In this document: piece after piece, positions 1 through 64,000 of the stretch
Layout: every line of letters starts with the position of its first letter
Numbering within the stretch: the stretch's first letter is position 1
Source: Deltaproteobacteria bacterium
Lineage (GTDB): Bacteria > Myxococcota > Kuafuiibacteriia > Kuafuiibacteriales > Kuafuiibacteriaceae
DNA length: 64,000 bases
Assembly: GCA_016713425.1 (NCBI GenBank)
Contig: JADJPE010000005.1
Span: 3,086,143 to 3,150,142 of the forward strand
Direction of reading: 5' to 3'
The notes under the pieces: generated by a model
Seen by the model: only the letters and a program-made list of their open reading frames with translations
The model's database searches: none
What the model was told of the DNA's origin: nothing
Program-made: the position numbers and the translations under genes

Positions 1-2
1 AC

Positions 3-854
3 ATGGCGATGAGCGCCGGAACGATCCTCGCGATGTCCGGAGACGAGATCCTGATGGACCATCGCTCGTCCCTCGGAGCAATCGATCCGCAGTTCCAGTC
101 ACCGGACGGTCGGATTCAGCCGGCGCAGGCGATTCTGGCCGGCATCGACGCGATAAAGGACGACGTCGCGAAGAACGGCGGGAACCTCAATCCGGTGTAC
201 ATGCCGATCCTACGGAACGTAGACCCTGGAAAGCTGCAGTCCGCGATCAACGCCAGCGACCTCTCAAAGGAGCTCGTGACCAACTGGCTCACGACCTACA
301 AGTTCCGCACCTGGACGAAGCACAAAGACGGGACGACGGTGACGGAGGACGAGCGCCGCACTCGGGCTGGGGAGATCGCAGGTGTACTGTGCGATCATCA
401 GAAGTGGCTCAGCCACGGGCGTCCCATCAAGATCGCCGATTTGGAGGCGATGCGCCTGCGCATCAACGACTACGGAAAGACTCCGGACCTCCAAGGACTC
501 ATCTGGAAGCTGTGGGTCAACCTGAGCCACAGCATGTCGAGCAGCAACATCTACAAGTTCTTCGAGTCTGAATCCGTTGAGTTTTTCAATATCGCGCTAC
601 CGCAGCCCAAGGGGATGCCACCTCCCACCCTTCAGCCGCCCGGGAAGACGATCATCGAGCTGAGCTGCACCAAGTGCAACGCAGCCCAGAAGGTCCAGGC
701 CAACCTCGGGGCAAGGCAGCCCTTGGAAAAGGGGACGATTGCCTTTCCTAAGGACTGCATGCTCCAGTGCCAAAGCTGCGGAAACACAACAGATTTGACT
801 GGTCTCAAGATGCAGCTTGAGGCTCAGGCCCGACAGCCCCTACTCTTGGGATGA
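3..854 (+). CDS. ClpP-fold (S49/SDH-like) serine peptidase, C-terminal part with CxxC...CxxC zinc ribbon; 5' end lies outside the window
   Basis: ORF 3..854; ClpP/SppA-like motif MAMSAGTILAMSGDEILM near the N-terminus; C-terminal CTKC...CQSCG pair. Family call by motif recognition only. Confidence 0.45.
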   Translation: MAMSAGTILAMSGDEILMDHRSSLGAIDPQFQSPDGRIQPAQAILAGIDAIKDDVAKNGGNLNPVYMPILRNVDPGKLQSAINASDLSKELVTNWLTTYKFRTWTKHKDGTTVTEDERRTRAGEIAGVLCDHQKWLSHGRPIKIADLEAMRLRINDYGKTPDLQGLIWKLWVNLSHSMSSSNIYKFFESESVEFFNIALPQPKGMPPPTLQPPGKTIIELSCTKCNAAQKVQANLGARQPLEKGTIAFPKDCMLQCQSCGNTTDLTGLKMQLEAQARQPLLLG

Positions 855-1063
855 GGATGCCCGACGTGAAGACGCAAGAAGAGACGAAGCACGACCAACC
901 GATCATCCTGGCCGTGAACATCAATGGCGTGGATCTGCCCGCGCAGATGTTCGAGAACAACGGGAACGAAGACCGGACCGCGCAAGTCGCTGAAACTCTG
1001 GATGAATTTGAAGCCGCCGAAACGCCCGACTTCATCATCTCTACGGCAACGAGCCGGTTTTGA
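851..1063 (+). CDS. Small acidic hypothetical protein (70 aa), translationally coupled to the upstream peptidase gene
   Basis: ATG at 851 overlaps the upstream TGA (ATGA); Asp/Glu-rich; no recognisable domain. Confidence 0.3.
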   Translation: MRMPDVKTQEETKHDQPIILAVNINGVDLPAQMFENNGNEDRTAQVAETLDEFEAAETPDFIISTATSRF

Positions 1064-1214
1064 TCCAGCACGTCGCTCGGCCCGTTAGTGTGCCTTGAGC
1101 AGCCAGCGCAAACAGCTCGCAACCGACCTTTGCTGGGTATCTATTCCGTGGAGGGCACCTGGGCGTCGCGGAGCAACCGTTCAGGGGCCCCGTTGATGGG
1201 GTGGGTCGAGCCGT

Positions 1215-1646
1215 GTGATTTCCGGCGGCATGAACACCAACCAAGCCCTTGCTGAGCACATCGAGAAACTCGTGAGCGATCTCGTCCAAGCTCACCTGAA
1301 AGAGACGCAGGCCACCGTCATGGCCGCTGTGATGCGCGGGTTCGGAGCGTCGAACTCCCAGATTAAGCTCACACCGAGTCGTCAGATGAAGGCGCGCTCG
1401 TTCCGTGGACGCAGGTCGACGGCGGACGTCTCAATGCTGGCGGAGAGTTTGTATGAGCTGATCTGCGAGCGCCCCGGAGAGCTGATGGTCTCCTTCTCGG
1501 CCGAACTTGGGAAGACAGCACGCGAGCTCTACGGACCCATGACAGCGCTGAAGAACTCCGGCCGAATCCGAACAGCCGGCGAGCGCAACCGGACGCGATA
1601 TTTCCCGTCGATCGACGGCGGTGCCAGCAGCACGCTGCGCGCTTGA
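1215..1646 (+). CDS. Hypothetical protein (143 aa), Arg-rich C-terminus, possibly DNA-binding
   Basis: ORF only; no confident motif. Confidence 0.25.
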   Translation: MISGGMNTNQALAEHIEKLVSDLVQAHLKETQATVMAAVMRGFGASNSQIKLTPSRQMKARSFRGRRSTADVSMLAESLYELICERPGELMVSFSAELGKTARELYGPMTALKNSGRIRTAGERNRTRYFPSIDGGASSTLRA

Positions 1647-2105
1647 TCAGGCCGCCGCATCGAGCAGCGCCGGAGTTGGCGTCCCTTCGGCGTGCGCCGC
1701 AACGGAGCGAACGATGAAGTCCAGAAGCTCTTTCCCCTGCTTCCAGGCCGTCTGGGCCACGGTCATGATCTGTTCCACGAAGCGAAGACCTCGCTCACTC
1801 TGACGACCGAAGCTCACCCGTCTCCATAGAACCAGCGATCTCAACTGGAGCTCTGCATGGTTGTTCGTGGGCTCCACGCCTTCGTTCATGACAAACGTCC
1901 ACAGAGCCTCGCGGTGAGCGAGGATATCCGCGCACGACCCAGAGAGTCTCGCAACGTTGACCCCAACGCCGCGTTCAAGCGCGGCTTCGAATTGCCGCTG
2001 AACCGGATGCTGGTCAACGACATCTTCGTAGCGCACCCGTGTTGCCTCAGCCGTGGATGTTACCGAAGGGCTGTTGTCGTCCGCCAGCCCCAGGAAGCAC
2101 CGACT
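1647..2105 (-). pseudogene. IS66-family transposase (TnpC-type) C-terminal remnant
   Basis: C-terminal ~120 aa (ILAHREALWTFV...GVEPTNNHAE...) closely parallel the C-terminus of the intact transposase at 32553..34010; the N-terminal part of the ORF is read-through. Confidence 0.55.
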
Positions 2106-2326
2106 TTTGCCTCTCTCTTCCGCATCGGTTCGCATGCGCGGCGATGGCGCGACTTTGGCGCGTTGGTCATGGTGCGGTGCGGCATGGCCACTATGCCATT
2201 GGTGACGCACCGCTGGTGTGAGCAACGCCGATGCCAGAGCCGTGACGGCGCGGAGTTCAACGTCTTTGCTTGGCGGGCCTCGGCGAACCGCCGCGCCGCG
2301 CTCAAGTGTCCTGTGTTCACCGGTCT

Positions 2327-3851
2327 TCATGCTGCCTCCCCCGGCGCGCAGGATGAGATGAGCCGTTCAGCCATGGCCTTGCGCCAGGAACGGACTCGGC
2401 GTTGCAGCGTTCGGAGCTGCCTGTCCGTGAATCGTTGCGGCTGCTCAGCTTGTAGGCGTTCGAGCAGCTCCTTTGCCGTCACGTCGGGTTCGGCTGTGAG
2501 CATCCTCTCGAGTTCGGGCCACACACCCTCGAAGGGGTCGGTCCGCGTGCGCCACGTGCGTGGTGTCTTAGGAGGCTGCTTGTGCGTCGGCCTCACCTCG
2601 CCTTGCCGCCACAGTTGTGGCAGATGCGCCAGGAACTGCTCAACGTTCGCGTCGGTCTGCTTTGCTGCATTCTCCGCCGGCCCGACGTCGCTCGCCAGCG
2701 CCACCAACGCAGCCTGCGCATCGCGGATGTTCTTCAGAAGCATGACGGGGTCCAGCTCCGCTCGGCGCCGGCGGAGCTGCTCCTTGACAGCCTCATCAAT
2801 TCCACCAACGGCGAGCAAACGTTCACACGGTGTTGCTGGAGCTTGGTAGTGTTTCTTGACCTTCGCGCCAACCCGCACCTTCTCCAGCAGCTTGAAGCAA
2901 GGCTGGAAGAAATTGACGTACCAGCGCGCGCTCTCAAACAGCTCTGCCAAGACTTTCGTTGCGCGGACGCCCTCGAAGCGGCCGTAGCCGACGAGACGCC
3001 GTACAACGGCTCCGTTCTTCTGCTCAACCCACGCTTGGTCGTTCTTCCGCAGTGGTCGTGAGCGAGTCTGTGCAATCTTTCGCTCCTTACAGTACTCGAT
3101 GACCGTATCGTTGATGAAGGCCCCGTCGTTATCCGTGTCGAAACCTTTCAGGCCCATCGGCAGTCGCGCGGCGAGGACATCGAGCGCCTTCACCACGAGT
3201 GTTTGCTCGCGAACAATAAGCGGCAAGCACTCGGTCCAACCGCTCGCGATGTCGGTGACCGTTAGCGTGTGAATAAAGCGCCCACCCATCGAACCACCGC
3301 AGTGAGCAACAAAATCCGCTTCTACGAAGCCGGGCTCAGGGTCGTCCCAGTCTGCGAACGTGCGCAACGGAACACGCCGCTTCACAGACGTGTCCAGCGT
3401 CCGTCGGCTCTTCCGGCCTATGCCAGACTCGGCCCGCGCAGGTGTGAGGAGACGATCGATTGTCGCCGCGCTCACCGACATCACGCGGGTCCGAAGCTCC
3501 GCGTCGAGCCCGAGGTGCCCGTGGCGCTCCATGGACTCGATCAGGTTTGGCAGCACCGCCTTGAGCCGCTTCCCGCACATTCGGTCCCCGGCCTCCCACA
3601 GCATGAGGATGACCTGCCGAAACGCCTCGTCGTAGACACGCTTCCGCGGGCCGGACGGCTTGGCCTGCTTCAATCCTGCCGTTGAGCACGCGCACCGCGT
3701 GCTTCCGGTGGTAGCCCGCTATGGCAACGAATTCATCGAGAATCCGCGTCTTCTCGCAGCGACCCGCGTCTCGGTATCGCCGCCCCAGAGCCACGATCAA
3801 CTCCCTCCGTGTCGCCATGCTGACGTCTCCCCTCGTTGAGCCACCCGACAT
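2327..3851 (-). pseudogene. rve-type DDE transposase (ISNCY/IS481-like), split into two overlapping frames
   Basis: ORFs 3336..3851 (N-terminal HTH-like part) and 2327..3673 (DDE core: ADFVAH..., GFDTDNDGAFIN, RPLRKNDQAWVEQKNG) overlap in different frames. Sits between the IS66 remnants at 1647..2105 and 3963..4275. Confidence 0.5.
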
Positions 3852-3962
3852 GCTGAGCCGGGTAGCATTTTCGTGAGGGAACGACGCCCGCTCGGTAACA
3901 AAACAGGTGAGTCAATGCGGTCCTCCGAGTAATCGTCGTCGACTTTGAAGGAACTGATTCGG

Positions 3963-4205
3963 TTAGTCCGCGTCCTCGTATCGGACACGAACCGGTACCA
4001 AGCTGACGTCATCCGGGACCTTCGTCGGACTTCCCGGTCCGAGTCGCTGTCGCCACCAATAGACCCGCTGCGCACCCACGCCTTGCGACCGTGCGAATTG
4101 CGACCACCGACCGCTACTTCGCTCAAGCGCCAACAGCATCGAGCGTGCTTCTGCTTCCGACCATCGACGACGAGCCGGGGTTGTCCTTTGCTTCTTCGAA
4201 GTCAT
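3963..4205 (-). CDS. IS66-family TnpA (orf1-type accessory protein), remnant copy
   Basis: MTSKKQRTT...WSEAEARSM...YWWRQRL closely matches the tnpA at 37531..37908; no tnpB/tnpC follow. Confidence 0.5.
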   Translation of the reverse strand: MTSKKQRTTPARRRWSEAEARSMLLALERSSGRWSQFARSQGVGAQRVYWWRQRLGPGSPTKVPDDVSLVPVRVRYEDAD

Positions 4206-4275
4206 GGACCAGGATGTCCGCCCGTCTCCTCGTCCCCGATCTCGGAATTTCGGGGCGCTCTAGCGGACGCACACG
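4206..4275 (-). repeat. IS66-type left-end remnant (terminus GTGTGCGTCC on the minus strand)
   Basis: Reverse complement of 4264..4275 resembles the GTGAGCGTCCGG terminus of the IS66 copy at 37462. Confidence 0.35.
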
Positions 4276-4310
4276 CTTTCGCTTGTGCGCCCGAGCCACA
4301 GTCCTTGGCC

Positions 4311-5162
4311 TCACGGGTCATTGGCTGCGGCTGGGTTCGGACGGCCAGCGCCGCGGCGCTCGGGAATCGCCACCGCCTTCTCCAAGTATACTCCCCTGGC
4401 GCATGTGCCTACGCCAATCTCATTCGGCCCGATCGCGAAGCCAATCATTGCAGTGTCTACCTCACCGCCTCCTTGAGACTGGAATTCCTGGCCGCCGGGC
4501 GTTCGTACGGTCAAACGTGTTTGGTTACCTTCGATGTGGGCTCCCCTGAAGAACATCTCGAAACGCGCGACTATGATCGCGCGCGGAGGATGAACCTCGA
4601 GCAGCAGAGCAATTTCGCGCGGCTTTCGCCTGATGCAGATCTTGTTTGCTTCGGTCGTAATGTCGTAGATCTTAGAATCCCCTCTCCACTCGTTTTCGAT
4701 GATCTCCAACAGCCGGTTCTGGGCTCGGTCTTCAAAAATACCGGAGATGCGAAACGGTCCTCCGTCAAACTCAGGTGGCTTGACCGCCAGAATGTCTGTG
4801 TCGAACGCGCGCACAATGCTCTGTGTGTTGATGAACGTCCACGAAGCAAGGGTGACCTTCGGAGGGCCTTCTAGGTAGAAAGACCCCTTGGCAAAGCCAT
4901 CTGATAAGGCCCTCGGTTTGGCGGCGGCGTGCCTAATCGTGTCGATCGAGATCAGTCCACGCGTTTTCTCGTCGTGGTGGCTGCCACAAAGGAGCGTAAT
5001 CCCGTCAGCGCTGTGTTCACACGCTTCAGCAAACACCGGATCGAAATGCTCGTACTGATAGACAGCCGCTCCGCACATGACACAACCAAATCCGGCGCGC
5101 TTCCTCACCTCTCGAGCGACTTCTGCTGGGATATCTCGCGAAAGCCCGTGCTTGTTCCTCAC
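4311..5162 (-). CDS. HNH endonuclease-domain protein
   Basis: GCVMCGAAVYQYEHFDP...LLCGSHHDEKT is a CxxC...H...H HNH-like signature; C-terminal two-thirds unassigned. Confidence 0.5.
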   Translation of the reverse strand: MRNKHGLSRDIPAEVAREVRKRAGFGCVMCGAAVYQYEHFDPVFAEACEHSADGITLLCGSHHDEKTRGLISIDTIRHAAAKPRALSDGFAKGSFYLEGPPKVTLASWTFINTQSIVRAFDTDILAVKPPEFDGGPFRISGIFEDRAQNRLLEIIENEWRGDSKIYDITTEANKICIRRKPREIALLLEVHPPRAIIVARFEMFFRGAHIEGNQTRLTVRTPGGQEFQSQGGGEVDTAMIGFAIGPNEIGVGTCARGVYLEKAVAIPERRGAGRPNPAAANDP

Positions 5163-5626
5163 CAGTCAATTCTACGGGGTCCTTCTTATGCGCCCACAAG
5201 GCACTCACGGCACCGTTACGCGCACAGGCTGCCAATGACCAGGCTCATGAGTCCAGAGAAGAGCTCAAAAGTGGTTCACGGGTGTGACCCAGCTCCTCGA
5301 CCTGCTACAGCCGCATCCCAACATCTTGGCGGGGTTGCGCGCTGCCGCGCGGGACGGCGTGCCGCCGGGTTACAGAGCGGAAGCTGCGGTGGCTGGTGCG
5401 ACTTCCAGCCGAAGCGCAGCTCGAACTCGGCGCGAAGCTCTTCCAAGGGTCAGCGTTCGCGCCCTTCGTTTGTCTGATAGAGGGGATCGACGGACGAAGT
5501 CGATTTTCATCTAAGCTGCTTCTGGCGGACAGACCATAGATTGCGACCGAGGAAGGGCGCATTCATGGCTTTGGGGTCAGCAGCGCTGTAGAGCTCGGAG
5601 TCGTATTTGCGTGCGAACGCACGCTC

Positions 5627-6109
5627 ATGCTTGGTATATGTGCGGTCGCACGTATCAGGACCATGGCAACCAACGCGACAGCACGCCGGCTTCGAGACGC
5701 CGTCCGTCATCTGGTGGTCGCCCACGGAGCCCTCGAGGAGACGAGGCGCCCATGTGGCACGGAGCTCTCGATCCCCCACGCGTACGCCCTGCTCGAGTTC
5801 CTGCGTCACGAGCAGATGACCGTCTCCGAGCTGGCGACGATGCTGGCGATCGACCGCACCAACGTGTCGCGGCTCTGTGCTCGCATGGTGGAAGCCGGTG
5901 AGCTGGCTCGTGCGCCGCACCCCGAAGACGGCCGAGCCCGATCCCTTCGGCTGACAGCCCGAGGCAAGAAGCTCGCCCGCGCCGTCGACGAGCAGAGCGC
6001 CGGCCATTTCGACCGTCTCGCGAAGCAGCTTGGCGGTTCCGTCGGCGAGGTCGTTGCGGCGCTCGATCAGTTGGCCAGAGCCATGGCGCTCACCAAGGAA
6101 GACGAATGA
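5627..6109 (+). CDS. MarR-family transcriptional regulator
   Basis: Winged-helix signature LEFLRHEQMTVSELATMLAIDRTNVSRLCARMVEAGELAR...RSLRLTARG. Confidence 0.65.
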   Translation: MLGICAVARIRTMATNATARRLRDAVRHLVVAHGALEETRRPCGTELSIPHAYALLEFLRHEQMTVSELATMLAIDRTNVSRLCARMVEAGELARAPHPEDGRARSLRLTARGKKLARAVDEQSAGHFDRLAKQLGGSVGEVVAALDQLARAMALTKEDE

Positions 6110-6764
6110 AGACGAAACGACCGATTCCGAGCGCCGCGATGGCGCTCATGCTCATGCTGATGCTCATGCTCTGCACCGCTGCTGCCTGCAAGAACAACGA
6201 CCCTGCGCCGGCGGCGGTTCAGGAGCAGCCGCAACCATCGCTCGCGGCTGGCGGCTGTCAGCCCTTTGAGGAGCTGGCGGGCCTCGACCACCGCACGCCG
6301 GTTCCCTTGCAGCCGATGATGGCGTGGCATCAGAAGCAGAATATGATGGAGCACCTCGTCGCCATCCAGCGCATCACCGATAGCCTGGCCCGCGAAGACT
6401 GGGAGGGGTGGCGAGCGCATCGGCGCTGATCGAGTCCTCGCCGCAGATGCAGCAAATGTGTCAGCACATGGGGGCCGGAGCTCATGGCTTCACCGAGATG
6501 GCGCTCGACTTCCATCGCCGCGCTGATGCCATCGGCGTGGCTGCTCGCGCGCACGATGTTGCCGCCGTGTTGCGAGCGACGTCGAACACGCTGGAGTCCT
6601 GTACCGGCTGCCATGCTGCGTTCCGGCAGGACGTCGTCAGTGCGACCGAGTGGCAGCAGCGGACGACCGGCCAGGCCTACACTGCATCAACGGGCCTCAC
6701 GCTGAGATGGAAGGAACGGAGCGGAGACCCATCGGGCGGGTTCGGGGTGTCTCATCCGCGTTGA
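6106..6764 (+). pseudogene. Cytochrome c'-like lipoprotein (CxxCH heme site) with an apparent frameshift near 6410-6430
   Basis: ORF 6106..6429 has a signal/lipobox-like N-terminus (LMLMLMLCTAAAC); overlapping ORF 6408..6764 in another frame carries ...ESCTGCHAAF. Could equally be a sequencing error. Confidence 0.4.
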
Positions 6765-7118
6765 CAGGTTCCGGAAGCGGCGCCAACGACAGCGATCCTC
6801 GCCGCACCCGATCATGTAACCAAGCCGGCGGGTGCCTCGCTCGGGCCGACGTCGTCCGCACAACCACCGTCCAAGGCCGGGCCCGTTGCACCCACAAGGC
6901 CTGTCGACGCCGCGCCCACCTCGCCGTCCGCCCCGCCGCGTCATTCCTCCTAGGTCGTTGGGATCGGCAAGCGCCCAGAAGAGCAACCCGGCGACGAGTC
7001 CGGCTTCACGCCCGGGGGCGCCGACCCAGCGGAGCGCCGCGAACGAAGTCCCGGCGCGGGACGCCCGCATCCGGGAGACAGAAAGAGAGAAGCCGCGGCC
7101 CTGCGTGATTCCTCCCGC

Positions 7119-8990
7119 TCACCGGTGCCGAGCACTTCCGCAACCCGGACGATGACCTACGCGGCGGCATCGAGCTCGTTGGGGACGAAACCACGCTTGC
7201 GAGTCGCAGCCAACGTGGGCATGAGCTTGTCCGTCAGCGCAGCGAGGAAGTCCGAAATTCGACGAAGACACGAACAAACGAGCGCCATTGCCGAGGCCTT
7301 CCGTGACGGCATGAAACGAGCTCATGGCGCGTTGTGTGCGCGCAAGCGGTTTCGGAATACAAACCACGAAAACCGGAGTCGGGAATCCTGCATCGCCTCG
7401 TCTCGACCCACTTTGACGAGTTTGTCGAAAGTTTTGAGGACCCAGATTCCCCCGAGTCCGGGTTGCCGACATTTGTCCGCAAAGAGTTTGAACGATTCCT
7501 CGACTGCGGGATCTTGGAACGCGGGTTCGTCCTTCTTTTCTGCGACCGATGCCAGCGTGAGCATGCTGTGGCCTTTTCGTGCAAGGGGCGGGCGATTTGT
7601 CCGAGCTGCGGTGCACGACGGATGCAGGAGACGGCGGCCCATCTCGTCGATGACGTGCTGCCCGATGTCGCGCTGCGGCAATACGTGCTGAGCCCGCCGT
7701 TCGAACTGCGCGGTCTTCTCGCGTGCAAACGAGAAGTCTTGGCGAAGATGGTGAACTTTTTTCGTTGGGGCGATCTTTGAGCAACTGACCGACTGGGCTC
7801 GATGTCAGGGTCTCACAGGACCGAAATGCGGCGCAGTCACCTTCATTCAGCGATTCACGAAGACCCTGAACATCTCACCCCATCTTCATGTGCTCGTTCT
7901 CGACGGAGTCTTTGCGAACGAAGAAGAGGGTCCCCGTTTCGTCGAATGCCCAGCCCCAACGAATCGAGACCTTCTTTCGTTGGCCCAAAGGGTCTTCAAG
8001 AAGATGGAGAAATTTCTCGCGAAGAGCGGATATCTCCGAAGCGAGTCGGACGCTCTTGAGGAAGCATCGCTGACACCCGTGGAGCGCTGGTATGTGCGGG
8101 GCCTCGCGGAGCCATCGATGCTGTCGCCAAGTCGCATCGTGGACGTCAAGTCCACGGCGATCGAGTGTGGTGGATTCAGTGTTCATGCTCAGGTTCGTGT
8201 TGCCCAAGGCGATCGACGAGGACGAGAAAGGCTCTGCCTATATGCGGCCCGTCCGCCTTTCGCCGAAGGTCAACTTCGCATGACCGATGATGGCCGAGTT
8301 CGGCTGACGCTTCGTCGTCCAGCGAAGAACGGCCAGGGTGCGATCGTTCTATCACCGGTTCCAGTTTCTGAGGCGCCTCGCGTGGCTCGTTCCTCCCCGG
8401 CGCAGCATCAGGTTCGCTATGCGGGAGTTCTGGCCTCGGCCTCGAAAGTGCGGCGCGCGATTGTCCCAAGGCCCGCACCGGTTCTTCAGCTCGCCTTCCC
8501 GATCGAGAACATGAGGCCTCGGGTTCAGAAACATCGCATGTCGTGGGCCAAACTGTTGGCCCGCGTCTATTCGATTGATGGAGAGCGCTGCTTGAGCTGT
8601 GGCGGCCCACTTAGGCCGATCGGTGCGGTGACTGAATCGAGTCACGTCGCGCAGACTCTCGGTCGGATGCGACGGCAGCGATGCGCTCGAGATCCCCTCA
8701 GCTCGCCCTCGATCTCTGATCGACTCTACAAACCAACCCAAGGTCCCACGCTCCGGGCCTCGGCGCTTCTTGTCCGCGCGGTCGCACTGCTCGTCCGCTG
8801 GGGAGAGGTACGTCTGAACGCTGCGCGCAGGCTACGGAACTCAACGGCAGTCCCGTCTTGTGGCGTTCCAAACCGGCCAGACTGCGCGCAACATGTGACT
8901 CGTCGCACACCTGCGTCGGTTCTCCGACTGCTCCGGGCATGGTATCGACGACGCATAGTGAGTCGAAGCCGATTGATTGCCCTATCGGCC
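7119..8990 (+). mobile_element. IS91-like (HUH/Y2 rolling-circle) element, copy A; 5'-truncated, tnpA frameshifted
   Basis: Shares the 3' terminus ...gattgattgccctatcggcc (ends 8990) with ten other copies. Homology starts at tcaccggtg (7119), the same point as copy I. Confidence 0.6.
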
Positions 8991-9146
8991 TCCACGTGTG
9001 GGAGGCCCCGCTCGCGCGCGCGACGAAGGACCTCGACTTCCTCGGCCGGCTCGACAACTCGCTCGAGAACCTCGAACGCGTGGTCCGCGAGGTCTGCTCC
9101 GCCGACGTGGAGCCCGACGGCATGGTGTTCGACCCGGCCACGGTGA
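7334..9146 (+). pseudogene. IS91-family transposase TnpA, frameshifted (extra T near 7765)
   Basis: ORF 7334..7780 has the Zn-binding N-terminus (CDRCQREH...FSCKGRAICPSCGARRMQ). ORF 7890..9146 has the HUH-like HLHVLVLDGVF, LCLYAARPP...RLTLRRP, RYAGVLAS and WAKLLARVYSIDGERCLSCGG, then runs through the element end. Confidence 0.6.
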
Positions 9147-9379
9147 AGACCGAGCGCATCAAGGAGGACGCGGACTACGAGGGCGTGCGCGTCCGCTTCG
9201 TCGGCCTGCTCGGCAAGGCGCGCATCACGATGCAGCTCGACGTCGGGTTCGGCGACGTCGTCACGCCTGGCGCGGTGGACATCACGTTGGATCGTTCACA
9301 AGGAGGACCTGCTGGCCGCCGAGCCTCGCATACGACGCCGCCAATCGACGATGCCCGGAGCCGACGACACAACTCCTAA
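8991..9379 (+). pseudogene. 5'-truncated gene fragment, possibly an AbiEii-type nucleotidyltransferase
   Basis: Begins immediately after the IS91-like terminus; ...VRVRFVGLLGKARITMQLDVGFGDVV... recalled as AbiEii-like. Weak. Confidence 0.2.
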
Positions 9380-9672
9380 CCAACTAGAACTAGAGATTTC
9401 AAGTAGTTAAAGAGGTGACGCAGTATGAAGCCCCGCTCAAAGGCGGACGGGCCGCATACTGGCAGAGCCTTCTCGTCCTCGTCGATCGCCTTGGGCAACA
9501 CGAACCTGAGCATGAAGAGAAGCTCTCCTCCTGGCTTGAGCGCCCTCCATGCCCTACGCCGATAGCACAGCAGGACTTCACGGGCCGAGGTCGATGTGGC
9601 TCGCGGTATTGCCCGTCGCGAGAGGCCACAATGGGGTCGCGATGGGCCAATGGGTTGCCTATGGATAAGGTC

Positions 9673-19504: not shown

Positions 19505-20800
19505 GGGCGGGCGATTTGTCCGAGCTGCGGTGCACGACGGATGCAGGAGACGGCGGCCCATCTCGTCGATGACGTGCTGCCCGATGTCGCGCTGCGGCAA
19601 TACGTGCTGAGCCCGCCGTTCGAACTGCGCGGTCTTCTCGCGTGCAAACGAGAAGTCTTGGCGAAGATGGTGAACTTTTTCGTTCGGGCGATCTTTGAGC
19701 AACTGACCGACTGGGCTCGATGTCAGGGTCTCACAGGACCGAAATGCGGCGCAGTCACCTTCATTCAGCGATTCACGAAGACCCTGAACATCTCACCCCA
19801 TCTTCATGTGCTCGTTCTCGACGGAGTCTTTGCGAACGAAGAAGAGGGTCCCCGTTTCGTCGAATGCCCAGCCCCAACGAATCGAGACCTTCTTTCGTTG
19901 GCCCAAAGGGTCTTCAAGAAGATGGAGAAATTTCTCGCGAAGAGCGGATATCTCCGAAGCGAGTCGGACGCTCTTGAGGAAGCATCGCTGACACCCGTGG
20001 AGCGCTGGTATGTGCGGGGCCTCGCGGAGCCATCGATGCTGTCGCCAAGTCGCATCGTGGACGTCAAGTCCACGGCGATCGAGTGTGGTGGATTCAGTGT
20101 TCATGCTCAGGTTCGTGTTGCCCAAGGCGATCGACGAGGACGAGAAAGGCTCTGCCTATATGCGGCCCGTCCGCCTTTCGCCGAAGGTCAACTTCGCATG
20201 ACCGATGATGGCCGAGTTCGGCTGACGCTTCGTCGTCCAGCGAAGAACGGCCAGGGTGCGATCGTTCTATCACCGGTTCAGTTTCTGAGGCGCCTCGCGT
20301 GGCTCGTTCCTCCCCGGCGCAGCATCAGGTTCGCTATGCGGGAGTTCTGGCCTCGGCCTCGAAAGTGCGGCGCGCGATTGTCCCAAGGCCCGCACCGGTT
20401 CTTCAGCTCGCCTTCCCGATCGAGAACATGAGGCCTCGGGTTCAGAAACATCGCATGTCGTGGGCCAAACTGTTGGCCCGCGTCTATTCGATTGATGGAG
20501 AGCGCTGCTTGAGCTGTGGCGGCCCACTTAGGCCGATCGGTGCGGTGACTGAATCGAGTCACGTCGCGCAGACTCTCGGTCGGATGCGACGGCAGCGATG
20601 CGCTCGAGATCCCCTCAGCTCGCCCTCGATCTCTGATCGACTCTACAAACCAACCCAAGGTCCCACGCTCCGGGCCTCGGCGCTTCTTGTCCGCGCGGTC
20701 GCACTGCTCGTCCGCTGGGGGGAGAGGTACGTCTGAACGCTGCGCGCAGGCTACGGAACTCAACGGCAGTCCCGTCTTGTGGCGTTCCAAACCGGCCAGA
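19505..20800 (+). pseudogene. IS91-family tnpA distal portion (copy C), separated from its 5' part by IS110
   Basis: ORF 19541..20431 and following frames match the consensus TnpA distal region. Confidence 0.55.
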
Positions 20801-20909
20801 CTGCGCGCAACATGTGACTCGTCGCACACCTGCGTCGGTTCTCCGACTGCTCCGGGCATGGTATCGACGACGCATAGTGAGTCGAAGCCGATTGATTGCC
20901 CTATCGGCC

Positions 20910-22861
20910 AAGGGGAGGATGGTGTCGAGCGCGCTGTAGCTCGAGATCGACCAATCCTTCGGCAGATCCGCGGGTGCGATATCGGTCCTAAACGGCGCGG
21001 GAGGAGGAATCTCAGGTGCGCCTGCGTGGGGGGGCGGCCACCGCCGAGGGGTCGCATCGACGGTCTCGGAGGCGGGGGCCTTGACGTAACGTACGATCCG
21101 GCCGGTCGTCATCGGCGCGAACGGCACCGAATACACGTCGAAACCTTCGGGACCGTAACCGCGATAGATGATCGTTCGACCGTCCGGGGTGATGCTGGGC
21201 TGAAAAGCGCCGGTGATGAGATTGGTGAGCTGGCGCGTCGTTCTTTGTGCGGTGTCGAACGCGTAGAGGTTGTAGATGCCGGTTCGGTCCGAAGCGAACA
21301 CGAGCCAACGGCCGTCGGGCGACCAGGTCGGGTCGGTGTCCTGCGCGCGGTCGCGTGTCACTTCCTCGACCATTGCACCGTCGAGATCATAGATGACGAT
21401 GTCTCGCCGGCCGCTTCGAAAACGGGCCACGGCGACCTGCTTTCCGTCGGGCGAAAAGCGCGGATTCGAAAACTGGACGTCCGGTTCGGCGGGCACCAAG
21501 ACGCGCGGGTGAATCGTGAGTCCGTCCGACTCCAGCCAGCTGAGCACGAGGCGATTCGCGCCGTAGGGTGACTGGACGAAGACGAGACGACGGCCGTCGG
21601 GCGAAACGTCGGGTTCCCTTGCCCGTAGTGATCCGGAGGCGGCGAGCCAGTCGCTGGCCTCGATCGGATCCACGACGACGGCCTCGAGGCGTTTTTTCGT
21701 CAGGTCGAATCGGAAGAGGTTGTTGTGCGCGTAGTACCGTTGATTGATCTCGGTCTGCTGCAGGTAGAAGGCTTGCCCATCCGGTGAAAAAGATACGCCG
21801 AGGCTCAGGGTGTCGTCGAGCAAGACCTCTTCGGCGGAGCCGTCCAATCGGATTCGACGTACCCGTGCGCCATCTACGGGTGAGCTTGCCGAAAACACGA
21901 TGTATTGGCCATCGGGGGTGACGCGCGGACCAACGCACTCACCCCCGTGGTGTGTGAGCCGAGTTGGCGTCGTCAGCGGGATGATGGTCGACGTCTTGAC
22001 GTGCTGGAGCATCGCTTCTGCTTCCGTTCTCACGTCTTGCTCGAAGTGGTTCCAAAGACTTGGCATGCTCTCGCCGAAGGTCATCTTGCTCGGAATGTAC
22101 GTGATGTAAGGAACTGGGTTGGCCGCATAGGTTCGGTGATAATCGAGCAGCGCGTCTTCGCCGTAGTGCGCGGCGAGCCAGAGCTGAAACCGGCCGCCGA
22201 AGAAGTACGCGACGTTGCTGAACGGCCAATTCGGATAGCCGCGGTAGCCGCGGTCGATCGATGGGAAAACGTCGTTGAGTGCGGCTGTTCGAAGCACCAT
22301 GTCGACGTAGGTGCTGCGGCCGCGCCCGGCGCCCGTCGACACCGTCTCTTCGTAGACGGCGAGCCCCTCGGTGAGCCATGCGGGCACGTACTGGCTCATG
22401 GCCACGTACTTGCCCAAGATCTGACGGCCCACCCACGGAAGACCGAAGGCCATGTCGAGGTGATAGATGTGCGCGAGTTCGTGAATGAGCACGGCGGTCA
22501 GCCAGTCGTCGTAGTCTTCGAGTCCCGACACCCGCGTCGGTGCGGTGACGAACAGGGTGATCGTTTTCGATGGGAGAATGGTTGCACTGCCGTTGGCGCT
22601 GTCGGTCTGGTCGTTGATGATGACGTTGATTCGGTCGTCCGGTGCCCAGTCGTAGCGCTCGGCGAGATAGGCCCACGATTCTTCGCCGATTTTCGCGGCA
22701 CGAAGCGCGATGCCGCCGTACCCTTCAGGATACATGACCAAAAAATGCGGTGTCTTCAGCGTGGAGTAGGGCATCTCGGGGTCGTAGGCCCCTGCCGCGC
22801 ACGCCGGGCGCGCGAGGACGGCTCCGGCCAGCGACAGCAGAAGGACGTGGGCGATGGCCAT
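20910..22861 (-). CDS. Secreted HExxH metallopeptidase fused to a PD40/TolB-like beta-propeller; 3' end abuts an IS91-like terminus
   Basis: Signal peptide MAIAHVLLLSLAGAV; LIHELAHIYH; repeated SPDG/TPDG propeller motifs; reading frame runs into the IS terminus at 20909 without a native stop. Confidence 0.55.
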
Positions 22862-22915
22862 GACGATGAAGGCGGCGACGACCCCGACGACCCGTACGAC
22901 GCCCCTGACGAAGGC

Positions 22916-23008
22916 GAGGGCGAGGGCGAGGGCGAGGGCGAGGGCGAGGGCGACGCGGACGAAGGCGAGGGCGAGGGCGAGGGCGAGGGCGAGGGCGAGG
23001 GCGAGGGC
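22916..23008. repeat. Two GAGGGC hexamer arrays (6 and 7 units), each preceded by gacgaaggc and followed by gacgcg
   Basis: Arrays at 22916..22951 and 22967..23008; 55-150 bp upstream of the minus-strand peptidase start. Confidence 0.85.
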
Positions 23009-23093
23009 GACGCGGACGAAGGCGACGCTGGCGCCGAGCGTTCGAAAACCAGCGGGCGCATTCACTCGCCGATGAGCTTGAATGAGTTGGTGG

Positions 23094-23987
23094 CTATCCA
23101 CGCGCTTTGATTTGGGCTTTGAAGATCTTGGCGATCTCGGAGGGTTCAACAACGTATCGATGTGCGCACAGATCGCAGTTCACGACGACCTCGCGGTTGG
23201 CTTCGATCATCTCCGCAAGGTCGGTCGGCCCGAGCATGCGAATCGAGCCCAACACCTTCTCCATGGAGCATCGGCACTGCCAGCCGAGGGGCACGGCGTC
23301 GATGGTTCGCGCATCCGGGAACATCGCCTCGACCAGCTCGTGCGCTGCGAGCTCGCGGCTTAGATGGCGCGTCAGCTGGCCATCGCGGAGATTTGTTCGA
23401 ATGCGTTCGAGGCGCTCGACGTCTCCATCTGGAAGCGCCTGCGTGAGGACGCCGGCCGCCCGAATCACAACACCTTCCGCGTCGGCCATGACGTCGGCCG
23501 ATAGGGCGGTGGGGATTTGGTCGGATTGATTCAAAAAGAACTCGAGGTCTTCGTCCACTTCGCCCTTCGTGATGGGCGTGGTGCTCTGCGTGTATTCCGC
23601 GGCGCGGTCGGACATTCGAATGACGGAGATCTCTCCTGGTTTCAGCGCGGGGGTCAGTGACCGACGGCTCAAGAGCGTCTCGCCCTCGAACAATGGAAAA
23701 CTGAGGTTGGGGTTCTTGGCGAAACCACGCAGATGGCCGTCGTGGGTGGCGTCGGCGAAGAGCTGGCGCAAGGTTGTGCGCATGACGAACTGGACGCTCG
23801 TCGTGCCGTTCCTCTTGGCGGTTGTGCTCATGAGCCCGACCGAGGTCAGGAGCCTTCCCAGCGCAACCGCGGATGTCACTTGGAGTTTGTGCGCCTCTTG
23901 CGCCGCACGGCAGGTCTGGGTGGTGACGGCGACGGCGACTTCGAGCCGTGACTGGGGGAGGGTGCATCGGATGCAGAGGTCTTCCAC
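23094..23987 (-). CDS. hslO: Hsp33 redox-regulated chaperone
   Basis: 297 aa; C-terminal zinc centre WQCRCS...VNCDLCAHRY. Confidence 0.85.
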   Translation of the reverse strand: MEDLCIRCTLPQSRLEVAVAVTTQTCRAAQEAHKLQVTSAVALGRLLTSVGLMSTTAKRNGTTSVQFVMRTTLRQLFADATHDGHLRGFAKNPNLSFPLFEGETLLSRRSLTPALKPGEISVIRMSDRAAEYTQSTTPITKGEVDEDLEFFLNQSDQIPTALSADVMADAEGVVIRAAGVLTQALPDGDVERLERIRTNLRDGQLTRHLSRELAAHELVEAMFPDARTIDAVPLGWQCRCSMEKVLGSIRMLGPTDLAEMIEANREVVVNCDLCAHRYVVEPSEIAKIFKAQIKARG

Positions 23988-24640
23988 GGCTCGAAGAGCG
24001 TAACATCGATCTCATGCTGAAGGGATTCGACGTTGCGCCGAGCCCCGAAGCTCGAGGTCGTCCGAATGATGGTGTCTTTGCGCGCGAGGTCCTCCACCGC
24101 GATGCACCCATGTTTGGCCTCGATCACGACTACCGCCGCCGTTGCCGAGAGCATTTCTCTGAGCGCATCGGAGATCTCGTGGGTGAGGTCTTCCTGCAGG
24201 ATGAGGCGGTGGCTCATGGCGTCGACCAATCGAAACAGCCGGGCCAGGCCTGGGATCTTCCCGTTCGGTAGGAAGGCAAGGTGTGCCTGTCCGTGGGCCA
24301 TCATCAGGTGATGTGGACAGGTGAAGACGAGTGGAATTCGAGTCGAGACCACGGATCCGCGGTGCTGGGAGGTAAACCCGCTACCGAGCACGCCGAGACC
24401 ATCCTGGGCGTAGCCGGCGGTGAGGACTTCGATGAAGGCGCGGGTGACTCGTGTCGGGGTATCACGGAGTTCCACGTCCGCCGGGTCGAAACCGAGTGCG
24501 TCGAGGAACGCACGGAGCGCGTCTTCTGCCCGCGCCCGGTCGGGGGCACGAACCCGCGGGATGGCCCGGCCGGGCGGGATGGCGCGCCTGCTTCCTCGGG
24601 GCATCTCAGCGGTGGTCGCTGGCGTAACGGCTGCCGTCAA
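23876..24640 (-). CDS. folE: GTP cyclohydrolase I
   Basis: FTCPHHLMMAHGQAHLAFLPNGKIPGLARLFRLVD and VVVIEAKHGC match FolE core motifs; 3' end overlaps hslO by 112 bp, so the true C-terminus is uncertain. Confidence 0.7.
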   Translation of the reverse strand: MTAAVTPATTAEMPRGSRRAIPPGRAIPRVRAPDRARAEDALRAFLDALGFDPADVELRDTPTRVTRAFIEVLTAGYAQDGLGVLGSGFTSQHRGSVVSTRIPLVFTCPHHLMMAHGQAHLAFLPNGKIPGLARLFRLVDAMSHRLILQEDLTHEISDALREMLSATAAVVVIEAKHGCIAVEDLARKDTIIRTTSSFGARRNVESLQHEIDVTLFEPWKTSASDAPSPSHGSKSPSPSPPRPAVRRKRRTNSK

Positions 24641-24955
24641 GCGTAAACGCCGGCCCTTTTGGGGCCTGGCGATGACGGCCTTTCAGGGCCAGCGACGAGG
24701 CCTTTCGGGCCGCGACGGTCCGACGGGTCCGACTTGTTCATTGACGGCTGGACTTCGCGCGACCTACCAGCAGAATCTCGTGAATGGGCAGATCCTCGTG
24801 GACTTGCAGTTCTTGGACGATCAGCAGGCTCCGCTCGACGTAAGGACAAGGAGCCAGTTCGGTGCTTCCCTCTGAGTTCAAACCAAACGCAAGCCCCGCG
24901 CTGAGCGTCGTTCGTTATGCCGACAGCGCAATACCCACCGCGCGCGGCCGGTTCC

Positions 24956-25684
24956 ATCCGCGGCGAGACCGATCCTGAGAAGCTGGTCGACCGCAGGCGT
25001 GGTCGTCTCAAGGCCACGCGAGCTGAGCTCGTCGAAGCCCTGCGCGGTCGCGTCACTCGGAATCATCGCTTTCTTCTCGAGCTTCACTTGAACCAGATCG
25101 ACGCCCTCGACAAGTCGATCGAGAGCGTGGAGAAGGAGGTCGGCGAGCTGCTGGAGCCCTTTCGAGCTGCCGCCGAGCTCCTGAAGACGATCCCAGGCGT
25201 CAGCGATACCGTCGCCGATGTGATCATCGCGGAGATCGGGGTCGACATGTTGCGCTTTCCAACTGCAGGGCATCTCGTTTCCTGGGCAGGTCTCTGCCCT
25301 GGCAATGATGAGAGCGCCGGCAAACGTCGCTCCACTCGCGTTCGAAAAGGATCTCCGTGGCTCAAGACAACGTTGGTCCAAGCGGCATGGGCGGGATCCC
25401 GTACGCGCGGAACGTACCTGCGTACACAGTTCCTGCGCCTCAAGACTCGCCGCGGTCCTAAGAAGGCCATCATGGCGGTCGCCGCATCGATGCTGACCGC
25501 CATCTATTACATGCTCCGAGACTCCGTCCCCTACCGCGATCTTGGCCCCGACTACTTCGACCGCATGGACACGACCAAGGTGACCACCCGCCTGGTTCGC
25601 AGGCTCGAGAGCCTCGGGTTCCATGTCGAGCTCAAGGAGGCATCCTAAGCGAAAACGATCGTCATCAGCCGTGGTTTCGTTCTA
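24956..25684 (+). mobile_element. IS110-family element, 5'-truncated copy 3 (3' ~730 bp only)
   Basis: Homology begins at ...IRGETDPEKL (transposase residue ~180); right junction identical to copies 1 and 2. Confidence 0.7.
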
Positions 25685-27088
25685 GGGGCGGGCGATTTGT
25701 CCGAGCTGCGGTGCACGACGGATGCAGGAGACGGCGGCCCATCTCGTCGATGACGTGCTGCCCGATGTCGCGCTGCGGCAATACGTGCTGAGCCCGCCGT
25801 TCGAACTGCGCGGTCTTCTCGCGTGCAAACGAGAAGTCTTGGCGAAGATGGTGAACTTTTTCGTTCGGGCGATCTTTGAGCAACTGACCGACTGGGCTCG
25901 ATGTCAGGGTCTCACAGGACCGAAATGCGGCGCAGTCACCTTCATTCAGCGATTCACGAAGACCCTGAACATCTCACCCCATCTTCATGTGCTCGTTCTC
26001 GACGGAGTCTTTGCGAACGAAGAAGAGGGTCCCCGTTTCGTCGAATGCCCAGCCCCAACGAATCGAGACCTTCTTTCGTTGGCCCAAAGGGTCTTCAAGA
26101 AGATGGAGAAATTTCTCGCGAAGAGCGGATATCTCCGAAGCGAGTCGGACGCTCTTGAGGAAGCATCGCTGACACCCGTGGAGCGCTGGTATGTGCGGGG
26201 CCTCGCGGAGCCATCGATGCTGTCGCCAAGTCGCATCGTGGACGTCAAGTCCACGGCGATCGAGTGTGGTGGATTCAGTGTTCATGCTCAGGTTCGTGTT
26301 GCCCAAGGCGATCGACGAGGACGAGAAAGGCTCTGCCTATATGCGGCCCGTCCGCCTTTCGCCGAAGGTCAACTTCGCATGACCGATGATGGCCGAGTTC
26401 GGCTGACGCTTCGTCGTCCAGCGAAGAACGGCCAGGGTGCGATCGTTCTATCACCGGTTCAGTTTCTGAGGCGCCTCGCGTGGCTCGTTCCTCCCCGGCG
26501 CAGCATCAGGTTCGCTATGCGGGAGTTCTGGCCTCGGCCTCGAAAGTGCGGCGCGCGATTGTCCCAAGGCCCGCACCGGTTCTTCAGCTCGCCTTCCCGA
26601 TCGAGAACATGAGGCCTCGGGTTCAGAAACATCGCATGTCGTGGGCCAAACTGTTGGCCCGCGTCTATTCGATTGATGGAGAGCGCTGCTTGAGCTGTGG
26701 CGGCCCACTTAGGCCGATCGGTGCGGTGACTGAATCGAGTCACGTCGCGCAGACTCTCGGTCGGATGCGACGGCAGCGATGCGCTCGAGATCCCCTCAGC
26801 TCGCCCTCGATCTCTGATCGACTCTACAAACCAACCCAAGGTCCCACGCTCCGGGCCTCGGCGCTTCTTGTCCGCGCGGTCGCACTGCTCGTCCGCTGGG
26901 GAGAGGTACGTCTGAACGCTGCGCGCAGGCTACGGAACTCAACGGCAGTCCCGTCTTGTGGCGTTCCAAACCGGCCAGACTGCGCGCAACATGTGACTCG
27001 TCGCACACCTGCGTCGGTTCTCCGACTGCTCCGGGCATGGTATCGACGACGCATAGTGAGTCGAAGCCGATTGATTGCCCTATCGGCC
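25685..27088 (+). mobile_element. IS91-like distal portion, copy D, downstream of the truncated IS110
   Basis: tnpA from GRAICPSCGARRMQ (ORF 25722..26612 onward); terminus at 27088. Confidence 0.6.
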
Positions 27089-28282
27089 CGATTCCCGTGG
27101 TTCCGGCCCCCGCCCAGCTCATCTTGGCCTTGGTTCAAGCTCTTTCAGAAGGGAGCATGCTCGGCGGCTACGCGTTCTCTACTTATCAGACGAAGGATCC
27201 CAAACCCATTTCGCTCAAGGAACTCCGCATTGCGTTCGTTGCGGAGGATGTTCAGGGCGTCAAGGGTGCGTCGATCCGGGGCGCGATCGTTCGTGGACAG
27301 GCCATTGCGGAGGGCGTCCTCGCCGCACGTTCGCTCGTCAACGAGCCGCCAAACGTGCTTTCGCCGCCCGAACTGGCGGATCGGGCACGCAAGATGTGCA
27401 AGACCGCGGAGCTTAGCCATCGCGTCTTGGGGTGCGAGACCTTGAACGCCAAGGCATGCGTCTCATTCTGGCTGTGGGGCGGGGCAGTGAGCACGAGCCT
27501 CGACTGATACACATGACGTACACGCCCGAGAAGGGAACTGAGGCTAAGCGCACCGTGTGCATCGTGGGGAAGGGGCTGACCTTCGATGCCGGCGGGCTAT
27601 CGCTCAAACCCAATGATTCCATGGTCGACATGAAGGCCGACATGGGAGGCGCCGCCGCGGTATTGGGCGCGATGGAGGCCATCGCGAAGCTGAAGCCCGA
27701 CGTCGTCGTTCACGGGATCATTGGCGTCGCGGAGAACATGCCGGATGGGCGCGCGATTCGACCGGGCGATGTTTTCGTCTCGAAAAAAGGCCTGACCGTC
27801 GAGGTCCTCAACACCGATGCGGAGGGTCGCCTCGTGCTCGCGGATGCGCTTTCCTATGCGCAGGATCTCTCGCCCACCGAGATCATCGACTTGGCGACGT
27901 TGACCGGGGCGTGCATGGTCGCGCTCGGCCGGACGATCGCGGGTGCGTTTGTGAGCGATGAGGGCCTGGTGGAGAGCTGGCGCAGGCCTGGGAGCGTTCC
28001 GGCGAGAAGTTCTGGCGTCTGCCGCTCGATCCGGAGCTGCGCGAGCTGCTCGACAGCGACATCGCCGACATCAAGAATGTCGCCGATCGGTACGGAGGTG
28101 CGATCACGGCCGCGCTGTTTCTGCGAGATTTCGTTGAGCGAAGCGTGAAGTGGGCGCATCTCGACATCGCCGGCCCAGTGTTGAGCGTGAAGGACGTCGG
28201 CTATCTCCCGAAGGGCGGCACGGGGTTTGGTGTTCGAACGCTGGTTGAGTTCGTCTGCGGACCCAACGTGCTTCGGATCTGA
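27089..28282 (+). pseudogene. pepA: Leucyl aminopeptidase (M17), 5'-truncated by IS with two internal frameshifts
   Basis: NTDAEGRLVLADAL signature; three frames needed (shifts near 27440 and 27960); starts directly at the IS91-like terminus. Confidence 0.65.
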
Positions 28283-28577
28283 CTTTGTTGGCGGCCGGCC
28301 GAGGTCTCGCTCTCGGCCGAGAATGACCCCGCGGGACGGTGATGCTCGCTGCACTCTGAGAGACGGCACGTCCGCCCGTTTGAGCGCTCTGCGACTATGA
28401 CAGATGCCCGGCCAGCATGAAGCCGACGGCGGCTCCGACGCTCAAGCCCAGGATCACGCCCGATACGAACCATCGCATGGTGTGTGCGGGGACCGCGGCT
28501 GTCGTGGGCGACGACACCATCGTCGATTCGGATGACGTCGACAAGGCGGCGGACGTGGCCGACACGGGTGGCCTGGA

Positions 28578-30064
28578 ACTGCGGGATCTTGGAACGCGGG
28601 TTCGTCCTTCTTTTCTGCGACCGATGCCAGCGTGAGCATGCTGTGGCCTTTTCGTGCAAGGGGCGGGCGATTTGTCCGAGCTGCGGTGCACGACGGATGC
28701 AGGAGACGGCGGCCCATCTCGTCGATGACGTGCTGCCCGATGTCGCGCTGCGGCAATACGTGCTGAGCCCGCCGTTCGAACTGCGCGGTCTTCTCGCGTG
28801 CAAACGAGAAGTCTTGGCGAAGATGGTGAACTTTTTCGTTGGGGCGATCTTTGAGCAACTGACCGACTGGGCTCGATGTCAGGGTCTCACAGGACCGAAA
28901 TGCGGCGCAGTCACCTTCATTCAGCGATTCACGAAGACCCTGAACATCTCACCCCATCTTCATGTGCTCGTTCTCGACGGAGTCTTTGCGAACGAAGAAG
29001 AGGGTCCCCGTTTCGTCGAATGCCCAGCCCCAACGAATCGAGACCTTCTTTCGTTGGCCCAAAGGGTCTTCAAGAAGATGGAGAAATTTCTCGCGAAGAG
29101 CGGATATCTCCGAAGCGAGTCGGACGCTCTTGAGGAAGCATCGCTGACACCCGTGGAGCGCTGGTATGTGCGGGGCCTCGCGGAGCCATCGATGCTGTCG
29201 CCAAGTCGCATCGTGGACGTCAAGTCCACGGCGATCGAGTGTGGTGGATTCAGTGTTCATGCTCAGGTTCGTGTTGCCCAAGGCGATCGACGAGGACGAG
29301 AAAGGCTCTGCCTATATGCGGCCCGTCCGCCTTTCGCCGAAGGTCAACTTCGCATGACCGATGATGGCCGAGTTCGGCTGACGCTTCGTCGTCCAGCGAA
29401 GAACGGCCAGGGTGCGATCGTTCTATCACCGGTTCAGTTTCTGAGGCGCCTCGCGTGGCTCGTTCCTCCCCGGCGCAGCATCAGGTTCGCTATGCGGGAG
29501 TTCTGGCCTCGGCCTCGAAAGTGCGGCGCGCGATTGTCCCAAGGCCCGCACCGGTTCTTCAGCTCGCCTTCCCGATCGAGAACATGAGGCCTCGGGTTCA
29601 GAAACATCGCATGTCGTGGGCCAAACTGTTGGCCCGCGTCTATTCGATTGATGGAGAGCGCTGCTTGAGCTGTGGCGGCCCACTTAGGCCGATCGGTGCG
29701 GTGACTGAATCGAGTCACGTCGCGCAGACTCTCGGTCGGATGCGACGGCAGCGATGCGCTCGAGATCCCCTCAGCTCGCCCTCGATCTCTGATCGACTCT
29801 ACAAACCAACCCAAGGTCCCACGCTCCGGGCCTCGGCGCTTCTTGTCCGCGCGGTCGCACTGCTCGTCCGCTGGGGGAGAGGTACGTCTGAACGCTGCGC
29901 GCAGGCTACGGAACTCAACGGCAGTCCCGTCTTGTGGCGTTCCAAACCGGCCAGACTGCGCGCAACATGTGACTCGTCGCACACCTGCGTCGGTTCTCCG
30001 ACTGCTCCGGGCATGGTATCGACGACGCATAGTGAGTCGAAGCCGATTGATTGCCCTATCGGCC
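28578..30064 (+). mobile_element. IS91-like element, copy E; 5'-truncated within the tnpA Zn-binding region
   Basis: Homology begins at ...CGILERGF; ORF 28484..29587 and following; terminus at 30064. Confidence 0.6.
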
Positions 30065-30849
30065 CCCTCTGGGCACGCGACATTCGAGGACGGGCACACC
30101 ATCGGACCCGTCGACTTCCTACGCTTGCGCTCCGGCTACACGGTCGCCGATGCCGCCACCGTCTTCGATCAGGCGTTCGCGCGCGAAGACATCATCGAGT
30201 GCGGGTGCAACATGCACGCGCGTCGATACTTCGTGAAGGCCCTCGACGGCGGAGAGCCACGCGCCGCGATCGCGATCGCGATCGCGATCGATGCCTACCA
30301 GGCGCTCTACTGCATCGAGAAGGAAGCGAGAGACCTCGAGCCGAGAGAACGCCTTCGACTTCGGCGTGACCGCAGCGCGCCGATCTTCAACAAGCTTCTC
30401 GAGTGGGTCGAGTCGATCAAAGACGACGAGCCTCCTTCACTGCGCTTCGGTCGAGCGCTCAACTACTTCTCGAACCAGAAAGTGCCGCTGAGTCAGTTCC
30501 TCACGGATGGCCGCGTCCCAATCGACAACGGCGTTGTTGAGCGTCTGCACGTGCGCGCGCGCTGACTCGGAAAAACTTCCTCTTCGCCGGGTCAGAGCGT
30601 GGCGCTCAGAGCGCCGCCAGCATCTTCTCGCTCTTGGGCTCGTGCGCGCTCTGCGGCATCGACCCCGTCGAGTATCTCGCCACCGTCATGCCCATTCTCG
30701 CGCGAGGCGTCATCGAGAAGGACGTCATCGACCTCATGCCCCGCAATTCCCCACTCTGACTGAGCGTCGCGACCTCCCGGGCCGCCAGGCTCAGGGGATG
30801 AATCTTGTCCCGGCTCGAGGAAGAATCCGGCGGTCGCCCGGACACTCAC
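30065..30849 (+). mobile_element. IS66-family 3' fragment with the tnpC C-terminal half
   Basis: Starts at ...SGHATFEDGHTIGP directly after the IS91-like terminus and ends at ...cccggacactcac, which reads GTGAGTGTCC in reverse complement, like an IS66 terminus. Confidence 0.6.
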
Positions 30850-31236
30850 GTGTGGCCCCAGCGACCATCGCGATCAATGCTCCCGCGAGTCCGGCGCCGA
30901 GCGTGATCCAGCCGGTCTTCGCATCACCCTCCACGACCATGTAGATGCTCCCGACCGAAGACAACGGTATCGCCGTGAGGCCCGTCCAGAACATCGCCTG
31001 GCCAGCGATCTTCGCGCCGCCGGTGCCCGCGCGGCCCGATCCGCCGCCTGCTCCACACAAGCAAGGCCCGCCTTGAGCCTAGTCCAGGAACCCGAGCGCG
31101 CGATCTCAACGCCCTTCCGCGTGGCAGCCAAGCCACCACTGCGCCCCATCCATCGCCCAGCCTGAGCGCATCGACCTCGATGGGCTTGAGCGGCAATACA
31201 TGGAGCTATCCATCACCATGCCTCGCAACAGATTCC

Positions 31237-32286
31237 CTACGGATTTGGCTGGCCGCCAGAATGCATCGGAAGCGTCACGCGAAAGTCACTGCTCCTCCCG
31301 TCGGCAGTCGTAACCTCTGGCACCGAAATTGAAGCAGAATCCCCCAGATCAACACTCGGGATTCCGAGCCGCCAATCTACGCCCTTGTTGCGCGGAAAAT
31401 TCGCGGAATGGCCGGAGCCACCCCATACGACATAGAGACCGCGATCAGAGGCTTCGGCCTCATGTGCCTGAATGACAGAGACCCAATGAGGATTGGCGGT
31501 TTCAAGTCGACTGGATCCCGTGTGGGCTGTGTCGATCCCAATAGGCCGAATTCCGGCTTTCTTGGCGGACTCGAGCATCGACACAACCCGTTCTGGCCAG
31601 CCCTCTGCCTTGTTCCAGCCGTTCATCTCCAGATGGGCGACTAGATCCTGTCGATTGTCACCCTGCTCCCAGAATCGATCCAGCATTGGCTGATGATCGG
31701 AATTGAACATCTCGACGTAGAGTCTCTTCACTCCGGAATCACGGAAAGAACTCATTGAGTTCGAAAGGAATTCGGGAATGGCAGACGATCCGTGTTCATC
31801 ACCCAGAAATACACCAGGATTCGTCTTTAGAATTTCGGATATCAACTCTCCAGGCTTCATGCTTGGGCGCAGCTCGGGGAGCACTTCTTCGCGCGTCGGG
31901 GGGACTGGCGCAGTCCAGGCATCCGATCCTCCTTCCGGCAGCATCCCCAGAAGTTGGGTCTGCAGCATGTCACTTGACCGTGCAAGCTCCTTCGCCCTCG
32001 CGCTGCTCCCCGACGCGCTTGCGGGGGATCGGCGCGCCGGTTCGCTGGCTAGGTCTGGTACATCCGCGCCGCCTGATAGCTTCCCGGGGAGTTCCTTGCC
32101 CGCAAGGCTCGCCAGACTCGCGGGCAAGCCATATTGCGGGGCGCCACTGATTGGGCCGCTGTGTTCTTGCGTTGAGGCGACGTCGAGGGAACGCCCGCGT
32201 CGTTCTGGCTGTTGGGCCACATCGAGTGTATGGGCGGGCGCGATCTGTCGGCTTGACCATCGCGGCGCCTCGAGCAAGTAGGCCAT
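31237..32286 (-). CDS. Hypothetical protein with a possible ChaN/Tiki-superfamily-like domain and low-complexity N-terminus
   Basis: ...VFLGDEHG...RLYVEMFNSDHQPMLD... recalled as GExH/EMF-type motifs; weak assignment. Confidence 0.3.
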   Translation of the reverse strand: MAYLLEAPRWSSRQIAPAHTLDVAQQPERRGRSLDVASTQEHSGPISGAPQYGLPASLASLAGKELPGKLSGGADVPDLASEPARRSPASASGSSARAKELARSSDMLQTQLLGMLPEGGSDAWTAPVPPTREEVLPELRPSMKPGELISEILKTNPGVFLGDEHGSSAIPEFLSNSMSSFRDSGVKRLYVEMFNSDHQPMLDRFWEQGDNRQDLVAHLEMNGWNKAEGWPERVVSMLESAKKAGIRPIGIDTAHTGSSRLETANPHWVSVIQAHEAEASDRGLYVVWGGSGHSANFPRNKGVDWRLGIPSVDLGDSASISVPEVTTADGRSSDFRVTLPMHSGGQPNP

Positions 32287-32552
32287 TGTTGTCGCTTGTC
32301 ACCAGCAAGCGCTGTGCCGACTCCGCCGCAACCGAGTTTGGGTCTTTGGATGGAGGATCTGTCCTCAGTGACCTGCGAAGTGTCTAGGACTCCAGACGTA
32401 CCCGCTGCACAGCAGGCGCCTGAGTCGCTCGCTGCCAGTTCGCGAACTCGACCATCATCGCCGCCAACAACCCGCCCCGACGTAACCGTTCACGCCCTTC
32501 GGTCGTCCGATAGGGGATCGACGGATCGAGTCGAATGTGATCTAAGCTCCTT

Positions 32553-34010
32553 GTGGGGGACGGACCATCGATCGTGAGCGTGGAGGCCCTCGAGGAGCGA
32601 CTCCACGTGCTCGAGACGGCTCTTGTGGCACGTGACGCACAGGTCGCGGAGCGCGACGCTCGAATCGATGCTTTGAAGACGCTCGTGGCGGAGCTGACAG
32701 AGAAGCTGAATCAGAACTCTCGGAACTCGCATCTGCCTCCGTCGAGCGATGGCCCCGGGGCAGGCGGTCGACTCGGAACCCCGAGGAGTGGCAAGAGCAA
32801 GTCCAAGAAGAAGCGCGGGGGTCAGAAGGGGCATCGGGGTGCGCATCGCCTGCTGGCAGCGCCTGATGCTGTTGATTCGATCGTGGACCTGTTCCCCGAC
32901 GCATGCGGCGGCTGCGCAGCAGCTCTGCCGAGAACGCTCGACCCCGAGGCATACCGCTATCAGCAGGTTGACCTGCAAGACCACCAGCCGCACGTGACCG
33001 AGTGGCGACGACACGAGGTCCTTTGTTCGCGATGCGGCAGCTCGACCCGCGCCGCGTATGATTCGAGCGTGATCCCTTGCTCAGCGTTCGGCCCGCGCCT
33101 CGTGGCGGTGGTGGTCCTGCTGACGGGTGACTACCATCTCAGTCGTCGCAAGGCGCAACGGATGTTGCGGGAGCTCTTTGGGATCCGCATGTCACTCGGT
33201 GCCGTGAGCACGATGGAGGGACGCGCGACCGAGGCTCTGGCCCCTGCGTACGACGAAGCCAAAGCGGAGGTCGAGCAGGCGCTCGTGAAGCACGCCGACG
33301 CGACGAGCTGGCTGCGCTCGGGGCGCTTGCGGTCGTTGTGGACAATCGCCACGCGCACGGCGACGTTCTACAGGATCTTCGCGGACGGCAGCAGCGAGAC
33401 AATCCGCCCTATGTTTGGGGCCTGTCTCGGCATCTTGGTGAGCGATCGCGCGACGGTCTTTGGCTTCTGGGCGATGAAGAAGCGGCAGATCTGCTTCGCT
33501 CACTTGCTCCGCAAGTTCATCGGCTTCTCCGAACGCGACGGTCCTGCGGGTCGCTTCGGCCGCGAACTCCTCGAATATACCGCGCTCATCTTCGACGATT
33601 GGCACGGTTTCAAGGAAGGTCTCTTGACGCGCGAAGAGCTTGCACTCTGGCTCGCGCCGGTGCGTCGTCACTTTGAGCGGAGCCTCACGAGTGCCTCGAA
33701 ATCTGATATCCGCGCGCTGTCTGGCAGCGCGAAGGATGTTCTTGCGCACAAAGAAGCGCTGTGGACCTTCGTCACCGAGGACGGCGTGGAGCCTACGAAC
33801 AACCACGCCGAGCGCGAGCTTCGAGCCTTCGTGCTGTGGCGCAAGCAGAGTTTCGGTTCGCAGAGTGAACGGGGCGATCGCTATGCGGAGCGCATCATGA
33901 CCGTGGCCCGGACGGCGCGAAAGCAGGGACAGGCGGTGCTCGAGTTCGTGGTGCGAAGCATTGAGGCTCATCTGAACGGAGCCGCGGCGCCTCGACTCAT
34001 CGGAGCCTGA
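32553..34010 (+). CDS. IS66-family transposase (TnpC-type), apparently intact
   Basis: N-terminal coiled coil, NSRNSHLPPSSDGPG and KKRGGQKGHRG motifs, CxxC pairs, DDE core; no tnpA/tnpB found upstream. Confidence 0.8.
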   Translation: MGDGPSIVSVEALEERLHVLETALVARDAQVAERDARIDALKTLVAELTEKLNQNSRNSHLPPSSDGPGAGGRLGTPRSGKSKSKKKRGGQKGHRGAHRLLAAPDAVDSIVDLFPDACGGCAAALPRTLDPEAYRYQQVDLQDHQPHVTEWRRHEVLCSRCGSSTRAAYDSSVIPCSAFGPRLVAVVVLLTGDYHLSRRKAQRMLRELFGIRMSLGAVSTMEGRATEALAPAYDEAKAEVEQALVKHADATSWLRSGRLRSLWTIATRTATFYRIFADGSSETIRPMFGACLGILVSDRATVFGFWAMKKRQICFAHLLRKFIGFSERDGPAGRFGRELLEYTALIFDDWHGFKEGLLTREELALWLAPVRRHFERSLTSASKSDIRALSGSAKDVLAHKEALWTFVTEDGVEPTNNHAERELRAFVLWRKQSFGSQSERGDRYAERIMTVARTARKQGQAVLEFVVRSIEAHLNGAAAPRLIGA

Positions 34011-34081
34011 TCAGCTCTCCCCACTCTTCGAACGACGTCCTGCCGCCGGAAAGTACCGCGTCTGGCTGCGTTGACCGACGC

Positions 34082-34891
34082 TTCATGCTCAGGTTCGTGT
34101 TGCCCAAGGCGATCGACGAGGACGAGAAAGGCTCTGCCTATATGCGGCCCGTCCGCCTTTCGCCGAAGGTCAACTTCGCATGACCGATGATGGCCGAGTT
34201 CGGCTGACGCTTCGTCGTCCAGCGAAGAACGGCCAGGGTGCGATCGTTCTATCACCGGTTCAGTTTCTGAGGCGCCTCGCGTGGCTCGTTCCTCCCCCGG
34301 CGCAGCATCAGGTTCGCTATGCGGGAGTTCTGGCCTCGGCCTCGAAAGTGCGGCGCGCGATTGTCCCAAGGCCCGCACCGGTTCTTCAGCTCGCCTTCCC
34401 GATCGAGAACATGAGGCCTCGGGTTCAGAAACATCGCATGTCGTGGGCCAAACTGTTGGCCCGCGTCTATTCGATTGATGGAGAGCGCTGCTTGAGCTGT
34501 GGCGGCCCACTTAGGCCGATCGGTGCGGTGACTGAATCGAGTCACGTCGCGCAGACTCTCGGTCGGATGCGACGGCAGCGATGCGCTCGAGATCCCCTCA
34601 GCTCGCCCTCGATCTCTGATCGACTCTACAAACCAACCCAAGGTCCCACGCTCCGGGCCTCGGCGCTTCTTGTCCGCGCGGTCGCACTGCTCGTCCGCTG
34701 GGGGAGAGGTACGTCTGAACGCTGCGCGCAGGCTACGGAACTCAACGGCAGTCCCGTCTTGTGGCGTTCCAAACCGGCCAGACTGCGCGCAACATGTGAC
34801 TCGTCGCACACCTGCGTCGGTTCTCCGACTGCTCCGGGCATGGTATCGACGACGCATAGTGAGTCGAAGCCGATTGATTGCCCTATCGGCC
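34082..34891 (+). mobile_element. IS91-like 3' fragment, copy F
   Basis: Homology from ttcatgctcagg; ORF 34180..; terminus at 34891, followed by tccacg as at copy A. Confidence 0.6.
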
Positions 34892-35647
34892 TCCACGCCG
34901 ACCGCGCCGTCCTTGCGCGTCCTCCGATACGCTTCGCGCAGGAGGTCCACATCGATGAGGTGGGCGAGCGTCGTCATCACCATCTGCGGCGCTTGCCTCG
35001 CCAGTTTCGCTGTCCGCTCGAGTTTCGTTGTGACGCTGATTGGACTCGATGTTCCTGGCATCTTTCCTCCGAGCGGTCCCGTGACCCGGCGCCTCTTTCC
35101 CTCAGCCGGGTCCCCTGGGGAGAGTTCCCCGGCTTCCTCGGTACAGTGAGGCGCTCCGACTCCCGACCATCCCTCCCGCCGCGCTTCGTTTCCTTCGCTT
35201 GGCGGTACCTGCGTTGTGCTCGTCATTTGCTCCCGCGGGCCCGAGCACTGGCGCCCCGCGAGCCTGGACCCCTTGTTCCGACGGTCCGAGCCGGGTCGAA
35301 ACAGGAGACGGTCGGGCCTCCCAGGTTCCTGGGGATCCCATTTCCATGCGTATGCCGTGCTCTCAGACCCCGGCGGGACCTCGGCGCCTCGCCCAAACGG
35401 CGCTCCGGTGTCGCCGCCGTGCCAAACAACGCCGACGGCTCCCGCGACCCATAGATTTCGAGGCTCAATCACACAGCCTTCGCACTCCCTGTGTACGCTT
35501 CGCAGCCGAGGTCGCCCTCCGGCCACGCAACACTCGGTTCCGGTGGGTGGCTAGCCCTTGCCGGGCGGGGCTCCTCCCCGCTGGGGTCCGACGAGAAGTT
35601 TCAGCCTGTCATCTGCATCCCCTTCTCCCAGGCTTCGCCTGGCGCAC
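34892..35647 (-). mobile_element. Putative group II intron 5' segment, truncated within the start of its reverse-transcriptase ORF
   Basis: Minus strand begins GTGCGCC (GUGYG-like) at 35647; ~670 nt downstream an ORF starts ...LIDVDLLREAYRRTRKDGAVGV (RT domain-0-like), cut by copy F at 34891. Confidence 0.45.
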
Positions 35648-35665
35648 TGATTGCCCTATCGGCCT
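35648..35665 (+). repeat. Isolated terminal 18 bp of the IS91-like 3' end, abutting the putative intron 5' end
   Basis: ctgattgccctatcggcc; the same juxtaposition occurs inverted at 54023..54040. Confidence 0.5.
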
Positions 35666-36140
35666 CCCACCCTTCGAACCGCTCAGCTCCCTCGATCGCG
35701 CCGATGAAGTCGCTCTGGTCCTGGCCCCAGCCCGCGGCCTCGATCCATCTCGCAAGAAAGGCGCCCACCGCCTCCCCCGCCATCGGCTTCAGCTCTGCCT
35801 GCCGCTCTACGAGGAATCGCGACTGCGCCTCAGTGAGAGCAGCAGTCAGCGCCACGCGGGGCACACGGTGGAAGTCGACGTGCTGGCCCATGGCTGCGTC
35901 GAGAGTCCTACCGCCCGGGGCCTGCAATTGCAGCAGCCGAATGTCGTACGGCTTTGAAATGCTTCACTTATGCTGCCTCAAGGTCCACGAGAATGTCTGG
36001 AAACGTCTCGGACAACGCGGCCCAGCCCCGGTGCCCATTCGCATGAGCCCCACGTGGGGACGTTCGCGTTCGTGGTGCGAAGAAGACAGCAGCCCCCCTG
36101 ACTCCCCGACTAACGGAGCACGGTAGTCGTTGACCGGCAC

Positions 36141-36680
36141 GTGCCACTCGGTGATGAGCGAGCAATGGGCTCTCGGCCGGGTCATGCAGGACCGCTCTCC
36201 ACCGAGACGCTCGCCCGGGTTCTCGAACAGCACGCCCTTTTCCTGCGCGGCGAGGGCGGCAGCCGAGCACAGCTCGGCGGGCGCGACCTTTCGGGTGTCG
36301 CGCTTCCAGGCGCCTGGCTTCAGAACGCGAATCTGAGCCTGGCTGACCTCAGGCGCGCGAACCTGGCGAAGGCCGACCTTCGCGGGGCGAACCTGGAGAA
36401 CGCCGCGCTCGACGAAGCCAACCTGGAGGCAGCGGACCTGTCGGCCGCTCGCCTCTCGGACGCGACGCTCCGCCGCGCGAACCTCGCTTGCGCGAGGCTG
36501 CGTGAAGCGAACATGGGCTGGGCCGACCTCTCCGACGCCGATCTCACCAGCGCTGACCTGTCGGACGCAAACGTCGGTGAGGCGATCTTGGTGGGAGCCG
36601 ATCGCACCGGCGCAAACTTCACCGGCACCAACCTCGAAGACGCCCATACGCGGCCGGTCGCGGGCCGGGACCAATGCTGA
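36141..36680 (+). CDS. Pentapeptide-repeat protein
   Basis: Many consecutive A(D/N)LxxA(N/D)L pentapeptides. Confidence 0.7.
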   Translation: MPLGDERAMGSRPGHAGPLSTETLARVLEQHALFLRGEGGSRAQLGGRDLSGVALPGAWLQNANLSLADLRRANLAKADLRGANLENAALDEANLEAADLSAARLSDATLRRANLACARLREANMGWADLSDADLTSADLSDANVGEAILVGADRTGANFTGTNLEDAHTRPVAGRDQC

Positions 36681-36984
36681 TTTGCTCATCGAACCGCCGA
36701 GAAAGGCGGCGGCAATGACTCCGGTGCGCCTAGAGTACCTGGCCTCCACCGCGATCGCGCGATCATCCGGGGTGCAAGCTCCTTCTAGCCGCCTCCAAAT
36801 GGAGGATGATTTCTGGAAGCACTTCGCCGACTACGCAGAGCCCCACGTGGGTGCCCATTGCGAAAGACCCGTGGGAACGAATTTTTCCAGACTTCAACCG
36901 CCGTTGGCGTTGGCTGAAGTCATCGCTTACCGCAGCAGAGCCTCATGCGGGAACGCGAAGGCGCGTTCCTCTTGCCCGGGCACT

Positions 36985-37449
36985 TCAGCGTTGCAGCCGA
37001 CCTTCCGCTCGACTTGTAGCCCACGCCACGAGCGTCGTGTTGAAATGCCGCCAGATCGTCGCCATAGCTGATGGACAGTAGCGTCCATAGTAGGCCATCC
37101 ATCCGCGTAACTTCGGATTGAACAGTCTCGCAATGTCCGAGAGGTCAAGGTCAGTCCTGCGACGAAACCCGCGAATCTCTGCCCGCATCGTCTTCAATGC
37201 GGAATTCGACACCGCTGGTGTGAAGCCCACAAACAAGACACCTCGTGTGCGGTTCTTCACTGATCGAGGCCTAAAGGAGTAACCGAGGAAATCGAAGCTC
37301 GTGTTGGAATATCGACCTTTGCATCGTTCGTCCCTGCAGTACACGATTTTCGTTTTCTCGGGGTGCAACTCGAGTCCGCATTCTTTGAACCGCTCGCCTA
37401 ACGCGACCTTGATCGCGTGCGCGTCTTCCTCTGTCCGGCAGTGCACCAA
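36985..37449 (-). pseudogene. Group II intron reverse transcriptase/maturase, C-terminal fragment
   Basis: FDFLGYSFR and LNPKLRGWMAYYG (maturase X-domain RGWxxYY); N-terminal part removed at the IS66 left end (37462). Confidence 0.6.
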
Positions 37450-37530
37450 CCCATCGTCGGCGTGAGCGTCCGGTCAGGCGCCGAGAAAGGTCGGGACCGC
37501 CGATCGGGAGACGGGCGATGATTCCGGTCC

Positions 37531-37908
37531 ATGACTTCGAAGAATCAAAAGACGACGGGGACAGCTGCTCATGGCCGTTGGTCGGAAGCAGAAGCACGCT
37601 CGATGCTGGTGGCGCTCGAACGAAGTGGCCAGTCGGTGGTCGCATTCGCGCGGTCGCAAGGTGTGAGTGCGCAGCGGATCTACTGGTGGCGACAACGGCT
37701 CGGACCGTCAGGCCGGACAGCGGTCCCGGATGATGTCGGCCTGGTTCCGGTTCGCATCCGATGCGAGGATGCTCGGGGCCTCGACCCAGTGGAACTCGGC
37801 GCGCCCGTCATCGTGGTCCGGTCGGTCGGCGGCGTGGTCATCGAGGTGCCGCGCGCCGTGTCGCCAGGTTGGATCGCGGCGCTCACGCGCGACATCGAGG
37901 ACCGCTAA
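37531..37908 (+). CDS. IS66 TnpA (orf1-type accessory protein)
   Basis: 125 aa; WSEAEARSMLVALERSGQSVVAFARSQGVSAQRIYWWRQRL. Confidence 0.75.
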   Translation: MTSKNQKTTGTAAHGRWSEAEARSMLVALERSGQSVVAFARSQGVSAQRIYWWRQRLGPSGRTAVPDDVGLVPVRIRCEDARGLDPVELGAPVIVVRSVGGVVIEVPRAVSPGWIAALTRDIEDR

Positions 37909-37910
37909 CG

Positions 37911-38312
37911 ATGTTGTTGGTACCTCGGTCGACGAAGATCTACATGGGCCGGTCGCCGGTCAACATGGGCAAGTCCTTCGATGGACTGAGCAATGAGGTG
38001 CGAGCGGTGCTTCGGAAGGACCCGCTGAGCGGACACATCTTCATCTTCTTCAACCGAAGACGGACGATGGCCAAGATGATCGTTTGGACGCGAGGAGGCT
38101 ACACGATCGTTGCGAAGCGGCTCGAGCGAGGCACGTTCGCGATCCCGGAGGCTACGGACGCGGCGTGTGTCGAGCTGGACATCCACGAACTCGTCCTTCT
38201 CCTCGAAGGCATCGGGTGGGATCGAGGTCGACAGTCGCCGCGGTGGGAGCCTTCTCAGCACCGTCGACACGATGCAGAATTATCGCAATCTGCGTTGCGC
38301 ATGTCGGTCTAA
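37911..38312 (+). CDS. IS66 TnpB (orf2-type)
   Basis: ATG 3 nt after the tnpA stop; MGKSFDGLSNEVRAVLRKDPLSGHIFIFFNRRR...IVWTRGGYTIVAKRLERGTF. Confidence 0.8.
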   Translation: MLLVPRSTKIYMGRSPVNMGKSFDGLSNEVRAVLRKDPLSGHIFIFFNRRRTMAKMIVWTRGGYTIVAKRLERGTFAIPEATDAACVELDIHELVLLLEGIGWDRGRQSPRWEPSQHRRHDAELSQSALRMSV

Positions 38313-38349
38313 TGTGATCCAAGTTCTTTATCCCTTCCGTCGTCTCGCC

Positions 38350-39966
38350 AGCCTCTGAACCCACAGTTCTCGAGCTCCTCCGTTCGCTTCTCGACTCCGG
38401 TGCGAAGGAGGATGTGGTCGATTTGTTCGCCCAGCTCGTGGCGCGGAACGAAGCTCTGGAGCTTGCGCTCGCGAAGAAGCTCCGAGCGTTCAAGACGACG
38501 GAGAAGGTCTCCCCAACCAGCTGAAGCTTCTGCTCGAGACCGTATCCAGCAACGCCCTCTCCGAGACGCCGGCCAACGCGGAGGGCGAGTCCGAGGCAGA
38601 GGATACGACGGCAGGCGAGACGGCGGCGGAACAGCTCGGCAAGATGGTCGAGAACGAGCGCAATCGGCGGGCGACCGAGCAGACGCAGCCGCCACCGGCA
38701 CGGCCTCGCCGGACGCCATTTCCTCCGAACCTACCGCGCGAAGACAACCCCATCTCAGTGCCTGACGCTGAACGGCCATGTCCGAAGTGCGGGCTCGAGC
38801 GGCGATGTGCAGGCCACGACGTGAGCGAGGTCCTCGAGCTCGTGCCCGCGCGTGTGATCGTGCGCCGGGACCTCCGGGAGAAGCTCGCCTGTGACGCCTG
38901 CGATGCGCCGAACTTCAGCCGCGCGCCGGTCGGTGATCGCGTCGTCCAGGGGGGCCAGTACGGACCCCGTCTCGTCGCTCAACTGCTCGTCGACAAGTAC
39001 CGAGACGGCCTCCCTCTCCACCGCCAGCGGGAACGATATCGACGGATGAGTGTCGACCTCTCGGTCTCGACGCTGGCGGACCAGGTTGCGTACGGCGCCG
39101 AGCTCCTGCAGCCGCTCTGGCGCGCAGCCCAGATCGCGGCACTCAAAGCGAATGTCCTGCATCTCGACGGCACGTCCCTCGCGTTCTTCACTGGCGAGGG
39201 CAAGGATGCGAAGCGTCACAAGAAGCTGGGCGCGCTGTGGGGCTTCGTCGTTGACCAGGACGTTGCGCTCTATCTGTTCGCGCCCTCCGGGCACGCGACA
39301 TTCGCGGACGGGCATACCATCGGACCCGCCGACTTCCTACGCTTGCGCTCCGGCTACACGGTCGCCGATGCCGCAACTGTCTTCGATCAGGCGTTCGCGC
39401 GCGAAGACATCATCGAGTGCGGGTGCAACATGCACGCGCGTCGCTACTTCGTGAAGGCCCTCGACGGCGGAGAGGCACGCGCCGCGATCGCGATCGATGC
39501 CTACCAGGCGCTGTACGGAATCGAGAAGGAAGCGAGAGACCTCGAGCCAAGAGAACGCCTTCGACTTCGGCGTGAACGCAGCGCGCCGATCTTCAACAAG
39601 CTTCTCGAGTGGGTCGAGTCCATCAAAGACGACGAGCCTCCTTCACTGCGCTTCGGTCGAGCGCTCAACTATTTCTCGAACCAGCAAGTGCCGCTGAGTC
39701 AGTTCCTCACGGATGGCCGCGTCCCCATCGATAACGGCGTTGTTGAGCGTCTGCACGTGCGCGCCGCGCTGACGCGGAAAAACTTCCTCTTCGCCGGATC
39801 AGAGCGCGGCGCTCAGAGCGCCGCCATCATCTTCTCGCTCTTGGGCTCGTGCGCGCTCTGCGGCATCGACCCCGTCGAGTATCTCGCCACCGTCATGCCC
39901 ATTCTCGCGCGAGGCGTCATCGAGAAGGACGTCATCGACCTCCTGCCCCGCAATCTTCCACTCTGA
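38350..39966 (+). pseudogene. IS66 TnpC transposase with a frameshift near 38515
   Basis: N-terminal coiled-coil frame stops at ...KVSPTS*; the next frame continues through CPKCG, LPLHRQ, DDE core and RKNFLFAGSERGA (ORF 38644..39966). Confidence 0.7.
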
Positions 39967-40050
39967 CTGAGCGTCGCGAACTCCCGGGCCGCCAGGCTCA
40001 GGGGACGAATCTTGTCCGGCCTCGAGGAAGAATCCGGCGGTCGCCCGGAC

Positions 40051-40156
40051 ACTCACTCCCCGTCGTCTTTTGATTCTTCGAAGTCACGGACCGGAATCAT
40101 CGTCCGTCTCCCGATCGGTGGTCCCGACCTTTCTCGGCGCCCGACCGGACGCTCAC
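40051..40156 (-). repeat. Inverted ~100-bp copy of the IS66 left end abutting the right end of the full element
   Basis: Reverse complement of 40051..40156 matches the left end at 37462..37561, including the first ~30 bp of tnpA. Confidence 0.6.
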
Positions 40157-40326
40157 CTGCGCGCAGGCTACGGAACTCAACGGCAGTCCCGTCTTGTGGC
40201 GTTCCAAACCGGCCAGACTGCGCGCAACATGTGACTCGTCGCACACCTGCGTCGGTTCTCCGACTGCTCCGGGCATGGTATCGACGACGCATAGTGAGTC
40301 GAAGCCGATTGATTGCCCTATCGGCC
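40157..40326 (+). mobile_element. IS91-like 3'-terminal 170-bp fragment, copy G
   Basis: Begins ctgcgcgcaggctacggaactcaacgg, ends ...gattgattgccctatcggcc at 40326. Confidence 0.6.
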
Positions 40327-40825
40327 GCCGATGAAGAACGAGAACGCGCTTCAAGGAAGCTTCTTCGTCGAAGACCTCACCGATCGAGTCGAAGCGGCTG
40401 TTCTCGATGAGTTCGATCGACTCGCAGAGCGCGGCGGCGTCCTCGGCGCGATGGAAACGCAATACCAGCGAGGCAAGATCCAAGACGAGTCGCTCACGTA
40501 CGAGAAGATGAAACATGATGGAAGCCTTCCAATCGTGGGCGTAAACACCTTCCAGAATGACGCCACGGACTACGAAACAGGGGCGAACAACGCCGAGCTC
40601 CGGCGCGCGTCGAAAGACGAGAAGAACGGGTGCATCGAGGCGCTTCGCGCCTTCCAAACCGCCCACCGGGAGGAGGTTCAAGGCGCGCTTCTTCGGCTAA
40701 AGGCCACCGCAGAACGCGGTGAGAACGTCTTTCGGGAACTCATGGAGACAGCCCAAGTGGCAAGCCTCGGCCAGATGACCAACGCGCTCTATGAGGTGGG
40801 CGGCCGATACCGCCGGAACGCTTGA
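40327..40825 (+). pseudogene. 5'-truncated fragment of a methylmalonyl-CoA-mutase-family gene
   Basis: ...GVLGAMETQYQRGKIQDESLTYEKMKHDGSLPIVGVNTFQ... recalled as the mutase catalytic-domain C-terminal region; begins at the IS terminus. Confidence 0.4.
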
Positions 40826-40851
40826 GGTGACCCTGCCGTAGCGCAAGGATC

Positions 40852-42240
40852 TTATCGCCCCACAGCACGCGCTCGGAGCTTGTCGCGCAACGTCGGCGGC
40901 CGTGCGGGTGGACTGAAGGTCGCCGGATCTTCACCCTCGAGAACCGTCAGGACCCCGTCAAACGCGCGCTTATAGACGCGGGTATCATCGCGGTAGTACT
41001 TTCCGGGCTCGAGGCAGACCAGGGTCTTCGCGTCCACATCGGTCAGGCGATGGGTTGGCTCGCCCTCAGACCGAACATCGAACACGGTCGTCCCGTCGGT
41101 GCCCATCTTGGGGTCTTTGGGGACGAGCGCGAACAGCGCGGGATCGACACCCTCGATTGGCACGTAAGCATCGCTCTGGGCGTCGAACCTGTACACCGCC
41201 TTCTTGTCTTTGACGAAGATGTCCGACAGCACGTCCGCGCCATCCCAGCGCTCGAGCCGCGCCTCCTCTTCAAAGACAAAGACGTAGACGCCCTCTTTGT
41301 CTTTGAAGTATTTGCGGCACGCTCTCCTGACGGGTTGAATGCTTTCCGGGTCCGGCTGCGTCGATCGCAGCATCTTATCACCGGCGAAGAAGTAACAAGC
41401 GCCATCGTCACAGGCCAGGCTCTTCGCGACGATGCGAAACGTGCCCAAGTCGATCGCGTCGACCGGCGCATAGCGGTGACCGCTCCAGTAGTGGTGGCTC
41501 CGATCTCGCACCAAGCCGCGTATCGACGTCGTCGCGAAGGACTGCGCGTTCACCGAGGCCAACTCGATGAGCTCGACCCGGCCATGCGTGCCCTCGGCGT
41601 CGACGACCAGCGCATAGACCGTGTTCGCTCCAACAAGGTAGTTCAAGAAGCCGTCGTGAAGCTTTAGCTGCTCGAAGCCCGGCGGCTTTTTCGGAACGAT
41701 GCCTACGAAACCGTCGTAGGGGCTCGCCAGGAATAGTTGGTCTGAATCCCACCCGATGTTGTCACACACTTGCGACACCGCGAAGGAGCTCACGTCGGCG
41801 CCAACAATCGGCTCGACCGCGAACCCGCCCTCGAAGACGAGGCGGTAGACGACCGATTTGGTCGTTGCAAAGAATGGGTTCAAGATCTCGAAAGATTCGG
41901 GTTCGACGCCTTCGAGATGTCGGAACGGGTACTGGGCAAGGGGCTCATCGTCCGTCGTGCCTAACGCGAAGTAGATGCCCGCCTTGTCCCGCACCAGAAT
42001 GCACCCCGCAAAATCGAGAACTTTGAACGAGGCCGCGTCCAAGTTCGTCTTCATGTAGGCGCCCTCTTCACAGGAGAACGCGTACACGGCGTGCCGGTCA
42101 CGGCCAATGCCGTGCCTCAACGCCTCGAAAGAGATCGGGTCAGCGACCGCGAACGCGCGCCAATCGCCTTCTTCGGGATCAAGCCCGTAGATTTGGTCGC
42201 CATCGCGGCCGTAATAGGGTCCGAGAGGTTCGATGCTCAT
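40852..42240 (-). CDS. DKNYY-repeat protein
   Basis: Recurrent (R/K)D(K/D)xx(V/I)Y motifs with following ...DPATF/ALF segments. Confidence 0.55.
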   Translation of the reverse strand: MSIEPLGPYYGRDGDQIYGLDPEEGDWRAFAVADPISFEALRHGIGRDRHAVYAFSCEEGAYMKTNLDAASFKVLDFAGCILVRDKAGIYFALGTTDDEPLAQYPFRHLEGVEPESFEILNPFFATTKSVVYRLVFEGGFAVEPIVGADVSSFAVSQVCDNIGWDSDQLFLASPYDGFVGIVPKKPPGFEQLKLHDGFLNYLVGANTVYALVVDAEGTHGRVELIELASVNAQSFATTSIRGLVRDRSHHYWSGHRYAPVDAIDLGTFRIVAKSLACDDGACYFFAGDKMLRSTQPDPESIQPVRRACRKYFKDKEGVYVFVFEEEARLERWDGADVLSDIFVKDKKAVYRFDAQSDAYVPIEGVDPALFALVPKDPKMGTDGTTVFDVRSEGEPTHRLTDVDAKTLVCLEPGKYYRDDTRVYKRAFDGVLTVLEGEDPATFSPPARPPTLRDKLRARAVGR

Positions 42241-42346
42241 ATCGGTATCTCCGAGGCTAGACCGGGAAAAAGGCCCGCGTCGAGTTCGCTCGTGCAGGAT
42301 TTGGGCGACGTCGGATGGTCGTATCGAGGTGAACGACGGTCAGGCG

Positions 42347-42373
42347 GTCAGTCAGTCAGTCAGTCAGTCAGTC
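42347..42373. repeat. (GTCA)6-7 tetranucleotide microsatellite
   Basis: gtcagtcagtcagtcagtcagtcagtc; supplies the TGA stop of the gene at 42368..43411 and lies ~105 bp upstream of the DKNYY gene start. Confidence 0.9.
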
Positions 42374-43411
42374 CCATTCTGGATAACCGAAGATGGGATT
42401 CGGGAGGCCGCGCGCTCTCGCGATGCGATTCAGCACCTCTCGTTCCTCGGGCGCGAGCTGAGCCAAGGCGGCGCGAAACGCCTCGCGTGGCGCCTCAGCG
42501 GCCATCGAGGAGCCCCGTCGATCGGCATAAGGCCCGTTGCCGCCGGAGTTGATCGCGACGACCCACGCATGGACCATCTGCAGAACCGCCTCAACGGCCG
42601 GTGGCGGACGCAAGGTGGGTTCGGGCAGGCTCTCCGCCCGCGGCGCGCCCGGCACCGGCACGGTTGGGTCGATCAGCCATCCGCCCGCAGACGGATCGAA
42701 CACAAGTTCCAGCGAGACCCCCTCGTTGGTGACGGCACTGGCCGCGTATTCCGGCCTGTCGGGCCGCCTCGACGGCACCGGGTTGACCGCCATGATACGG
42801 ACGTCGCGAGACGCCCCGTCGGGCAATGCAACGACAATCCAACGCCCGATATCCCCCGAGGGGTCAGCGCCCACGGCTTCCTGCCCCGGATGGGCGACCT
42901 TCCCACGTACCGAAGCCGGTTCTTCGTGGGGCGCAGAGATCCCCAGCCAGCGCAGGTAGCGTAGAGCCTCCGCGACGTCGTAGCTGCCCAAGTGAACACC
43001 ACAATCAGACGCGAGATGGAAGGCCAGGACCACGTTTCCCTGTGCACGTCCGTCTCCAAGTCCCGTGTGAATCCGAACGCCGGTCAGCCGGGCGGCGGTC
43101 GCCGCGCGAACCAACGCATCGCGGTCCTGATACCTGACGCCACGGCGCAAATGATTCAACAGCGGACCGGCATGTCGACAGCCCGGCCCGATTTCCTGCG
43201 TGGTCGGGCTCGAGCCGGGCGACCCCGGCGGAGGCGACGTCAAATCCACCGCTGCGGCCGCCGGACCACTCAGAACAGCCGGACCACTCAGAACCACAGC
43301 CGTACCCAAGAAGGCTCCGGCAGAGGCTCCGTGCAAGGCCCTCGCCGCCGACCGCAGACCCCTCAACGAGTGCGCGGGAGGCCAGAGACAGGTCGCTCGG
43401 ATGGAGCCCAC
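42368..43411 (-). CDS. Secreted hypothetical protein
   Basis: Ala-rich hydrophobic N-terminus; no recognised domain. Confidence 0.4.
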   Translation of the reverse strand: MGSIRATCLWPPAHSLRGLRSAARALHGASAGAFLGTAVVLSGPAVLSGPAAAAVDLTSPPPGSPGSSPTTQEIGPGCRHAGPLLNHLRRGVRYQDRDALVRAATAARLTGVRIHTGLGDGRAQGNVVLAFHLASDCGVHLGSYDVAEALRYLRWLGISAPHEEPASVRGKVAHPGQEAVGADPSGDIGRWIVVALPDGASRDVRIMAVNPVPSRRPDRPEYAASAVTNEGVSLELVFDPSAGGWLIDPTVPVPGAPRAESLPEPTLRPPPAVEAVLQMVHAWVVAINSGGNGPYADRRGSSMAAEAPREAFRAALAQLAPEEREVLNRIARARGLPNPIFGYPEWD

Positions 43412-43703
43412 GATTGAGTTATCGATTGGAGTCCAGGATCGTTGCGTGGACTACGAGTACCCATGGCGCGACGGGCGATCGGGATGTGTTCGAGCACATC
43501 CGCTCCGGGCTGAACTTCTGACGCTTCGCTGACGCTTCTCATCCGCACCTTTCTGGGGTGCAGCGCTCCGAGAGCGCGACACTCGCTCAGTCGAAGGCGA
43601 CAATCCAATTCAGGTAGGCGTGGTCCCGGGGACGATTTGGCCCAAGCCGTTCCCCTGAGCGACGAACGGGAGAGAGCGGGCCCAGTGGTTGATGGTCTCG
43701 CAT

Positions 43704-44624
43704 TCAAGTACGCTTCCGATGCTTGCGCTCCGGTGGGCTCAGGGAGACGCGACCATCCGTGAGCGTCGCTTGCGACAAGCGACCTTGGGCTGTCGCAGCC
43801 TTCTCCTCTGCGATCAGCGAGACCCGTCCGACCGAGGGTTGAGTTTCGACCAGTGCAATCTGCACGTCGGACTCAGCGCTCAAGAGTTCGGAATGAAGAC
43901 TCGAGATTCGGCCTTGACCAGACGGAGTTCTATGCACCCAACGTTCACGGAGGACGGAGACAAGCTTCTCAGCCTTCCTTGGGCCGACACTCGCCGGCAG
44001 TTTCAAGCGATGCGTCTGCCGAACCACATCGCCCAAGACCCAAGTGAGCGAACCAACCACGATGGCGTGGTTGGGATCGTAGGCGACAGACGTGACGCTA
44101 TCGACAAGGCCTTGGGTCTCGAGAACGAAGGTGGTGCCGCTCAAGAAGGCGAGAGACCCATCGTCTTGCTGAAAACCTGCGCCGGACTTCCAGTCCAGGT
44201 GCTTGAGGAGCTCGAGCCTGTTCCGGATCCGGCAGGACTCAATGAAGATCCCAATCGGTCCCATCAGGAGGACCATCGGGACAGAGATCGCAAGAGACTT
44301 CAGGGCCGCCGATGTTCGAAATCCGTCCCCTGGCCAAAAGACCCCAACGAGGCCCGCGATGGCGACACCAACGCCCACCGCGAAGTACGCCACGATTCTG
44401 GTCGCCCAGAGAACTCGCAGGCGATGCAATACGGAAAGCCGCGCCGCAACGACCTCGTCGGGAAGCGACATCGTGCTGAACAACCGACGCTCGCGCGCAT
44501 TCTGCGCCCCGCTGAGCTCGAAGATGCTCCTCCGCACCTCGGATCGACGGGCCAACGCATTCGGAAGGCCCGACATTCGCTCCGAACCCGTGGCGTCGTC
44601 TTGCGGCACAAGCTCAGAAGACAC
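43704..44624 (-). CDS. Hypothetical membrane protein (two hydrophobic helices)
   Basis: Hydrophobic segments VAYFAVGVGVAIAGLVGVFW and ISVPMVLLMGPIGIFI; somewhat lower GC than flanks. Confidence 0.35.
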   Translation of the reverse strand: MSSELVPQDDATGSERMSGLPNALARRSEVRRSIFELSGAQNARERRLFSTMSLPDEVVAARLSVLHRLRVLWATRIVAYFAVGVGVAIAGLVGVFWPGDGFRTSAALKSLAISVPMVLLMGPIGIFIESCRIRNRLELLKHLDWKSGAGFQQDDGSLAFLSGTTFVLETQGLVDSVTSVAYDPNHAIVVGSLTWVLGDVVRQTHRLKLPASVGPRKAEKLVSVLRERWVHRTPSGQGRISSLHSELLSAESDVQIALVETQPSVGRVSLIAEEKAATAQGRLSQATLTDGRVSLSPPERKHRKRT

Positions 44625-45351
44625 GGATGGATGTTACCCATTTCTGAATCGGTCCCACCCGAAAAGTCGGAGCACGAAAGCCTCGTTCCGTTCACCGGGA
44701 GGTGCTTGAGGTCCCGGTCCTCGAACTTCAGGCGGACTGCCCAGCGAGCTCATAGGTGGACGTAGGTCGATCGGGCGAGATGCGCCCTACCGGACGCCTC
44801 CCATGCACACGCAGCCGATGATGTCGGCGCTGTCCCTTCGCACCGAAGCCGTCTGGCAGCGGGCGATCGATGAAGCGCGCGGGGCGTACCGGTGCCGAGC
44901 ACTTCCGCAACCCGGACGATGACCTACGCGGCGGCATCGAGCTCGTTGGGGACGAAACCACGCTTGCGAGTCGCAGCCAACGTGGGCATGAGCTTGTCCG
45001 TCAGCGCAGCGAGGAAGTCCGAAATTCGACGAAGACACGAACAAACGAGCGCCATTGCCGAGGCCTTCCGTGACGGCATGAAACGAGCTCATGGCGCGTT
45101 GTGTGCGCGCAAGCGGTTTCCGAATACAAACCACGAAAACCGGAGTCGGGAATCCTGCATTGCCTCGTCTCGACCCACTTTGACGAGTTTGTCGAAAGTT
45201 TTGAGGACCCAGATTCCCCCGAGTCCGGGTTGCCGACATTTGTCCGCAAAGAGTTTGAACGATTCCTCGACTGCGGGATCTTGGAACGCGGGTTCGTCCT
45301 TCTTTTCTGCGACCGATGCCAGCGTGAGCATGCTGTGGCCTTTTCGTGCAA

Positions 45352-46844
45352 GTTCGCCATGTCCGGACGGACACCCCGTGGCATGAAACTGGTAGGATGC
45401 GCCGCGTTGGTGGTGGCACAGAGATCGGCGTTTCCTTGGTGCTTCAGCCCGTGTGCAAGTTGGATCCGGAGCTCTACGAGCACCCCGTACTGCGCCATGG
45501 AGTCCGCCTATGCGGCTTCGGGAGCGCGCGTTCTAGATTTCGATCACGAGAGCTCCACGCCATCACCGACAGGAGTGTGTGGTGGAAGTTCTTCATGCCC
45601 GTTGCGCGGGGCTCGACGTTCACAAGGACACGGTCGTGGCCTGCATTCGAATCGCATCCAAAGGAACAGCGACGCAAGATGTGCGAACTTTCCAGACGAC
45701 GACTTCGCAGTTGTTGGCGTTGTCTGACTGGCTGAGCGAACAAGAGGTGACACATGTCGCGATGGAGGCGACGGGCGTCTACTGGAAGCCGGTTTGGCAC
45801 ATCCTCGAGGAGTCGTTCGAGCTCGTCCTCGCGAACGCCGCCCATATCAAGAACGTTCCCGGGCGCAAGACCGACGTGAACGACGCGATGTGGATCTCGG
45901 ATTTGCTCGCACATGGTCTGATCCGAGGCAGCTTCGTTCCGGAGGCATCCATCCATGAGCTACGCGCGCTCACGCGAACGCGCAAGCAGCTCGTCCGTGA
46001 GAAAGCCCAGCACATGCAGCGGATTCAGAAGACGCTCGAGGATGCGAACATCAAGCTCGCATCGGTGATCACGGACATTCTCGGAATGACGGGACGCGGG
46101 ATCCTCGAAGCTCTCATCCGCGGCGAGACCGATCCTGAGAAGCTGGTCGACCGCAGGCGTGGTCGTCTCAAGGCCACGCGAGCTGAGCTCGTCGAAGCCC
46201 TGCGCGGTCGCGTCACTCGGAATCATCGCTTTCTTCTCGAGCTTCACTTGAACCAGATCGACGCCCTCGACAAGTCGATCGAGAGCGTGGAGAAGGAGGT
46301 CGGCGAGCTGCTGGAGCCCTTTCGAGCTGCCGCCGAGCTCCTGAAGACGATCCCAGGCGTCAGCGATACCGTCGCCGATGTGATCATCGCGGAGATCGGG
46401 GTCGACATGTTGCGCTTTCCAACTGCAGGGCATCTCGTTTCCTGGGCAGGTCTCTGCCCTGGCAATGATGAGAGCGCCGGCAAACGTCGCTCCACTCGCG
46501 TTCGAAAAGGATCTCCGTGGCTCAAGACAACGTTGGTCCAAGCGGCATGGGCGGGATCCCGTACGCGCGGAACGTACCTGCGTACACAGTTCCTGCGCCT
46601 CAAGACTCGCCGCGGTCCTAAGAAGGCCATCATGGCGGTCGCCGCATCGATGCTGACCGCCATCTATTACATGCTCCGAGACTCCGTCCCCTACCGCGAT
46701 CTTGGCCCCGACTACTTCGACCGCATGGACACGACCAAGGTGACCACCCGCCTGGTTCGCAGGCTCGAGAGCCTCGGGTTCCATGTCGAGCTCAAGGAGG
46801 CATCCTAAGCGAAAACGATCGTCATCAGCCGTGGTTTCGTTCTA
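45352..46844 (+). mobile_element. IS110-family insertion sequence, copy 2, at the identical site within IS91-like tnpA
   Basis: Same junctions as copy 1 (offset 27341 bp); apparently identical. Confidence 0.8.
45579..46808 (+). CDS. IS110-family transposase
   Basis: 409-aa ORF identical in translation to 18238..19467. Confidence 0.9.
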   Translation: MVEVLHARCAGLDVHKDTVVACIRIASKGTATQDVRTFQTTTSQLLALSDWLSEQEVTHVAMEATGVYWKPVWHILEESFELVLANAAHIKNVPGRKTDVNDAMWISDLLAHGLIRGSFVPEASIHELRALTRTRKQLVREKAQHMQRIQKTLEDANIKLASVITDILGMTGRGILEALIRGETDPEKLVDRRRGRLKATRAELVEALRGRVTRNHRFLLELHLNQIDALDKSIESVEKEVGELLEPFRAAAELLKTIPGVSDTVADVIIAEIGVDMLRFPTAGHLVSWAGLCPGNDESAGKRRSTRVRKGSPWLKTTLVQAAWAGSRTRGTYLRTQFLRLKTRRGPKKAIMAVAASMLTAIYYMLRDSVPYRDLGPDYFDRMDTTKVTTRLVRRLESLGFHVELKEAS

Positions 46845-46845
46845 G

Positions 46846-48273
46846 GGGCGGGCGATTTGTCCGAGCTGCGGTGCACGACGGATGCAGGAGACGGCGGCCC
46901 ATCTCGTCGATGACGTGCTGCCCGATGTCGCGCTGCGGCAATACGTGCTGAGCCCGCCGTTCGAACTGCGCGGTCTTCTCGCGTGCAAACGAGAAGTCTT
47001 GGCGAAGATGGTGAACTTTTTCGTTCGGGCGATCTTTGAGCAACTGACCGACTGGGCTCGATGTCAGGGTCTCACAGGACCGAAATGCGGCGCAGTCACC
47101 TTCATTCAGCGATTCACGAAGACCCTGAACATCTCACCCCATCTTCATGTGCTCGTTCTCGACGGAGTCTTTGCGAACGAAGAAGAGGGTCCCCGTTTCG
47201 TCGAATGCCCAGCCCCAACGAATCGAGACCTTCTTTCGTTGCCCCAAAGGGTCTTCAAGAAGATGGAGAAATTTCTCGCGAAGAGCGGATATCTCCGAAG
47301 CGAGTCGGACGCTCTTGAGGAAGCATCGCTGACACCCGTGGAGCGCTGGTATGTGCGGGGCCTCGCGGAGCCATCGATGCTGTCGCCAAGTCGCATCGTG
47401 GACGTCAAGTCCACGGCGATCGAGTGTGGTGGATTCAGTGTTCATGCTCAGGTTCGTGTTGCCCAAGGCGATCGACGAGGACGAGAAAGGCTCTGCCTAT
47501 ATGCGGCCCGTCCGCCTTTCGCCGAAGGTCAACTTCGCATGACCGATGATGGCCGAGTTCGGCTGACGCTTCGTCGTCCAGCGAAGAACGGCCAGGGTGC
47601 GATCGTTCTATCACCGGTTCAGTTTCTGAGGCGCCTCGCGTGGCTCGTTCCTCCCCCGGCGCAGCATCAGGTTCGCTATGCGGGAGTTCTGGCCTCGGCC
47701 TCGAAAGTGCGGCGCGCGATTGTTCCAAGGCCCGCACCAGTTCTTCAGCTCGCCTTCCCGATCGAGAACATGAGGCCTCGGGTTCAGAAACATCGCATGT
47801 CGTGGGCCAAACTGTTGGCCCGCGTCTATTCGATTGATGGAGAGCGCTGCTTGAGCTGTGGCGGCCCACTTAGGCCGATCGGTGCGGTGACTGAATCGAG
47901 TCACGTCGCGCAGACTCTCGGTCGGATGCGACGGCAGCGATGCGCTCGAGATCCCCTCAGCTCGCCCTCGATCTCTGATCGACTCTACAAACCAACCCAA
48001 GGTCCCACGCTCCGGGCCTCGGCGCTTCTTGTCCGCGCGGTCGCACTGCTCGTCCGCTGGGGGAGAGGTACGTCTGAACGCTGCGCGCAGGCTACGGAAC
48101 TCAACGGCAGTCCCGTCTTGTGGCGTTCCAAACCGGCCAGACTGCGCGCAACATGTGACTCGTCGCACACCTGCGTCGGTTCTCCGACTGCTCCGGGCAT
48201 GGTATCGACGACGCATAGTGAGTCGAAGCCGATTGATTGCCCTATCGGCCTATCGGCCTCGGGGCCCTCATGA
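46846..48273 (+). pseudogene. IS91-family tnpA distal portion (copy H), longest uninterrupted frame
   Basis: ORF 46882..48273 (463 aa) covers the HUH and Y2 regions and reads through the element terminus; 5' part (45101..45351) is separated by IS110. Confidence 0.6.
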
Positions 48274-48536
48274 GCCCAGAGATCGTGTTCGATTCCTCAA
48301 ACTGCAGTGCATCCGGCGCGCCGTCCCCAGAAGCGAGACGCCTGGACGTGCGTTTGTTGAGTGAGATCTATCGGCGACCCGTCTGGGGTTGTTCTCTGAT
48401 CTTCCATGGCATCGGACGTTGATCGCATGACGGCGGGCAGCTCCACCCAATCCGCGACCGAGGGACGTCGAGTCTCAAGCTTCACGGCGCCTCATCTCGG
48501 GGCCGGAAGTGCCGGGATCGAGGGCGGTGGCCTCGC

Positions 48537-49154
48537 TCATTCAGAACTCCGGCAGAGCGCATAGGCGAAGGACTGCGCCGCGCCCCAGGGCGTGGTGTGC
48601 TCTTCGTCAGCCTGTTCGACAAGTTCGAAGCCGGCCCCGAGTGCGGCTGCGATGTCGCTCGATGCGTACCGGGTCACGGGCAGCCCGCTGCAGCGCTCGG
48701 GGCCGCTCGGGCCGAAGGTGGCAATGATCACGAAGCCGCCCCGGCGGACGGACCGACGCAGCGCCTCGATGTACGTGTCGCGGAGGGCCGGTTCGGTGAG
48801 GAAGTGGAACACGGCGCGGTCGTGCCAGAGATCCACGCTGTCCTCGTCGAAGAGCGCTGTCGTGGCGTCTCCGACGACCCACTGGACCGAGCGCGCGGCG
48901 TCGCCGAGGCGAGCGCGGGTGTGGGCGAGCGCTTCGGCCGCGATGTCGGCCACGGAGATGCGCTGGAAGCCTCGGGCCAGGAGGTCGTCCACGAGCGTCG
49001 AGGCGCCGCCGCCGACGTCGACCACATGGGCGCAGGGGTCGAGCCCACAGCGATCGATCCAGGCGAGGGACTGCTCGAGGCGAGGGCGGTACCAGCTGAC
49101 CGAGTCCGGAGACCTGCTCCGATAGACCTCGTCCCAGTGTTCGCGCGTGCTCAT
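48537..49154 (-). CDS. Class I SAM-dependent methyltransferase
   Basis: Probable start MSTREHWDEVY; VVDVGGGASTL glycine-rich SAM motif. Confidence 0.6.
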   Translation of the reverse strand: MSTREHWDEVYRSRSPDSVSWYRPRLEQSLAWIDRCGLDPCAHVVDVGGGASTLVDDLLARGFQRISVADIAAEALAHTRARLGDAARSVQWVVGDATTALFDEDSVDLWHDRAVFHFLTEPALRDTYIEALRRSVRRGGFVIIATFGPSGPERCSGLPVTRYASSDIAAALGAGFELVEQADEEHTTPWGAAQSFAYALCRSSE

Positions 49155-49685
49155 GCATCCTCCCAGCGCTGCATCCACGGCTTCGCCCGGGAGCGATCCC
49201 AGCTGTCGCACATCACCGTGACGACCGGACCGCGCAGCTCGCCGCGGGCCACGCGCCGCGCCGCGACCAGGTTCACGCCAGCCGAGCCGCCGACGTAGAG
49301 CGAACAGACGAATCGACGAACTGCTCCACCACCAGTGGCAGGCAGCACTCGACCAGTTCGTTCGCCGAGTAGCGCACCACAGCTGAAAGCCGTCCCGTTC
49401 ACGTTCACTGCGAGCGATCATAGCCGAACGGATCCGAAACGCCCAGGTGCCCTCGATGGAACAGCTACAATGCAGCGACTTAAGTACTGTCCGAGCGACA
49501 GCGGGTCCGGGCGCACGCGGATTTCATGTACACGGCCGAGTACAAAACCCGAATCGAAGACATCGATCTCGTCAAGGTCATCCACTGACAACGTACCGAC
49601 CTCACCCACACTCCCGACAGATCGCGATACTCGCCCAGATTGGCGGTGCAAGGCGACCCGCCGCCTCGGCCGCGTTGATCGCAAG

Positions 49686-50105
49686 CTACCAAATCCGCGA
49701 TAGGCGGGCGTCCAGAATGGATATTGGCGGCAGCGTCCCAGAGAGCTCGAGCCATGCGCCGCGTCCCGCGGTCAGTGACGCCCAAATGGGGAGACCGCCC
49801 TCGTACACGACGAGGTTGCCATCGGACTGGAAGGCAGCCAGGCACCCCGACTCGCACGATCGACCGCCCGTCCCAGCGTCCCAGATCGGCCCCTCCGGCG
49901 CGTAGACGACGAGGTTTCCGTCGTACTGCATGACGAGGATTCGGCTTCCGAAGGCGACGTATTGGCCCGCTTTGAGCAGGAGGTCGGGAAATCTCCGACT
50001 GCTCGCCCAAACGATCGAGCCTCCATTGTTCAGCAGCCGAACGAGCGGACCCGAGCGCGCAAGTTGAAGCCCCGTGGCCGCCCCTGCGCCGCTGGTGGTC
50101 ATCGT
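49686..50105 (-). CDS. Bulb-type (B-lectin) mannose-binding lectin-domain protein, N-terminus fused to an IS66 end fragment
   Basis: QYDGNLVVY and QSDGNLVVY motifs; the ORF ATG (50123) coincides with the tnpA ATG position of the IS66 left-end fragment. Confidence 0.55.
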   Translation of the reverse strand, partial: TMTTSGAGAATGLQLARSGPLVRLLNNGGSIVWASSRRFPDLLLKAGQYVAFGSRILVMQYDGNLVVYAPEGPIWDAGTGGRSCESGCLAAFQSDGNLVVYEGGLPIWASLTAGRGAWLELSGTLPPISILDARLSRIW

Positions 50106-50180
50106 GGCCCACACCGGGTTCATGGACCGGAATCATCGTCCGTCTCCCGATCGGGGGTCCCGACCTTTCTCGGCGCCTGA
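50106..50180 (-). repeat. Solo IS66 left-end fragment (~70 bp)
   Basis: Reverse complement matches GTGAGCGTCCGGTCAGGCGCCGAGAAAGGTCGGGACC... of the IS66 left end. Confidence 0.55.
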
Positions 50181-50385
50181 CCGGACGCTCACGAGAAGCT
50201 CGGCTTTCGGCTCTTGGGAGAACAGCGCGACCATTTCTTTCGCTTCGACCAGTGGTGGCAGCCGACCCACCCGAACCAAGCCTACGCCGCCGCCGACGAC
50301 AACGAGAAGAGACCGACGTGAAGACGCCGCCGAAGAAAGCCTCCAAGCCGAGCGCCAAGGTCGGCCTCGGTGCAAGGAGTTTGGG

Positions 50386-51235
50386 TCACCGGTGCCGACC
50401 GCTTCCGCAACCCGGACGAGGACCTACGCGGCGGCATCGACCTCGTTGGGGACGAAACCACGCTTGCGAGTCGCAGCCAACGTGGGCATGAGCTTGTCCG
50501 TCAGCGCAGCGAGGAAGTCCGAAATTCGAAGATCAACTTCGCATGACCGATGATGGCCGAGTTCGGCTGACGCTTCGTCGTCCAGCGAAGAACGGCCAGG
50601 GTGCGGTCGTTCTATCACCGGTTCAGTTTCTGAGACGCCTCGCGTGGCTCGTTCCTCCCCCGGCGCAGCATCAAGTTCGCTACGCGGGCGTTCTGGCCTC
50701 GGCCTCGAAAGTGCGGCGCGCGATTGTCCCAAGGCCCGCACCGGTTCTTCAGCTCGCCTTCCCGATCGAGAACATGAGGCCTCGGGTTCAGAAGCGTCGC
50801 ATGTCGTGGGCCAAACTGTTGGCCCGCGTCTATTCGATTGATGGAGAGCGCTGCTTGAGCTGTGGCGGCCCACTTAGGCCGATCGGTGCGGTGACTGAAT
50901 CGAGTCACGTCGCGCAGACTCTCGGTCGGATGCGACGCCAGCGATGCGCTCGAGATCCCCCTCAGCTCGCCCTCGATCTCTGATCGACTCCACAAACCAA
51001 CCCAAGGTCCCAAGCTCCGGGGCTCGGCGCTTCTTGTCCGCGCGGTCGCACGGCTCGTCTGCCGGGGGAGAGGTACGTCTGAACGCTGCCCGCAGGCTAC
51101 AGAACTCAACGGTAGTCCCGTCTTGTGCCGTTCCAAGCCGGCCAGACTGCGCGCAATATGTGACGCGCCGCACACCTGCGTCGGTTCTCCGACTGCTCCG
51201 GGCATGGTCGAAGCCGATTGATTGCCCTATCGGCC
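50386..51235 (+). mobile_element. IS91-like element, copy I, with a large internal deletion
   Basis: 5' part from tcaccggtg joined at ~50529 to the tnpA distal region (...LRMTDDGRV); 20-bp deletion near the terminus shared with copy K. Confidence 0.6.
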
Positions 51236-51251
51236 TCGTCTGCTGAGGGCT

Positions 51252-51443
51252 GAGGGAGAGGTACGTCTGAACGCTGCGCGCAGGCTGCGGAACTCAACGG
51301 CAGTCCCGTCTTGTGCCGTTCCAAACCGGTCAGACTGCGCGCAAGACGTGACTCGTCGCACACCTGCGTCGGTTCTCCGACTGCTCCGGGCATGGTATCG
51401 ACGACGCATGGTGAGTCGAAGCCGATTGATTGCCCTATCGGCC
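51252..51443 (+). mobile_element. IS91-like 3'-terminal fragment, copy J
   Basis: Terminus at 51443 followed by the same tatcggcc duplication as copy H. Confidence 0.55.
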
Positions 51444-51529
51444 TATCGGCCTTCACCCCCCACGTACTCGGCTTGGCTGAACCTCGTGGAGCGCTTCTTC
51501 GCCCTGCTCTCCGCATGGACTCATTGCAC

Positions 51530-53637
51530 TCATAATCCCATGCTCGACCGGAACTCGGGAAGGTCCGCGAAGTGTCTAGCCAGATCTCGTCGGCCCACCG
51601 CGTTCAGATTGAGAAGGCGCACCCAGTACGCATGCCCACCGGCGTCGGGAACTCGCTCCAACAAGAGCTGATACATCAGAGAAACGAGCCTGTCGGCGGG
51701 CATCGTGTCGATGGGATGGCGGGAAGTGAACTCGAGTTGCAACGTGAGAACCTGCGCCAGCTCACTGATGCTACCTCCACGATCAAGGTATGCGCTCCAA
51801 TACTGCTTCCCGCCCGGATCTGCCGCGCGACCAAAGAGCTTCAGGTACATCAGCTCCACGCGATCGCCGTTGCTCTTCGGGGGCTGAAGGTTGTGCACAT
51901 TCTGATACAAGCCGGGATTCGGCGCGCTCTCGAGCGCGATCCCTGTTTCAGGGAGCGGGAAGCCGGGCGTTAGCGACAGAACTGCCTTGTAGCTCCAAGT
52001 CCCGTACACGAAGTCGAGTCGATCGCTCATGTTCTTTCCGCGGATGCTCGCGAAGGATCGCGGAGACACGACAATGGGCTCATTCCAAAGCCAGAACGAG
52101 CTTTCGCCGTTGGGGTTGGTGAGATAGTTCGCCCATCCACCGCTGCTTCGAACGGTGTTCTCGAAGACCTGCATGGGTCCGGTTGCGTGATCGAGCGCGA
52201 TGCCTACGATGGCATTGCTGACCGCGTTTCCGGAAATGACGCCTCCGAATGCGGGCGTGTCTCCGCCGAGATCCTCCCAGCCCGATACGACCTGCGTTCC
52301 GACCAGAATCCCAAAGTTGCATAGGCGCTTTCGGGAGCAGTCGATCGAGTTGCCCCGGACCCGCGTCCCGGTGAAGTTCCCGCTCGTCGAGTTCTCCCCA
52401 GGCCAAGCCTGCAACATGATCTCGGCTGACGCCGCGCCATCGATCAATGACTCGGAATGCCGGAACCGGTTGTTCTCGATGATGCAATTCCTGCAGCCTC
52501 CGAAGATGAGTTGAACATCTGAGTTGTCGATGAAGTAGTTGTTGATGATCGTTAGGTTCGAAACATCGCCGACCGTGATTCCGTCAGCCTGCCACATCCC
52601 GTGACGTCCGTTTCGGATGATGTTGTTGCGCTCGACACGGACGTTCGAGGCCCCGATGGTGAAGCCGGAAGCATGGACCGCCTCCTTGATCGTACTGTTT
52701 CGAATCGTGGTGTTTTCGGCATTGGCGGCGAGCAGATACATCGTCACGTGGGGTCGATCTCCGACGGCGCGCGCACGATTCACGTGGTTCCCATGAATCG
52801 AGATCCCATCCAGCACGACGTTGGGCGAGTTGATCTCAACAAGCCAGGAGCCTGGCGTTTTTGGCGCCGGGTACAGCTTGTAGAAGCTGTCTGCAGCGAA
52901 GAGCTCCGCGCATCCCCACCCGCTTGCAGAGCATCGGTCGGTCTTGTTGAGCGTCTTGATCGTGAGAGACGATGGCGGCTGGACCGCGAGCGTCGACGCC
53001 AACGTATAGCGGCCACTTGGCAACGCAAGCTCCCGCCGATCACGGGCCCACCCGATGCATTCATCCCGCAAGAACGCCGCAGCATCGATGCCGGAGTTTC
53101 GGAAATGCTCAAGTCCCTGAGAAGAGCAGCCCGTCAAGAGCTCCCGAGGCAGACGCTGTTGGAACTCCGGCGCCAGCGTGAAGCCTTCAGCCAGCTTCAC
53201 TGCCCGGTCGTCGCCGCTTTCGTAGTCACGAAGCGCGTTCGTCCAGTAGCTCATTCCCCCGGAATCAGGGCTTCGACCTACGAATACCAGATATGCACCT
53301 TCGATCTGGGTGCTCAACTCAGACGCCGCGTATCGACTGCGGAAGAGCTCAATCGCCAGGCCTCGTCGAGTGCCGGTGTACCGCCTAAGTCGATCACTGT
53401 GCGCAGCGACCAAAGATGGGCTGGGTGCTCGGTTCCCGGCGATCGAACAGAACAGATATCGAACCACATCATCGGTCCCCGAACTCGAGATCGTACACGT
53501 ATCCGCCGTGGCGGCGGACGCTGCCAGGGCTGCTTCGGGATCCTCTGGAGCTCCGGAGCACCCAAAGAAAACCAGACAAGCAGCCGAGAGCAGCAATGCT
53601 TGCCACGGTGAAGATGGTTTTCCTGCGTTGATTGACA
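51530..53637 (-). CDS. Secreted lipoprotein with DUF4214-like segments flanking a parallel beta-helix
   Basis: Probable start MSINAGK (53637) with signal/lipobox-like LVFFGC; YLVFVGRSPDSGGMSYW and YLKLFGRAADPGGKQYW; NxTIxN beta-helix rungs. Confidence 0.6.
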
Positions 53638-54022
53638 TGACGCGGCGTTCAGCAACGGGTTTGTCGTCTAGCGAAGCCGCTCCACCAGGTCCCCGTGGCC
53701 AGCCTCTGTCATGGTCGGAGGACAGTGGCCCTGAAGGTGATCGAGGTCTGTTGGGGCCTGAAGACGGACAGACGACGCGTATGCTTGAAGAACCGCTCAA
53801 GCAAGCGCCCTGCTGACTCCTTCTCTGTCTTCGATTCGATGGCGTCTCGGACTTCTTCATTTAGATGCTCCTCTCCTGGCGGACGACAGGTATCGTGCCG
53901 TCGTTCTGGCTCCACACACTACGATCGCCATGATCCGTCCCGCTAGTGTGGCGACGTGTCGGCACGTCTCCCGTCGCAAGAACCGATCGACAGGACGATC
54001 ACACACTCGTGCTCAGCGACAA

Positions 54023-54101
54023 GGCCGATAGGGCAATCAGTGCGCCAGGCGAAGCCTGGGAGAAGGGGATGCAGATGACAGGCTGAAACTTCTCGTCGGA
54101 C
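54023..54101 (+). mobile_element. Inverted IS91-like terminal 17 bp followed by ~62 bp matching the putative group II intron 5' end
   Basis: ggccgatagggcaatca + gtgcgccaggcgaagcctggg... matches the minus strand of 35586..35665, then diverges. Confidence 0.4.
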
Positions 54102-54383
54102 CACCTTGGCGCAACTGGCGAATACAGCCACCGCTTCAAGGGCGAAGACGGTGCCTCTTTCGGGCTGCAAGCAGGCGTGGTCGTTCCAGTGATACTTCTC
54201 TTTCGCGATCTCGGGTTGGGCCGCATCCATTGATGGACATTATTGTGCAACCGTTGGGAAGAGTGTGCTCATGGACAGCATCGATTCAACCTGGTTTTCG
54301 AAGCATTTGCGGGGACGAGAAGAGCTTGCCGACCTGACTGTCGTCGAGATCACCCTCGACCGTGTACGGTCCTTGTTGGCCGG

Positions 54384-56255
54384 CATGCACACGCAGCCGA
54401 TGATGTCGGCGCTGTCCCTTCGCACCGAAGCCGTCTGGCAGCGGGCGATCGATGAAGCGCGCGGGGCGTACCGGTGCCGAGCACTTCCGCAACCCGGACG
54501 ATGACCTACGCGGCGGCATCGAGCTCGTTGGGGACGAAACCACGCTTGCGAGTCGCAGCCAACGTGGGCATGAGCTTGTCCGTCAGCGCAGCGAGGAAGT
54601 CCGAAATTCGACGAAGACACGAACAAACGAGCGCCATTGCCGAGGCCTTCCGTGACGGCATGAAACGAGCTCATGGCGCGTTGTGTGCGCGCAAGCGGTT
54701 TCGGAATACAAACCACGAAAACCGGAGTCGGGAATCCTGCATCGCCTCGTCTCGACCCACTTTGACGAGTTTGTCGAAAGCTTTGAGGACCCCGATTGCC
54801 CTGAGTCCGGGTTGCCGACATTCGTCCGTAAAGAATTCGAAGGATTCCTCGACTGCGGGATCTTGGAACGCGGTTTCGTCCTTCTCTTCTGCGACCGATG
54901 CCAGCGTGAGCATGCTCTGGCCTTTTCGTGCAAGGGGCGGGCGATTTGTCCGAGCTGCGGTGCACGACGGATGCAGGAGACGGCGGCCCATCTCGTCGAT
55001 GGCGTGCTGCCCGATGTCGCGCTGCGGCAATACGTGCTGAGCCCGCCGTTCGAACTGCGCGGTCTTCTCGCGTGCAAACGACAGGTCTTGGCGAAGATGG
55101 TGAGCTTCTTCGTTCGGGCGATCTTTGAGCAACTGACCGGCTGGGCTCGATGCCAGGATCTCCCAGAACCGAAATGCGGCGCCGTCACCTTCATTCAGCG
55201 ATTCACGAAGACCCTGAACATCTCACCCCATCTTCACGTGCTCGTTCTCGACGGAGTCTTCGCGAACGAAGAAGAGGGTCCCCGATTCGTCGAATGCCCA
55301 GCCCCAACGAATCGAGACCTTCTCTCGTTGGCTCAAAGCGTTTTCAAGAAGATGGAGAAATTTCTCGCGAAGAGCGGATATCTCCGAAGCGAGTCGGACG
55401 CTCTTGAGGAAGCATCGCTGACACCATTGGAGCGCTGGTATGTGCGCGGCCTCGCGGAGCCATCGATGCTCTCGCCAAGTCGCATCGTGGACGTCAAGTC
55501 CACGGCAAGCAAGGCTCTGCCTATATGCGGCCCGTCCGCCCTTCGCCGAAGATCAACTTCGCATGACTGATGATGGCCGAGTTCTGCTGACGCTTCGTCG
55601 TCCAGCGAAGAACCGCCAGGGTGCGATCGTTCTATCACCGGTTCAGTTTCTGAGACGCCTCGCGTGGCTCGTTCCTCCCCCGGCGCAGCATCAGGTTCGC
55701 TACGCGGGCGTTCTGGCCTCGGCCTCGAAAGTGCGGCGCACGATTGTGCCAAGGCCCGCACCGGCTCTTCAGCTCCCCTTCCCGATCGAGAACATGAGGC
55801 CCCGGGTTCAGAAACGTCGCATGTCGTGGGCCAAACTGTTTGCCCGCGTCTATTCGATTGATGGAGAGCGCTGCTTGTCGTGTGGCGGCCCGCTTAGGGC
55901 GATCGGTGCGGTGACTGAATCGAGTCACGTCGCAGAGACTCTCGGTCGGATGCGACGGCCGCGATGCGCTCGAGATCCCCCTCAGCTCACCCTCGATCTC
56001 TGATCGACTCCACAAACCAACCGAAGGGCCCAAGCTCCGGGGCTCGGCGCTTCTTGTCCGCGCGGTCGCACGGCTCGTCCGCTGGGGGAGAGGTACGTCT
56101 GAACGCTGCCCGCAGGCTACGGAACTCAACGGCAGTCACGTCTTGTGCCGTTCCAAACCGGCCAGGACTGCGCGCAACATGCGACGCGTCGCACACCTGC
56201 GTCGGTTCTCCGACTGCTCCGGGCATGGTCGAAGCCGATTGATTGCCCTATCGGC
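54384..56255 (+). mobile_element. IS91-like element, copy K; divergent subfamily with internal deletions
   Basis: Same left boundary as copy H; ~65-bp internal deletion near 55510 and the 20-bp terminal-region deletion; ORFs 54683..55570 and 55440..56003. Confidence 0.6.
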
Positions 56256-56499
56256 TGGAGCGCTCCCCAAAAACGGCCCACCCGTGCTCTCGAGAAGCAG
56301 TCCACCCGACGCTGTGGAGGGTGTGCGACGAGATGCTGGCTGAGGTCGCCGCCGTCTGATAGTCGAAATGAGCGGGGCAGAAGTTGGGGTCGGAGGTAGA
56401 AGCTCCGAGCCCCTGTGTCTCCACAAGGCCGTGGGCGACGTATCGTCGTCGCATAGAGGGGCCTCGTAGTCCAGCTTCCCCTTTGCCCCGCCCAAGGCC

Positions 56500-56859
56500 G
56501 TGTCGATCAGGATCTGGGCAATCAAGTGTTTGGATTGTGGGCGTAGGTTCTTGCTGTGTCGTGGATGCTTCCACGGTCAGCGATACTGCTCAGGTGAATG
56601 CCGCTCGCGATCTCGTCGCCGGCAGTGCCGCGAAGCGCAGGCTCGGTATCTCGCGAAGCGCAAGGGCCGGGTTCGAAGAGCCGCGGCGTCAGCCGCGTAC
56701 CGCGGGCGCGTCCAAGATCTCGGCGAATCTCGAGGGGAGAAGTTGATTCGTCATAGATCAGGGTGTCGGAGCCTGCCGCGTTTCGAGGCACAAGTTCTCC
56801 CGTCTACGGCCTGCTGCGAGCGGTGCGGTGGTTATGGCCCCGTACGTGAGTGGCACTGA
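56500..56859 (+). CDS. Cys-rich zinc-ribbon-like protein
   Basis: GTG start; CLDCG...CRGC...CSGEC...CCERCGG; ends 19 nt before the ParB-like gene. Confidence 0.35.
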   Translation: MSIRIWAIKCLDCGRRFLLCRGCFHGQRYCSGECRSRSRRRQCREAQARYLAKRKGRVRRAAASAAYRGRVQDLGESRGEKLIRHRSGCRSLPRFEAQVLPSTACCERCGGYGPVREWH

Positions 56860-56877
56860 CGCAAGAGCGGGTGTGCG

Positions 56878-57825
56878 ATGGAGTTGGAGATCGGTCAGCT
56901 TGAGCTTCGCTACGAGAAGCTACGGCGGAGGAACGCGCGCAAGGAACGGCAACTGGTCGGCTCACTCGCGGAGAAGGGGCAGCTTCTGCCTGTCGTGGTG
57001 GTGCGTGGCGACGACGCCAGGCATGTACTCGTTGATGGCTACAAACGCGTTCGAGCGCTGAAGTCGTTGCGGCATGACTTGGTGCGCGCAACCCTATGGG
57101 AGCTGGGCGAGCTTGAGGCTGTGTTGCTCGAGCGGCTAATGCGGACGAGCGAATCGGACGGTGCTCTTGAGCAAGGCTGGCTCCTGGAGGACCTCAACGA
57201 GCGCTTTGGTCTCTCCCTCGCCGAACTGTCGCGGTGCTTCGACAAGAGCCAGAGCTGGGTGAGCCGCCGTTTGGCTCTGGTTCGAGCGTTGCCTCGGGAG
57301 GTTCAAGACCGGGTGCAAAGTGGGTCGCTCGGAGCGCATGCGGCGATGAAATACCTCGTGCCGATGGCGCGCGCCAAACGTTCGGATTGCTTGCGCCTCG
57401 TCAAGAGCCTCGCGGATGGCCGACCGAGCACGCGGGAGGTCGGTGCACTCTATGCAGCCTGGGTTTCGGGCAACGCGAAGACGCGCGAGCTCGTGGTGAC
57501 TCAGCCCTTCGTGGTTCTTCGATTGCGAGAGCAGGCAGCTCCCCTCGTCGATTCGGCTTCCGAGAAGAGGCTCTTCAGAAAGCTTGTTGATGACTTCGGT
57601 ATCCTCATCGGAACAAGCCGACGGGCTCGAACAAGACTCAAAGAGGGTGCGCTGTCTGGGCTGGTTCCGCCTGAGGCGTTGGACCTTCAGCATGCCACAC
57701 AGCAAGCGAAGTGGGAGTGCGAGTCGCTGTTTCGGTCAGCGCTCTCGCTTCTGATGCACCGCACCTCGCAGTCAAGCGTCGAAGGCGTCGAGAGCGCCAC
57801 TTTGGAGGCCATTGATGCTGGATGA
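56878..57825 (+). CDS. ParB/Srx N-terminal-domain protein
   Basis: LPVVVVRGDDARHVLVDGYKRVRALKSL matches the ParB-like nuclease-domain core; 3' end overlaps istA by 14 nt. Confidence 0.55.
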   Translation: MELEIGQLELRYEKLRRRNARKERQLVGSLAEKGQLLPVVVVRGDDARHVLVDGYKRVRALKSLRHDLVRATLWELGELEAVLLERLMRTSESDGALEQGWLLEDLNERFGLSLAELSRCFDKSQSWVSRRLALVRALPREVQDRVQSGSLGAHAAMKYLVPMARAKRSDCLRLVKSLADGRPSTREVGALYAAWVSGNAKTRELVVTQPFVVLRLREQAAPLVDSASEKRLFRKLVDDFGILIGTSRRARTRLKEGALSGLVPPEALDLQHATQQAKWECESLFRSALSLLMHRTSQSSVEGVESATLEAIDAG

Positions 57826-59245
57826 GCATCAACGAATCGCCATCCTCGAGCTCGCGAAGAAGGGGTTCGGTAGTCGCCGTATCGCCCGCGCGCTCAATCT
57901 CTCGCGAAGCGCTGTGCGATCCGTGGTGGAGAGCGGAACGGCTCCGCCGCCCAGGATTGTTCGGCCAGAGAAGGCGGCCGAGTATCATGACGCCATCGTT
58001 GAGCTGCACGTACGCTGCAAGGGCAACTTGGTTAGGGTCCATGAAGAGCTGGAGAAGAAGGGCGCCAAGCTCTCCTACCAGGCACTCACGGCGTTCTGCC
58101 GCCGGCACGAGATCGGCCACACCCCAAAGCGCCCATCCGGACGCTATGAGTTTGCGCCCGGCGAAGAGATGCAACATGACACCTCGCCACACCAAGCCCA
58201 AATAGGCGGGCGATTGCGCAAGGTGCAGATCGCCTCGCTCGTGATGTGCTACTCGCGGATGCTCTTCGTTCAGATCTACCCCTGCTTCACCCGCTTCGAG
58301 TGCAAGGTCTTCCTCACCGACGCGCTTGAGTACTTCGGCGGAGCGGCGGGGCGATGTATGATCGACAACACCAACGTCGTTCGACTCAAGGGCACGGGCA
58401 AAGAGATGGTGCCTGTGCCCGAAATGTCCGCGTTCGGTGAGCGATTCGGGTTCGTCTTCGTGGCGCACGAGGTTGGCGATGCCAATCGCTCGGCACGGGT
58501 CGAGAACCCGTTCAAATGGGTGCAGAGGAATTTCCTCGTCGGGCGGGAGTTCTCCGATTGGGACGACGTCAACATGCAGGCGCGGTCCTGGTGCGAGGAG
58601 AAGAACGCCGCGCGAAGCCCGAAACTTCACGCTACGCGCCGAGAGCTGTTTGCCGCCGAACGGCCGCGTCTCAAGGCCCTGCCGATCTTCATACCCGAGG
58701 TCTATGTCCTGCATCAGCGGTTCGTCGATGCCGAGGGCTACGTCAGCGTTCGGCGTAACCGCTACTCGGTTCCCTACAAGCTCATCGGAAGGCAAATGGA
58801 GGTGCGCGAGAGTAAGCAACGCATCGACATCTTCGAGGGTCCGCGCCAGGTGGCAACGCATAAGCGTGTCGTCGATCCGCTCGACGTGCGCGTAACCAAG
58901 CCCGAACATCGTCCGCTCCGAGGCGAGGGTCGACGCAAAACCGAACCACCGGCAGAGCAAGCGGAGCTGTTGGCGACAGCTCCCGAACTGGCGAACTACG
59001 TGGCTGCGCTCAAGCAACGCGCTTACGGGCGTGGCGTGAAGGTGCTTCGATGCCTGCTACGCATGGTTCGTGAGTATCCCCGCGAGGCCTTGATGCCTGC
59101 CCTGCAAACCGCCGAAGCCTACGGTCTATACGACCTCGACCGCGTCGAGCGGATGATTCTGCGCCAGATAGCACGCGATTACTTCATTCTGTCCGACCCG
59201 GACGACGAGGACTACCCACCCGTCGAGGAGAACCAAGATGAATGA
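57812..59245 (+). CDS. istA: IS21-family transposase IstA
   Basis: N-terminal HTH, DDE core, typical length (477 aa). Confidence 0.85.
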   Translation: MMLDEHQRIAILELAKKGFGSRRIARALNLSRSAVRSVVESGTAPPPRIVRPEKAAEYHDAIVELHVRCKGNLVRVHEELEKKGAKLSYQALTAFCRRHEIGHTPKRPSGRYEFAPGEEMQHDTSPHQAQIGGRLRKVQIASLVMCYSRMLFVQIYPCFTRFECKVFLTDALEYFGGAAGRCMIDNTNVVRLKGTGKEMVPVPEMSAFGERFGFVFVAHEVGDANRSARVENPFKWVQRNFLVGREFSDWDDVNMQARSWCEEKNAARSPKLHATRRELFAAERPRLKALPIFIPEVYVLHQRFVDAEGYVSVRRNRYSVPYKLIGRQMEVRESKQRIDIFEGPRQVATHKRVVDPLDVRVTKPEHRPLRGEGRRKTEPPAEQAELLATAPELANYVAALKQRAYGRGVKVLRCLLRMVREYPREALMPALQTAEAYGLYDLDRVERMILRQIARDYFILSDPDDEDYPPVEENQDE

Positions 59246-59963
59246 CGATCTCTCTCAGCTTTTTAGCTGCTTGAAGCTGAACAAGATTGCCGAGATCTTC
59301 GACGATGAGCTCGCGAAAGCCGACAAGCAACATACTCCATTCAGTAAACTCTTCGCGCGCCTCTTGCGTGCCGAATGGCACGCACGGCAGGAAAGCGCGC
59401 TTGCGTGGAGAATCAAGAGGGCTTCTCTGCCGGAGCCGTGGACGCTCGAGAGCTTCCCATGGAAGAAGCAACCCAGCGTACCGCAACGCAAGCTCCGCGA
59501 ACTCGCCGAGCTCGAATTCATCGGACGCGCAGAGAACATCGTGTTCATCGGACCAACTGCTGTTGGCAAAAGCGGTCTCGCGATGGGCTTGCTGCTCAAG
59601 GCTCTGCAGAACGGCTATCGCGGGGTCTTCATGCCGGCCCAGGACCTCTTCGATGAAATGTACTCGTCGCTCGCGGACCGTTCTACCCCGCGGCTGCTCA
59701 ACCGCCTCGCTCGCCTCGACGTCTTGGTGATCGACGAAATGGGCTATCTCAACCTGAGGCCCGAGCAGAGCAACATCTTCTTCAAGTTGATGCACCTTCG
59801 GTATCGGCGGCGACCGACGATCATCACGACGAATCTCGACTACCCCGAGTGGGCCTCCTTCCTCGGAAATCCCAAGATGGTAGAGGCCTTGCTCAGCCGT
59901 GTGCGACACCAGTGTCACACGATCAAGATCGACGGTCCGCCCCTGCGTGAGCCTCAGAGCTGA
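59238..59963 (+). CDS. istB: IS21-family helper ATPase IstB
   Basis: Walker A GPTAVGKSGLA and Walker B VLVIDEMGYL; 8-nt overlap with istA. Confidence 0.85.
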   Translation: MNDDLSQLFSCLKLNKIAEIFDDELAKADKQHTPFSKLFARLLRAEWHARQESALAWRIKRASLPEPWTLESFPWKKQPSVPQRKLRELAELEFIGRAENIVFIGPTAVGKSGLAMGLLLKALQNGYRGVFMPAQDLFDEMYSSLADRSTPRLLNRLARLDVLVIDEMGYLNLRPEQSNIFFKLMHLRYRRRPTIITTNLDYPEWASFLGNPKMVEALLSRVRHQCHTIKIDGPPLREPQS

Positions 59964-60223
59964 GAATCTAACCTTACCCTCTCCGTGCGCTGTCAGTCCC
60001 TCGACGCTCTTGCCTCCTCCCGCACGTTCACAACTCCGTTCTCGATGTGGACTGGTTCTGCAGAGCAGAAGTGGACTGCTTTTCATGAGCGCCACAGCTA
60101 TCGGCCCTCTGAGATTGGCTCTGTTTACCTCGCTGAGCTCCGGCGTTCAGTTTCGGTTCTGGTTTTCATTCAGAATCTAGTTTTCGATTGTCAATCTAGC
60201 CCTGATCTCTAGAAGAGGGGCCC

Positions 60224-63200
60224 ATGTCTTCCGCGCGACGACGGGCCAGATCGCTCCGCGATCTGCTTAGACCACGCGTGACATTCCTTGCCTCGTGCCT
60301 GATCCTGAGCACGAGCTCGGTCGGCTGCGGCGACCCGGACGACGCAACGGAAGACACGGCGTCGCAGGCCGCCACCACAAGCCGTGAAACGGCAACGCAA
60401 GAAGACGATGCCGAGGCCAGCGAAGAGAACGCACGCGCAGGAAGGCCGCCATTTCGTCCGCGTCCTTCGTTCCCGGCCGCGCTTGGCGATGCTTGCGCCT
60501 TCCCGCCTGTCTCACCCCCGCCGCAAGAGAACGTCGGGGCAACGGTCGGTGAAGCGAGCGTTTCGGGTGGAACGGCGTCCTACCGTATTCCGATCGTGGC
60601 CCCCCCCGGGCGCAGAAGCGTCGCACCACAGATCGCGCTGTCGTACTCGAGTGGGACGGCCCTACGAGGTGGCGGTGAGGCTGGCGTAGGCTGGTCGGTG
60701 GGTGGACTTTCCGTCATCACCCGGTGTCCACAAACGGTCGCGACCGACGGCCGGCTTCACGCGGTCGACTACAGCCTCGAGGATCGGCTGTGTCTCGATG
60801 GACAGAGATTGATGCTTGTCAAAGGGGTCTACGGGCGATCGGGGTCCGAGTATCGAACGGAGATCGAAAGCTTCAATCGCATCATCCTGCACGGAAATAT
60901 CTCGAAGGTCGCCGTAGCCGAGAAGCTCGAGCCCTCGTTCATCGAGGTCCAATCCAAAGATGGACGAACGTCGTACTACGGCGGTGCTTGGGTAGGTGAT
61001 CGCGGCGCGCTTGAGTCTCTGTCGCCGCCCTTCACGCCGAGCGCGATGGGCGCGGCCATGCTCGAAGCCTGGAACGCCCCCCATGCGTGGTGGATCCGCT
61101 TGTCGCACGATCCTCAAGGCAACAGCATTGCCTACGACTACGTCAACCGAGACGGCGAGTTTCTGCCCGAGAAGATCGAGTACACCGGCATTCTGTCGCC
61201 CAGCGATCCGAAGTCTGAGCGGCGAGGCAACCGAAGAATTCGTTTCGAGTTCGAGCCTCGCCCCGACCCCGAGGTGCGGATGCGCGTCGTGCTCTCCGAT
61301 TTCACCATTATTCCCGACTCGCTCCCGCCCCCGAGTCTGTTTCCTTCGCTTCCGTTGGCTGAGACGCGCCGTCACCGGCTGAAGACGATCGTGAGCGAGG
61401 TCGCCCGGGATGTCGTGCGTCGCTACGAACTTGCGTATACCGAGAGCCGCGCAACCAAGCGCTCTCTTCTGTCGTCCGTCACGGAATGCGCAGGCACGCC
61501 GTGCACCGACGTCAATCGCTTGCCGCCGACTCGATTCACATACCAAGACGCGCCCGCCGGCTACGCGGAGGTCAGTCTGGCGGAAGGGGAAGACGTTTGG
61601 GTCTCTCTTTTGAGCGACTTCGACGGCGACGGAACGCGCGACACCGAACGCATGACCCGCGACTGCCACGTCCAAAGTCGCTGGACGGAGGACTACGTAC
61701 GGCTCTCCGGTGGTGGATCGATGAACGTGTTGAACGAGCCATGGAAGCAGTGGCTCGATCGCGCATGGAACGTCAGAAGCCGGTCTGACTTCGATCTGGA
61801 TGGCGCTTCCGATATCCTCGGGGTCGCCGATGGTCGCTTTGCCTTCGTGAGCCGAGGGCAAGTCAAAACCACGTCGCTCGAGCTTGATGATACGGACTTC
61901 TTGGTCGACGCCGCCGACTTCGACGGCAACGGTCAAACCGATTTGCTCATTGACCGTGGCTCCTCGGGCGTAGGCCGTCATCTTTCCGCGATTCTCCAAT
62001 GCACCGCGGCCGGTGCCGCGACGTTGAGCTTCTGCGACGAAGTCCCGGTCCCGCTGGGGTCTAATCCCGCTTCGCGCGTTTCGGTGCGCGTCATCGGGGA
62101 CGTCGATGGAAACGGACGTCCCGATTTGTTCGTCGACTGGGACGGTGTCGGAAGAAAGCCAAGCCACGAGACGCCGCCTGTGATCATCCGCCCGGCCATT
62201 GTCTTCGCGCTCCAAGACCTGACCAGCCCTGAACGGATAAGCCTTCGCTTCGAAGCCGCCCCGCTCTTCGAGCGAGGCGGTCCCGTGGCCTCGTTCAGAG
62301 AAGACGAGAATGGAGGTCTGGCCGATCTCAACGGCGACGGCCTGGTCGACATCTTCTCGTTCTCCAAGGTGGCGAACGACACGTACGCGCCGACGATCTG
62401 GATCAACAGCGGCGGCCTCTTTCGTCAGGCTCAGGTCACAGGCCTAACGCAGCTCGGCATCGAGAATCACCACGTAGGTTTGTTGTCGGCTTTCGACCAA
62501 GACGCCGATGGGCGCGCTGAGATCCTTATCCCGGGCGAACTCCGACTGCCCTGGTGCTATGAGGAAGCCTCGGGTGCGGAGCCCAAGGAGTACTGCGCGG
62601 GCTTCAGCGGAGCCCACAACATCACATTAAACGCCGTCGCCAGGGCGTCTGACCGCAGTATCTATCGTTGGGACGCGCTCGACTTCGTAGACGATGGCCA
62701 AGGCGGCTTCATCCTTGAGCGGCGTCCGACGCCCATCGAAGCACCACTCCAAGGGACCTCACCGGAAGACTTCTTTGGCGACGGTTTGACCGATCTCCGC
62801 ATCGAGCTTCGTCGAACCTTCCACATCGTAGCCCCGATTGATGGTGGCGGCGGTGGCGGAGGAGGTGGCAGTGGTGGAGGAGGTGGAAGCCATGATCGTG
62901 GCGTTTGCACCCCTTCGTATCCGGTCGGGTATTGGAGAGGCAATCCTGGCTATGGCGTGAAGGTTCTGAAGAACCGAGGCGTCGTGCCCGATCTCTTGAT
63001 TCAGAGCGATGATGGTCTCAGCGTCACGTCGACATGGAGCTATCGTTCGTTGTCGAGCCAAGGCGTTTCCTCGTGCTCAAACAAGCTGTACGAAAACCAT
63101 GGGCGTGCGGCGGTAGACCCCCATCATTTCCTGTTCACCTCGTCGATGAACGTCGTAGCGCGCTTTGAGTCGAGCAACGGACTCGGGGATCGAAACGGTC

Positions 63201-64000
63201 GTTGTTATCTGTACGAAGACGCCATGGCCAACAACGAAGGCCGTGGCTTTCTTGGGTTCAAGAAGATCACGGAGTTCGAAGACGTCAAACCCGGAGTCCC
63301 AGGTTCAAAGCCCTCTGACGAAGCCGGCTCGTTGCCGAATAGCGTTCGAACGACGACGACGTATGCGCAACAGTTCCCATTGATCGGCGTGCCGATCGAC
63401 GTTTCGACCTACCTCGCCGACGATGACGCAAGCAGGAAGCCCTTTAAGCGTGTGACGCACCGATGGTCGAGCCGATGTGAAGCCGACGCCGATGCTGCGT
63501 CTTCGGGTCAGGTTTGTGTGAACCACCTGGACGAAGCGATCGAGGAAGTGCGTGATGTGGCGTTGTCGCGAGATTGGATCAGCACGAAGGCGACGACGTA
63601 TACGTACCTCGGAGACGACGAGGCGTATGGCAATGTCTCCATCGAGCGAACCGAATTCTTGGACGGAGTTCAGGGTCAGATTGTCGAAAAGCGCAACACG
63701 TACGACTACTCTTCGGCTAATCAATGGTGGATCGATCAGCGGGTTCGCCAAGAGGTCGAGTTTGAGCCGGTCGCGTACCGCGAGCCGCACGTGATTGCGG
63801 GTCTCCGTGAAAACAACCAGAAGATCCTCACCACCCAGACGAATTACTATCGGGACGACGGAAGCCCGACCTCTAGGCAACCGCGCTCGGAGGTTGTCCA
63901 AGACGGCAACGCCGCCGAGCGCCACCAAGTTGATTTCGATCGATATGACCGCTTTGGAAACCTTCTCACGCAGACCATGGAGCGCACAGGTCGACAACCG
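60224..64000 (+). CDS. Large secreted toxin-like protein, N-terminal >=1258 aa: SpvB/TcB-type N-terminal domain, FG-GAP/VCBS repeats, start of RHS/YD repeats; 3' end outside window
   Basis: ATG 60224 with AGAGGGG upstream; signal/lipobox-like N-terminus; SYRIPIVAPPGRRSVAPQIALSYSSG...GVGWSVGGLSVITRC; repeated DxDGDG motifs; ...YDRFGNLL at the end. Frame checked at codon 246 (60959). Not in the ORF track because it has no stop in the window. Confidence 0.7.
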   Translation, partial: MSSARRRARSLRDLLRPRVTFLASCLILSTSSVGCGDPDDATEDTASQAATTSRETATQEDDAEASEENARAGRPPFRPRPSFPAALGDACAFPPVSPPPQENVGATVGEASVSGGTASYRIPIVAPPGRRSVAPQIALSYSSGTALRGGGEAGVGWSVGGLSVITRCPQTVATDGRLHAVDYSLEDRLCLDGQRLMLVKGVYGRSGSEYRTEIESFNRIILHGNISKVAVAEKLEPSFIEVQSKDGRTSYYGGAWVGDRGALESLSPPFTPSAMGAAMLEAWNAPHAWWIRLSHDPQGNSIAYDYVNRDGEFLPEKIEYTGILSPSDPKSERRGNRRIRFEFEPRPDPEVRMRVVLSDFTIIPDSLPPPSLFPSLPLAETRRHRLKTIVSEVARDVVRRYELAYTESRATKRSLLSSVTECAGTPCTDVNRLPPTRFTYQDAPAGYAEVSLAEGEDVWVSLLSDFDGDGTRDTERMTRDCHVQSRWTEDYVRLSGGGSMNVLNEPWKQWLDRAWNVRSRSDFDLDGASDILGVADGRFAFVSRGQVKTTSLELDDTDFLVDAADFDGNGQTDLLIDRGSSGVGRHLSAILQCTAAGAATLSFCDEVPVPLGSNPASRVSVRVIGDVDGNGRPDLFVDWDGVGRKPSHETPPVIIRPAIVFALQDLTSPERISLRFEAAPLFERGGPVASFREDENGGLADLNGDGLVDIFSFSKVANDTYAPTIWINSGGLFRQAQVTGLTQLGIENHHVGLLSAFDQDADGRAEILIPGELRLPWCYEEASGAEPKEYCAGFSGAHNITLNAVARASDRSIYRWDALDFVDDGQGGFILERRPTPIEAPLQGTSPEDFFGDGLTDLRIELRRTFHIVAPIDGGGGGGGGGSGGGGGSHDRGVCTPSYPVGYWRGNPGYGVKVLKNRGVVPDLLIQSDDGLSVTSTWSYRSLSSQGVSSCSNKLYENHGRAAVDPHHFLFTSSMNVVARFESSNGLGDRNGRCYLYEDAMANNEGRGFLGFKKITEFEDVKPGVPGSKPSDEAGSLPNSVRTTTTYAQQFPLIGVPIDVSTYLADDDASRKPFKRVTHRWSSRCEADADAASSGQVCVNHLDEAIEEVRDVALSRDWISTKATTYTYLGDDEAYGNVSIERTEFLDGVQGQIVEKRNTYDYSSANQWWIDQRVRQEVEFEPVAYREPHVIAGLRENNQKILTTQTNYYRDDGSPTSRQPRSEVVQDGNAAERHQVDFDRYDRFGNLLTQTMERTGRQP

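Follow-up and report, generated by a model that had tools for sequence, protein, structure and literature searches.

How can the copies of one insertion sequence (IS) all end at the same nucleotide on one side and begin at different positions on the other? This question is raised by a stretch of 64,000 nucleotides (the window), in which the initial annotation had recognised eleven copies or fragments of an IS91-like family with an invariant 3' terminus and at least eight start points, and had offered one-ended rolling-circle transposition or later truncation as explanations. ISCR elements are blamed for the movement of resistance genes, and their transposition, terminating end and target choice are largely inferred; no experiment has ever demonstrated that they transpose (PMC6218425).

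The window contains a family of ISCR-like (IS91-superfamily) rolling-circle ISs of approximately 1.87-1.96 kb in a Myxococcota-type metagenome-assembled genome (MAG; Table 1). The transposase matched both Zn_Tnp_IS91 (PF14319) and Y2_Tnp (PF04986), and its HLHVLV motif is unchanged across an alignment of 13 sequences. The best NCBIfam match was ISCR_clade_Ia with 292 bits, which does not reach the named-clade cut-off of 925, and the transpos_IS91 equivalog scored 106.9 bits, under its cut-off of 125. Identity to ISCR1 and ISVsa3/ISCR2 amounts to 33-36% over approximately 95% of the transposase length. One Tyr is invariant, Y303 in ERLCLYAARP (ERLCxY) at the ISCR2-aligned motif, in an alignment that does not include IS91; Y362 is not conserved, being Phe in ISCR2 and in P0005. 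The label IS91-like is right with regard to the superfamily, but judged from these sequence comparisons the element stands nearer to ISCR1 and ISCR2 than to the IS91 family proper.

The likeness to ISCR1 and ISCR2 includes the order of motifs (Zn finger, HxH, GxSxHA, ERLCxY..RP with a single Tyr, LAxLVP), an oriIS located 230-270 bp past the stop codon that ends in TT.AT...CCTAT(A/C) plus 2-4 nt, a poorly fixed 5' boundary, and truncated copies, which are common in the literature as delta-ISCR2. However, the window transposase is only approximately 34% identical and far below the clade cut-off, the host is a Myxococcota-type MAG instead of a resistance region in gamma-proteobacteria, capture of a resistance gene or other cargo by the window element was not seen, its hairpin-bearing 5' end is common to two lineages, and the family reaches many copies per genome in a recent burst. 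Like IS91, IS801 and IS1294, the family encodes a rolling-circle transposase of the HUH type with a Zn-binding N-terminal part, and its ori and ter ends are distinct, contain subterminal palindromes and lack terminal inverted repeats; at about half of the ori ends, the adjoining tetranucleotide resembles the CTTG/GTTC/CTCG types of target. It differs from IS91 in the transposase score below the equivalog cut-off (107 versus 125 bits), apparently in the single Tyr at the catalytic motif as aligned here, and in having no orf121.

Table 1. Copies, fragments and associated features of the ISCR-like family in the window. R, reference element of 1956 bp.
Feature	Positions	Strand	Description
Copy A	7119..8990	+	start R85/87 (7119/7121); without IS110; post-ori flank (C)TCC
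Fragment L	9439..9516	-	R1147-1225, 79 bp; older lineage; without ori end
Copy B	14425..15117	-	R1264-1956; older lineage (96%); start at G/TTC of internal GTTC; ori end ~47 bp upstream of sbcD
Copy C	17865..20909	+	start R405; nested IS110 at 18012-19504
Copy D	24955..27088	+	start within nested IS110 (24955-25685), then R552-1956
Copy E	28578..30064	+	start R469, immediately past internal CTCG
Copy F	34082..34891	+	start R1147 at G/TTC of internal GTTC; post-ori flank (C)TCC
Mini-copy m1	35585..35665	+	81 bp; ends ...CTGATTGCCCTATCGGCC(T); CCAGGC/GCCTGG hairpin
Copy G	40157..40326	+	R1787-1956; start adjoins right inverted repeat of IS66 element (37462-40156)
Copy H	44802..48250	+	full-length R1-1956, split by nested IS110-family element
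terIS-like 5' end	44802..44888	+	only in H and K; hairpin GCCGA-TGATG-TCGGC at 44814-44828
Nested IS110-family (RNA-guided) element	45353..46845	+	at ...TTTTCGTGCAAG/GGGCGGG in tnpA Zn-finger codons
oriIS region of H	47980..48250	+	~270 bp, non-coding, 3' of tnpA stop; CCTATCGGCC conserved at very end
Copy I	50386..51235	+	older lineage; start R85/87 (50386/50388) as in A; internal loss of R232-1228 (~1 kb) at CGAAG microhomology
Copy J	51236..51451	+	R1756-1956; adjoins ori end of I at internal CTCG; includes 8-bp terminal repeat (51444-51451); 7-bp internal duplication
Mini-copy m2	54022..54102	-	81 bp, 100% identical to m1; post-ori flank (C)TTG
Copy K	54384..56256	+	older full-length copy, 92-97% identity; 5' end (R1) as in H; 66-bp in-frame deletion (GFSVHA motif gone); terminus ...GGCT

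For the census, copy H minus its nested IS110 was rebuilt as reference R, and start points were taken from self-BLAST and from BLAST with R. The 31-nt terminus occurs eleven times in the window with three or fewer mismatches (chance expectation 0), ten times on the plus and once on the minus strand (p=0.012 for the orientation), which bears out the eleven copies with a common terminus. Beyond these, the window holds two 81-bp copies consisting of the ori end only (m1 and m2) and one internal fragment (L); the mini-copies had escaped the initial annotation because only their last 17-18 nt are common to the family. Intact copies encoding a 461-aa transposase are present at other loci of the same 7.3-Mb MAG.

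The constant end is indeed the origin side. It lies approximately 270 bp past the tnpA stop and carries hairpins (GTCGG/CCGAC, GGGCA/TGCCC and a terminal GCCGAT-N10-ATCGGC in H), and its bottom strand forms a more stable fold than shuffled sequences do (z=-3.6). A 20-bp deletion within it is common to K and I. Comparison with known oriIS sequences showed that CCTATC followed by 4 nt forms the end in ISCR1, in ISCR2 and in relatives from four other Myxococcota MAGs, the final letters being ...TTTATACTTCCTATACCC in ISCR1, ...TTTATTCTTCCTATACG in ISCR2 and ...GATTGATTGCCCTATCGGCC in the window element; CCTATCG is invariant in eight aligned ori ends of this clade. The relatives likewise display sharp 3' ends and variable 5' starts of homology. 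A target preference at the constant end was found in part: the flank behind ...CGGC reads CT[CT][CG] at 7 of 13 ori ends (p=3e-6), in agreement with the target spectrum of IS91 (PMC13181058), but this motif is absent at the other six (B, C, D, E, G and K). The sequence TCCACG follows A and F, as had been noticed.

On the opposite side, the starts are heterogeneous. Those of H, K, A, I, C, E, F, B and G are located where the initial annotation had placed them, while J begins at 51236 and not at 51252, and D adds a ninth start point. H and K are the only copies with both ends, which differ from each other, have subterminal hairpins and no terminal inverted repeats; no direct repeat flanks either copy. 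The first 86 bp of H and K are missing from A and I, both of which begin at a second recurrent start, 86 bp into the element; relatives possess a 92-bp 5' extension. Besides these two recurrent starts (R1 and R85/87), F, L and B begin at the G/TTC step of an internal GTTC (p=0.0015, uncorrected and post hoc), and GTTC is the sequence at which terIS is cleaved in IS801 and IS1294 (PMC13181058). L and F start at the same nucleotide with different flanks, and two such coincident pairs (A/I and F/L) have a probability of p=1.5e-4. J as well as the 8-bp terminal duplications, which are present in H (48251-48258, directly after its own terminus) and J as previously described, come after the ori end of another copy, which indicates self-targeted insertion. 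The start of G adjoins the IS66 right inverted repeat. The starts of C, D and E fall into none of these groups; a common cleavage motif, sought at these and at the A/I start, was not seen.

The losses are strictly polar, since nine fragments retain ori without ter and none retains ter without ori (p=0.004). Such polarity is the expected footprint of ISCR/IS91 elements and not the sign of a new kind of system. It agrees with the rolling-circle part of the original one-ended explanation, but classical one-ended transposition lengthens copies: the documented IS91 events, which arise because only ori is essential (PMC13181058), run past terIS, whereas the copies in the window are shortened. Hence, the underlying process should be either premature termination or an ori-anchored deletion. 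The polarity, the near-identity of the recent copies A, C, D, E, F, G and H (five or fewer substitutions apart, the differences among copies being mostly homopolymer indels) and the recurrent starts together favour the former. Consensus polishing of a long-read MAG could make the copies look more alike than they are.

On balance we therefore lean towards the view that truncation was mainly linked to transposition, through premature termination at the trailing end, complemented by self-insertion, intervention of other ISs and later deletions. While family membership, ori motif, polarity, target bias and recurrent starts are direct observations, truncation during transposition is what we infer. 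If IS91 and Helraiser are taken as models, the HUH transposase would nick the bottom strand exactly where oriIS ends and remain covalently attached to that 5' end, so that this end would be copied precisely every time, and it would be set beside a CT[CT][CG]-type target. The trailing end would be fixed only by the stopping point, normally the hairpin end of terIS (R1) or R85/87, and frequent earlier stops at internal ter-like GTTC sites or elsewhere would give rise to 5'-truncated, dead-on-arrival copies down to 81 bp. Insertion of a new copy into an older one could account for J behind I and for the 8-bp stubs behind H and J, and intervention of another IS for the truncated G beside IS66; later deletions next to ori or on the 5' side may have scrambled several flanks.

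Helraiser offers an experimental parallel for this scheme: its initiating end is strictly required, whereas its loose terminating end yields premature truncations at internal ter-like tetranucleotides as well as read-through, and insertions beside or into earlier truncated copies have also been described (PMC4778049). Helitrons are, however, eukaryotic, encode a Rep-helicase fusion, have 5'-TC...CTRR-3' ends and show no homology at the sequence level tested. Three observations suggest that truncated units move as such. The mini-copies m1 and m2 have both boundaries in common within unrelated flanks on both sides, the recent copies A and C-H are nearly identical, and P0138, encoded at another locus of the genome, is an in-frame fusion of a host protein with TnpA starting at residue 177.

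The strongest competing explanation, which we regard as unlikely but worth serious attention, assumes that full-length copies were inserted first and that in-place deletions then removed their 5' parts and the host DNA beside them. The polarity would stem from a process anchored at ori, e.g. template switching or illegitimate joining while displacement synthesis is primed there, as known from nick sites in rolling-circle plasmids. Later truncation, the second possibility in the initial annotation, may well have a share in the picture. C is flanked by a cut RCC1-like gene on the left and a cut PD40-peptidase gene on the right, both convergently cut, and the ori end of D interrupts pepA at approximately codon 100, while the missing 100 codons, looked for on the other side of D, were not there. 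The two flanks of C thus do not join up, nor do those of D, and on the ori side host genes are cut, so that these copies are not simple insertions and deletions must have occurred, too. In addition, the annotated proteome of the MAG contains no second pepA, which identifies pepA' as a disrupted resident gene, and most starts are without a shared cleavage motif. The microhomology deletions inside I and K also speak against our main explanation. Nevertheless, deletion would need to hit the same nucleotide twice in each of two pairs of copies and to yield two identical 81-bp units within unrelated flanks. Truncation is already seen in six of the seven recent copies that are nearly identical, and starts at G/TTC are unexpected under random deletion. 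The recurrent start pairs and the 9:0 polarity favour transposition-linked truncation.

It is improbable that the pattern reflects mere decay in an IS graveyard, i.e. insertions of IS66 and IS110, recombination between them and random deletion with no tie to rolling-circle polarity. The region does hold several IS66, IS110 and rve-type elements, a solo IS66 end is found near copy I, the ori end of E cuts into the interior of an IS66 copy (30065-30849), and the IS66 element next to G (37462-40156) lacks a target duplication. However, G is the one copy whose 5' junction clearly carries the end of another IS, random decay should remove ori as often as ter, in contrast to the 9:0 observed, and the target-like tetranucleotides at the ori flanks would stay unexplained.

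Slightly less probable still are ISCR-style one-ended units, in which copies lacking ter read through, capture upstream host DNA and stop in the next upstream copy, the truncated copy thereby marking the far end. Rolling-circle transposable units have been described for ISCR2 (PMC11239352), and the arrangement in the window would fit this reading: between head-to-tail copies on one strand lie 1.5-5 kb of host DNA, and every such host segment has an ori end at one border and a truncated start at the opposite one. B and L enclose a like pattern around sbcDC on the minus strand, and same-strand clusters exist in a related MAG. Yet none of the host segments occurs twice in the window, the proteome lacks the second pepA copy, and each junction between host DNA and a truncated start would still need its own origin. 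An assembly artefact in this repeat-rich region is very improbable, although the source is a long-read, single-contig MAG, the copies differ mainly by homopolymer indels and pepA carries two frameshifts, since mis-joined repeats would give intact repeats with swapped flanks and not unique junctions at nine internal positions, while polarity, terminal duplication and sharp ori ends recur in independent MAGs and more truncated copies exist among NCBI proteins from other loci of this MAG.

Returning to premature termination, a wider generalisation can be proposed tentatively, with more doubt than for the window itself: in this ISCR-like clade, most new insertions may be 5'-truncated primary products, terminated at internal GTTC-like or arbitrary sites, with an insertion that is strand-biased, local and partly self-targeted. 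If true, the window would document, in nature, how a relative of ISCR initiates, terminates and chooses its targets, and it would supply a complete set of testable parts. The family offers a sharp oriIS, conserved in a number of Myxococcota genomes, together with a candidate terIS, alternative and internal termination points that recur, IS91-like target tetranucleotides and an 81-bp ori-only unit that apparently moved, which makes it a compact natural data set on how rolling-circle ISs stop. The parts for an assay would be the 461-aa TnpA, the 270-bp ori region, the ter hairpin and the 81-bp mini-element. With regard to annotation, the family explains the truncated pepA and PD40 peptidase genes (ori ends) and the truncated RCC1-like gene (5' start of C).

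Finally, the nested IS110-family element deserves mention. A search for its bridge-RNA family gave no Rfam match. Its right end mimics the target, and its insertion site is identical in H, C and D, which may reflect either three independent insertions or descent from one interrupted master copy. IS110-family elements that target other mobile elements are known, e.g. IS4321/IS5075 in the ends of Tn21, and the occurrence at one identical site within three ISCR-like copies resembles this behaviour.

The copies A to K of the ISCR-like element have one end in common and mostly differ at the other; L is an internal fragment. The 31-nt terminus GAGTCGAAGCCGATTGATTGCCCTATCGGCC was found 11 times in the window at ≤3 mismatches, 10 times on the plus strand and once on the minus strand, where chance predicts no match. 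Self-comparison of the window and a BLAST search with the 1956-bp reference R (copy H with its nested element taken out; R1 is the far, terIS-like 5' end and R1956 the ori end) reproduced the map of copies and starts of the initial annotation, with J corrected to begin at 51236, flush with the terminus of I, and with an additional start point in copy D, located within a nested IS110-family element. Between the recent copies (A, C, D, E, F, G, H) there are ≤5 substitutions; the divergence of B, I, J, K and L amounts to 3.5-8%. Nine incomplete fragments in the window have the ori end and lack the ter end, versus none with the opposite composition (p=0.004), and 10/11 copies have one and the same orientation (p=0.012).

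Copies, fragments and neighbouring features (5' starts on R from BLAST with R, all other positions in the window unless stated)
Feature	Position	Strand	Remarks
H and K	R1		5' start
A and I	R85/87		5' start
C	R405		5' start
E	R469		5' start
F	R1147		5' start
B	R1264		5' start
G	R1787		5' start
Fragment L	9439-9516	-	79 bp, internal; start common with F
81-bp mini-copies	35585-35665; 54022-54102	+; -	identical pair; end ...CTGATTGCCCTATCGGCC, rest unlike R
Nested IS110-family (RNA-guided) element	45353-46845; 18012-19504; 24955-25685		in three ISCR-like copies
IS66 element	37462-40156		100-bp terminal inverted repeats, no target duplication; extra inner end motif CCGGACACTCAC at 40056
Second IS66 copy	30065-30849		interrupted by ori end of E
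Solo IS66 right-end fragment	50120-50193		73 bp, 193 bp upstream of I
Nested IS cluster	1647-4278		left edge of window
rve-type (DDE integrase core) transposase ORF	2327-3673	-	
IS66-like end	3970-4276		adjoins rve-type ORF; 78% identity to left end of IS66 at 37462
Region of the sbcDC operon	9439-15117	-	bracketed by two old minus-strand copies
Match in Hsp33 coding sequence (...TALSAD...)	23494-23505	-	last 12 nt of ori end (GCCCTATCGGCC)
pepA (M17 leucyl aminopeptidase)	27089-28340		~100 N-terminal codons gone, two frameshifts, native stop kept
Loci L003, L004, L005, L009, L012, L013, L040	contig_22 of MAG CBDCWQ01	all one strand	related element

The reconstructed ORF contains an IS91 Zn-binding domain and a Y2_Tnp HUH domain. 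Against NCBIfam the intact transposase, TnpA, reached 292 bits with the ISCR clade Ia model versus 107 bits with the IS91 equivalog (cut-off 125 bits), and in tblastn it showed 33-36% identity to the ISCR1 and ISVsa3/ISCR2 transposases over 95% of the length. Moreover, pairwise alignment with the ISCR2 protein revealed an identical motif order with one Tyr in ERLCxY..RP. Together, these comparisons assign the element to an ISCR-like group within the IS91 superfamily, and judged by sequence it is neither IS91 proper nor a named ISCR. Its nearest TnpA relatives outside the source MAG ('Deltaproteobacteria bacterium', single contig, 7.3 Mb) have only 58% identity, and the element constitutes a new ISCR-like family, a distant one. 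In the source MAG, >30 transposase fragments of the family are annotated; they fall into several clusters and include intact 461-aa proteins. Proteins from other loci reveal further truncated copies, one of them an in-frame fusion of a host protein with TnpA starting at residue 177. Scans of genome and metagenome contig collections for the exact terminus gave zero matches, as did megablast against the plasmid database.

The constant end is the oriIS. The intact ORF stops ~270 bp before it, the corresponding ISCR1 region being 232 bp (PMC6218425), and the bottom strand of the ori region is more prone to hairpin folding than shuffled sequence is (z=-3.6). The terminal sequence CCTATCGGCC can be compared with ...TTTATACTTCCTATACCC in ISCR1 and ...TTTATTCTTCCTATACG in ISCR2; relatives fetched from other MAGs end in ...TTATTTCGCCTATCGACCT, ...CCTATCC(C/G)GC or ...GGTTATTC.TCCTATCGGCC, and CCTATCG is invariant across 8 aligned ori ends. 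In the relatives' genomes, too, copies terminate at precisely one nucleotide on the 3' side and vary in where their 5' homology starts. At the opposite end, H and K carry a hairpin GCCGA-TGATG-TCGGC 12 nt from their 5' end, as would be expected of a terIS. The ter-like (CCGATGATG) and ori-like (CCTATATGCGGCC) strings inside the element at R1200-1270 are no more frequent than chance predicts, and no use was made of them.

With the element end taken at ...CGGC and, for H and J, the junction outside their 8-bp repeat, the next four bases at 7/13 ori ends read CTCC, CTCC, CTCG, CTCG, CTTC, CTCC and CTTG (p=3e-6). They belong to the type that IS91 uses as target tetranucleotides (CTTG, CTCG, CTTC and others; Table 2, PMC13181058); the six ori flanks of B, C, D, E, G and K do not fit. 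The 8-bp repeat behind H and J and the TCCACG behind A and F, both noted in the initial annotation, were found as described. The repeats equal the element's terminal 8 nt, placed after an ori end, and J starts at an internal CTCG immediately behind the ori end of I; both are as expected if a copy inserted into another one where a target-like site was present. A similar 9-bp terminal tandem duplication (CCTATCCAG/CCTATCCCGC) sits at the ori terminus of a solo ~115-bp ori fragment of a different subfamily in a different MAG (locus L010, 438-456).

Furthermore, several truncated starts recur. Two pairs with unrelated flanks (A/I and F/L) have a common start (p=1.5e-4 for two coincidences), and the identical mini-copies have both boundaries in common in unrelated flanks. 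The starts of F, L and B fall exactly at G/TTC of internal GTTC sites (2/7 distinct sites, p=0.0015 uncorrected), GTTC being the terIS cleavage site in IS801 and IS1294 (PMC13181058). Through a chain of reasoning we consider it on balance probable that truncation linked to transposition is the main source of the short copies. The transposase-capped ori end would be copied exactly each time, and the trailing end would be fixed by the point at which the rolling-circle reaction terminates. Circle junctions would then read ...CCCTATCGGC(C)/CATGCACACG (ori-ter) or ...CGGC(C)/TTCATGC (ori-internal). An experimental precedent is Helraiser, whose terminating end yields truncations as well as read-through (PMC4778049). 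Classical one-ended transposition, by read-through, could account for the 86 bp by which H/K and A/I differ and for an extension of 92 bp seen in a related family, but leaves the shortened copies unexplained. The behaviour of the element matches known or expected features of IS91, ISCR and Helitron elements, and the array offers clean data from nature and a list of parts with which ISCR-type transposition can be tested.

The strongest alternative, that polar deletion after insertion produced most short copies, appears rather unlikely, and flanks at odds with simple insertion speak in its favour. Copy C has on one side an RCC1-like gene reduced to its N-terminal part and on the other a PD40-peptidase gene without its C-terminus, and the ori end of D interrupts pepA at ~codon 100, the missing part being absent from the other side of D. 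The two frameshifts in pepA may reflect errors of long-read sequencing or the decay of a pseudogene. The annotated proteome of the source MAG holds no second pepA, the single match being the fragment between D and E itself; hence, this fragment is a resident gene, and its origin as a captured duplicate is unsupported. Genes around pepA in the closest relatives are not homologous to those of the window. Copies I and K contain internal deletions at microhomologies, and K (55506-55508) has lost the conserved GFSVHA motif of the transposase by a 66-bp in-frame deletion; the same deletion exists in a second copy at another place in the genome, known via the TnpA-family protein P0002, so that a defective variant has spread. 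The majority of internal starts have no motif in common, and neither microhomology nor a motif was common to all 5' junctions in the window. The C and D flanks, the deletions in I and K and the motif-less starts indicate that deletions or ori-adjacent rearrangements also shaped the array; contiguity alone, without empty sites, cannot separate transposition-linked truncation from later deletion. General decay, capture units or artefact are each less probable than polar deletion.

The start of G adjoins a terminal repeat of the IS66 element without target duplication. A search downstream of F for an IS66 right inverted repeat, whose presence would mark F as a simple insertion, found none, and an IS66-like element at the 5' start of A was rejected, the region encoding a MarR regulator. 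The IS110-family element occupies the identical site ...TTTTCGTGCAAG/GGGCGGG in its three host copies and nowhere else in the window, and its right end (GGTTTCGTTCTAG) mimics its target. In its 5' untranslated region GTGCAAGTT (~45453-45461) and CGTTCTAG (~45527-45534) match the two junctions and look like candidate bridge-RNA guides; an Rfam search of this element returned a spurious snoRNA match only.

Around sbcDC, the ori end of B lies ~47 bp upstream of sbcD and the 5' start of L just downstream of sbcC, a layout of ori, host DNA and truncated start that matches the plus-strand array. The ori-end match within Hsp33 (chance expectation ~0.01 such 12-nt matches in the window) may have arisen by coincidence or mark a potential self-like target. 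On contig_22 (1.35 Mb), all 7 fetched loci of the related element share one strand, 6 of them within ~160 kb, a parallel to the window that may point to insertion being either strand-specific (replication-linked) or local.

Follow-up and report, generated by a model that had tools for sequence, protein, structure and literature searches.

A four-gene IS21-family transposable element with ParB-like and zinc-protein genes upstream of istA and istB

Insertion sequences of the IS21 family are defined in ISfinder by two genes, a length of about 1.75–2.6 kb and termini reading 5'-TG...CA-3', and they duplicate 4–8 bp of target DNA. In the usual transposition pathway of these elements, IstA attaches to the repeats at the ends and carries out DNA cleavage and joining, while ATP-bound IstB, besides capturing and bending target DNA, activates IstA. 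We analyzed a stretch of 64,000 nucleotides (the window) from a genome assembly of a Deltaproteobacteria bacterium, in which positions 56255..60097 constitute a single intact copy of an IS21-family transposable element of 3,843 bp.

The element resembles canonical members of the family (IS21, IS5376, IS100, IS408, and IS1631) in several respects. IstA is composed of an HTH, a DDE core, and a C-terminal barrel, the gene for the AAA+ protein IstB lies directly downstream and overlaps istA, and the long terminal inverted repeats contain repeated sub-sites. Both proteins score above the cut-offs of the NCBI IS21 models, and the target duplication of 7 bp lies within the range of the family. In contrast to the canonical elements, four genes are present instead of two (relatives span 3.7–4.6 kb), the termini read CT...AG (consensus CTTCGGCGCTC) where TG...CA is usual, and the genes for a ParB-like and a zinc protein are obligatory in the clade. 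Because four genes and 3,843 bp fall outside the two-gene definition, we file the element as a variant subgroup of the IS21 family.

Termini and insertion site

The terminal inverted repeats, located by inverted-repeat matching and by an end profile, occupy positions 56255..56308 on the left (plus orientation, beginning CTGGAGCGCTC) and 60045..60097 on the right (minus orientation, ending GAGCGCCACAG). They are imperfect and about 53 nt long, with a left/right complementarity of 73% over 52 nt. The same 7-mer, CTATCGG, is found just outside both ends (56248..56254 and 60098..60104), and the repeats together with this target duplication enclose all four co-oriented genes. The proposal of an earlier note, that the locus is an IS21 derivative with accessory genes, is thereby supported. 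A profile built from the ends of other elements, with the window sequences excluded, matches the left end with E=4e-9 and the right end with E=8e-11, and matches just these two places across the whole window. Furthermore, contig L114, from a separate assembly of the same sample, begins exactly at 56255. The C at this position is readable as an eighth duplicated base; we assign it to the element since family termini begin with CT and contig L114 begins there.

Each end contains two sub-repeats of about 22 nt, at 56260-56281 and 56284-56305 on the left and at 60047-60068 and 60071-60092 on the right. Those of the left end are presumed IstA binding sites. The same two-sub-repeat architecture is present in the 144 distinct ends of relatives, with the consensus CTTCGGCGCTCGcCAgAAgTGACCCA....TGCTC..CAaAAgTG..CCA. 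The inverted motif from which the earlier note had delimited an element of about 3.8 kb is genuine: AAGCAGTCCAC at 56295-56305 has its exact complement at 60071-60081, and such an 11-mer complement is expected by chance about 0.015 times per 64 kb. The enclosure of the four genes also holds, but the ends given then (56285..60085) were short by about 30 nt on the left and 12 nt on the right, because the inner left sub-repeat had been paired with the outer right one; they are corrected here to 56255..60097.

The termini of the window element read CTG...CAG, with TG/CA one base inward, and the clade consensus is CTTC...GAAG, that is, CT...AG. Within the family, DNA conservation is highest over the terminal 11 bp (1.45 versus about 0.93 bits per position); the most conserved sequence, terminal CTTCGGCGCTC, gives rise to a palindrome when two ends abut. 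Nine target duplications are reliable, namely CTATCGG, GACATCGG, CACTGGG, CTCAAGCC, CTCTGCGG, GACAGT, TCCTGGC, CCACTGT, and TCATCCAA, and these nine have no common motif.

The element is inserted in the terminal bases (last 7 bp) of a degenerate, frameshifted IS91-family element that lies outside it, at 54384..56254 on the plus strand, and was recognized by Pfam matches to Zn_Tnp_IS91 and Y2_Tnp. This IS91-family element is multi-copy: some 10 copies or fragments with a common 3' end ...TTGATTGCCCTATCGGC occur in the window. A group II intron has also entered it twice, at sites within about 20 nt, and mobile elements crowd the window.

Four co-oriented genes

The four open reading frames described in the earlier note, encoding a Cys-rich protein, a ParB-like protein, IstA, and IstB, are all present on the plus strand. 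They are preceded in the subgroup of the window element by a non-coding leader (56333..56452, plus strand), whose DNA is conserved in six related elements. Its conserved features are a mini-ORF, MLAEVAAV*, ending in TGATAG (56333-56362), and two hairpins, GGGGTCGGAG..CTCCGAGCCCC (56386-56413) and GCGACG..CGTCGC (56434-56452), all on the plus strand. Leader indels among the six elements are not multiples of three, and RNAalifold yields 61 pairs, 15 of them with compensatory change, from just 4–5 or so independent lineages. No Rfam family reaches its gathering score anywhere in the element.

The first gene (56500..56859) encodes a Cys-rich zinc protein of 119 aa with the invariant residues C10, C13, C20, C30, C34, C106, and C109. 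Residues 32-74 form a basic helical hairpin. Relatives have an ORF at the same position with 52-66% identity to it; in this comparison dS is saturated, with dN of 0.32-0.43, and dN/dS of the small ORF is 0.20. An intact small Cys-rich ORF is present in 71 related loci. A profile search retrieved 267 proteins, none of which has a name or a Pfam domain. The AF2 model has a pLDDT of 87 and no fold match in the PDB. In Pfam, DUF6076 gives 19.7 bits for the window protein, below its cut-off of 23.5, and does not match five related small ORFs. The protein is absent from the protein collection, which suggests that its ORF was not called in the source record. Members of this zinc-protein family also adjoin unrelated recombinases and an IS21-type pair without ParB, and the family is therefore not specific to a ParB partnership.

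The ParB-like gene (56878..57825, 315 aa) directly follows, as had been described, with a gap of 18 nt where the earlier note placed it 19 nt after the zinc-ribbon ORF. Its product is a true relative of ParB, Noc, and KorB. It comprises an N-terminal ParB domain followed by an HTH domain, and residues ~200-300 make up a helical C-terminal region specific to the clade. Searched against the PDB, the family profile matches Noc (7ol9, E=2.7e-13), Caulobacter ParB (6t1f, E=2e-12), and Spo0J (6sdk, E=3e-12), aligning through the HTH of Noc and ParB; the PDB ParB chains match residues ~21-193, leaving 200-300 outside the span. The best Foldseek matches are Spo0J, ParB-CTPgammaS, Noc, and KorB, and the list of fold matches also includes the KorB-KorA co-complex 8qa9. 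For the window sequence, Pfam ParB_N (19 bits, cut-off 26.3) and HTH_ParB (22.4 bits, cut-off 22.6) remain below threshold; ParB_N is recorded for most homologs. These homologs number more than 4,200, with 332 clusters at 50% identity and E<1e-30.

In the AF2 model, pLDDT exceeds 90 in the HTH part, which matches the DNA-binding domains of ParB, Noc, and KorB in fold; the HTH helix FDKSQSWVSRRLALV is nearly invariant. Residues 1-74 have a pLDDT below 50 and the N-terminal domain is unreliable, so that nucleotide binding is judged here from sequence motifs alone. The invariant D53-G-Y-K-R-x-R59-A (DGYKRxRA) aligns to GERRWRA of Noc and Caulobacter ParB, retaining the phosphate-binding K/R of the GERRxRA box. 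The two residues that ParB proteins need for, or that are associated with, CTP hydrolysis differ (E to Y55 and N to R86, ENxQR reading ERxxR), suggesting a protein that may bind nucleotide with little or altered hydrolysis. A ParABS partition system is rejected, as there is no ParA-like gene within the element and no parS-like palindrome conserved across the family in 47 elements. The window copy has just four weak palindromes.

The gene istA encodes a DDE transposase of 476 aa at 57815..59245, counted from ATG 57815, the start of the GenBank protein, which is labeled "IS21 family transposase". An in-frame TTG is found at 57812. The overlap with the end of the ParB gene is 14 nt from this TTG, as the earlier note had it, and 11 nt from the GenBank start, and a Shine-Dalgarno sequence, GGAGG, lies within the ParB gene 7 nt 5' of istA. 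IstA scores 165 bits against NCBIfam NF033546 (IS21 transposase, cut-off 160), and it matches Pfam Mu-transpos_C_2 (5e-16) and IS5376 IstA (8b4h/8q4d, E=1e-15). Its DDE triad, in the motifs MQHD, IDN, and RVEN, aligns to MQVD, FDN, and KVER of IS5376. The last gene, istB (59238..59963, 241 aa), overlaps istA by 8 nt and encodes the AAA+ helper ATPase, with 210.8 bits against NCBIfam NF038214 (cut-off 200), a Pfam IstB_IS21 match of 2.7e-56, and a full-length match to IS5376 IstB (8q3w, E=1.3e-38). Walker A (GPTAVGKS) and Walker B (VIDE) are present.

A clade with fixed upstream genes

The four-gene arrangement marks a whole clade and not a single odd copy. The ParB-like gene lies directly upstream of istA in 58/58 metagenome loci, picked by IstA similarity with at least 1 kb available upstream, and among 32 genome loci from many phyla that were selected by their ParB, 28 encode IstA and IstB downstream; the linkage of the ParB-like gene to istAB, which the earlier note had raised for checking, is the rule among relatives. 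Paired ends enclose all genes in 46 loci, giving elements of 3.7–4.6 kb with the left end upstream of the small ORF in every case. A search for relatives devoid of the upstream gene pair, with a terminus mapping between the ParB gene and istA, found none among the 58 loci and 46 elements. Both upstream genes are fixed parts of the clade.

Other copies have mapped ends and target duplications: these measure 6-8 bp in the eight relatives whose flanks are reliable, beside the 7 bp of the window copy. Many short metagenome contigs have no such duplication, probably due to collapsed repeats giving unreliable flanks. One MAG contains identical 4,080-bp copies with 8-bp duplications, flanks differ between copies, and three identical ParB proteins are encoded in the source genome (three accession numbers). 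Pairwise identities of ParB and IstA correlate with r=0.96 (Mantel 0/999), compared with r=0.94 for IstA and IstB, and dN/dS is 0.15 for ParB, 0.125 for IstA, and 0.078 for IstB, so that purifying selection acts on ParB and IstA to a similar degree. Co-divergence and purifying selection are also expected for a linked gene that aids persistence in some other way.

The clade is large, deep-branching, and widespread in soil and sediment bacteria. The group is apparently undescribed, no description of four-gene IS21 elements having been found in the literature searched. A search of 72,556 plasmids yielded one distant relative only, and 2.9 million viral contigs yielded none. As a control, the best-matching plasmid IS21 elements hold istA and istB only, and their IstA, like every one of the more than 5,000 IstA matches from plasmids, is at most 30% identical.

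Possible roles of the upstream proteins

The locus is probably best explained as an autonomous four-gene IS21-family element whose upstream proteins act in its life cycle. We infer that these two proteins work for the element itself and are not cargo, the ParB-like protein as a regulator or cofactor of transposition. From what is known of the family, the element would move by the ordinary IS21 route. A ParB-like dimer would recognize element DNA via its nearly invariant HTH, with terminal CTTCGGCGCTC, palindromic when two ends abut, as a candidate target. Nucleotide-gated closure of the N-terminal domain could then form a clamp or bridge, setting the time of istAB expression, or the time or place at which IstA and IstB come together in a complex. 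The outcome may be autoregulation, pairing of the ends, or immunity of DNA in the vicinity, and the zinc protein is proposed as a partner or adaptor. More tentatively, a ParB-type clamp might load at the ends or the abutted-end palindrome, spread or bridge in cis, and contact IstB. If true, this would allow distance-limited control, e.g., transposition immunity, end pairing, or target choice, a mechanism not known from any IS. Members of the clade would then be the first known case of transposons with a ParB-type nucleotide-switch clamp of their own, and the ParB fold would have a new job.

A different role, which we consider unlikely, is target selection, with the ParB-like and zinc proteins binding a host or plasmid DNA feature and recruiting IstB. 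In Tn7-like elements, TnsD/TniQ, proteins with a zinc finger and an HTH, serve TnsC/TniB in this way. The parallel draws on the match to IS5376 IstB, of the same class of AAA+ target-capture regulators, on the zinc-binding and HTH protein pair upstream of the transposase, and on the position of the window copy in the terminal 7 bp of a mobile element also hit twice by a group II intron. However, the nine reliable target duplications have no common motif, flanks vary among copies, and neither protein showed sequence similarity to TniQ or TnsD. Less probable still is that the upstream genes play no part in transposition and promote persistence of the element or its carrier, for example through silencing or partition-like positioning of carrier plasmids, or through interference with competing elements or defense, as exemplified by the ParB/Srx protein Osa of plasmid pSa. 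ParB-family proteins do serve plasmid maintenance and gene silencing (KorB is among the fold matches), and one element remnant lies next to CBASS and AbiEii genes. Some ParB/Srx proteins are also known to act in conflicts as nucleases or ATPases (cited in PMC12839542). Against this, cargo is normally variable, whereas the ParB gene is fixed in every relative examined, lies upstream of istA and overlaps it, and tracks the divergence of IstA no less closely than IstB. Moreover, the element has no ParA, long contigs bearing copies exceed typical plasmid length, and the plasmid and viral searches gave the near-absence of relatives described above.

That a two-gene IS21 merely lies beside an unrelated ParB gene, with a coincidental shared motif, would suit the textbook form of the family and a window full of mobile elements. 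This reading, to which we attach almost no probability, is refuted by ends homologous to those of more than 40 other elements that enclose the four genes, by the independent contig break at exactly 56255, and by the 58/58 IstA-ParB linkage.

Several known systems offer comparisons. Plasmid pHRM2a of Desulforapulum autotrophicum HRM2 (NC_012109, ~11.8-15.5 kb) has the same order of Cys-rich hypothetical, ParB, IstA-like, and IstB-like genes, and is the only relative found on the plasmid of a cultured organism. Identity is just 28-30%, and its IstA-like protein is under the NCBI IS21 cut-off and annotated only as an HTH protein. With the CTP-dependent clamps ParB, Noc, and KorB, the ParB-like protein shares an N-terminal ParB domain with an arginine box followed by a ParB-type HTH. 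It differs in being encoded inside a transposon, with no ParA and no parS-like site found, in the changes from GERRxRA to DGYKRxRA and from ENxQR to ERxxR, and in the family-specific helical region of its C-terminal third.

In RK2, the ParB-family clamp KorB is made a repressor by its small partner KorA. The present element likewise encodes a ParB-family protein beside a small protein of putative DNA-binding type, and the use of this pair to control genes of the element itself would be a functional analogy only. KorA belongs to the HTH proteins; the neighbor of the ParB-like protein is Cys-rich and without a solved relative. In contrast to Tn7, Tn5053, and Mu, the ends are of the IS21 type, TnsA and a resolvase are absent, and the extra proteins showed no sequence relationship to TnsD, TniQ, or the Mu repressor, the factors that decide where or when transposition of those elements happens. 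In all of them, as here, a DDE transposase and an AAA+ regulator of target DNA are accompanied by further element-encoded proteins, which in the present case may likewise bind DNA.

Boundaries and surroundings of the element

The window contains an IS21-type element with four genes on the plus strand, comprising a Cys-rich ORF for a small putative zinc protein (Zn protein; 56500..56859), a gene for a ParB-like protein (56878..57825), istA (57812..59245) and istB (59238..59963). The GenBank IstA protein starts at ATG 57815, which gives an overlap of 11 nt with the ParB-like gene; counted from an in-frame TTG, the overlap is 14 nt. GenBank labels the proteins of the element with generic names only.

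The four genes are framed by an inverted repeat of 52 nt, 73% complementary, between 56254-56305 and 60047-60098. Each arm holds two sub-repeats of about 22 nt, at 56260-56281 and 56284-56305 on the left and at 60047-60068 and 60071-60092 on the right. The earlier note had proposed that all four genes lie between inverted copies of one motif. This motif is real, with AAGCAGTCCAC at 56295-56305 and its complement at 60071-60081; the pair itself is only a portion of the longer repeat and joins the inner sub-repeat of the left arm to the outer one of the right arm. A generic search for ends by local alignment returned many false pairs in GC-rich DNA, and a profile search was used instead. A profile built from 16 ends of related elements, with window sequences excluded, matches the 64-kb window exactly twice, at 56259-56308 (+, E=4e-9) and 60095-60046 (-, E=8e-11), corresponding to a single element copy in the window. 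The 7-mer CTATCGG immediately flanks both ends (56248-56254 and 60098-60104). Furthermore, the Logan contig L114, from a separate assembly of the same sample and 99.9% identical, starts precisely at 56255, as expected where repeat copies diverge. Together, the inverted repeat, the end profile, the 7-mer and the start of L114 define an element of 3,843 bp at 56255..60097, CTGGAGCGCTC...GAGCGCCACAG, and all four genes indeed lie between these ends. The duplicated 7-mer is the terminus of a multi-copy IS91-family element (Zn_Tnp_IS91 and Y2_Tnp), and the IS21-type element is inserted within the final bases of one degenerate copy. Identical proteins in GenBank number three accessions for the ParB-like protein (one 7.3-Mb 'Deltaproteobacteria bacterium' MAG contig), three for IstB and two for IstA; we read these counts as three element copies in the source genome.

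About ten copies or fragments of this single IS91-family element are found in the 64 kb, at 7121-8991, 14425-15117(-), 17865-20909, 24955-27088, 28578-30064, 34082-34892, 40157-40326, 44802-48250, 50388-51452 and 54384-56254. They have the 3' end ...TTGATTGCCCTATCGGC in common and are cut at varying points on the 5' side, a pattern compatible with rolling-circle (one-ended) transposition. An IS110-family element at 45353-46834 (DEDD_Tnp_IS110 and Transposase_20, ORF 45579-46808) is nested in one copy, and the same element is nested in three copies overall, including those within 17865-20909 and 24955-27088. A group II intron (Rfam RF02005, 144 bits) at 35358-35648 (-) begins with GTGCG right after GGCCGATAGGGCAATCA, the complement of the IS91-type terminus, and a truncated second copy of the intron 5' end lies in another such terminus at 54040-54102 (+). 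The terminal ~20 nt of the IS91-type element have thus been a target of the intron twice and of the IS21-type element once. Two IS91-type ends carry a tandem terminal 8-mer, CTATCGGCCTATCGGC, at 48242-48257 and 51435-51450. As far as we can tell it is not an excision footprint, its 8-nt period failing to match the 7-bp duplication.

Conservation of the four-gene unit

Searching the ParB-like protein against one genome per species gave 32 loci, of which 28 have IstA and IstB directly downstream. The remaining four are truncated or rearranged, among them one (L024) with IstA-IstB nearby on the opposite strand. Hosts in this set include Acidobacteriota, Myxococcota, Proteobacteria, Chloroflexota, Gemmatimonadota, Krumholzibacteriia and Dissulfurispiraceae. 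A second set, selected with IstA from metagenome contigs, comprises 80 loci at 57-67% identity. Here the ParB-like gene is immediately 5' of IstA wherever the upstream sequence reaches 1 kb or more (58 of 58 loci), and among the 80, every locus whose upstream room exceeds 400 nt has the gene. In 71 loci, a small Cys-rich ORF that is intact in one frame lies ahead of the ParB gene. An end profile locates paired ends in 46 loci, giving elements of 3.7-4.6 kb, and in every one of these the left end is 5' of the small ORF. We therefore do not find the copies that, according to the earlier note, would speak against its proposal, namely ones without the upstream genes and with ends between the ParB gene and istA.

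Duplications of 6-8 bp are observed in relatives with reliable flanks: GACATCGG, CACTGGG, CTCAAGCC, CTCTGCGG, GACAGT, TCCTGGC, CCACTGT and TCATCCAA. A Bryobacterales MAG carries two identical copies of 4,080 bp with different flanks and clean 8-bp duplications, which is recent activity. The same gene order is present on the Desulforapulum autotrophicum plasmid pHRM2a, in a relative that is just 28-30% identical. Among 72,556 plasmids, relatives are limited to this one distant case, and the IstA of the best-matching IS21 elements is at most 30% identical; the two best-matching elements inspected contain istA and istB and nothing else. No relatives were found in viral contigs.

Two further loci are described for their context. 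In pHRM2a, a CHC2 zinc-finger (primase-type) gene lies directly 3' of the IstB-like gene (L033 7116-7652; NC_012109 11315-11851). A remnant of a close relative (L115 844-2297 and L116 580-2033), which retains the left end and the Zn ORF together with a ParB gene cut at residue 254 and lacks IstA and IstB, is flanked by an AbiEii gene on one side and a CBASS-like cluster (SMODS, patatin) on the other.

Across 59 elements, pairwise identities of ParB and IstA are correlated with r=0.96 (Mantel 0/999), close to the r=0.94 of IstA and IstB. Median dN/dS is 0.15 for ParB, 0.125 for IstA, 0.078 for IstB and 0.20 for the small ORF. The 3' end of the ParB gene contains an SD-like GGAG, both in the window copy and in the majority of the relatives that were checked. 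The fixed presence of the extra genes, their co-divergence and their place in the operon all speak for a function of ParB and the small ORF in the life cycle of the element itself.

The window element has a conserved, apparently structured, non-coding leader at 56333-56452, after the left end and ahead of the first gene. In the subgroup with the window-type small ORF, about 190 nt of leader are conserved, with two hairpins, a mini-ORF of 7-8 codons ending in TGATAG and some covariation among few lineages. At gathering score, no Rfam family matches any part of the element, leader included. The common subgroup, with a small ORF of ~144 aa, instead has a conserved palindrome, ATGGTGACnnnnnGTCACCATG, spanning the small-ORF start codon (ATGGTGAC-n5-GTCACCATG, for example at L003 520-546, L004 186-208 and L071 255-278), which could act as an operator or as a hairpin that blocks translation. 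Both features could restrict translation of read-through transcripts. A hairpin that covers the start of istA in the window and in locus L117 is unconserved elsewhere and was discarded as a product of the codons ATG..CAT. A sigma-70 promoter scan, uninformative with this high-GC organism, returned none.

The ParB-like and zinc proteins

A profile of 25 ParB-like family members matches Noc (7ol9, E=2.7e-13), Caulobacter ParB (6t1f, E=2e-12) and Spo0J (6sdk, E=3e-12) over residues about 21-193. The AF2 model has a mean pLDDT of 74.5; values exceed 90 in the HTH and C-terminal helices and stay under 50 in the first 74 residues. The structures closest to this model in fold are Spo0J, ParB-CTPgammaS, Noc and KorB. 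In the alignment, the invariant D53-G-Y-K-R-x-R59-A is equivalent to the GERRxRA box and E85-R-x-x-R89 to ENxQR. The basic residues of these boxes are retained, while E is replaced by Tyr and N by Arg. In published ParB work the arginines touch the CTP phosphates, and E and N are required for hydrolysis. Because the former are retained and the latter replaced, we infer that the protein probably binds nucleotide, with weak or altered hydrolysis. Across the family, almost no variation occurs in the HTH helix FDKSQSWVSRRLALV, which points to a putative common DNA target throughout the clade. The search for a parS-like operator in the window element gave just four weak palindromes, and no position-conserved palindrome was found in 47 elements. 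The family exceeds 4,200 homologs, most on contigs of 3.5-5 kb; at E<1e-30 it has at least 332 clusters at 50% identity.

The Zn protein has seven invariant cysteines (C10, C13, C20, C30, C34, C106 and C109), which its AF2 model (pLDDT 87) places on N- and C-terminal beta strands, alongside a basic helical hairpin. No similar solved structure was found for this model. A profile search retrieved 267 proteins, every one unnamed and Pfam-free. Family members lie directly 5' of, and overlap, other recombinase genes: an IS21-type IstA-IstB pair of Hyalangium gracile without ParB, its IstA 25% identical to that of the window; a transposase of the rve type; and a large serine recombinase, here with a tandem duplication of the Zn motif. 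The loci concerned are L124 309-3033, L123 5001-6612 and the contig of protein P0289. The Zn protein seems to be a promiscuous accessory module among mobile elements. The majority of relatives carry the other small ORF (KRPCxICRxWF...NPDY...LPWDLA), which has only the N-terminal CxxC..F..Q..C...C pattern in common with the window type; profile alignment of the two is weak and covers this motif only.

The Zn ORF at 56500-56859 is missing from a collection of 15 billion proteins that holds its three downstream neighbors, and so appears to be uncalled in the source record.

Transposition and comparison with known systems

IstA scores above the cut-off of the NCBI IS21 transposase model (165 bits against 160), as does IstB for the helper-ATPase model (210.8 against 200). 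IstA aligns with IstA of IS5376 (8b4h/8q4d, E=1e-15), with all three catalytic acidic residues present, and IstB aligns over its full length with its IS5376 counterpart (E=1.3e-38) and contains Walker A and B motifs. The 144 distinct ends give the consensus CTTCGGCGCTCGcCAgAAgTGACCCA....TGCTC..CAaAAgTG..CCA, in which the terminal 11 bp are best conserved. As an IS21-family member, the element should, by analogy, transpose by the route of IS5376: IstA would bind the repeated end sites before cleavage and strand transfer, and ATP-bound IstB would capture and bend the target and activate IstA.

For the two extra proteins, we tentatively favor a regulator or cofactor acting on element DNA, a reading we hold at somewhat under even odds. 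A ParB-like dimer would sit on this DNA, perhaps at the conserved termini. IS21 uses tandem junctions in which two ends abut, and abutted ends of this element would make the palindrome GAGCGCCGAAG|CTTCGGCGCTC, a candidate binding place. The bound dimer may form a nucleotide-gated clamp or bridge, through which istAB expression or the assembly of the transpososome would be controlled, with the Zn protein as its possible partner. That the extra proteins select the target seems unlikely, and a persistence or cargo function is slightly more doubtful still.

No description of an IS21-ParB element was found in 7.7 million PMC papers and bioRxiv; an entry in ISfinder may exist. IS21 is the structural model of a transposase under dedicated AAA+ ATPase control, and ParB proteins are the model of CTP-gated DNA clamps. 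A large natural clade that fixes both in one operon, in phyla including Acidobacteriota, Myxococcota, Proteobacteria, Chloroflexota, Gemmatimonadota and others, offers a direct system in which to study how transposition can be regulated by a clamp. In addition, the position of the Zn protein 5' of other transposases and a serine recombinase hints at a general, unstudied accessory module. With ParB genes labeled as chromosome partition and the small Zn gene apparently uncalled, mobile DNA is taken for housekeeping.

Compared with ParABS, the element has no ParA, and parS was not found in the window element or in the 47 elements; it is therefore not a ParABS system. Its transposase, helper, ends and duplication place it in the IS21 family, which is defined by two genes, a size below 2.6 kb and TG...CA ends. 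The element departs from this family in gene number, size and TG...CA termini, and the definition would require widening.

Follow-up and report, generated by a model that had tools for sequence, protein, structure and literature searches.

Structural work on Tc toxins (4O9X and 6H6E) has established that TcA docks on the propeller, which also serves as the gate. The TcdB/TcaC class of polymorphic toxins was defined in 2012 by Zhang, de Souza, Anantharaman, Iyer and Aravind and has been reported from delta-proteobacteria among many other phyla (PMC3482391). Natural fusions of tcB and tcC are on record (PMC7861908). Myxobacterial Rhs toxins which carry signal peptides and act independently of the T6SS have been reviewed; Rhs4 and Rhs5 mediate T6SS-independent kin discrimination and are thought to be located at the surface and to act on contact (PMC10433427). 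For the SitA toxins, the lipid anchor makes the toxin transferable by outer membrane exchange, a process that requires TraA/TraB (PMC5562445, PMC8546572).

The window analyzed here is a stretch of 64,000 nucleotides of deltaproteobacterial DNA. Its 3′ end very probably carries the beginning of a gene of the TcdB/TcaC class which encodes a single-chain BC-type RHS polymorphic toxin, predicted to be exported through the Sec pathway and anchored by a lipid (Table 1). The frame contains zero stops over its 1,259 codons and remains open at the end of the window. An in-frame TGA at 60203-60205 makes the ATG at 60224 the earliest possible start, and a GAGG-type ribosome-binding site lies ahead of it at approximately 60212-60220. 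When the same bases were shuffled 2,000 times, the longest stop-free run in the same frame had a mean of 136 codons and a maximum of 326. The uninterrupted frame and the plausible ribosome-binding site of the original prediction are thus confirmed, and so is its explanation for the absence of the gene from the ORF list, since the listing tool leaves out ORFs that run off the source. The G+C content at codon positions 1, 2 and 3 of the plus frame (0.63, 0.50 and 0.70) resembles that of other genes in the window. The minus-strand ORFs over the toxin gene look non-coding, in line with their earlier designation as antisense: the Pfam search of the ORFs 60662-62215, 61978-62406 and 63305-63997 gave no match, and in the first and the last of these the G+C content peaks at codon position 1 and not 3.

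Table 1. Features at the 3′ end of the window (aa, amino acid positions counted from the ATG at 60224)
Feature	Position	Strand	Basis or remark
IS21-like insertion sequence	56254..60098	+	Pfam, inverted repeats, target duplication
125-nt leader, IS21 end to start codon	60099..60223	+	target duplication copy, in-frame TGA, ribosome-binding site
Partial CDS, predicted TcB-TcC-fused RHS polymorphic toxin	60224..64000	+	first 1,259 codons, about 53%
Predicted type II (lipoprotein) signal peptide, aa 1-35	60224..60328	+	PROSITE-type lipobox pattern match
Acidic, Pro-rich low-complexity tether, aa 36-106	60329..60541	+	composition; low pLDDT
SpvB/TcB N-terminal domain, aa about 107-445	60542..61558	+	Pfam, Foldseek; limits from family alignments
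FG-GAP/integrin-like beta-propeller, aa about 446-865	61559..62818	+	Pfam, motifs, model
Poly-Gly/Ser loop G9SG5S, aa 874-889	62843..62890	+	mixed GGN codons
TcdB_toxin_midN region, aa 901-1016	62924..63271	+	Pfam PF12256
Beta-sheet shell continued, aa 1017-1259	63272..64000	+	long beta-hairpins, pLDDT around 90

The signal- and lipobox-like character claimed for the N-terminus was borne out by the pattern search. The predicted signal peptide has an n-region rich in Arg and a hydrophobic stretch of 16 residues, VTFLASCLILSTSSVG; its lipobox CLILSTSSVG-C, assigned solely by a PROSITE-type pattern match, ends at Cys35. The closest relatives (L001/P0001, L010/P0002, L005 and L045) have equivalent lipoboxes at their true N-termini. 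The lipobox occurs in seven of the 15 best library matches versus four of the 97 most distant ones, and nearly all other family members have ordinary Sec signals. The putative lipoprotein anchor is mildly unusual, being common to the closest relatives and a minority feature in the class. The tether shows pLDDT values below 50 over its modelled part (model residues 1-18, corresponding to aa 76-93) and has the clade-conserved Cys91 at its end; in L001 and L010 an Fn3-like domain takes its place. Two further cysteines, Cys168 and Cys190, are conserved in the family; the profile alignment shows Val and Thr at these positions in the cytoplasmic TcdB2, which fits an exported protein with disulfides.

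Pfam matches were judged against the gathering cut-offs, and the SpvB, FG-GAP_3 and TcdB_toxin_midN models all scored above them. The SpvB model (PF03534) matches aa 115-167 with 36.3 bits against a cut-off of 22, and in P0241, the full-length relative described below, it spans the equivalent of aa 115-314. The SpvB/TcB N-terminal domain, which is the closed end of the shell, also matched the SpvB N-terminal domain structure 6p0x in Foldseek (E 1.6e-7). The SpvB/TcB signature pointed out earlier was located within it, with PQIALSYSSG at aa 135-144 (nt 60626-60655) and GVGWSVGGLSVITRC at aa 154-168 (nt 60683-60727). The predicted FG-GAP/VCBS-type repeats were likewise found. FG-GAP_3 (PF13517) scored 50.7 bits against a cut-off of 26.9, and six DxDxDG calcium-loop-like motifs lie at aa 465, 522, 565, 626, 701 and 758, with a degenerate DFFGDG at aa 849. 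The model of the propeller is all-beta with pLDDT mostly between 75 and 90, and the region aligns to the TcdB2 propeller in the profile alignment. The poly-Gly/Ser linker had been placed at 62836-62892, close to the limits found here. It lies in a region of pLDDT below 50 (aa 865-894). The loop of P0241 lacks two of the residues, and P0001 has an unrelated linker in its place. The TcdB_toxin_midN match (29.2 bits, cut-off 24.8) includes GRGFLGF, a conserved motif, at aa 1006-1012. At aa 1241-1248 (nt 63944-63967) lies YDRFGNLL, the first YD-type motif, which had been read as what looks like the first RHS repeat. It coincides exactly in the alignments with the onset of the RHS repeats in P0001 and P0241: aa 1017-1259 align to aa 870-1088 of P0001 and aa 988-1230 of P0241, just before the Pfam RHS repeats of these proteins. 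The search of the 1,259-codon translation itself gave no Pfam RHS_repeat match within the window.

The AlphaFold model has a pLDDT of 80 and a pTM of 0.83. Its top Foldseek matches are TcB chains of Photorhabdus and Yersinia (E 2e-36 to 1e-30, TMq 0.54-0.59), including 6suf_F, 6l7i_F and 4igl_A (E 2e-36 to 6e-33; TMq 0.58 for the best chain), at an identity of just 12-14%. With the N-terminal half modelled, the T6SS Rhs shells rank behind the TcB chains (E 1e-15, TM 0.12-0.13). The family profile matches TcdB2-TccC3 (E 1e-62), YenB (4e-36) and TcdB1 (4e-34) across cap, propeller and shell. It also matches T6SS Rhs effectors via the shell region, and integrins and fungal lectins are among its PDB matches.

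The full-length relatives are proteins of 2,000-2,900 aa with TcB and TcC fused in one gene, and all of them contain RHS repeats, an RHS core and a variable C-terminal domain. P0001 (2,195 aa) and P0002 (2,108 aa) both carry RHS repeats and an RHS core with the motif ...YDPALGRFLSVDP...NNPL..DPSG, and their C-termini are non-homologous. P0241 (MBK8013952.1, 2,360 aa) shares 94% identity with the window protein over aa 28-1259, with no frameshift between the two. Judged by this identity and by a contig equal in length to that of the window's SbcD, it is apparently a paralogue in the same genome rather than the same locus in another assembly, and the genome would then hold two copies. Beyond the aligned part, P0241 continues with RHS repeats, an RHS core and a C-terminal PIN-like domain; 13 of 17 homologues of this C-terminal domain match Pfam PIN (best E 2e-7), and its profile weakly matches the VapC and FitB structures. 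Ntox23 and DUF4329/Tox-JAB-2 are the recognized C-terminal toxin domains of some relatives. P0241, P0001 and P0002 each have a Gly/Ala-rich hydrophobic segment after the RHS core. A 140-aa gene starts 4 nt after P0002 and a 105-aa ORF follows L001; both are candidate immunity genes. By comparison with these relatives, the complete protein encoded at the window end is likely to combine TcB and TcC in about 2,390 aa from a single gene rather than to be TcB alone. Its stop codon would be expected near position 67,390 if the gene is collinear with P0241, and the toxin C-terminus and immunity gene would lie beyond 64000.

We propose that the type II signal peptide directs the protein across the inner membrane, that Cys35 is lipidated, and that the flexible linker of about 70 residues holds the protein at a membrane, probably the outer one. 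A closed beta-sheet shell would be built from the RHS repeats together with the SpvB/TcB N-terminal domain and the FG-GAP propeller. The C-terminal toxin of about 300-370 aa would be cleaved off by the RHS-core aspartyl autoprotease and kept inside the shell. Contact with a neighbouring cell may open the propeller end, allowing the toxin to enter its target, and the producer would be shielded by the product of a small downstream immunity gene. A more specific reading applies to the lipobox sub-clade, which consists of the window gene, P0241, P0001, P0002, L005 and L045. These proteins might be TcA-independent BC cocoons, in which a shell lipid-anchored on the outer membrane passes its cargo to neighbouring bacteria on contact; we regard this as rather improbable. 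Transfer could take place via outer-membrane exchange or vesicles, or by means of a receptor on the target cell which opens the gate of the propeller, and the Gly/Ala-rich segment after the RHS core could take the toxin through the inner membrane of the target.

It is also conceivable, although unlikely, that the window holds a silenced or decaying copy of the same kind of gene, its promoter cut off by the IS21-like element or its frame broken past 64000, and that the intact P0241 serves instead. The upstream region gives this explanation some weight. The IS21-like element contains a ParB-HTH ORF (56878-57825), IstA (57815-59245) and IstB (59238-59963), with Pfam matches to IstB_IS21 (E 3e-56), Mu-transpos_C_2 and HTH_ParB. 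It is bounded by imperfect 52-nt terminal inverted repeats (56254-56305 and 60047-60098) and by a clean 5-bp direct target duplication, TATCG, at 56249-56253 and 60099-60103. A short-read contig from the same sample, L003, begins exactly at 56253/56254. The element parts the toxin gene from its former upstream sequence. Such an insertion 125 nt ahead of the ATG is mildly unusual, and it lies in an IS-saturated window (IS91-like about nine times, IS110 three times, IS66 twice, and IS21). A scan of 59900-60300, which includes the leader, revealed no sigma-70-like promoter; together with the nearby IS21 end, this makes expression uncertain. The scan used the sigma-70 consensus alone, however, and read-through from the insertion sequence is possible. 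A full-length copy with 94% identity exists. Furthermore, protein searches gave no 100% match to the toxin gene, whereas the SbcD of the window matched at 100%, but the missing exact match may be an artefact of the database search. Against decay, each of the 1,259 codons is intact, the alignment with P0241 shows no frameshift, nothing has been lost from the signal peptide, the lipobox or the ribosome-binding site, and the codon-position G+C is typical of a coding frame.

The TcB fold and the domain order would also suit a BC subunit that works within a classical three-part Tc (ABC) toxin, where TcA, encoded elsewhere in the genome, forms a pentamer that docks on the propeller and injects the toxin into eukaryotic cells. 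Orphan tcB/tcC loci far from tcA are on record (PMC7861908, PMC11067744), and a TcA gene could sit elsewhere in the 7.3-Mb genome. A search for nearby TcA-like partners had been suggested along with the original prediction; it revealed no TcA-like ORF in the 60 kb that precede the toxin gene and no TcA-sized or TcA-like ORF in 355 kb flanking 56 related genes. No other ORF of the window exceeds 1,145 aa, the largest encoding an SbcC-like ATPase, a PD40 peptidase and a beta-helix protein. Moreover, canonical TcB proteins have no Sec signal and their complexes are freed by lysis of the producer (PMC10847048), whereas the window protein has a lipoprotein signal pattern and its family Sec signals. 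Cys168 and Cys190 of the family are missing in TcdB2, and the identity to TcB chains is low. The PIN-like toxin of P0241 and the Ntox23 and Tox-JAB-2/DUF4329 domains of relatives, which are catalogued in polymorphic toxin systems, as well as the candidate immunity genes, also speak against a classical Tc toxin, which we consider very unlikely. Less probable still, to the point of being nearly negligible, is a surface adhesin or VCBS/FG-GAP repeat protein that is non-toxic and encapsulates no toxin. P0241 is named 'VCBS repeat-containing protein' at NCBI, and FG-GAP propellers also occur in adhesins and lectins, as the integrins and fungal lectins among the PDB matches illustrate. The SpvB cap, TcdB_midN and the shell are nevertheless specific to BC-type cocoons, and all full-length relatives combine an RHS core with a variable C-terminus, some of which have toxin folds (Ntox23, DUF4329/Tox-JAB-2, PIN).

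In annotation, the end of the window is best given as the 5′ 53% of a BC-type RHS polymorphic toxin gene, with the antisense ORFs over it removed. The architecture has long been described, and the gene itself is one more ordinary member of a class for which public data contain about 10,000 cluster representatives. The modest points of interest are the closest clade, with its predicted lipoprotein anchor, and the apparent presence of two 94%-identical copies in the genome. A tractable lipid-anchored member could help to explain how TcA-less, Sec-exported BC cocoons open and deliver their toxins; the parts needed for this are located outside the window.

Among the known systems, the SitA toxins of myxobacteria resemble the predicted protein in being lipobox-anchored, polymorphic and encoded by related bacteria (PMC5562445, PMC8546572). 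Unlike it, they are small, have no RHS shell and show no sequence relationship, the lipobox being the sole shared feature. The T6SS Rhs effectors Tse15 (8UY4), RhsA (7Q97) and Tre23 (7PQ5) have an RHS shell and RHS-core autoproteolysis in common with the proposed toxin. Assignment to this group was ruled against by the absence of a PAAR, prePAAR or VgrG-binding N-terminal domain from the Pfam matches of the window protein, by the signal peptide and by the low TM scores (0.12-0.13). Rhs4 and Rhs5 of Myxococcus xanthus are alike by description, being large, equipped with signal peptides, associated with mobile DNA and found in a delta-proteobacterial/Myxococcota-type host, but are about 4,000 aa long (PMC10433427). 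The order of cap, propeller and RHS shell is that of the TcdB2-TccC3 and TcdB1-TccC2 cocoons of Photorhabdus and the YenB-YenC cocoon of Yersinia (4O9X, 6H6E, 6SUF, 6L7I, 4IGL), whose RHS-core autoprotease motif is also found in P0241 and homologues. These cocoons are encoded by two genes instead of one and are assembled in the cytoplasm and released by lysis, in contrast to the Sec/lipoprotein export predicted here. The window gene also differs from them in having no TcA nearby and in its calcium-loop-type FG-GAP motifs and Cys168/Cys190, which TcdB2 does not have. The closest agreement is with the TcdB/TcaC class: a lipobox signal distinguishes the window gene, as does an acidic tether in place of the Fn3-like domain of its nearest homologues, while the signal peptide, SpvB domain, integrin-like propeller and start of the shell are shared, and in the full-length relatives RHS repeats and a polymorphic C-terminal toxin come next, with candidate immunity genes further downstream.

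The gene at the end of the window starts with an ATG at 60224 and, as originally predicted, is uninterrupted, with 1,259 stop-free codons in translation. Because an in-frame TGA is located at 60203–60205, this ATG is the first start available, and it is preceded by a GAGG-type ribosome-binding site. When the bases were shuffled (2,000 shuffles), the longest open stretch in the same frame never exceeded 326 codons. The G+C content of the plus frame is 0.63/0.50/0.70 by codon position, which is the pattern of the other genes in the window. The minus-strand ORFs listed across the gene had been regarded as antisense, and the analysis agrees: the three ORFs tested gave no Pfam match, and the two longest have their G+C maximum at codon position 1. 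The gene is missing from the ORF track since the ORF lister leaves out frames running off the window. All motifs quoted in the original prediction were found essentially at the given positions, including the poly-Gly/Ser run, which reads G9SG5S (aa 874–889) and is encoded by mixed GGN codons. The observation is confirmed, and the interpretation of the gene as a toxin gene is supported by the results described below.

In the Pfam search, the window protein matched SpvB (36.3 bits, cut-off 22) and FG-GAP_3 (50.7 bits, cut-off 26.9), both of which had been expected, as well as TcdB_toxin_midN (29.2 bits, cut-off 24.8); all three score above the gathering thresholds. No NCBIfam model was found for it. 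A single-sequence phmmer search against the PDB returned only spurious matches to the poly-Gly linker, and a profile of 27 family members had to be used instead. This profile matched the Photorhabdus TcdB2–TccC3 fusion (E 1e-62), YenB (E 4e-36) and TcdB1 (E 4e-34), with separate aligned segments for the cap, the propeller and the shell. The AlphaFold model of aa 76–1259, calculated with 48 homologues in the alignment, is confident (mean pLDDT 80, pTM 0.83); the extreme N-terminus, the poly-Gly loop, several other loops and a few short stretches are of low confidence. Places 1–13 of the Foldseek search against the PDB are all occupied by TcB chains (among them 6suf_F, 6l7i_F, 4igl_A and 4o9x; E 2e-36 to 1e-30, TMq 0.54–0.59 over about 1,300 alignment columns). 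Shells of T6SS Rhs proteins appear far lower in the list (E 1e-15, TM 0.12). Since TcB chains come first and the T6SS Rhs shells far behind, the modelled fold gives good support to the window protein being the N-terminal half of a TcB-like cocoon.

The half of the gene beyond the window can be approached through full-length relatives. A word-indexed protein search found 260 relatives, the best of which are 36–39% identical and originate from Myxococcota or "Deltaproteobacteria" MAGs. The two closest, P0001 (2,195 aa) and P0002 (2,108 aa), contain Pfam RHS repeats followed by the RHS core motif (...YDPALGRFLSVDP...NNPL..DPSG), and their C-termini are unrelated to each other. In an exhaustive HMMER search, 10,168 cluster representatives reached E ≤ 1e-3, of which 739 reached E ≤ 1e-30. 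The top match is P0241 (MBK8013952.1 at NCBI, named "VCBS repeat-containing protein"), a protein of 2,360 aa from a Deltaproteobacteria bacterium MAG, which is 94% identical across residues 28–1259 of the window protein without a frameshift. The SbcD-like protein of the window is 100% identical to its database match P0121, and a short-read contig of SRR11674035 is 100% identical to window positions 9711–14510. P0241 is most likely the product of a second copy of the toxin gene in the same genome. Exact-protein look-ups with IstB, the ParB-like ORF, IstA, P0121 and P0241 gave either no match or short SRR11674035 contigs that end at IS copies. No identical locus was found in the GTDB representative genomes, and a scan of JGI metagenomes with a single protein as the query gave no match. 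Beyond the part equivalent to the window, P0241 continues for about 1,130 residues, in which the RHS repeats and RHS core precede a C-terminal region of about 370 aa. This second half probably shows the layout of the remainder of the window gene, whose stop codon would lie near coordinate 67,390 if the two are collinear. The annotated start of P0241 (MSTSSVGCG) falls within the signal peptide; either this start was mis-called or the signal peptide of P0241 is damaged. In many family members, SpvB, the propeller and mid-N are encoded by one gene (950–1,000 aa) and the RHS repeats by a second gene directly after it (about 1,190 aa), which has its own signal peptide. Examples of such loci are L013, L016, L046, L052 and L077. 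The split point near aa 1,000 does not coincide with the canonical TcB/TcC border.

The C-terminal regions of P0241, P0001 and P0002 share a common layout after the RHS core, in which a small beta-rich module is followed by a Gly/Ala-rich hydrophobic stretch and then by a divergent terminal domain. In P0241 the module and the hydrophobic stretch occupy aa ~1990–2235, after the core and ahead of the variable toxin. The Gly/Ala-rich stretch could serve as a membrane-translocation segment for the cargo. The terminal domain of P0241 matched Pfam PIN below the cut-off of 23.6 bits, both with a 126-residue C-terminal query (22.0 bits, E 2.6e-4) and with a 295-residue query (18.7 bits, E 0.0027). Among 17 homologues of this domain, 13 matched PIN (best E 2e-7). 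A profile of the domain gave weak matches to VapC and FitB structures, and the acidic signature LDTN...D..AAgA...TnD is conserved. The single-sequence fold of the P0241 C-terminal domain is of low confidence (pLDDT 57), and Foldseek found no significant match for it, with PIN proteins heading the list. The terminal domain of P0241 is predicted to be PIN-like on the basis of its homologues and not of this fold. Candidate immunity genes are a 140-aa DUF7684 gene located 4 nt after the P0002 gene and a 105-aa ORF after that of P0001.

The N-terminus of the window protein reads MSSARRRARSLRDLLRPRVTFLASCLILSTSSVG-C. The signal peptide and lipobox proposed originally fit the PROSITE-type pattern, with Cys35 as the predicted lipidated residue, and are followed by an acidic, Pro-rich, low-complexity tether of about 70 residues. 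The RRR of this N-terminus was considered as part of a Tat signal, but no Tat consensus follows and the hydrophobic region begins 10 residues later; this candidate was rejected. Read from their true upstream starts, P0001 (...LVAVAAC) and P0002 (...GYVAGC) also carry lipoboxes, as do the related loci L005 and L045. P0001 and P0002 have an Fn3-like domain in place of the tether. A lipobox-like N-terminus was found in 7 of the 15 best library matches, in 4 of the next 35 and in 4 of the remaining 97. In most of the family, an ordinary Sec signal immediately precedes the SpvB domain. In the profile alignment, TcdB2 has Val and Thr at the positions of the family-conserved Cys168 and Cys190, a pattern that would fit disulfide bonds in an exported protein.

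The gene lies in a region saturated with insertion sequences.

Coordinates of features of the window and of the split locus L013
Feature	Coordinates	Strand	Remarks
Toxin gene (partial)	60224–64000	+	runs off the window end
Poly-Gly/Ser run	62843–62890	+	within the toxin gene
IS21-like element	56254–60098		IstA, IstB, 315-aa ParB-HTH ORF (56878–57825), two small minus-strand ORFs
IS91-family copies, direct	~7503–8993, ~19422–20912, ~25603–27091, ~28578–30067, ~34082–34894, ~46763–48253, ~50445–51446, ~54852–56229		Zn_Tnp_IS91/Y2_Tnp
IS91-family end fragment	~40157–40329		
IS91-family copy, inverted	~14425–15117		
Longest IS91-family transposase frame	46882–48273		463 aa
IS110-family copies	18238–19467, ~24420–25650, 45579–46808		DEDD_Tnp_IS110 plus Transposase_20
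Composite unit, ~3 kb	17865–20912, 45206–48253		
IS66-family transposase genes	32553–34010, 38644–39966		
rve-type integrase	2327–3673	-	
Repeats of 282–292 nt	30277–30849, 39483–40056		flank the IS66 region
HopBA1-like ORF	31237–32286	-	349 aa; Pfam HopBA1 E 1.5e-12
Perfect 81-nt inverted repeat	35585–35665, 54022–54102		arms 18 kb apart
Split locus L013	5719–8722, 8763–12290		second gene ends in DUF4329/Tox-JAB-2

Directly upstream of the toxin gene is the IS21-like element, which has imperfect 52-nt inverted repeats and a clean 5-bp target duplication (TATCG) and ends 125 nt before the ATG. No sigma-70-like promoter was seen in this 125-nt leader. Before the insertion, no more than about 150 nt separated the start of the toxin gene from an IS91-like copy's end. 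Mobilisation of the toxin gene as cargo of the adjacent IS91-like element was considered and set aside, as the gene is located 3′ of that element's transposase gene. The window contains about nine IS91-like copies, three IS110 and two IS66 elements and one rve integrase. It is striking that a single rolling-circle IS, the IS91-like element, occurs so densely within 64 kb. The copies or fragments of the IS91-family element (~1.5 kb) are 94–100% identical with mosaic blocks of identity, and eight of them share one orientation. Each IS110-family copy is located directly upstream of an IS91-like copy, and the composite unit occurs twice. The 81-nt inverted repeat does not obviously belong to any of these IS copies. 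The HopBA1-like ORF, named after a type III effector of the ChaN/Tiki superfamily, may represent a further effector-like gene of this IS-rich region.

The mechanism proposed here builds on what is established about BC cocoons and RHS polymorphic toxins. The structures 4O9X, 4IGL and 6H6E form the structural basis of this account. Its comparative basis is found in PMC3482391 and PMC7861908. Sec export and lipidation would tether the protein in the envelope, and the C-terminal toxin would be enclosed by the cap, propeller and RHS repeats. Inside this shell the toxin would be cut free by the RHS-core aspartyl protease, and it would exit via the propeller end into a neighbouring cell, while kin would be protected by an immunity protein. 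In myxobacteria, T6SS-independent Rhs proteins with signal peptides have been documented (PMC10433427). That the window protein is delivered without TcA is purely what we infer.

A classical ABC toxin with its TcA encoded elsewhere in the genome is disfavoured by the export signal, by the toxins of the relatives, some of whose domains are catalogued among polymorphic toxin systems, and by the absence of TcA near any relative examined. The search for TcA-like partners suggested originally revealed none in the window, where the only other ORFs longer than 700 aa encode an SbcC-like ATPase, a PD40/peptidase protein and a beta-helix/DUF4214 protein, and none in the neighbourhoods of P0001 and P0002. 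In the 355 kb flanking 56 related genes, eight other large frames sampled with Pfam were RHS genes, a second SpvB/FG-GAP gene, a restriction enzyme and unknowns. A T6SS Rhs effector was rejected, as PAAR is lacking and the fold match is poor, and a non-toxic adhesin does not fit the cap and shell. Silencing or decay of the window copy is plausible in view of its IS context and of the apparent paralogue P0241; against this, the reading frame is intact over 1,259 codons, as are the signal peptide and the ribosome-binding site.

The window gene, read as a TcB–TcC-fused RHS polymorphic toxin gene, belongs to an already described class, since delta-proteobacterial members of the TcdB/TcaC class have been reported (PMC3482391) and natural tcB–tcC fusion genes were noted by Song et al. 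(PMC7861908). Its sub-clade differs in a small way, by the lipoprotein anchor; lipid-anchored polymorphic toxins are known in other families, such as MafA, the Amoebophilus APD domains and SitA.
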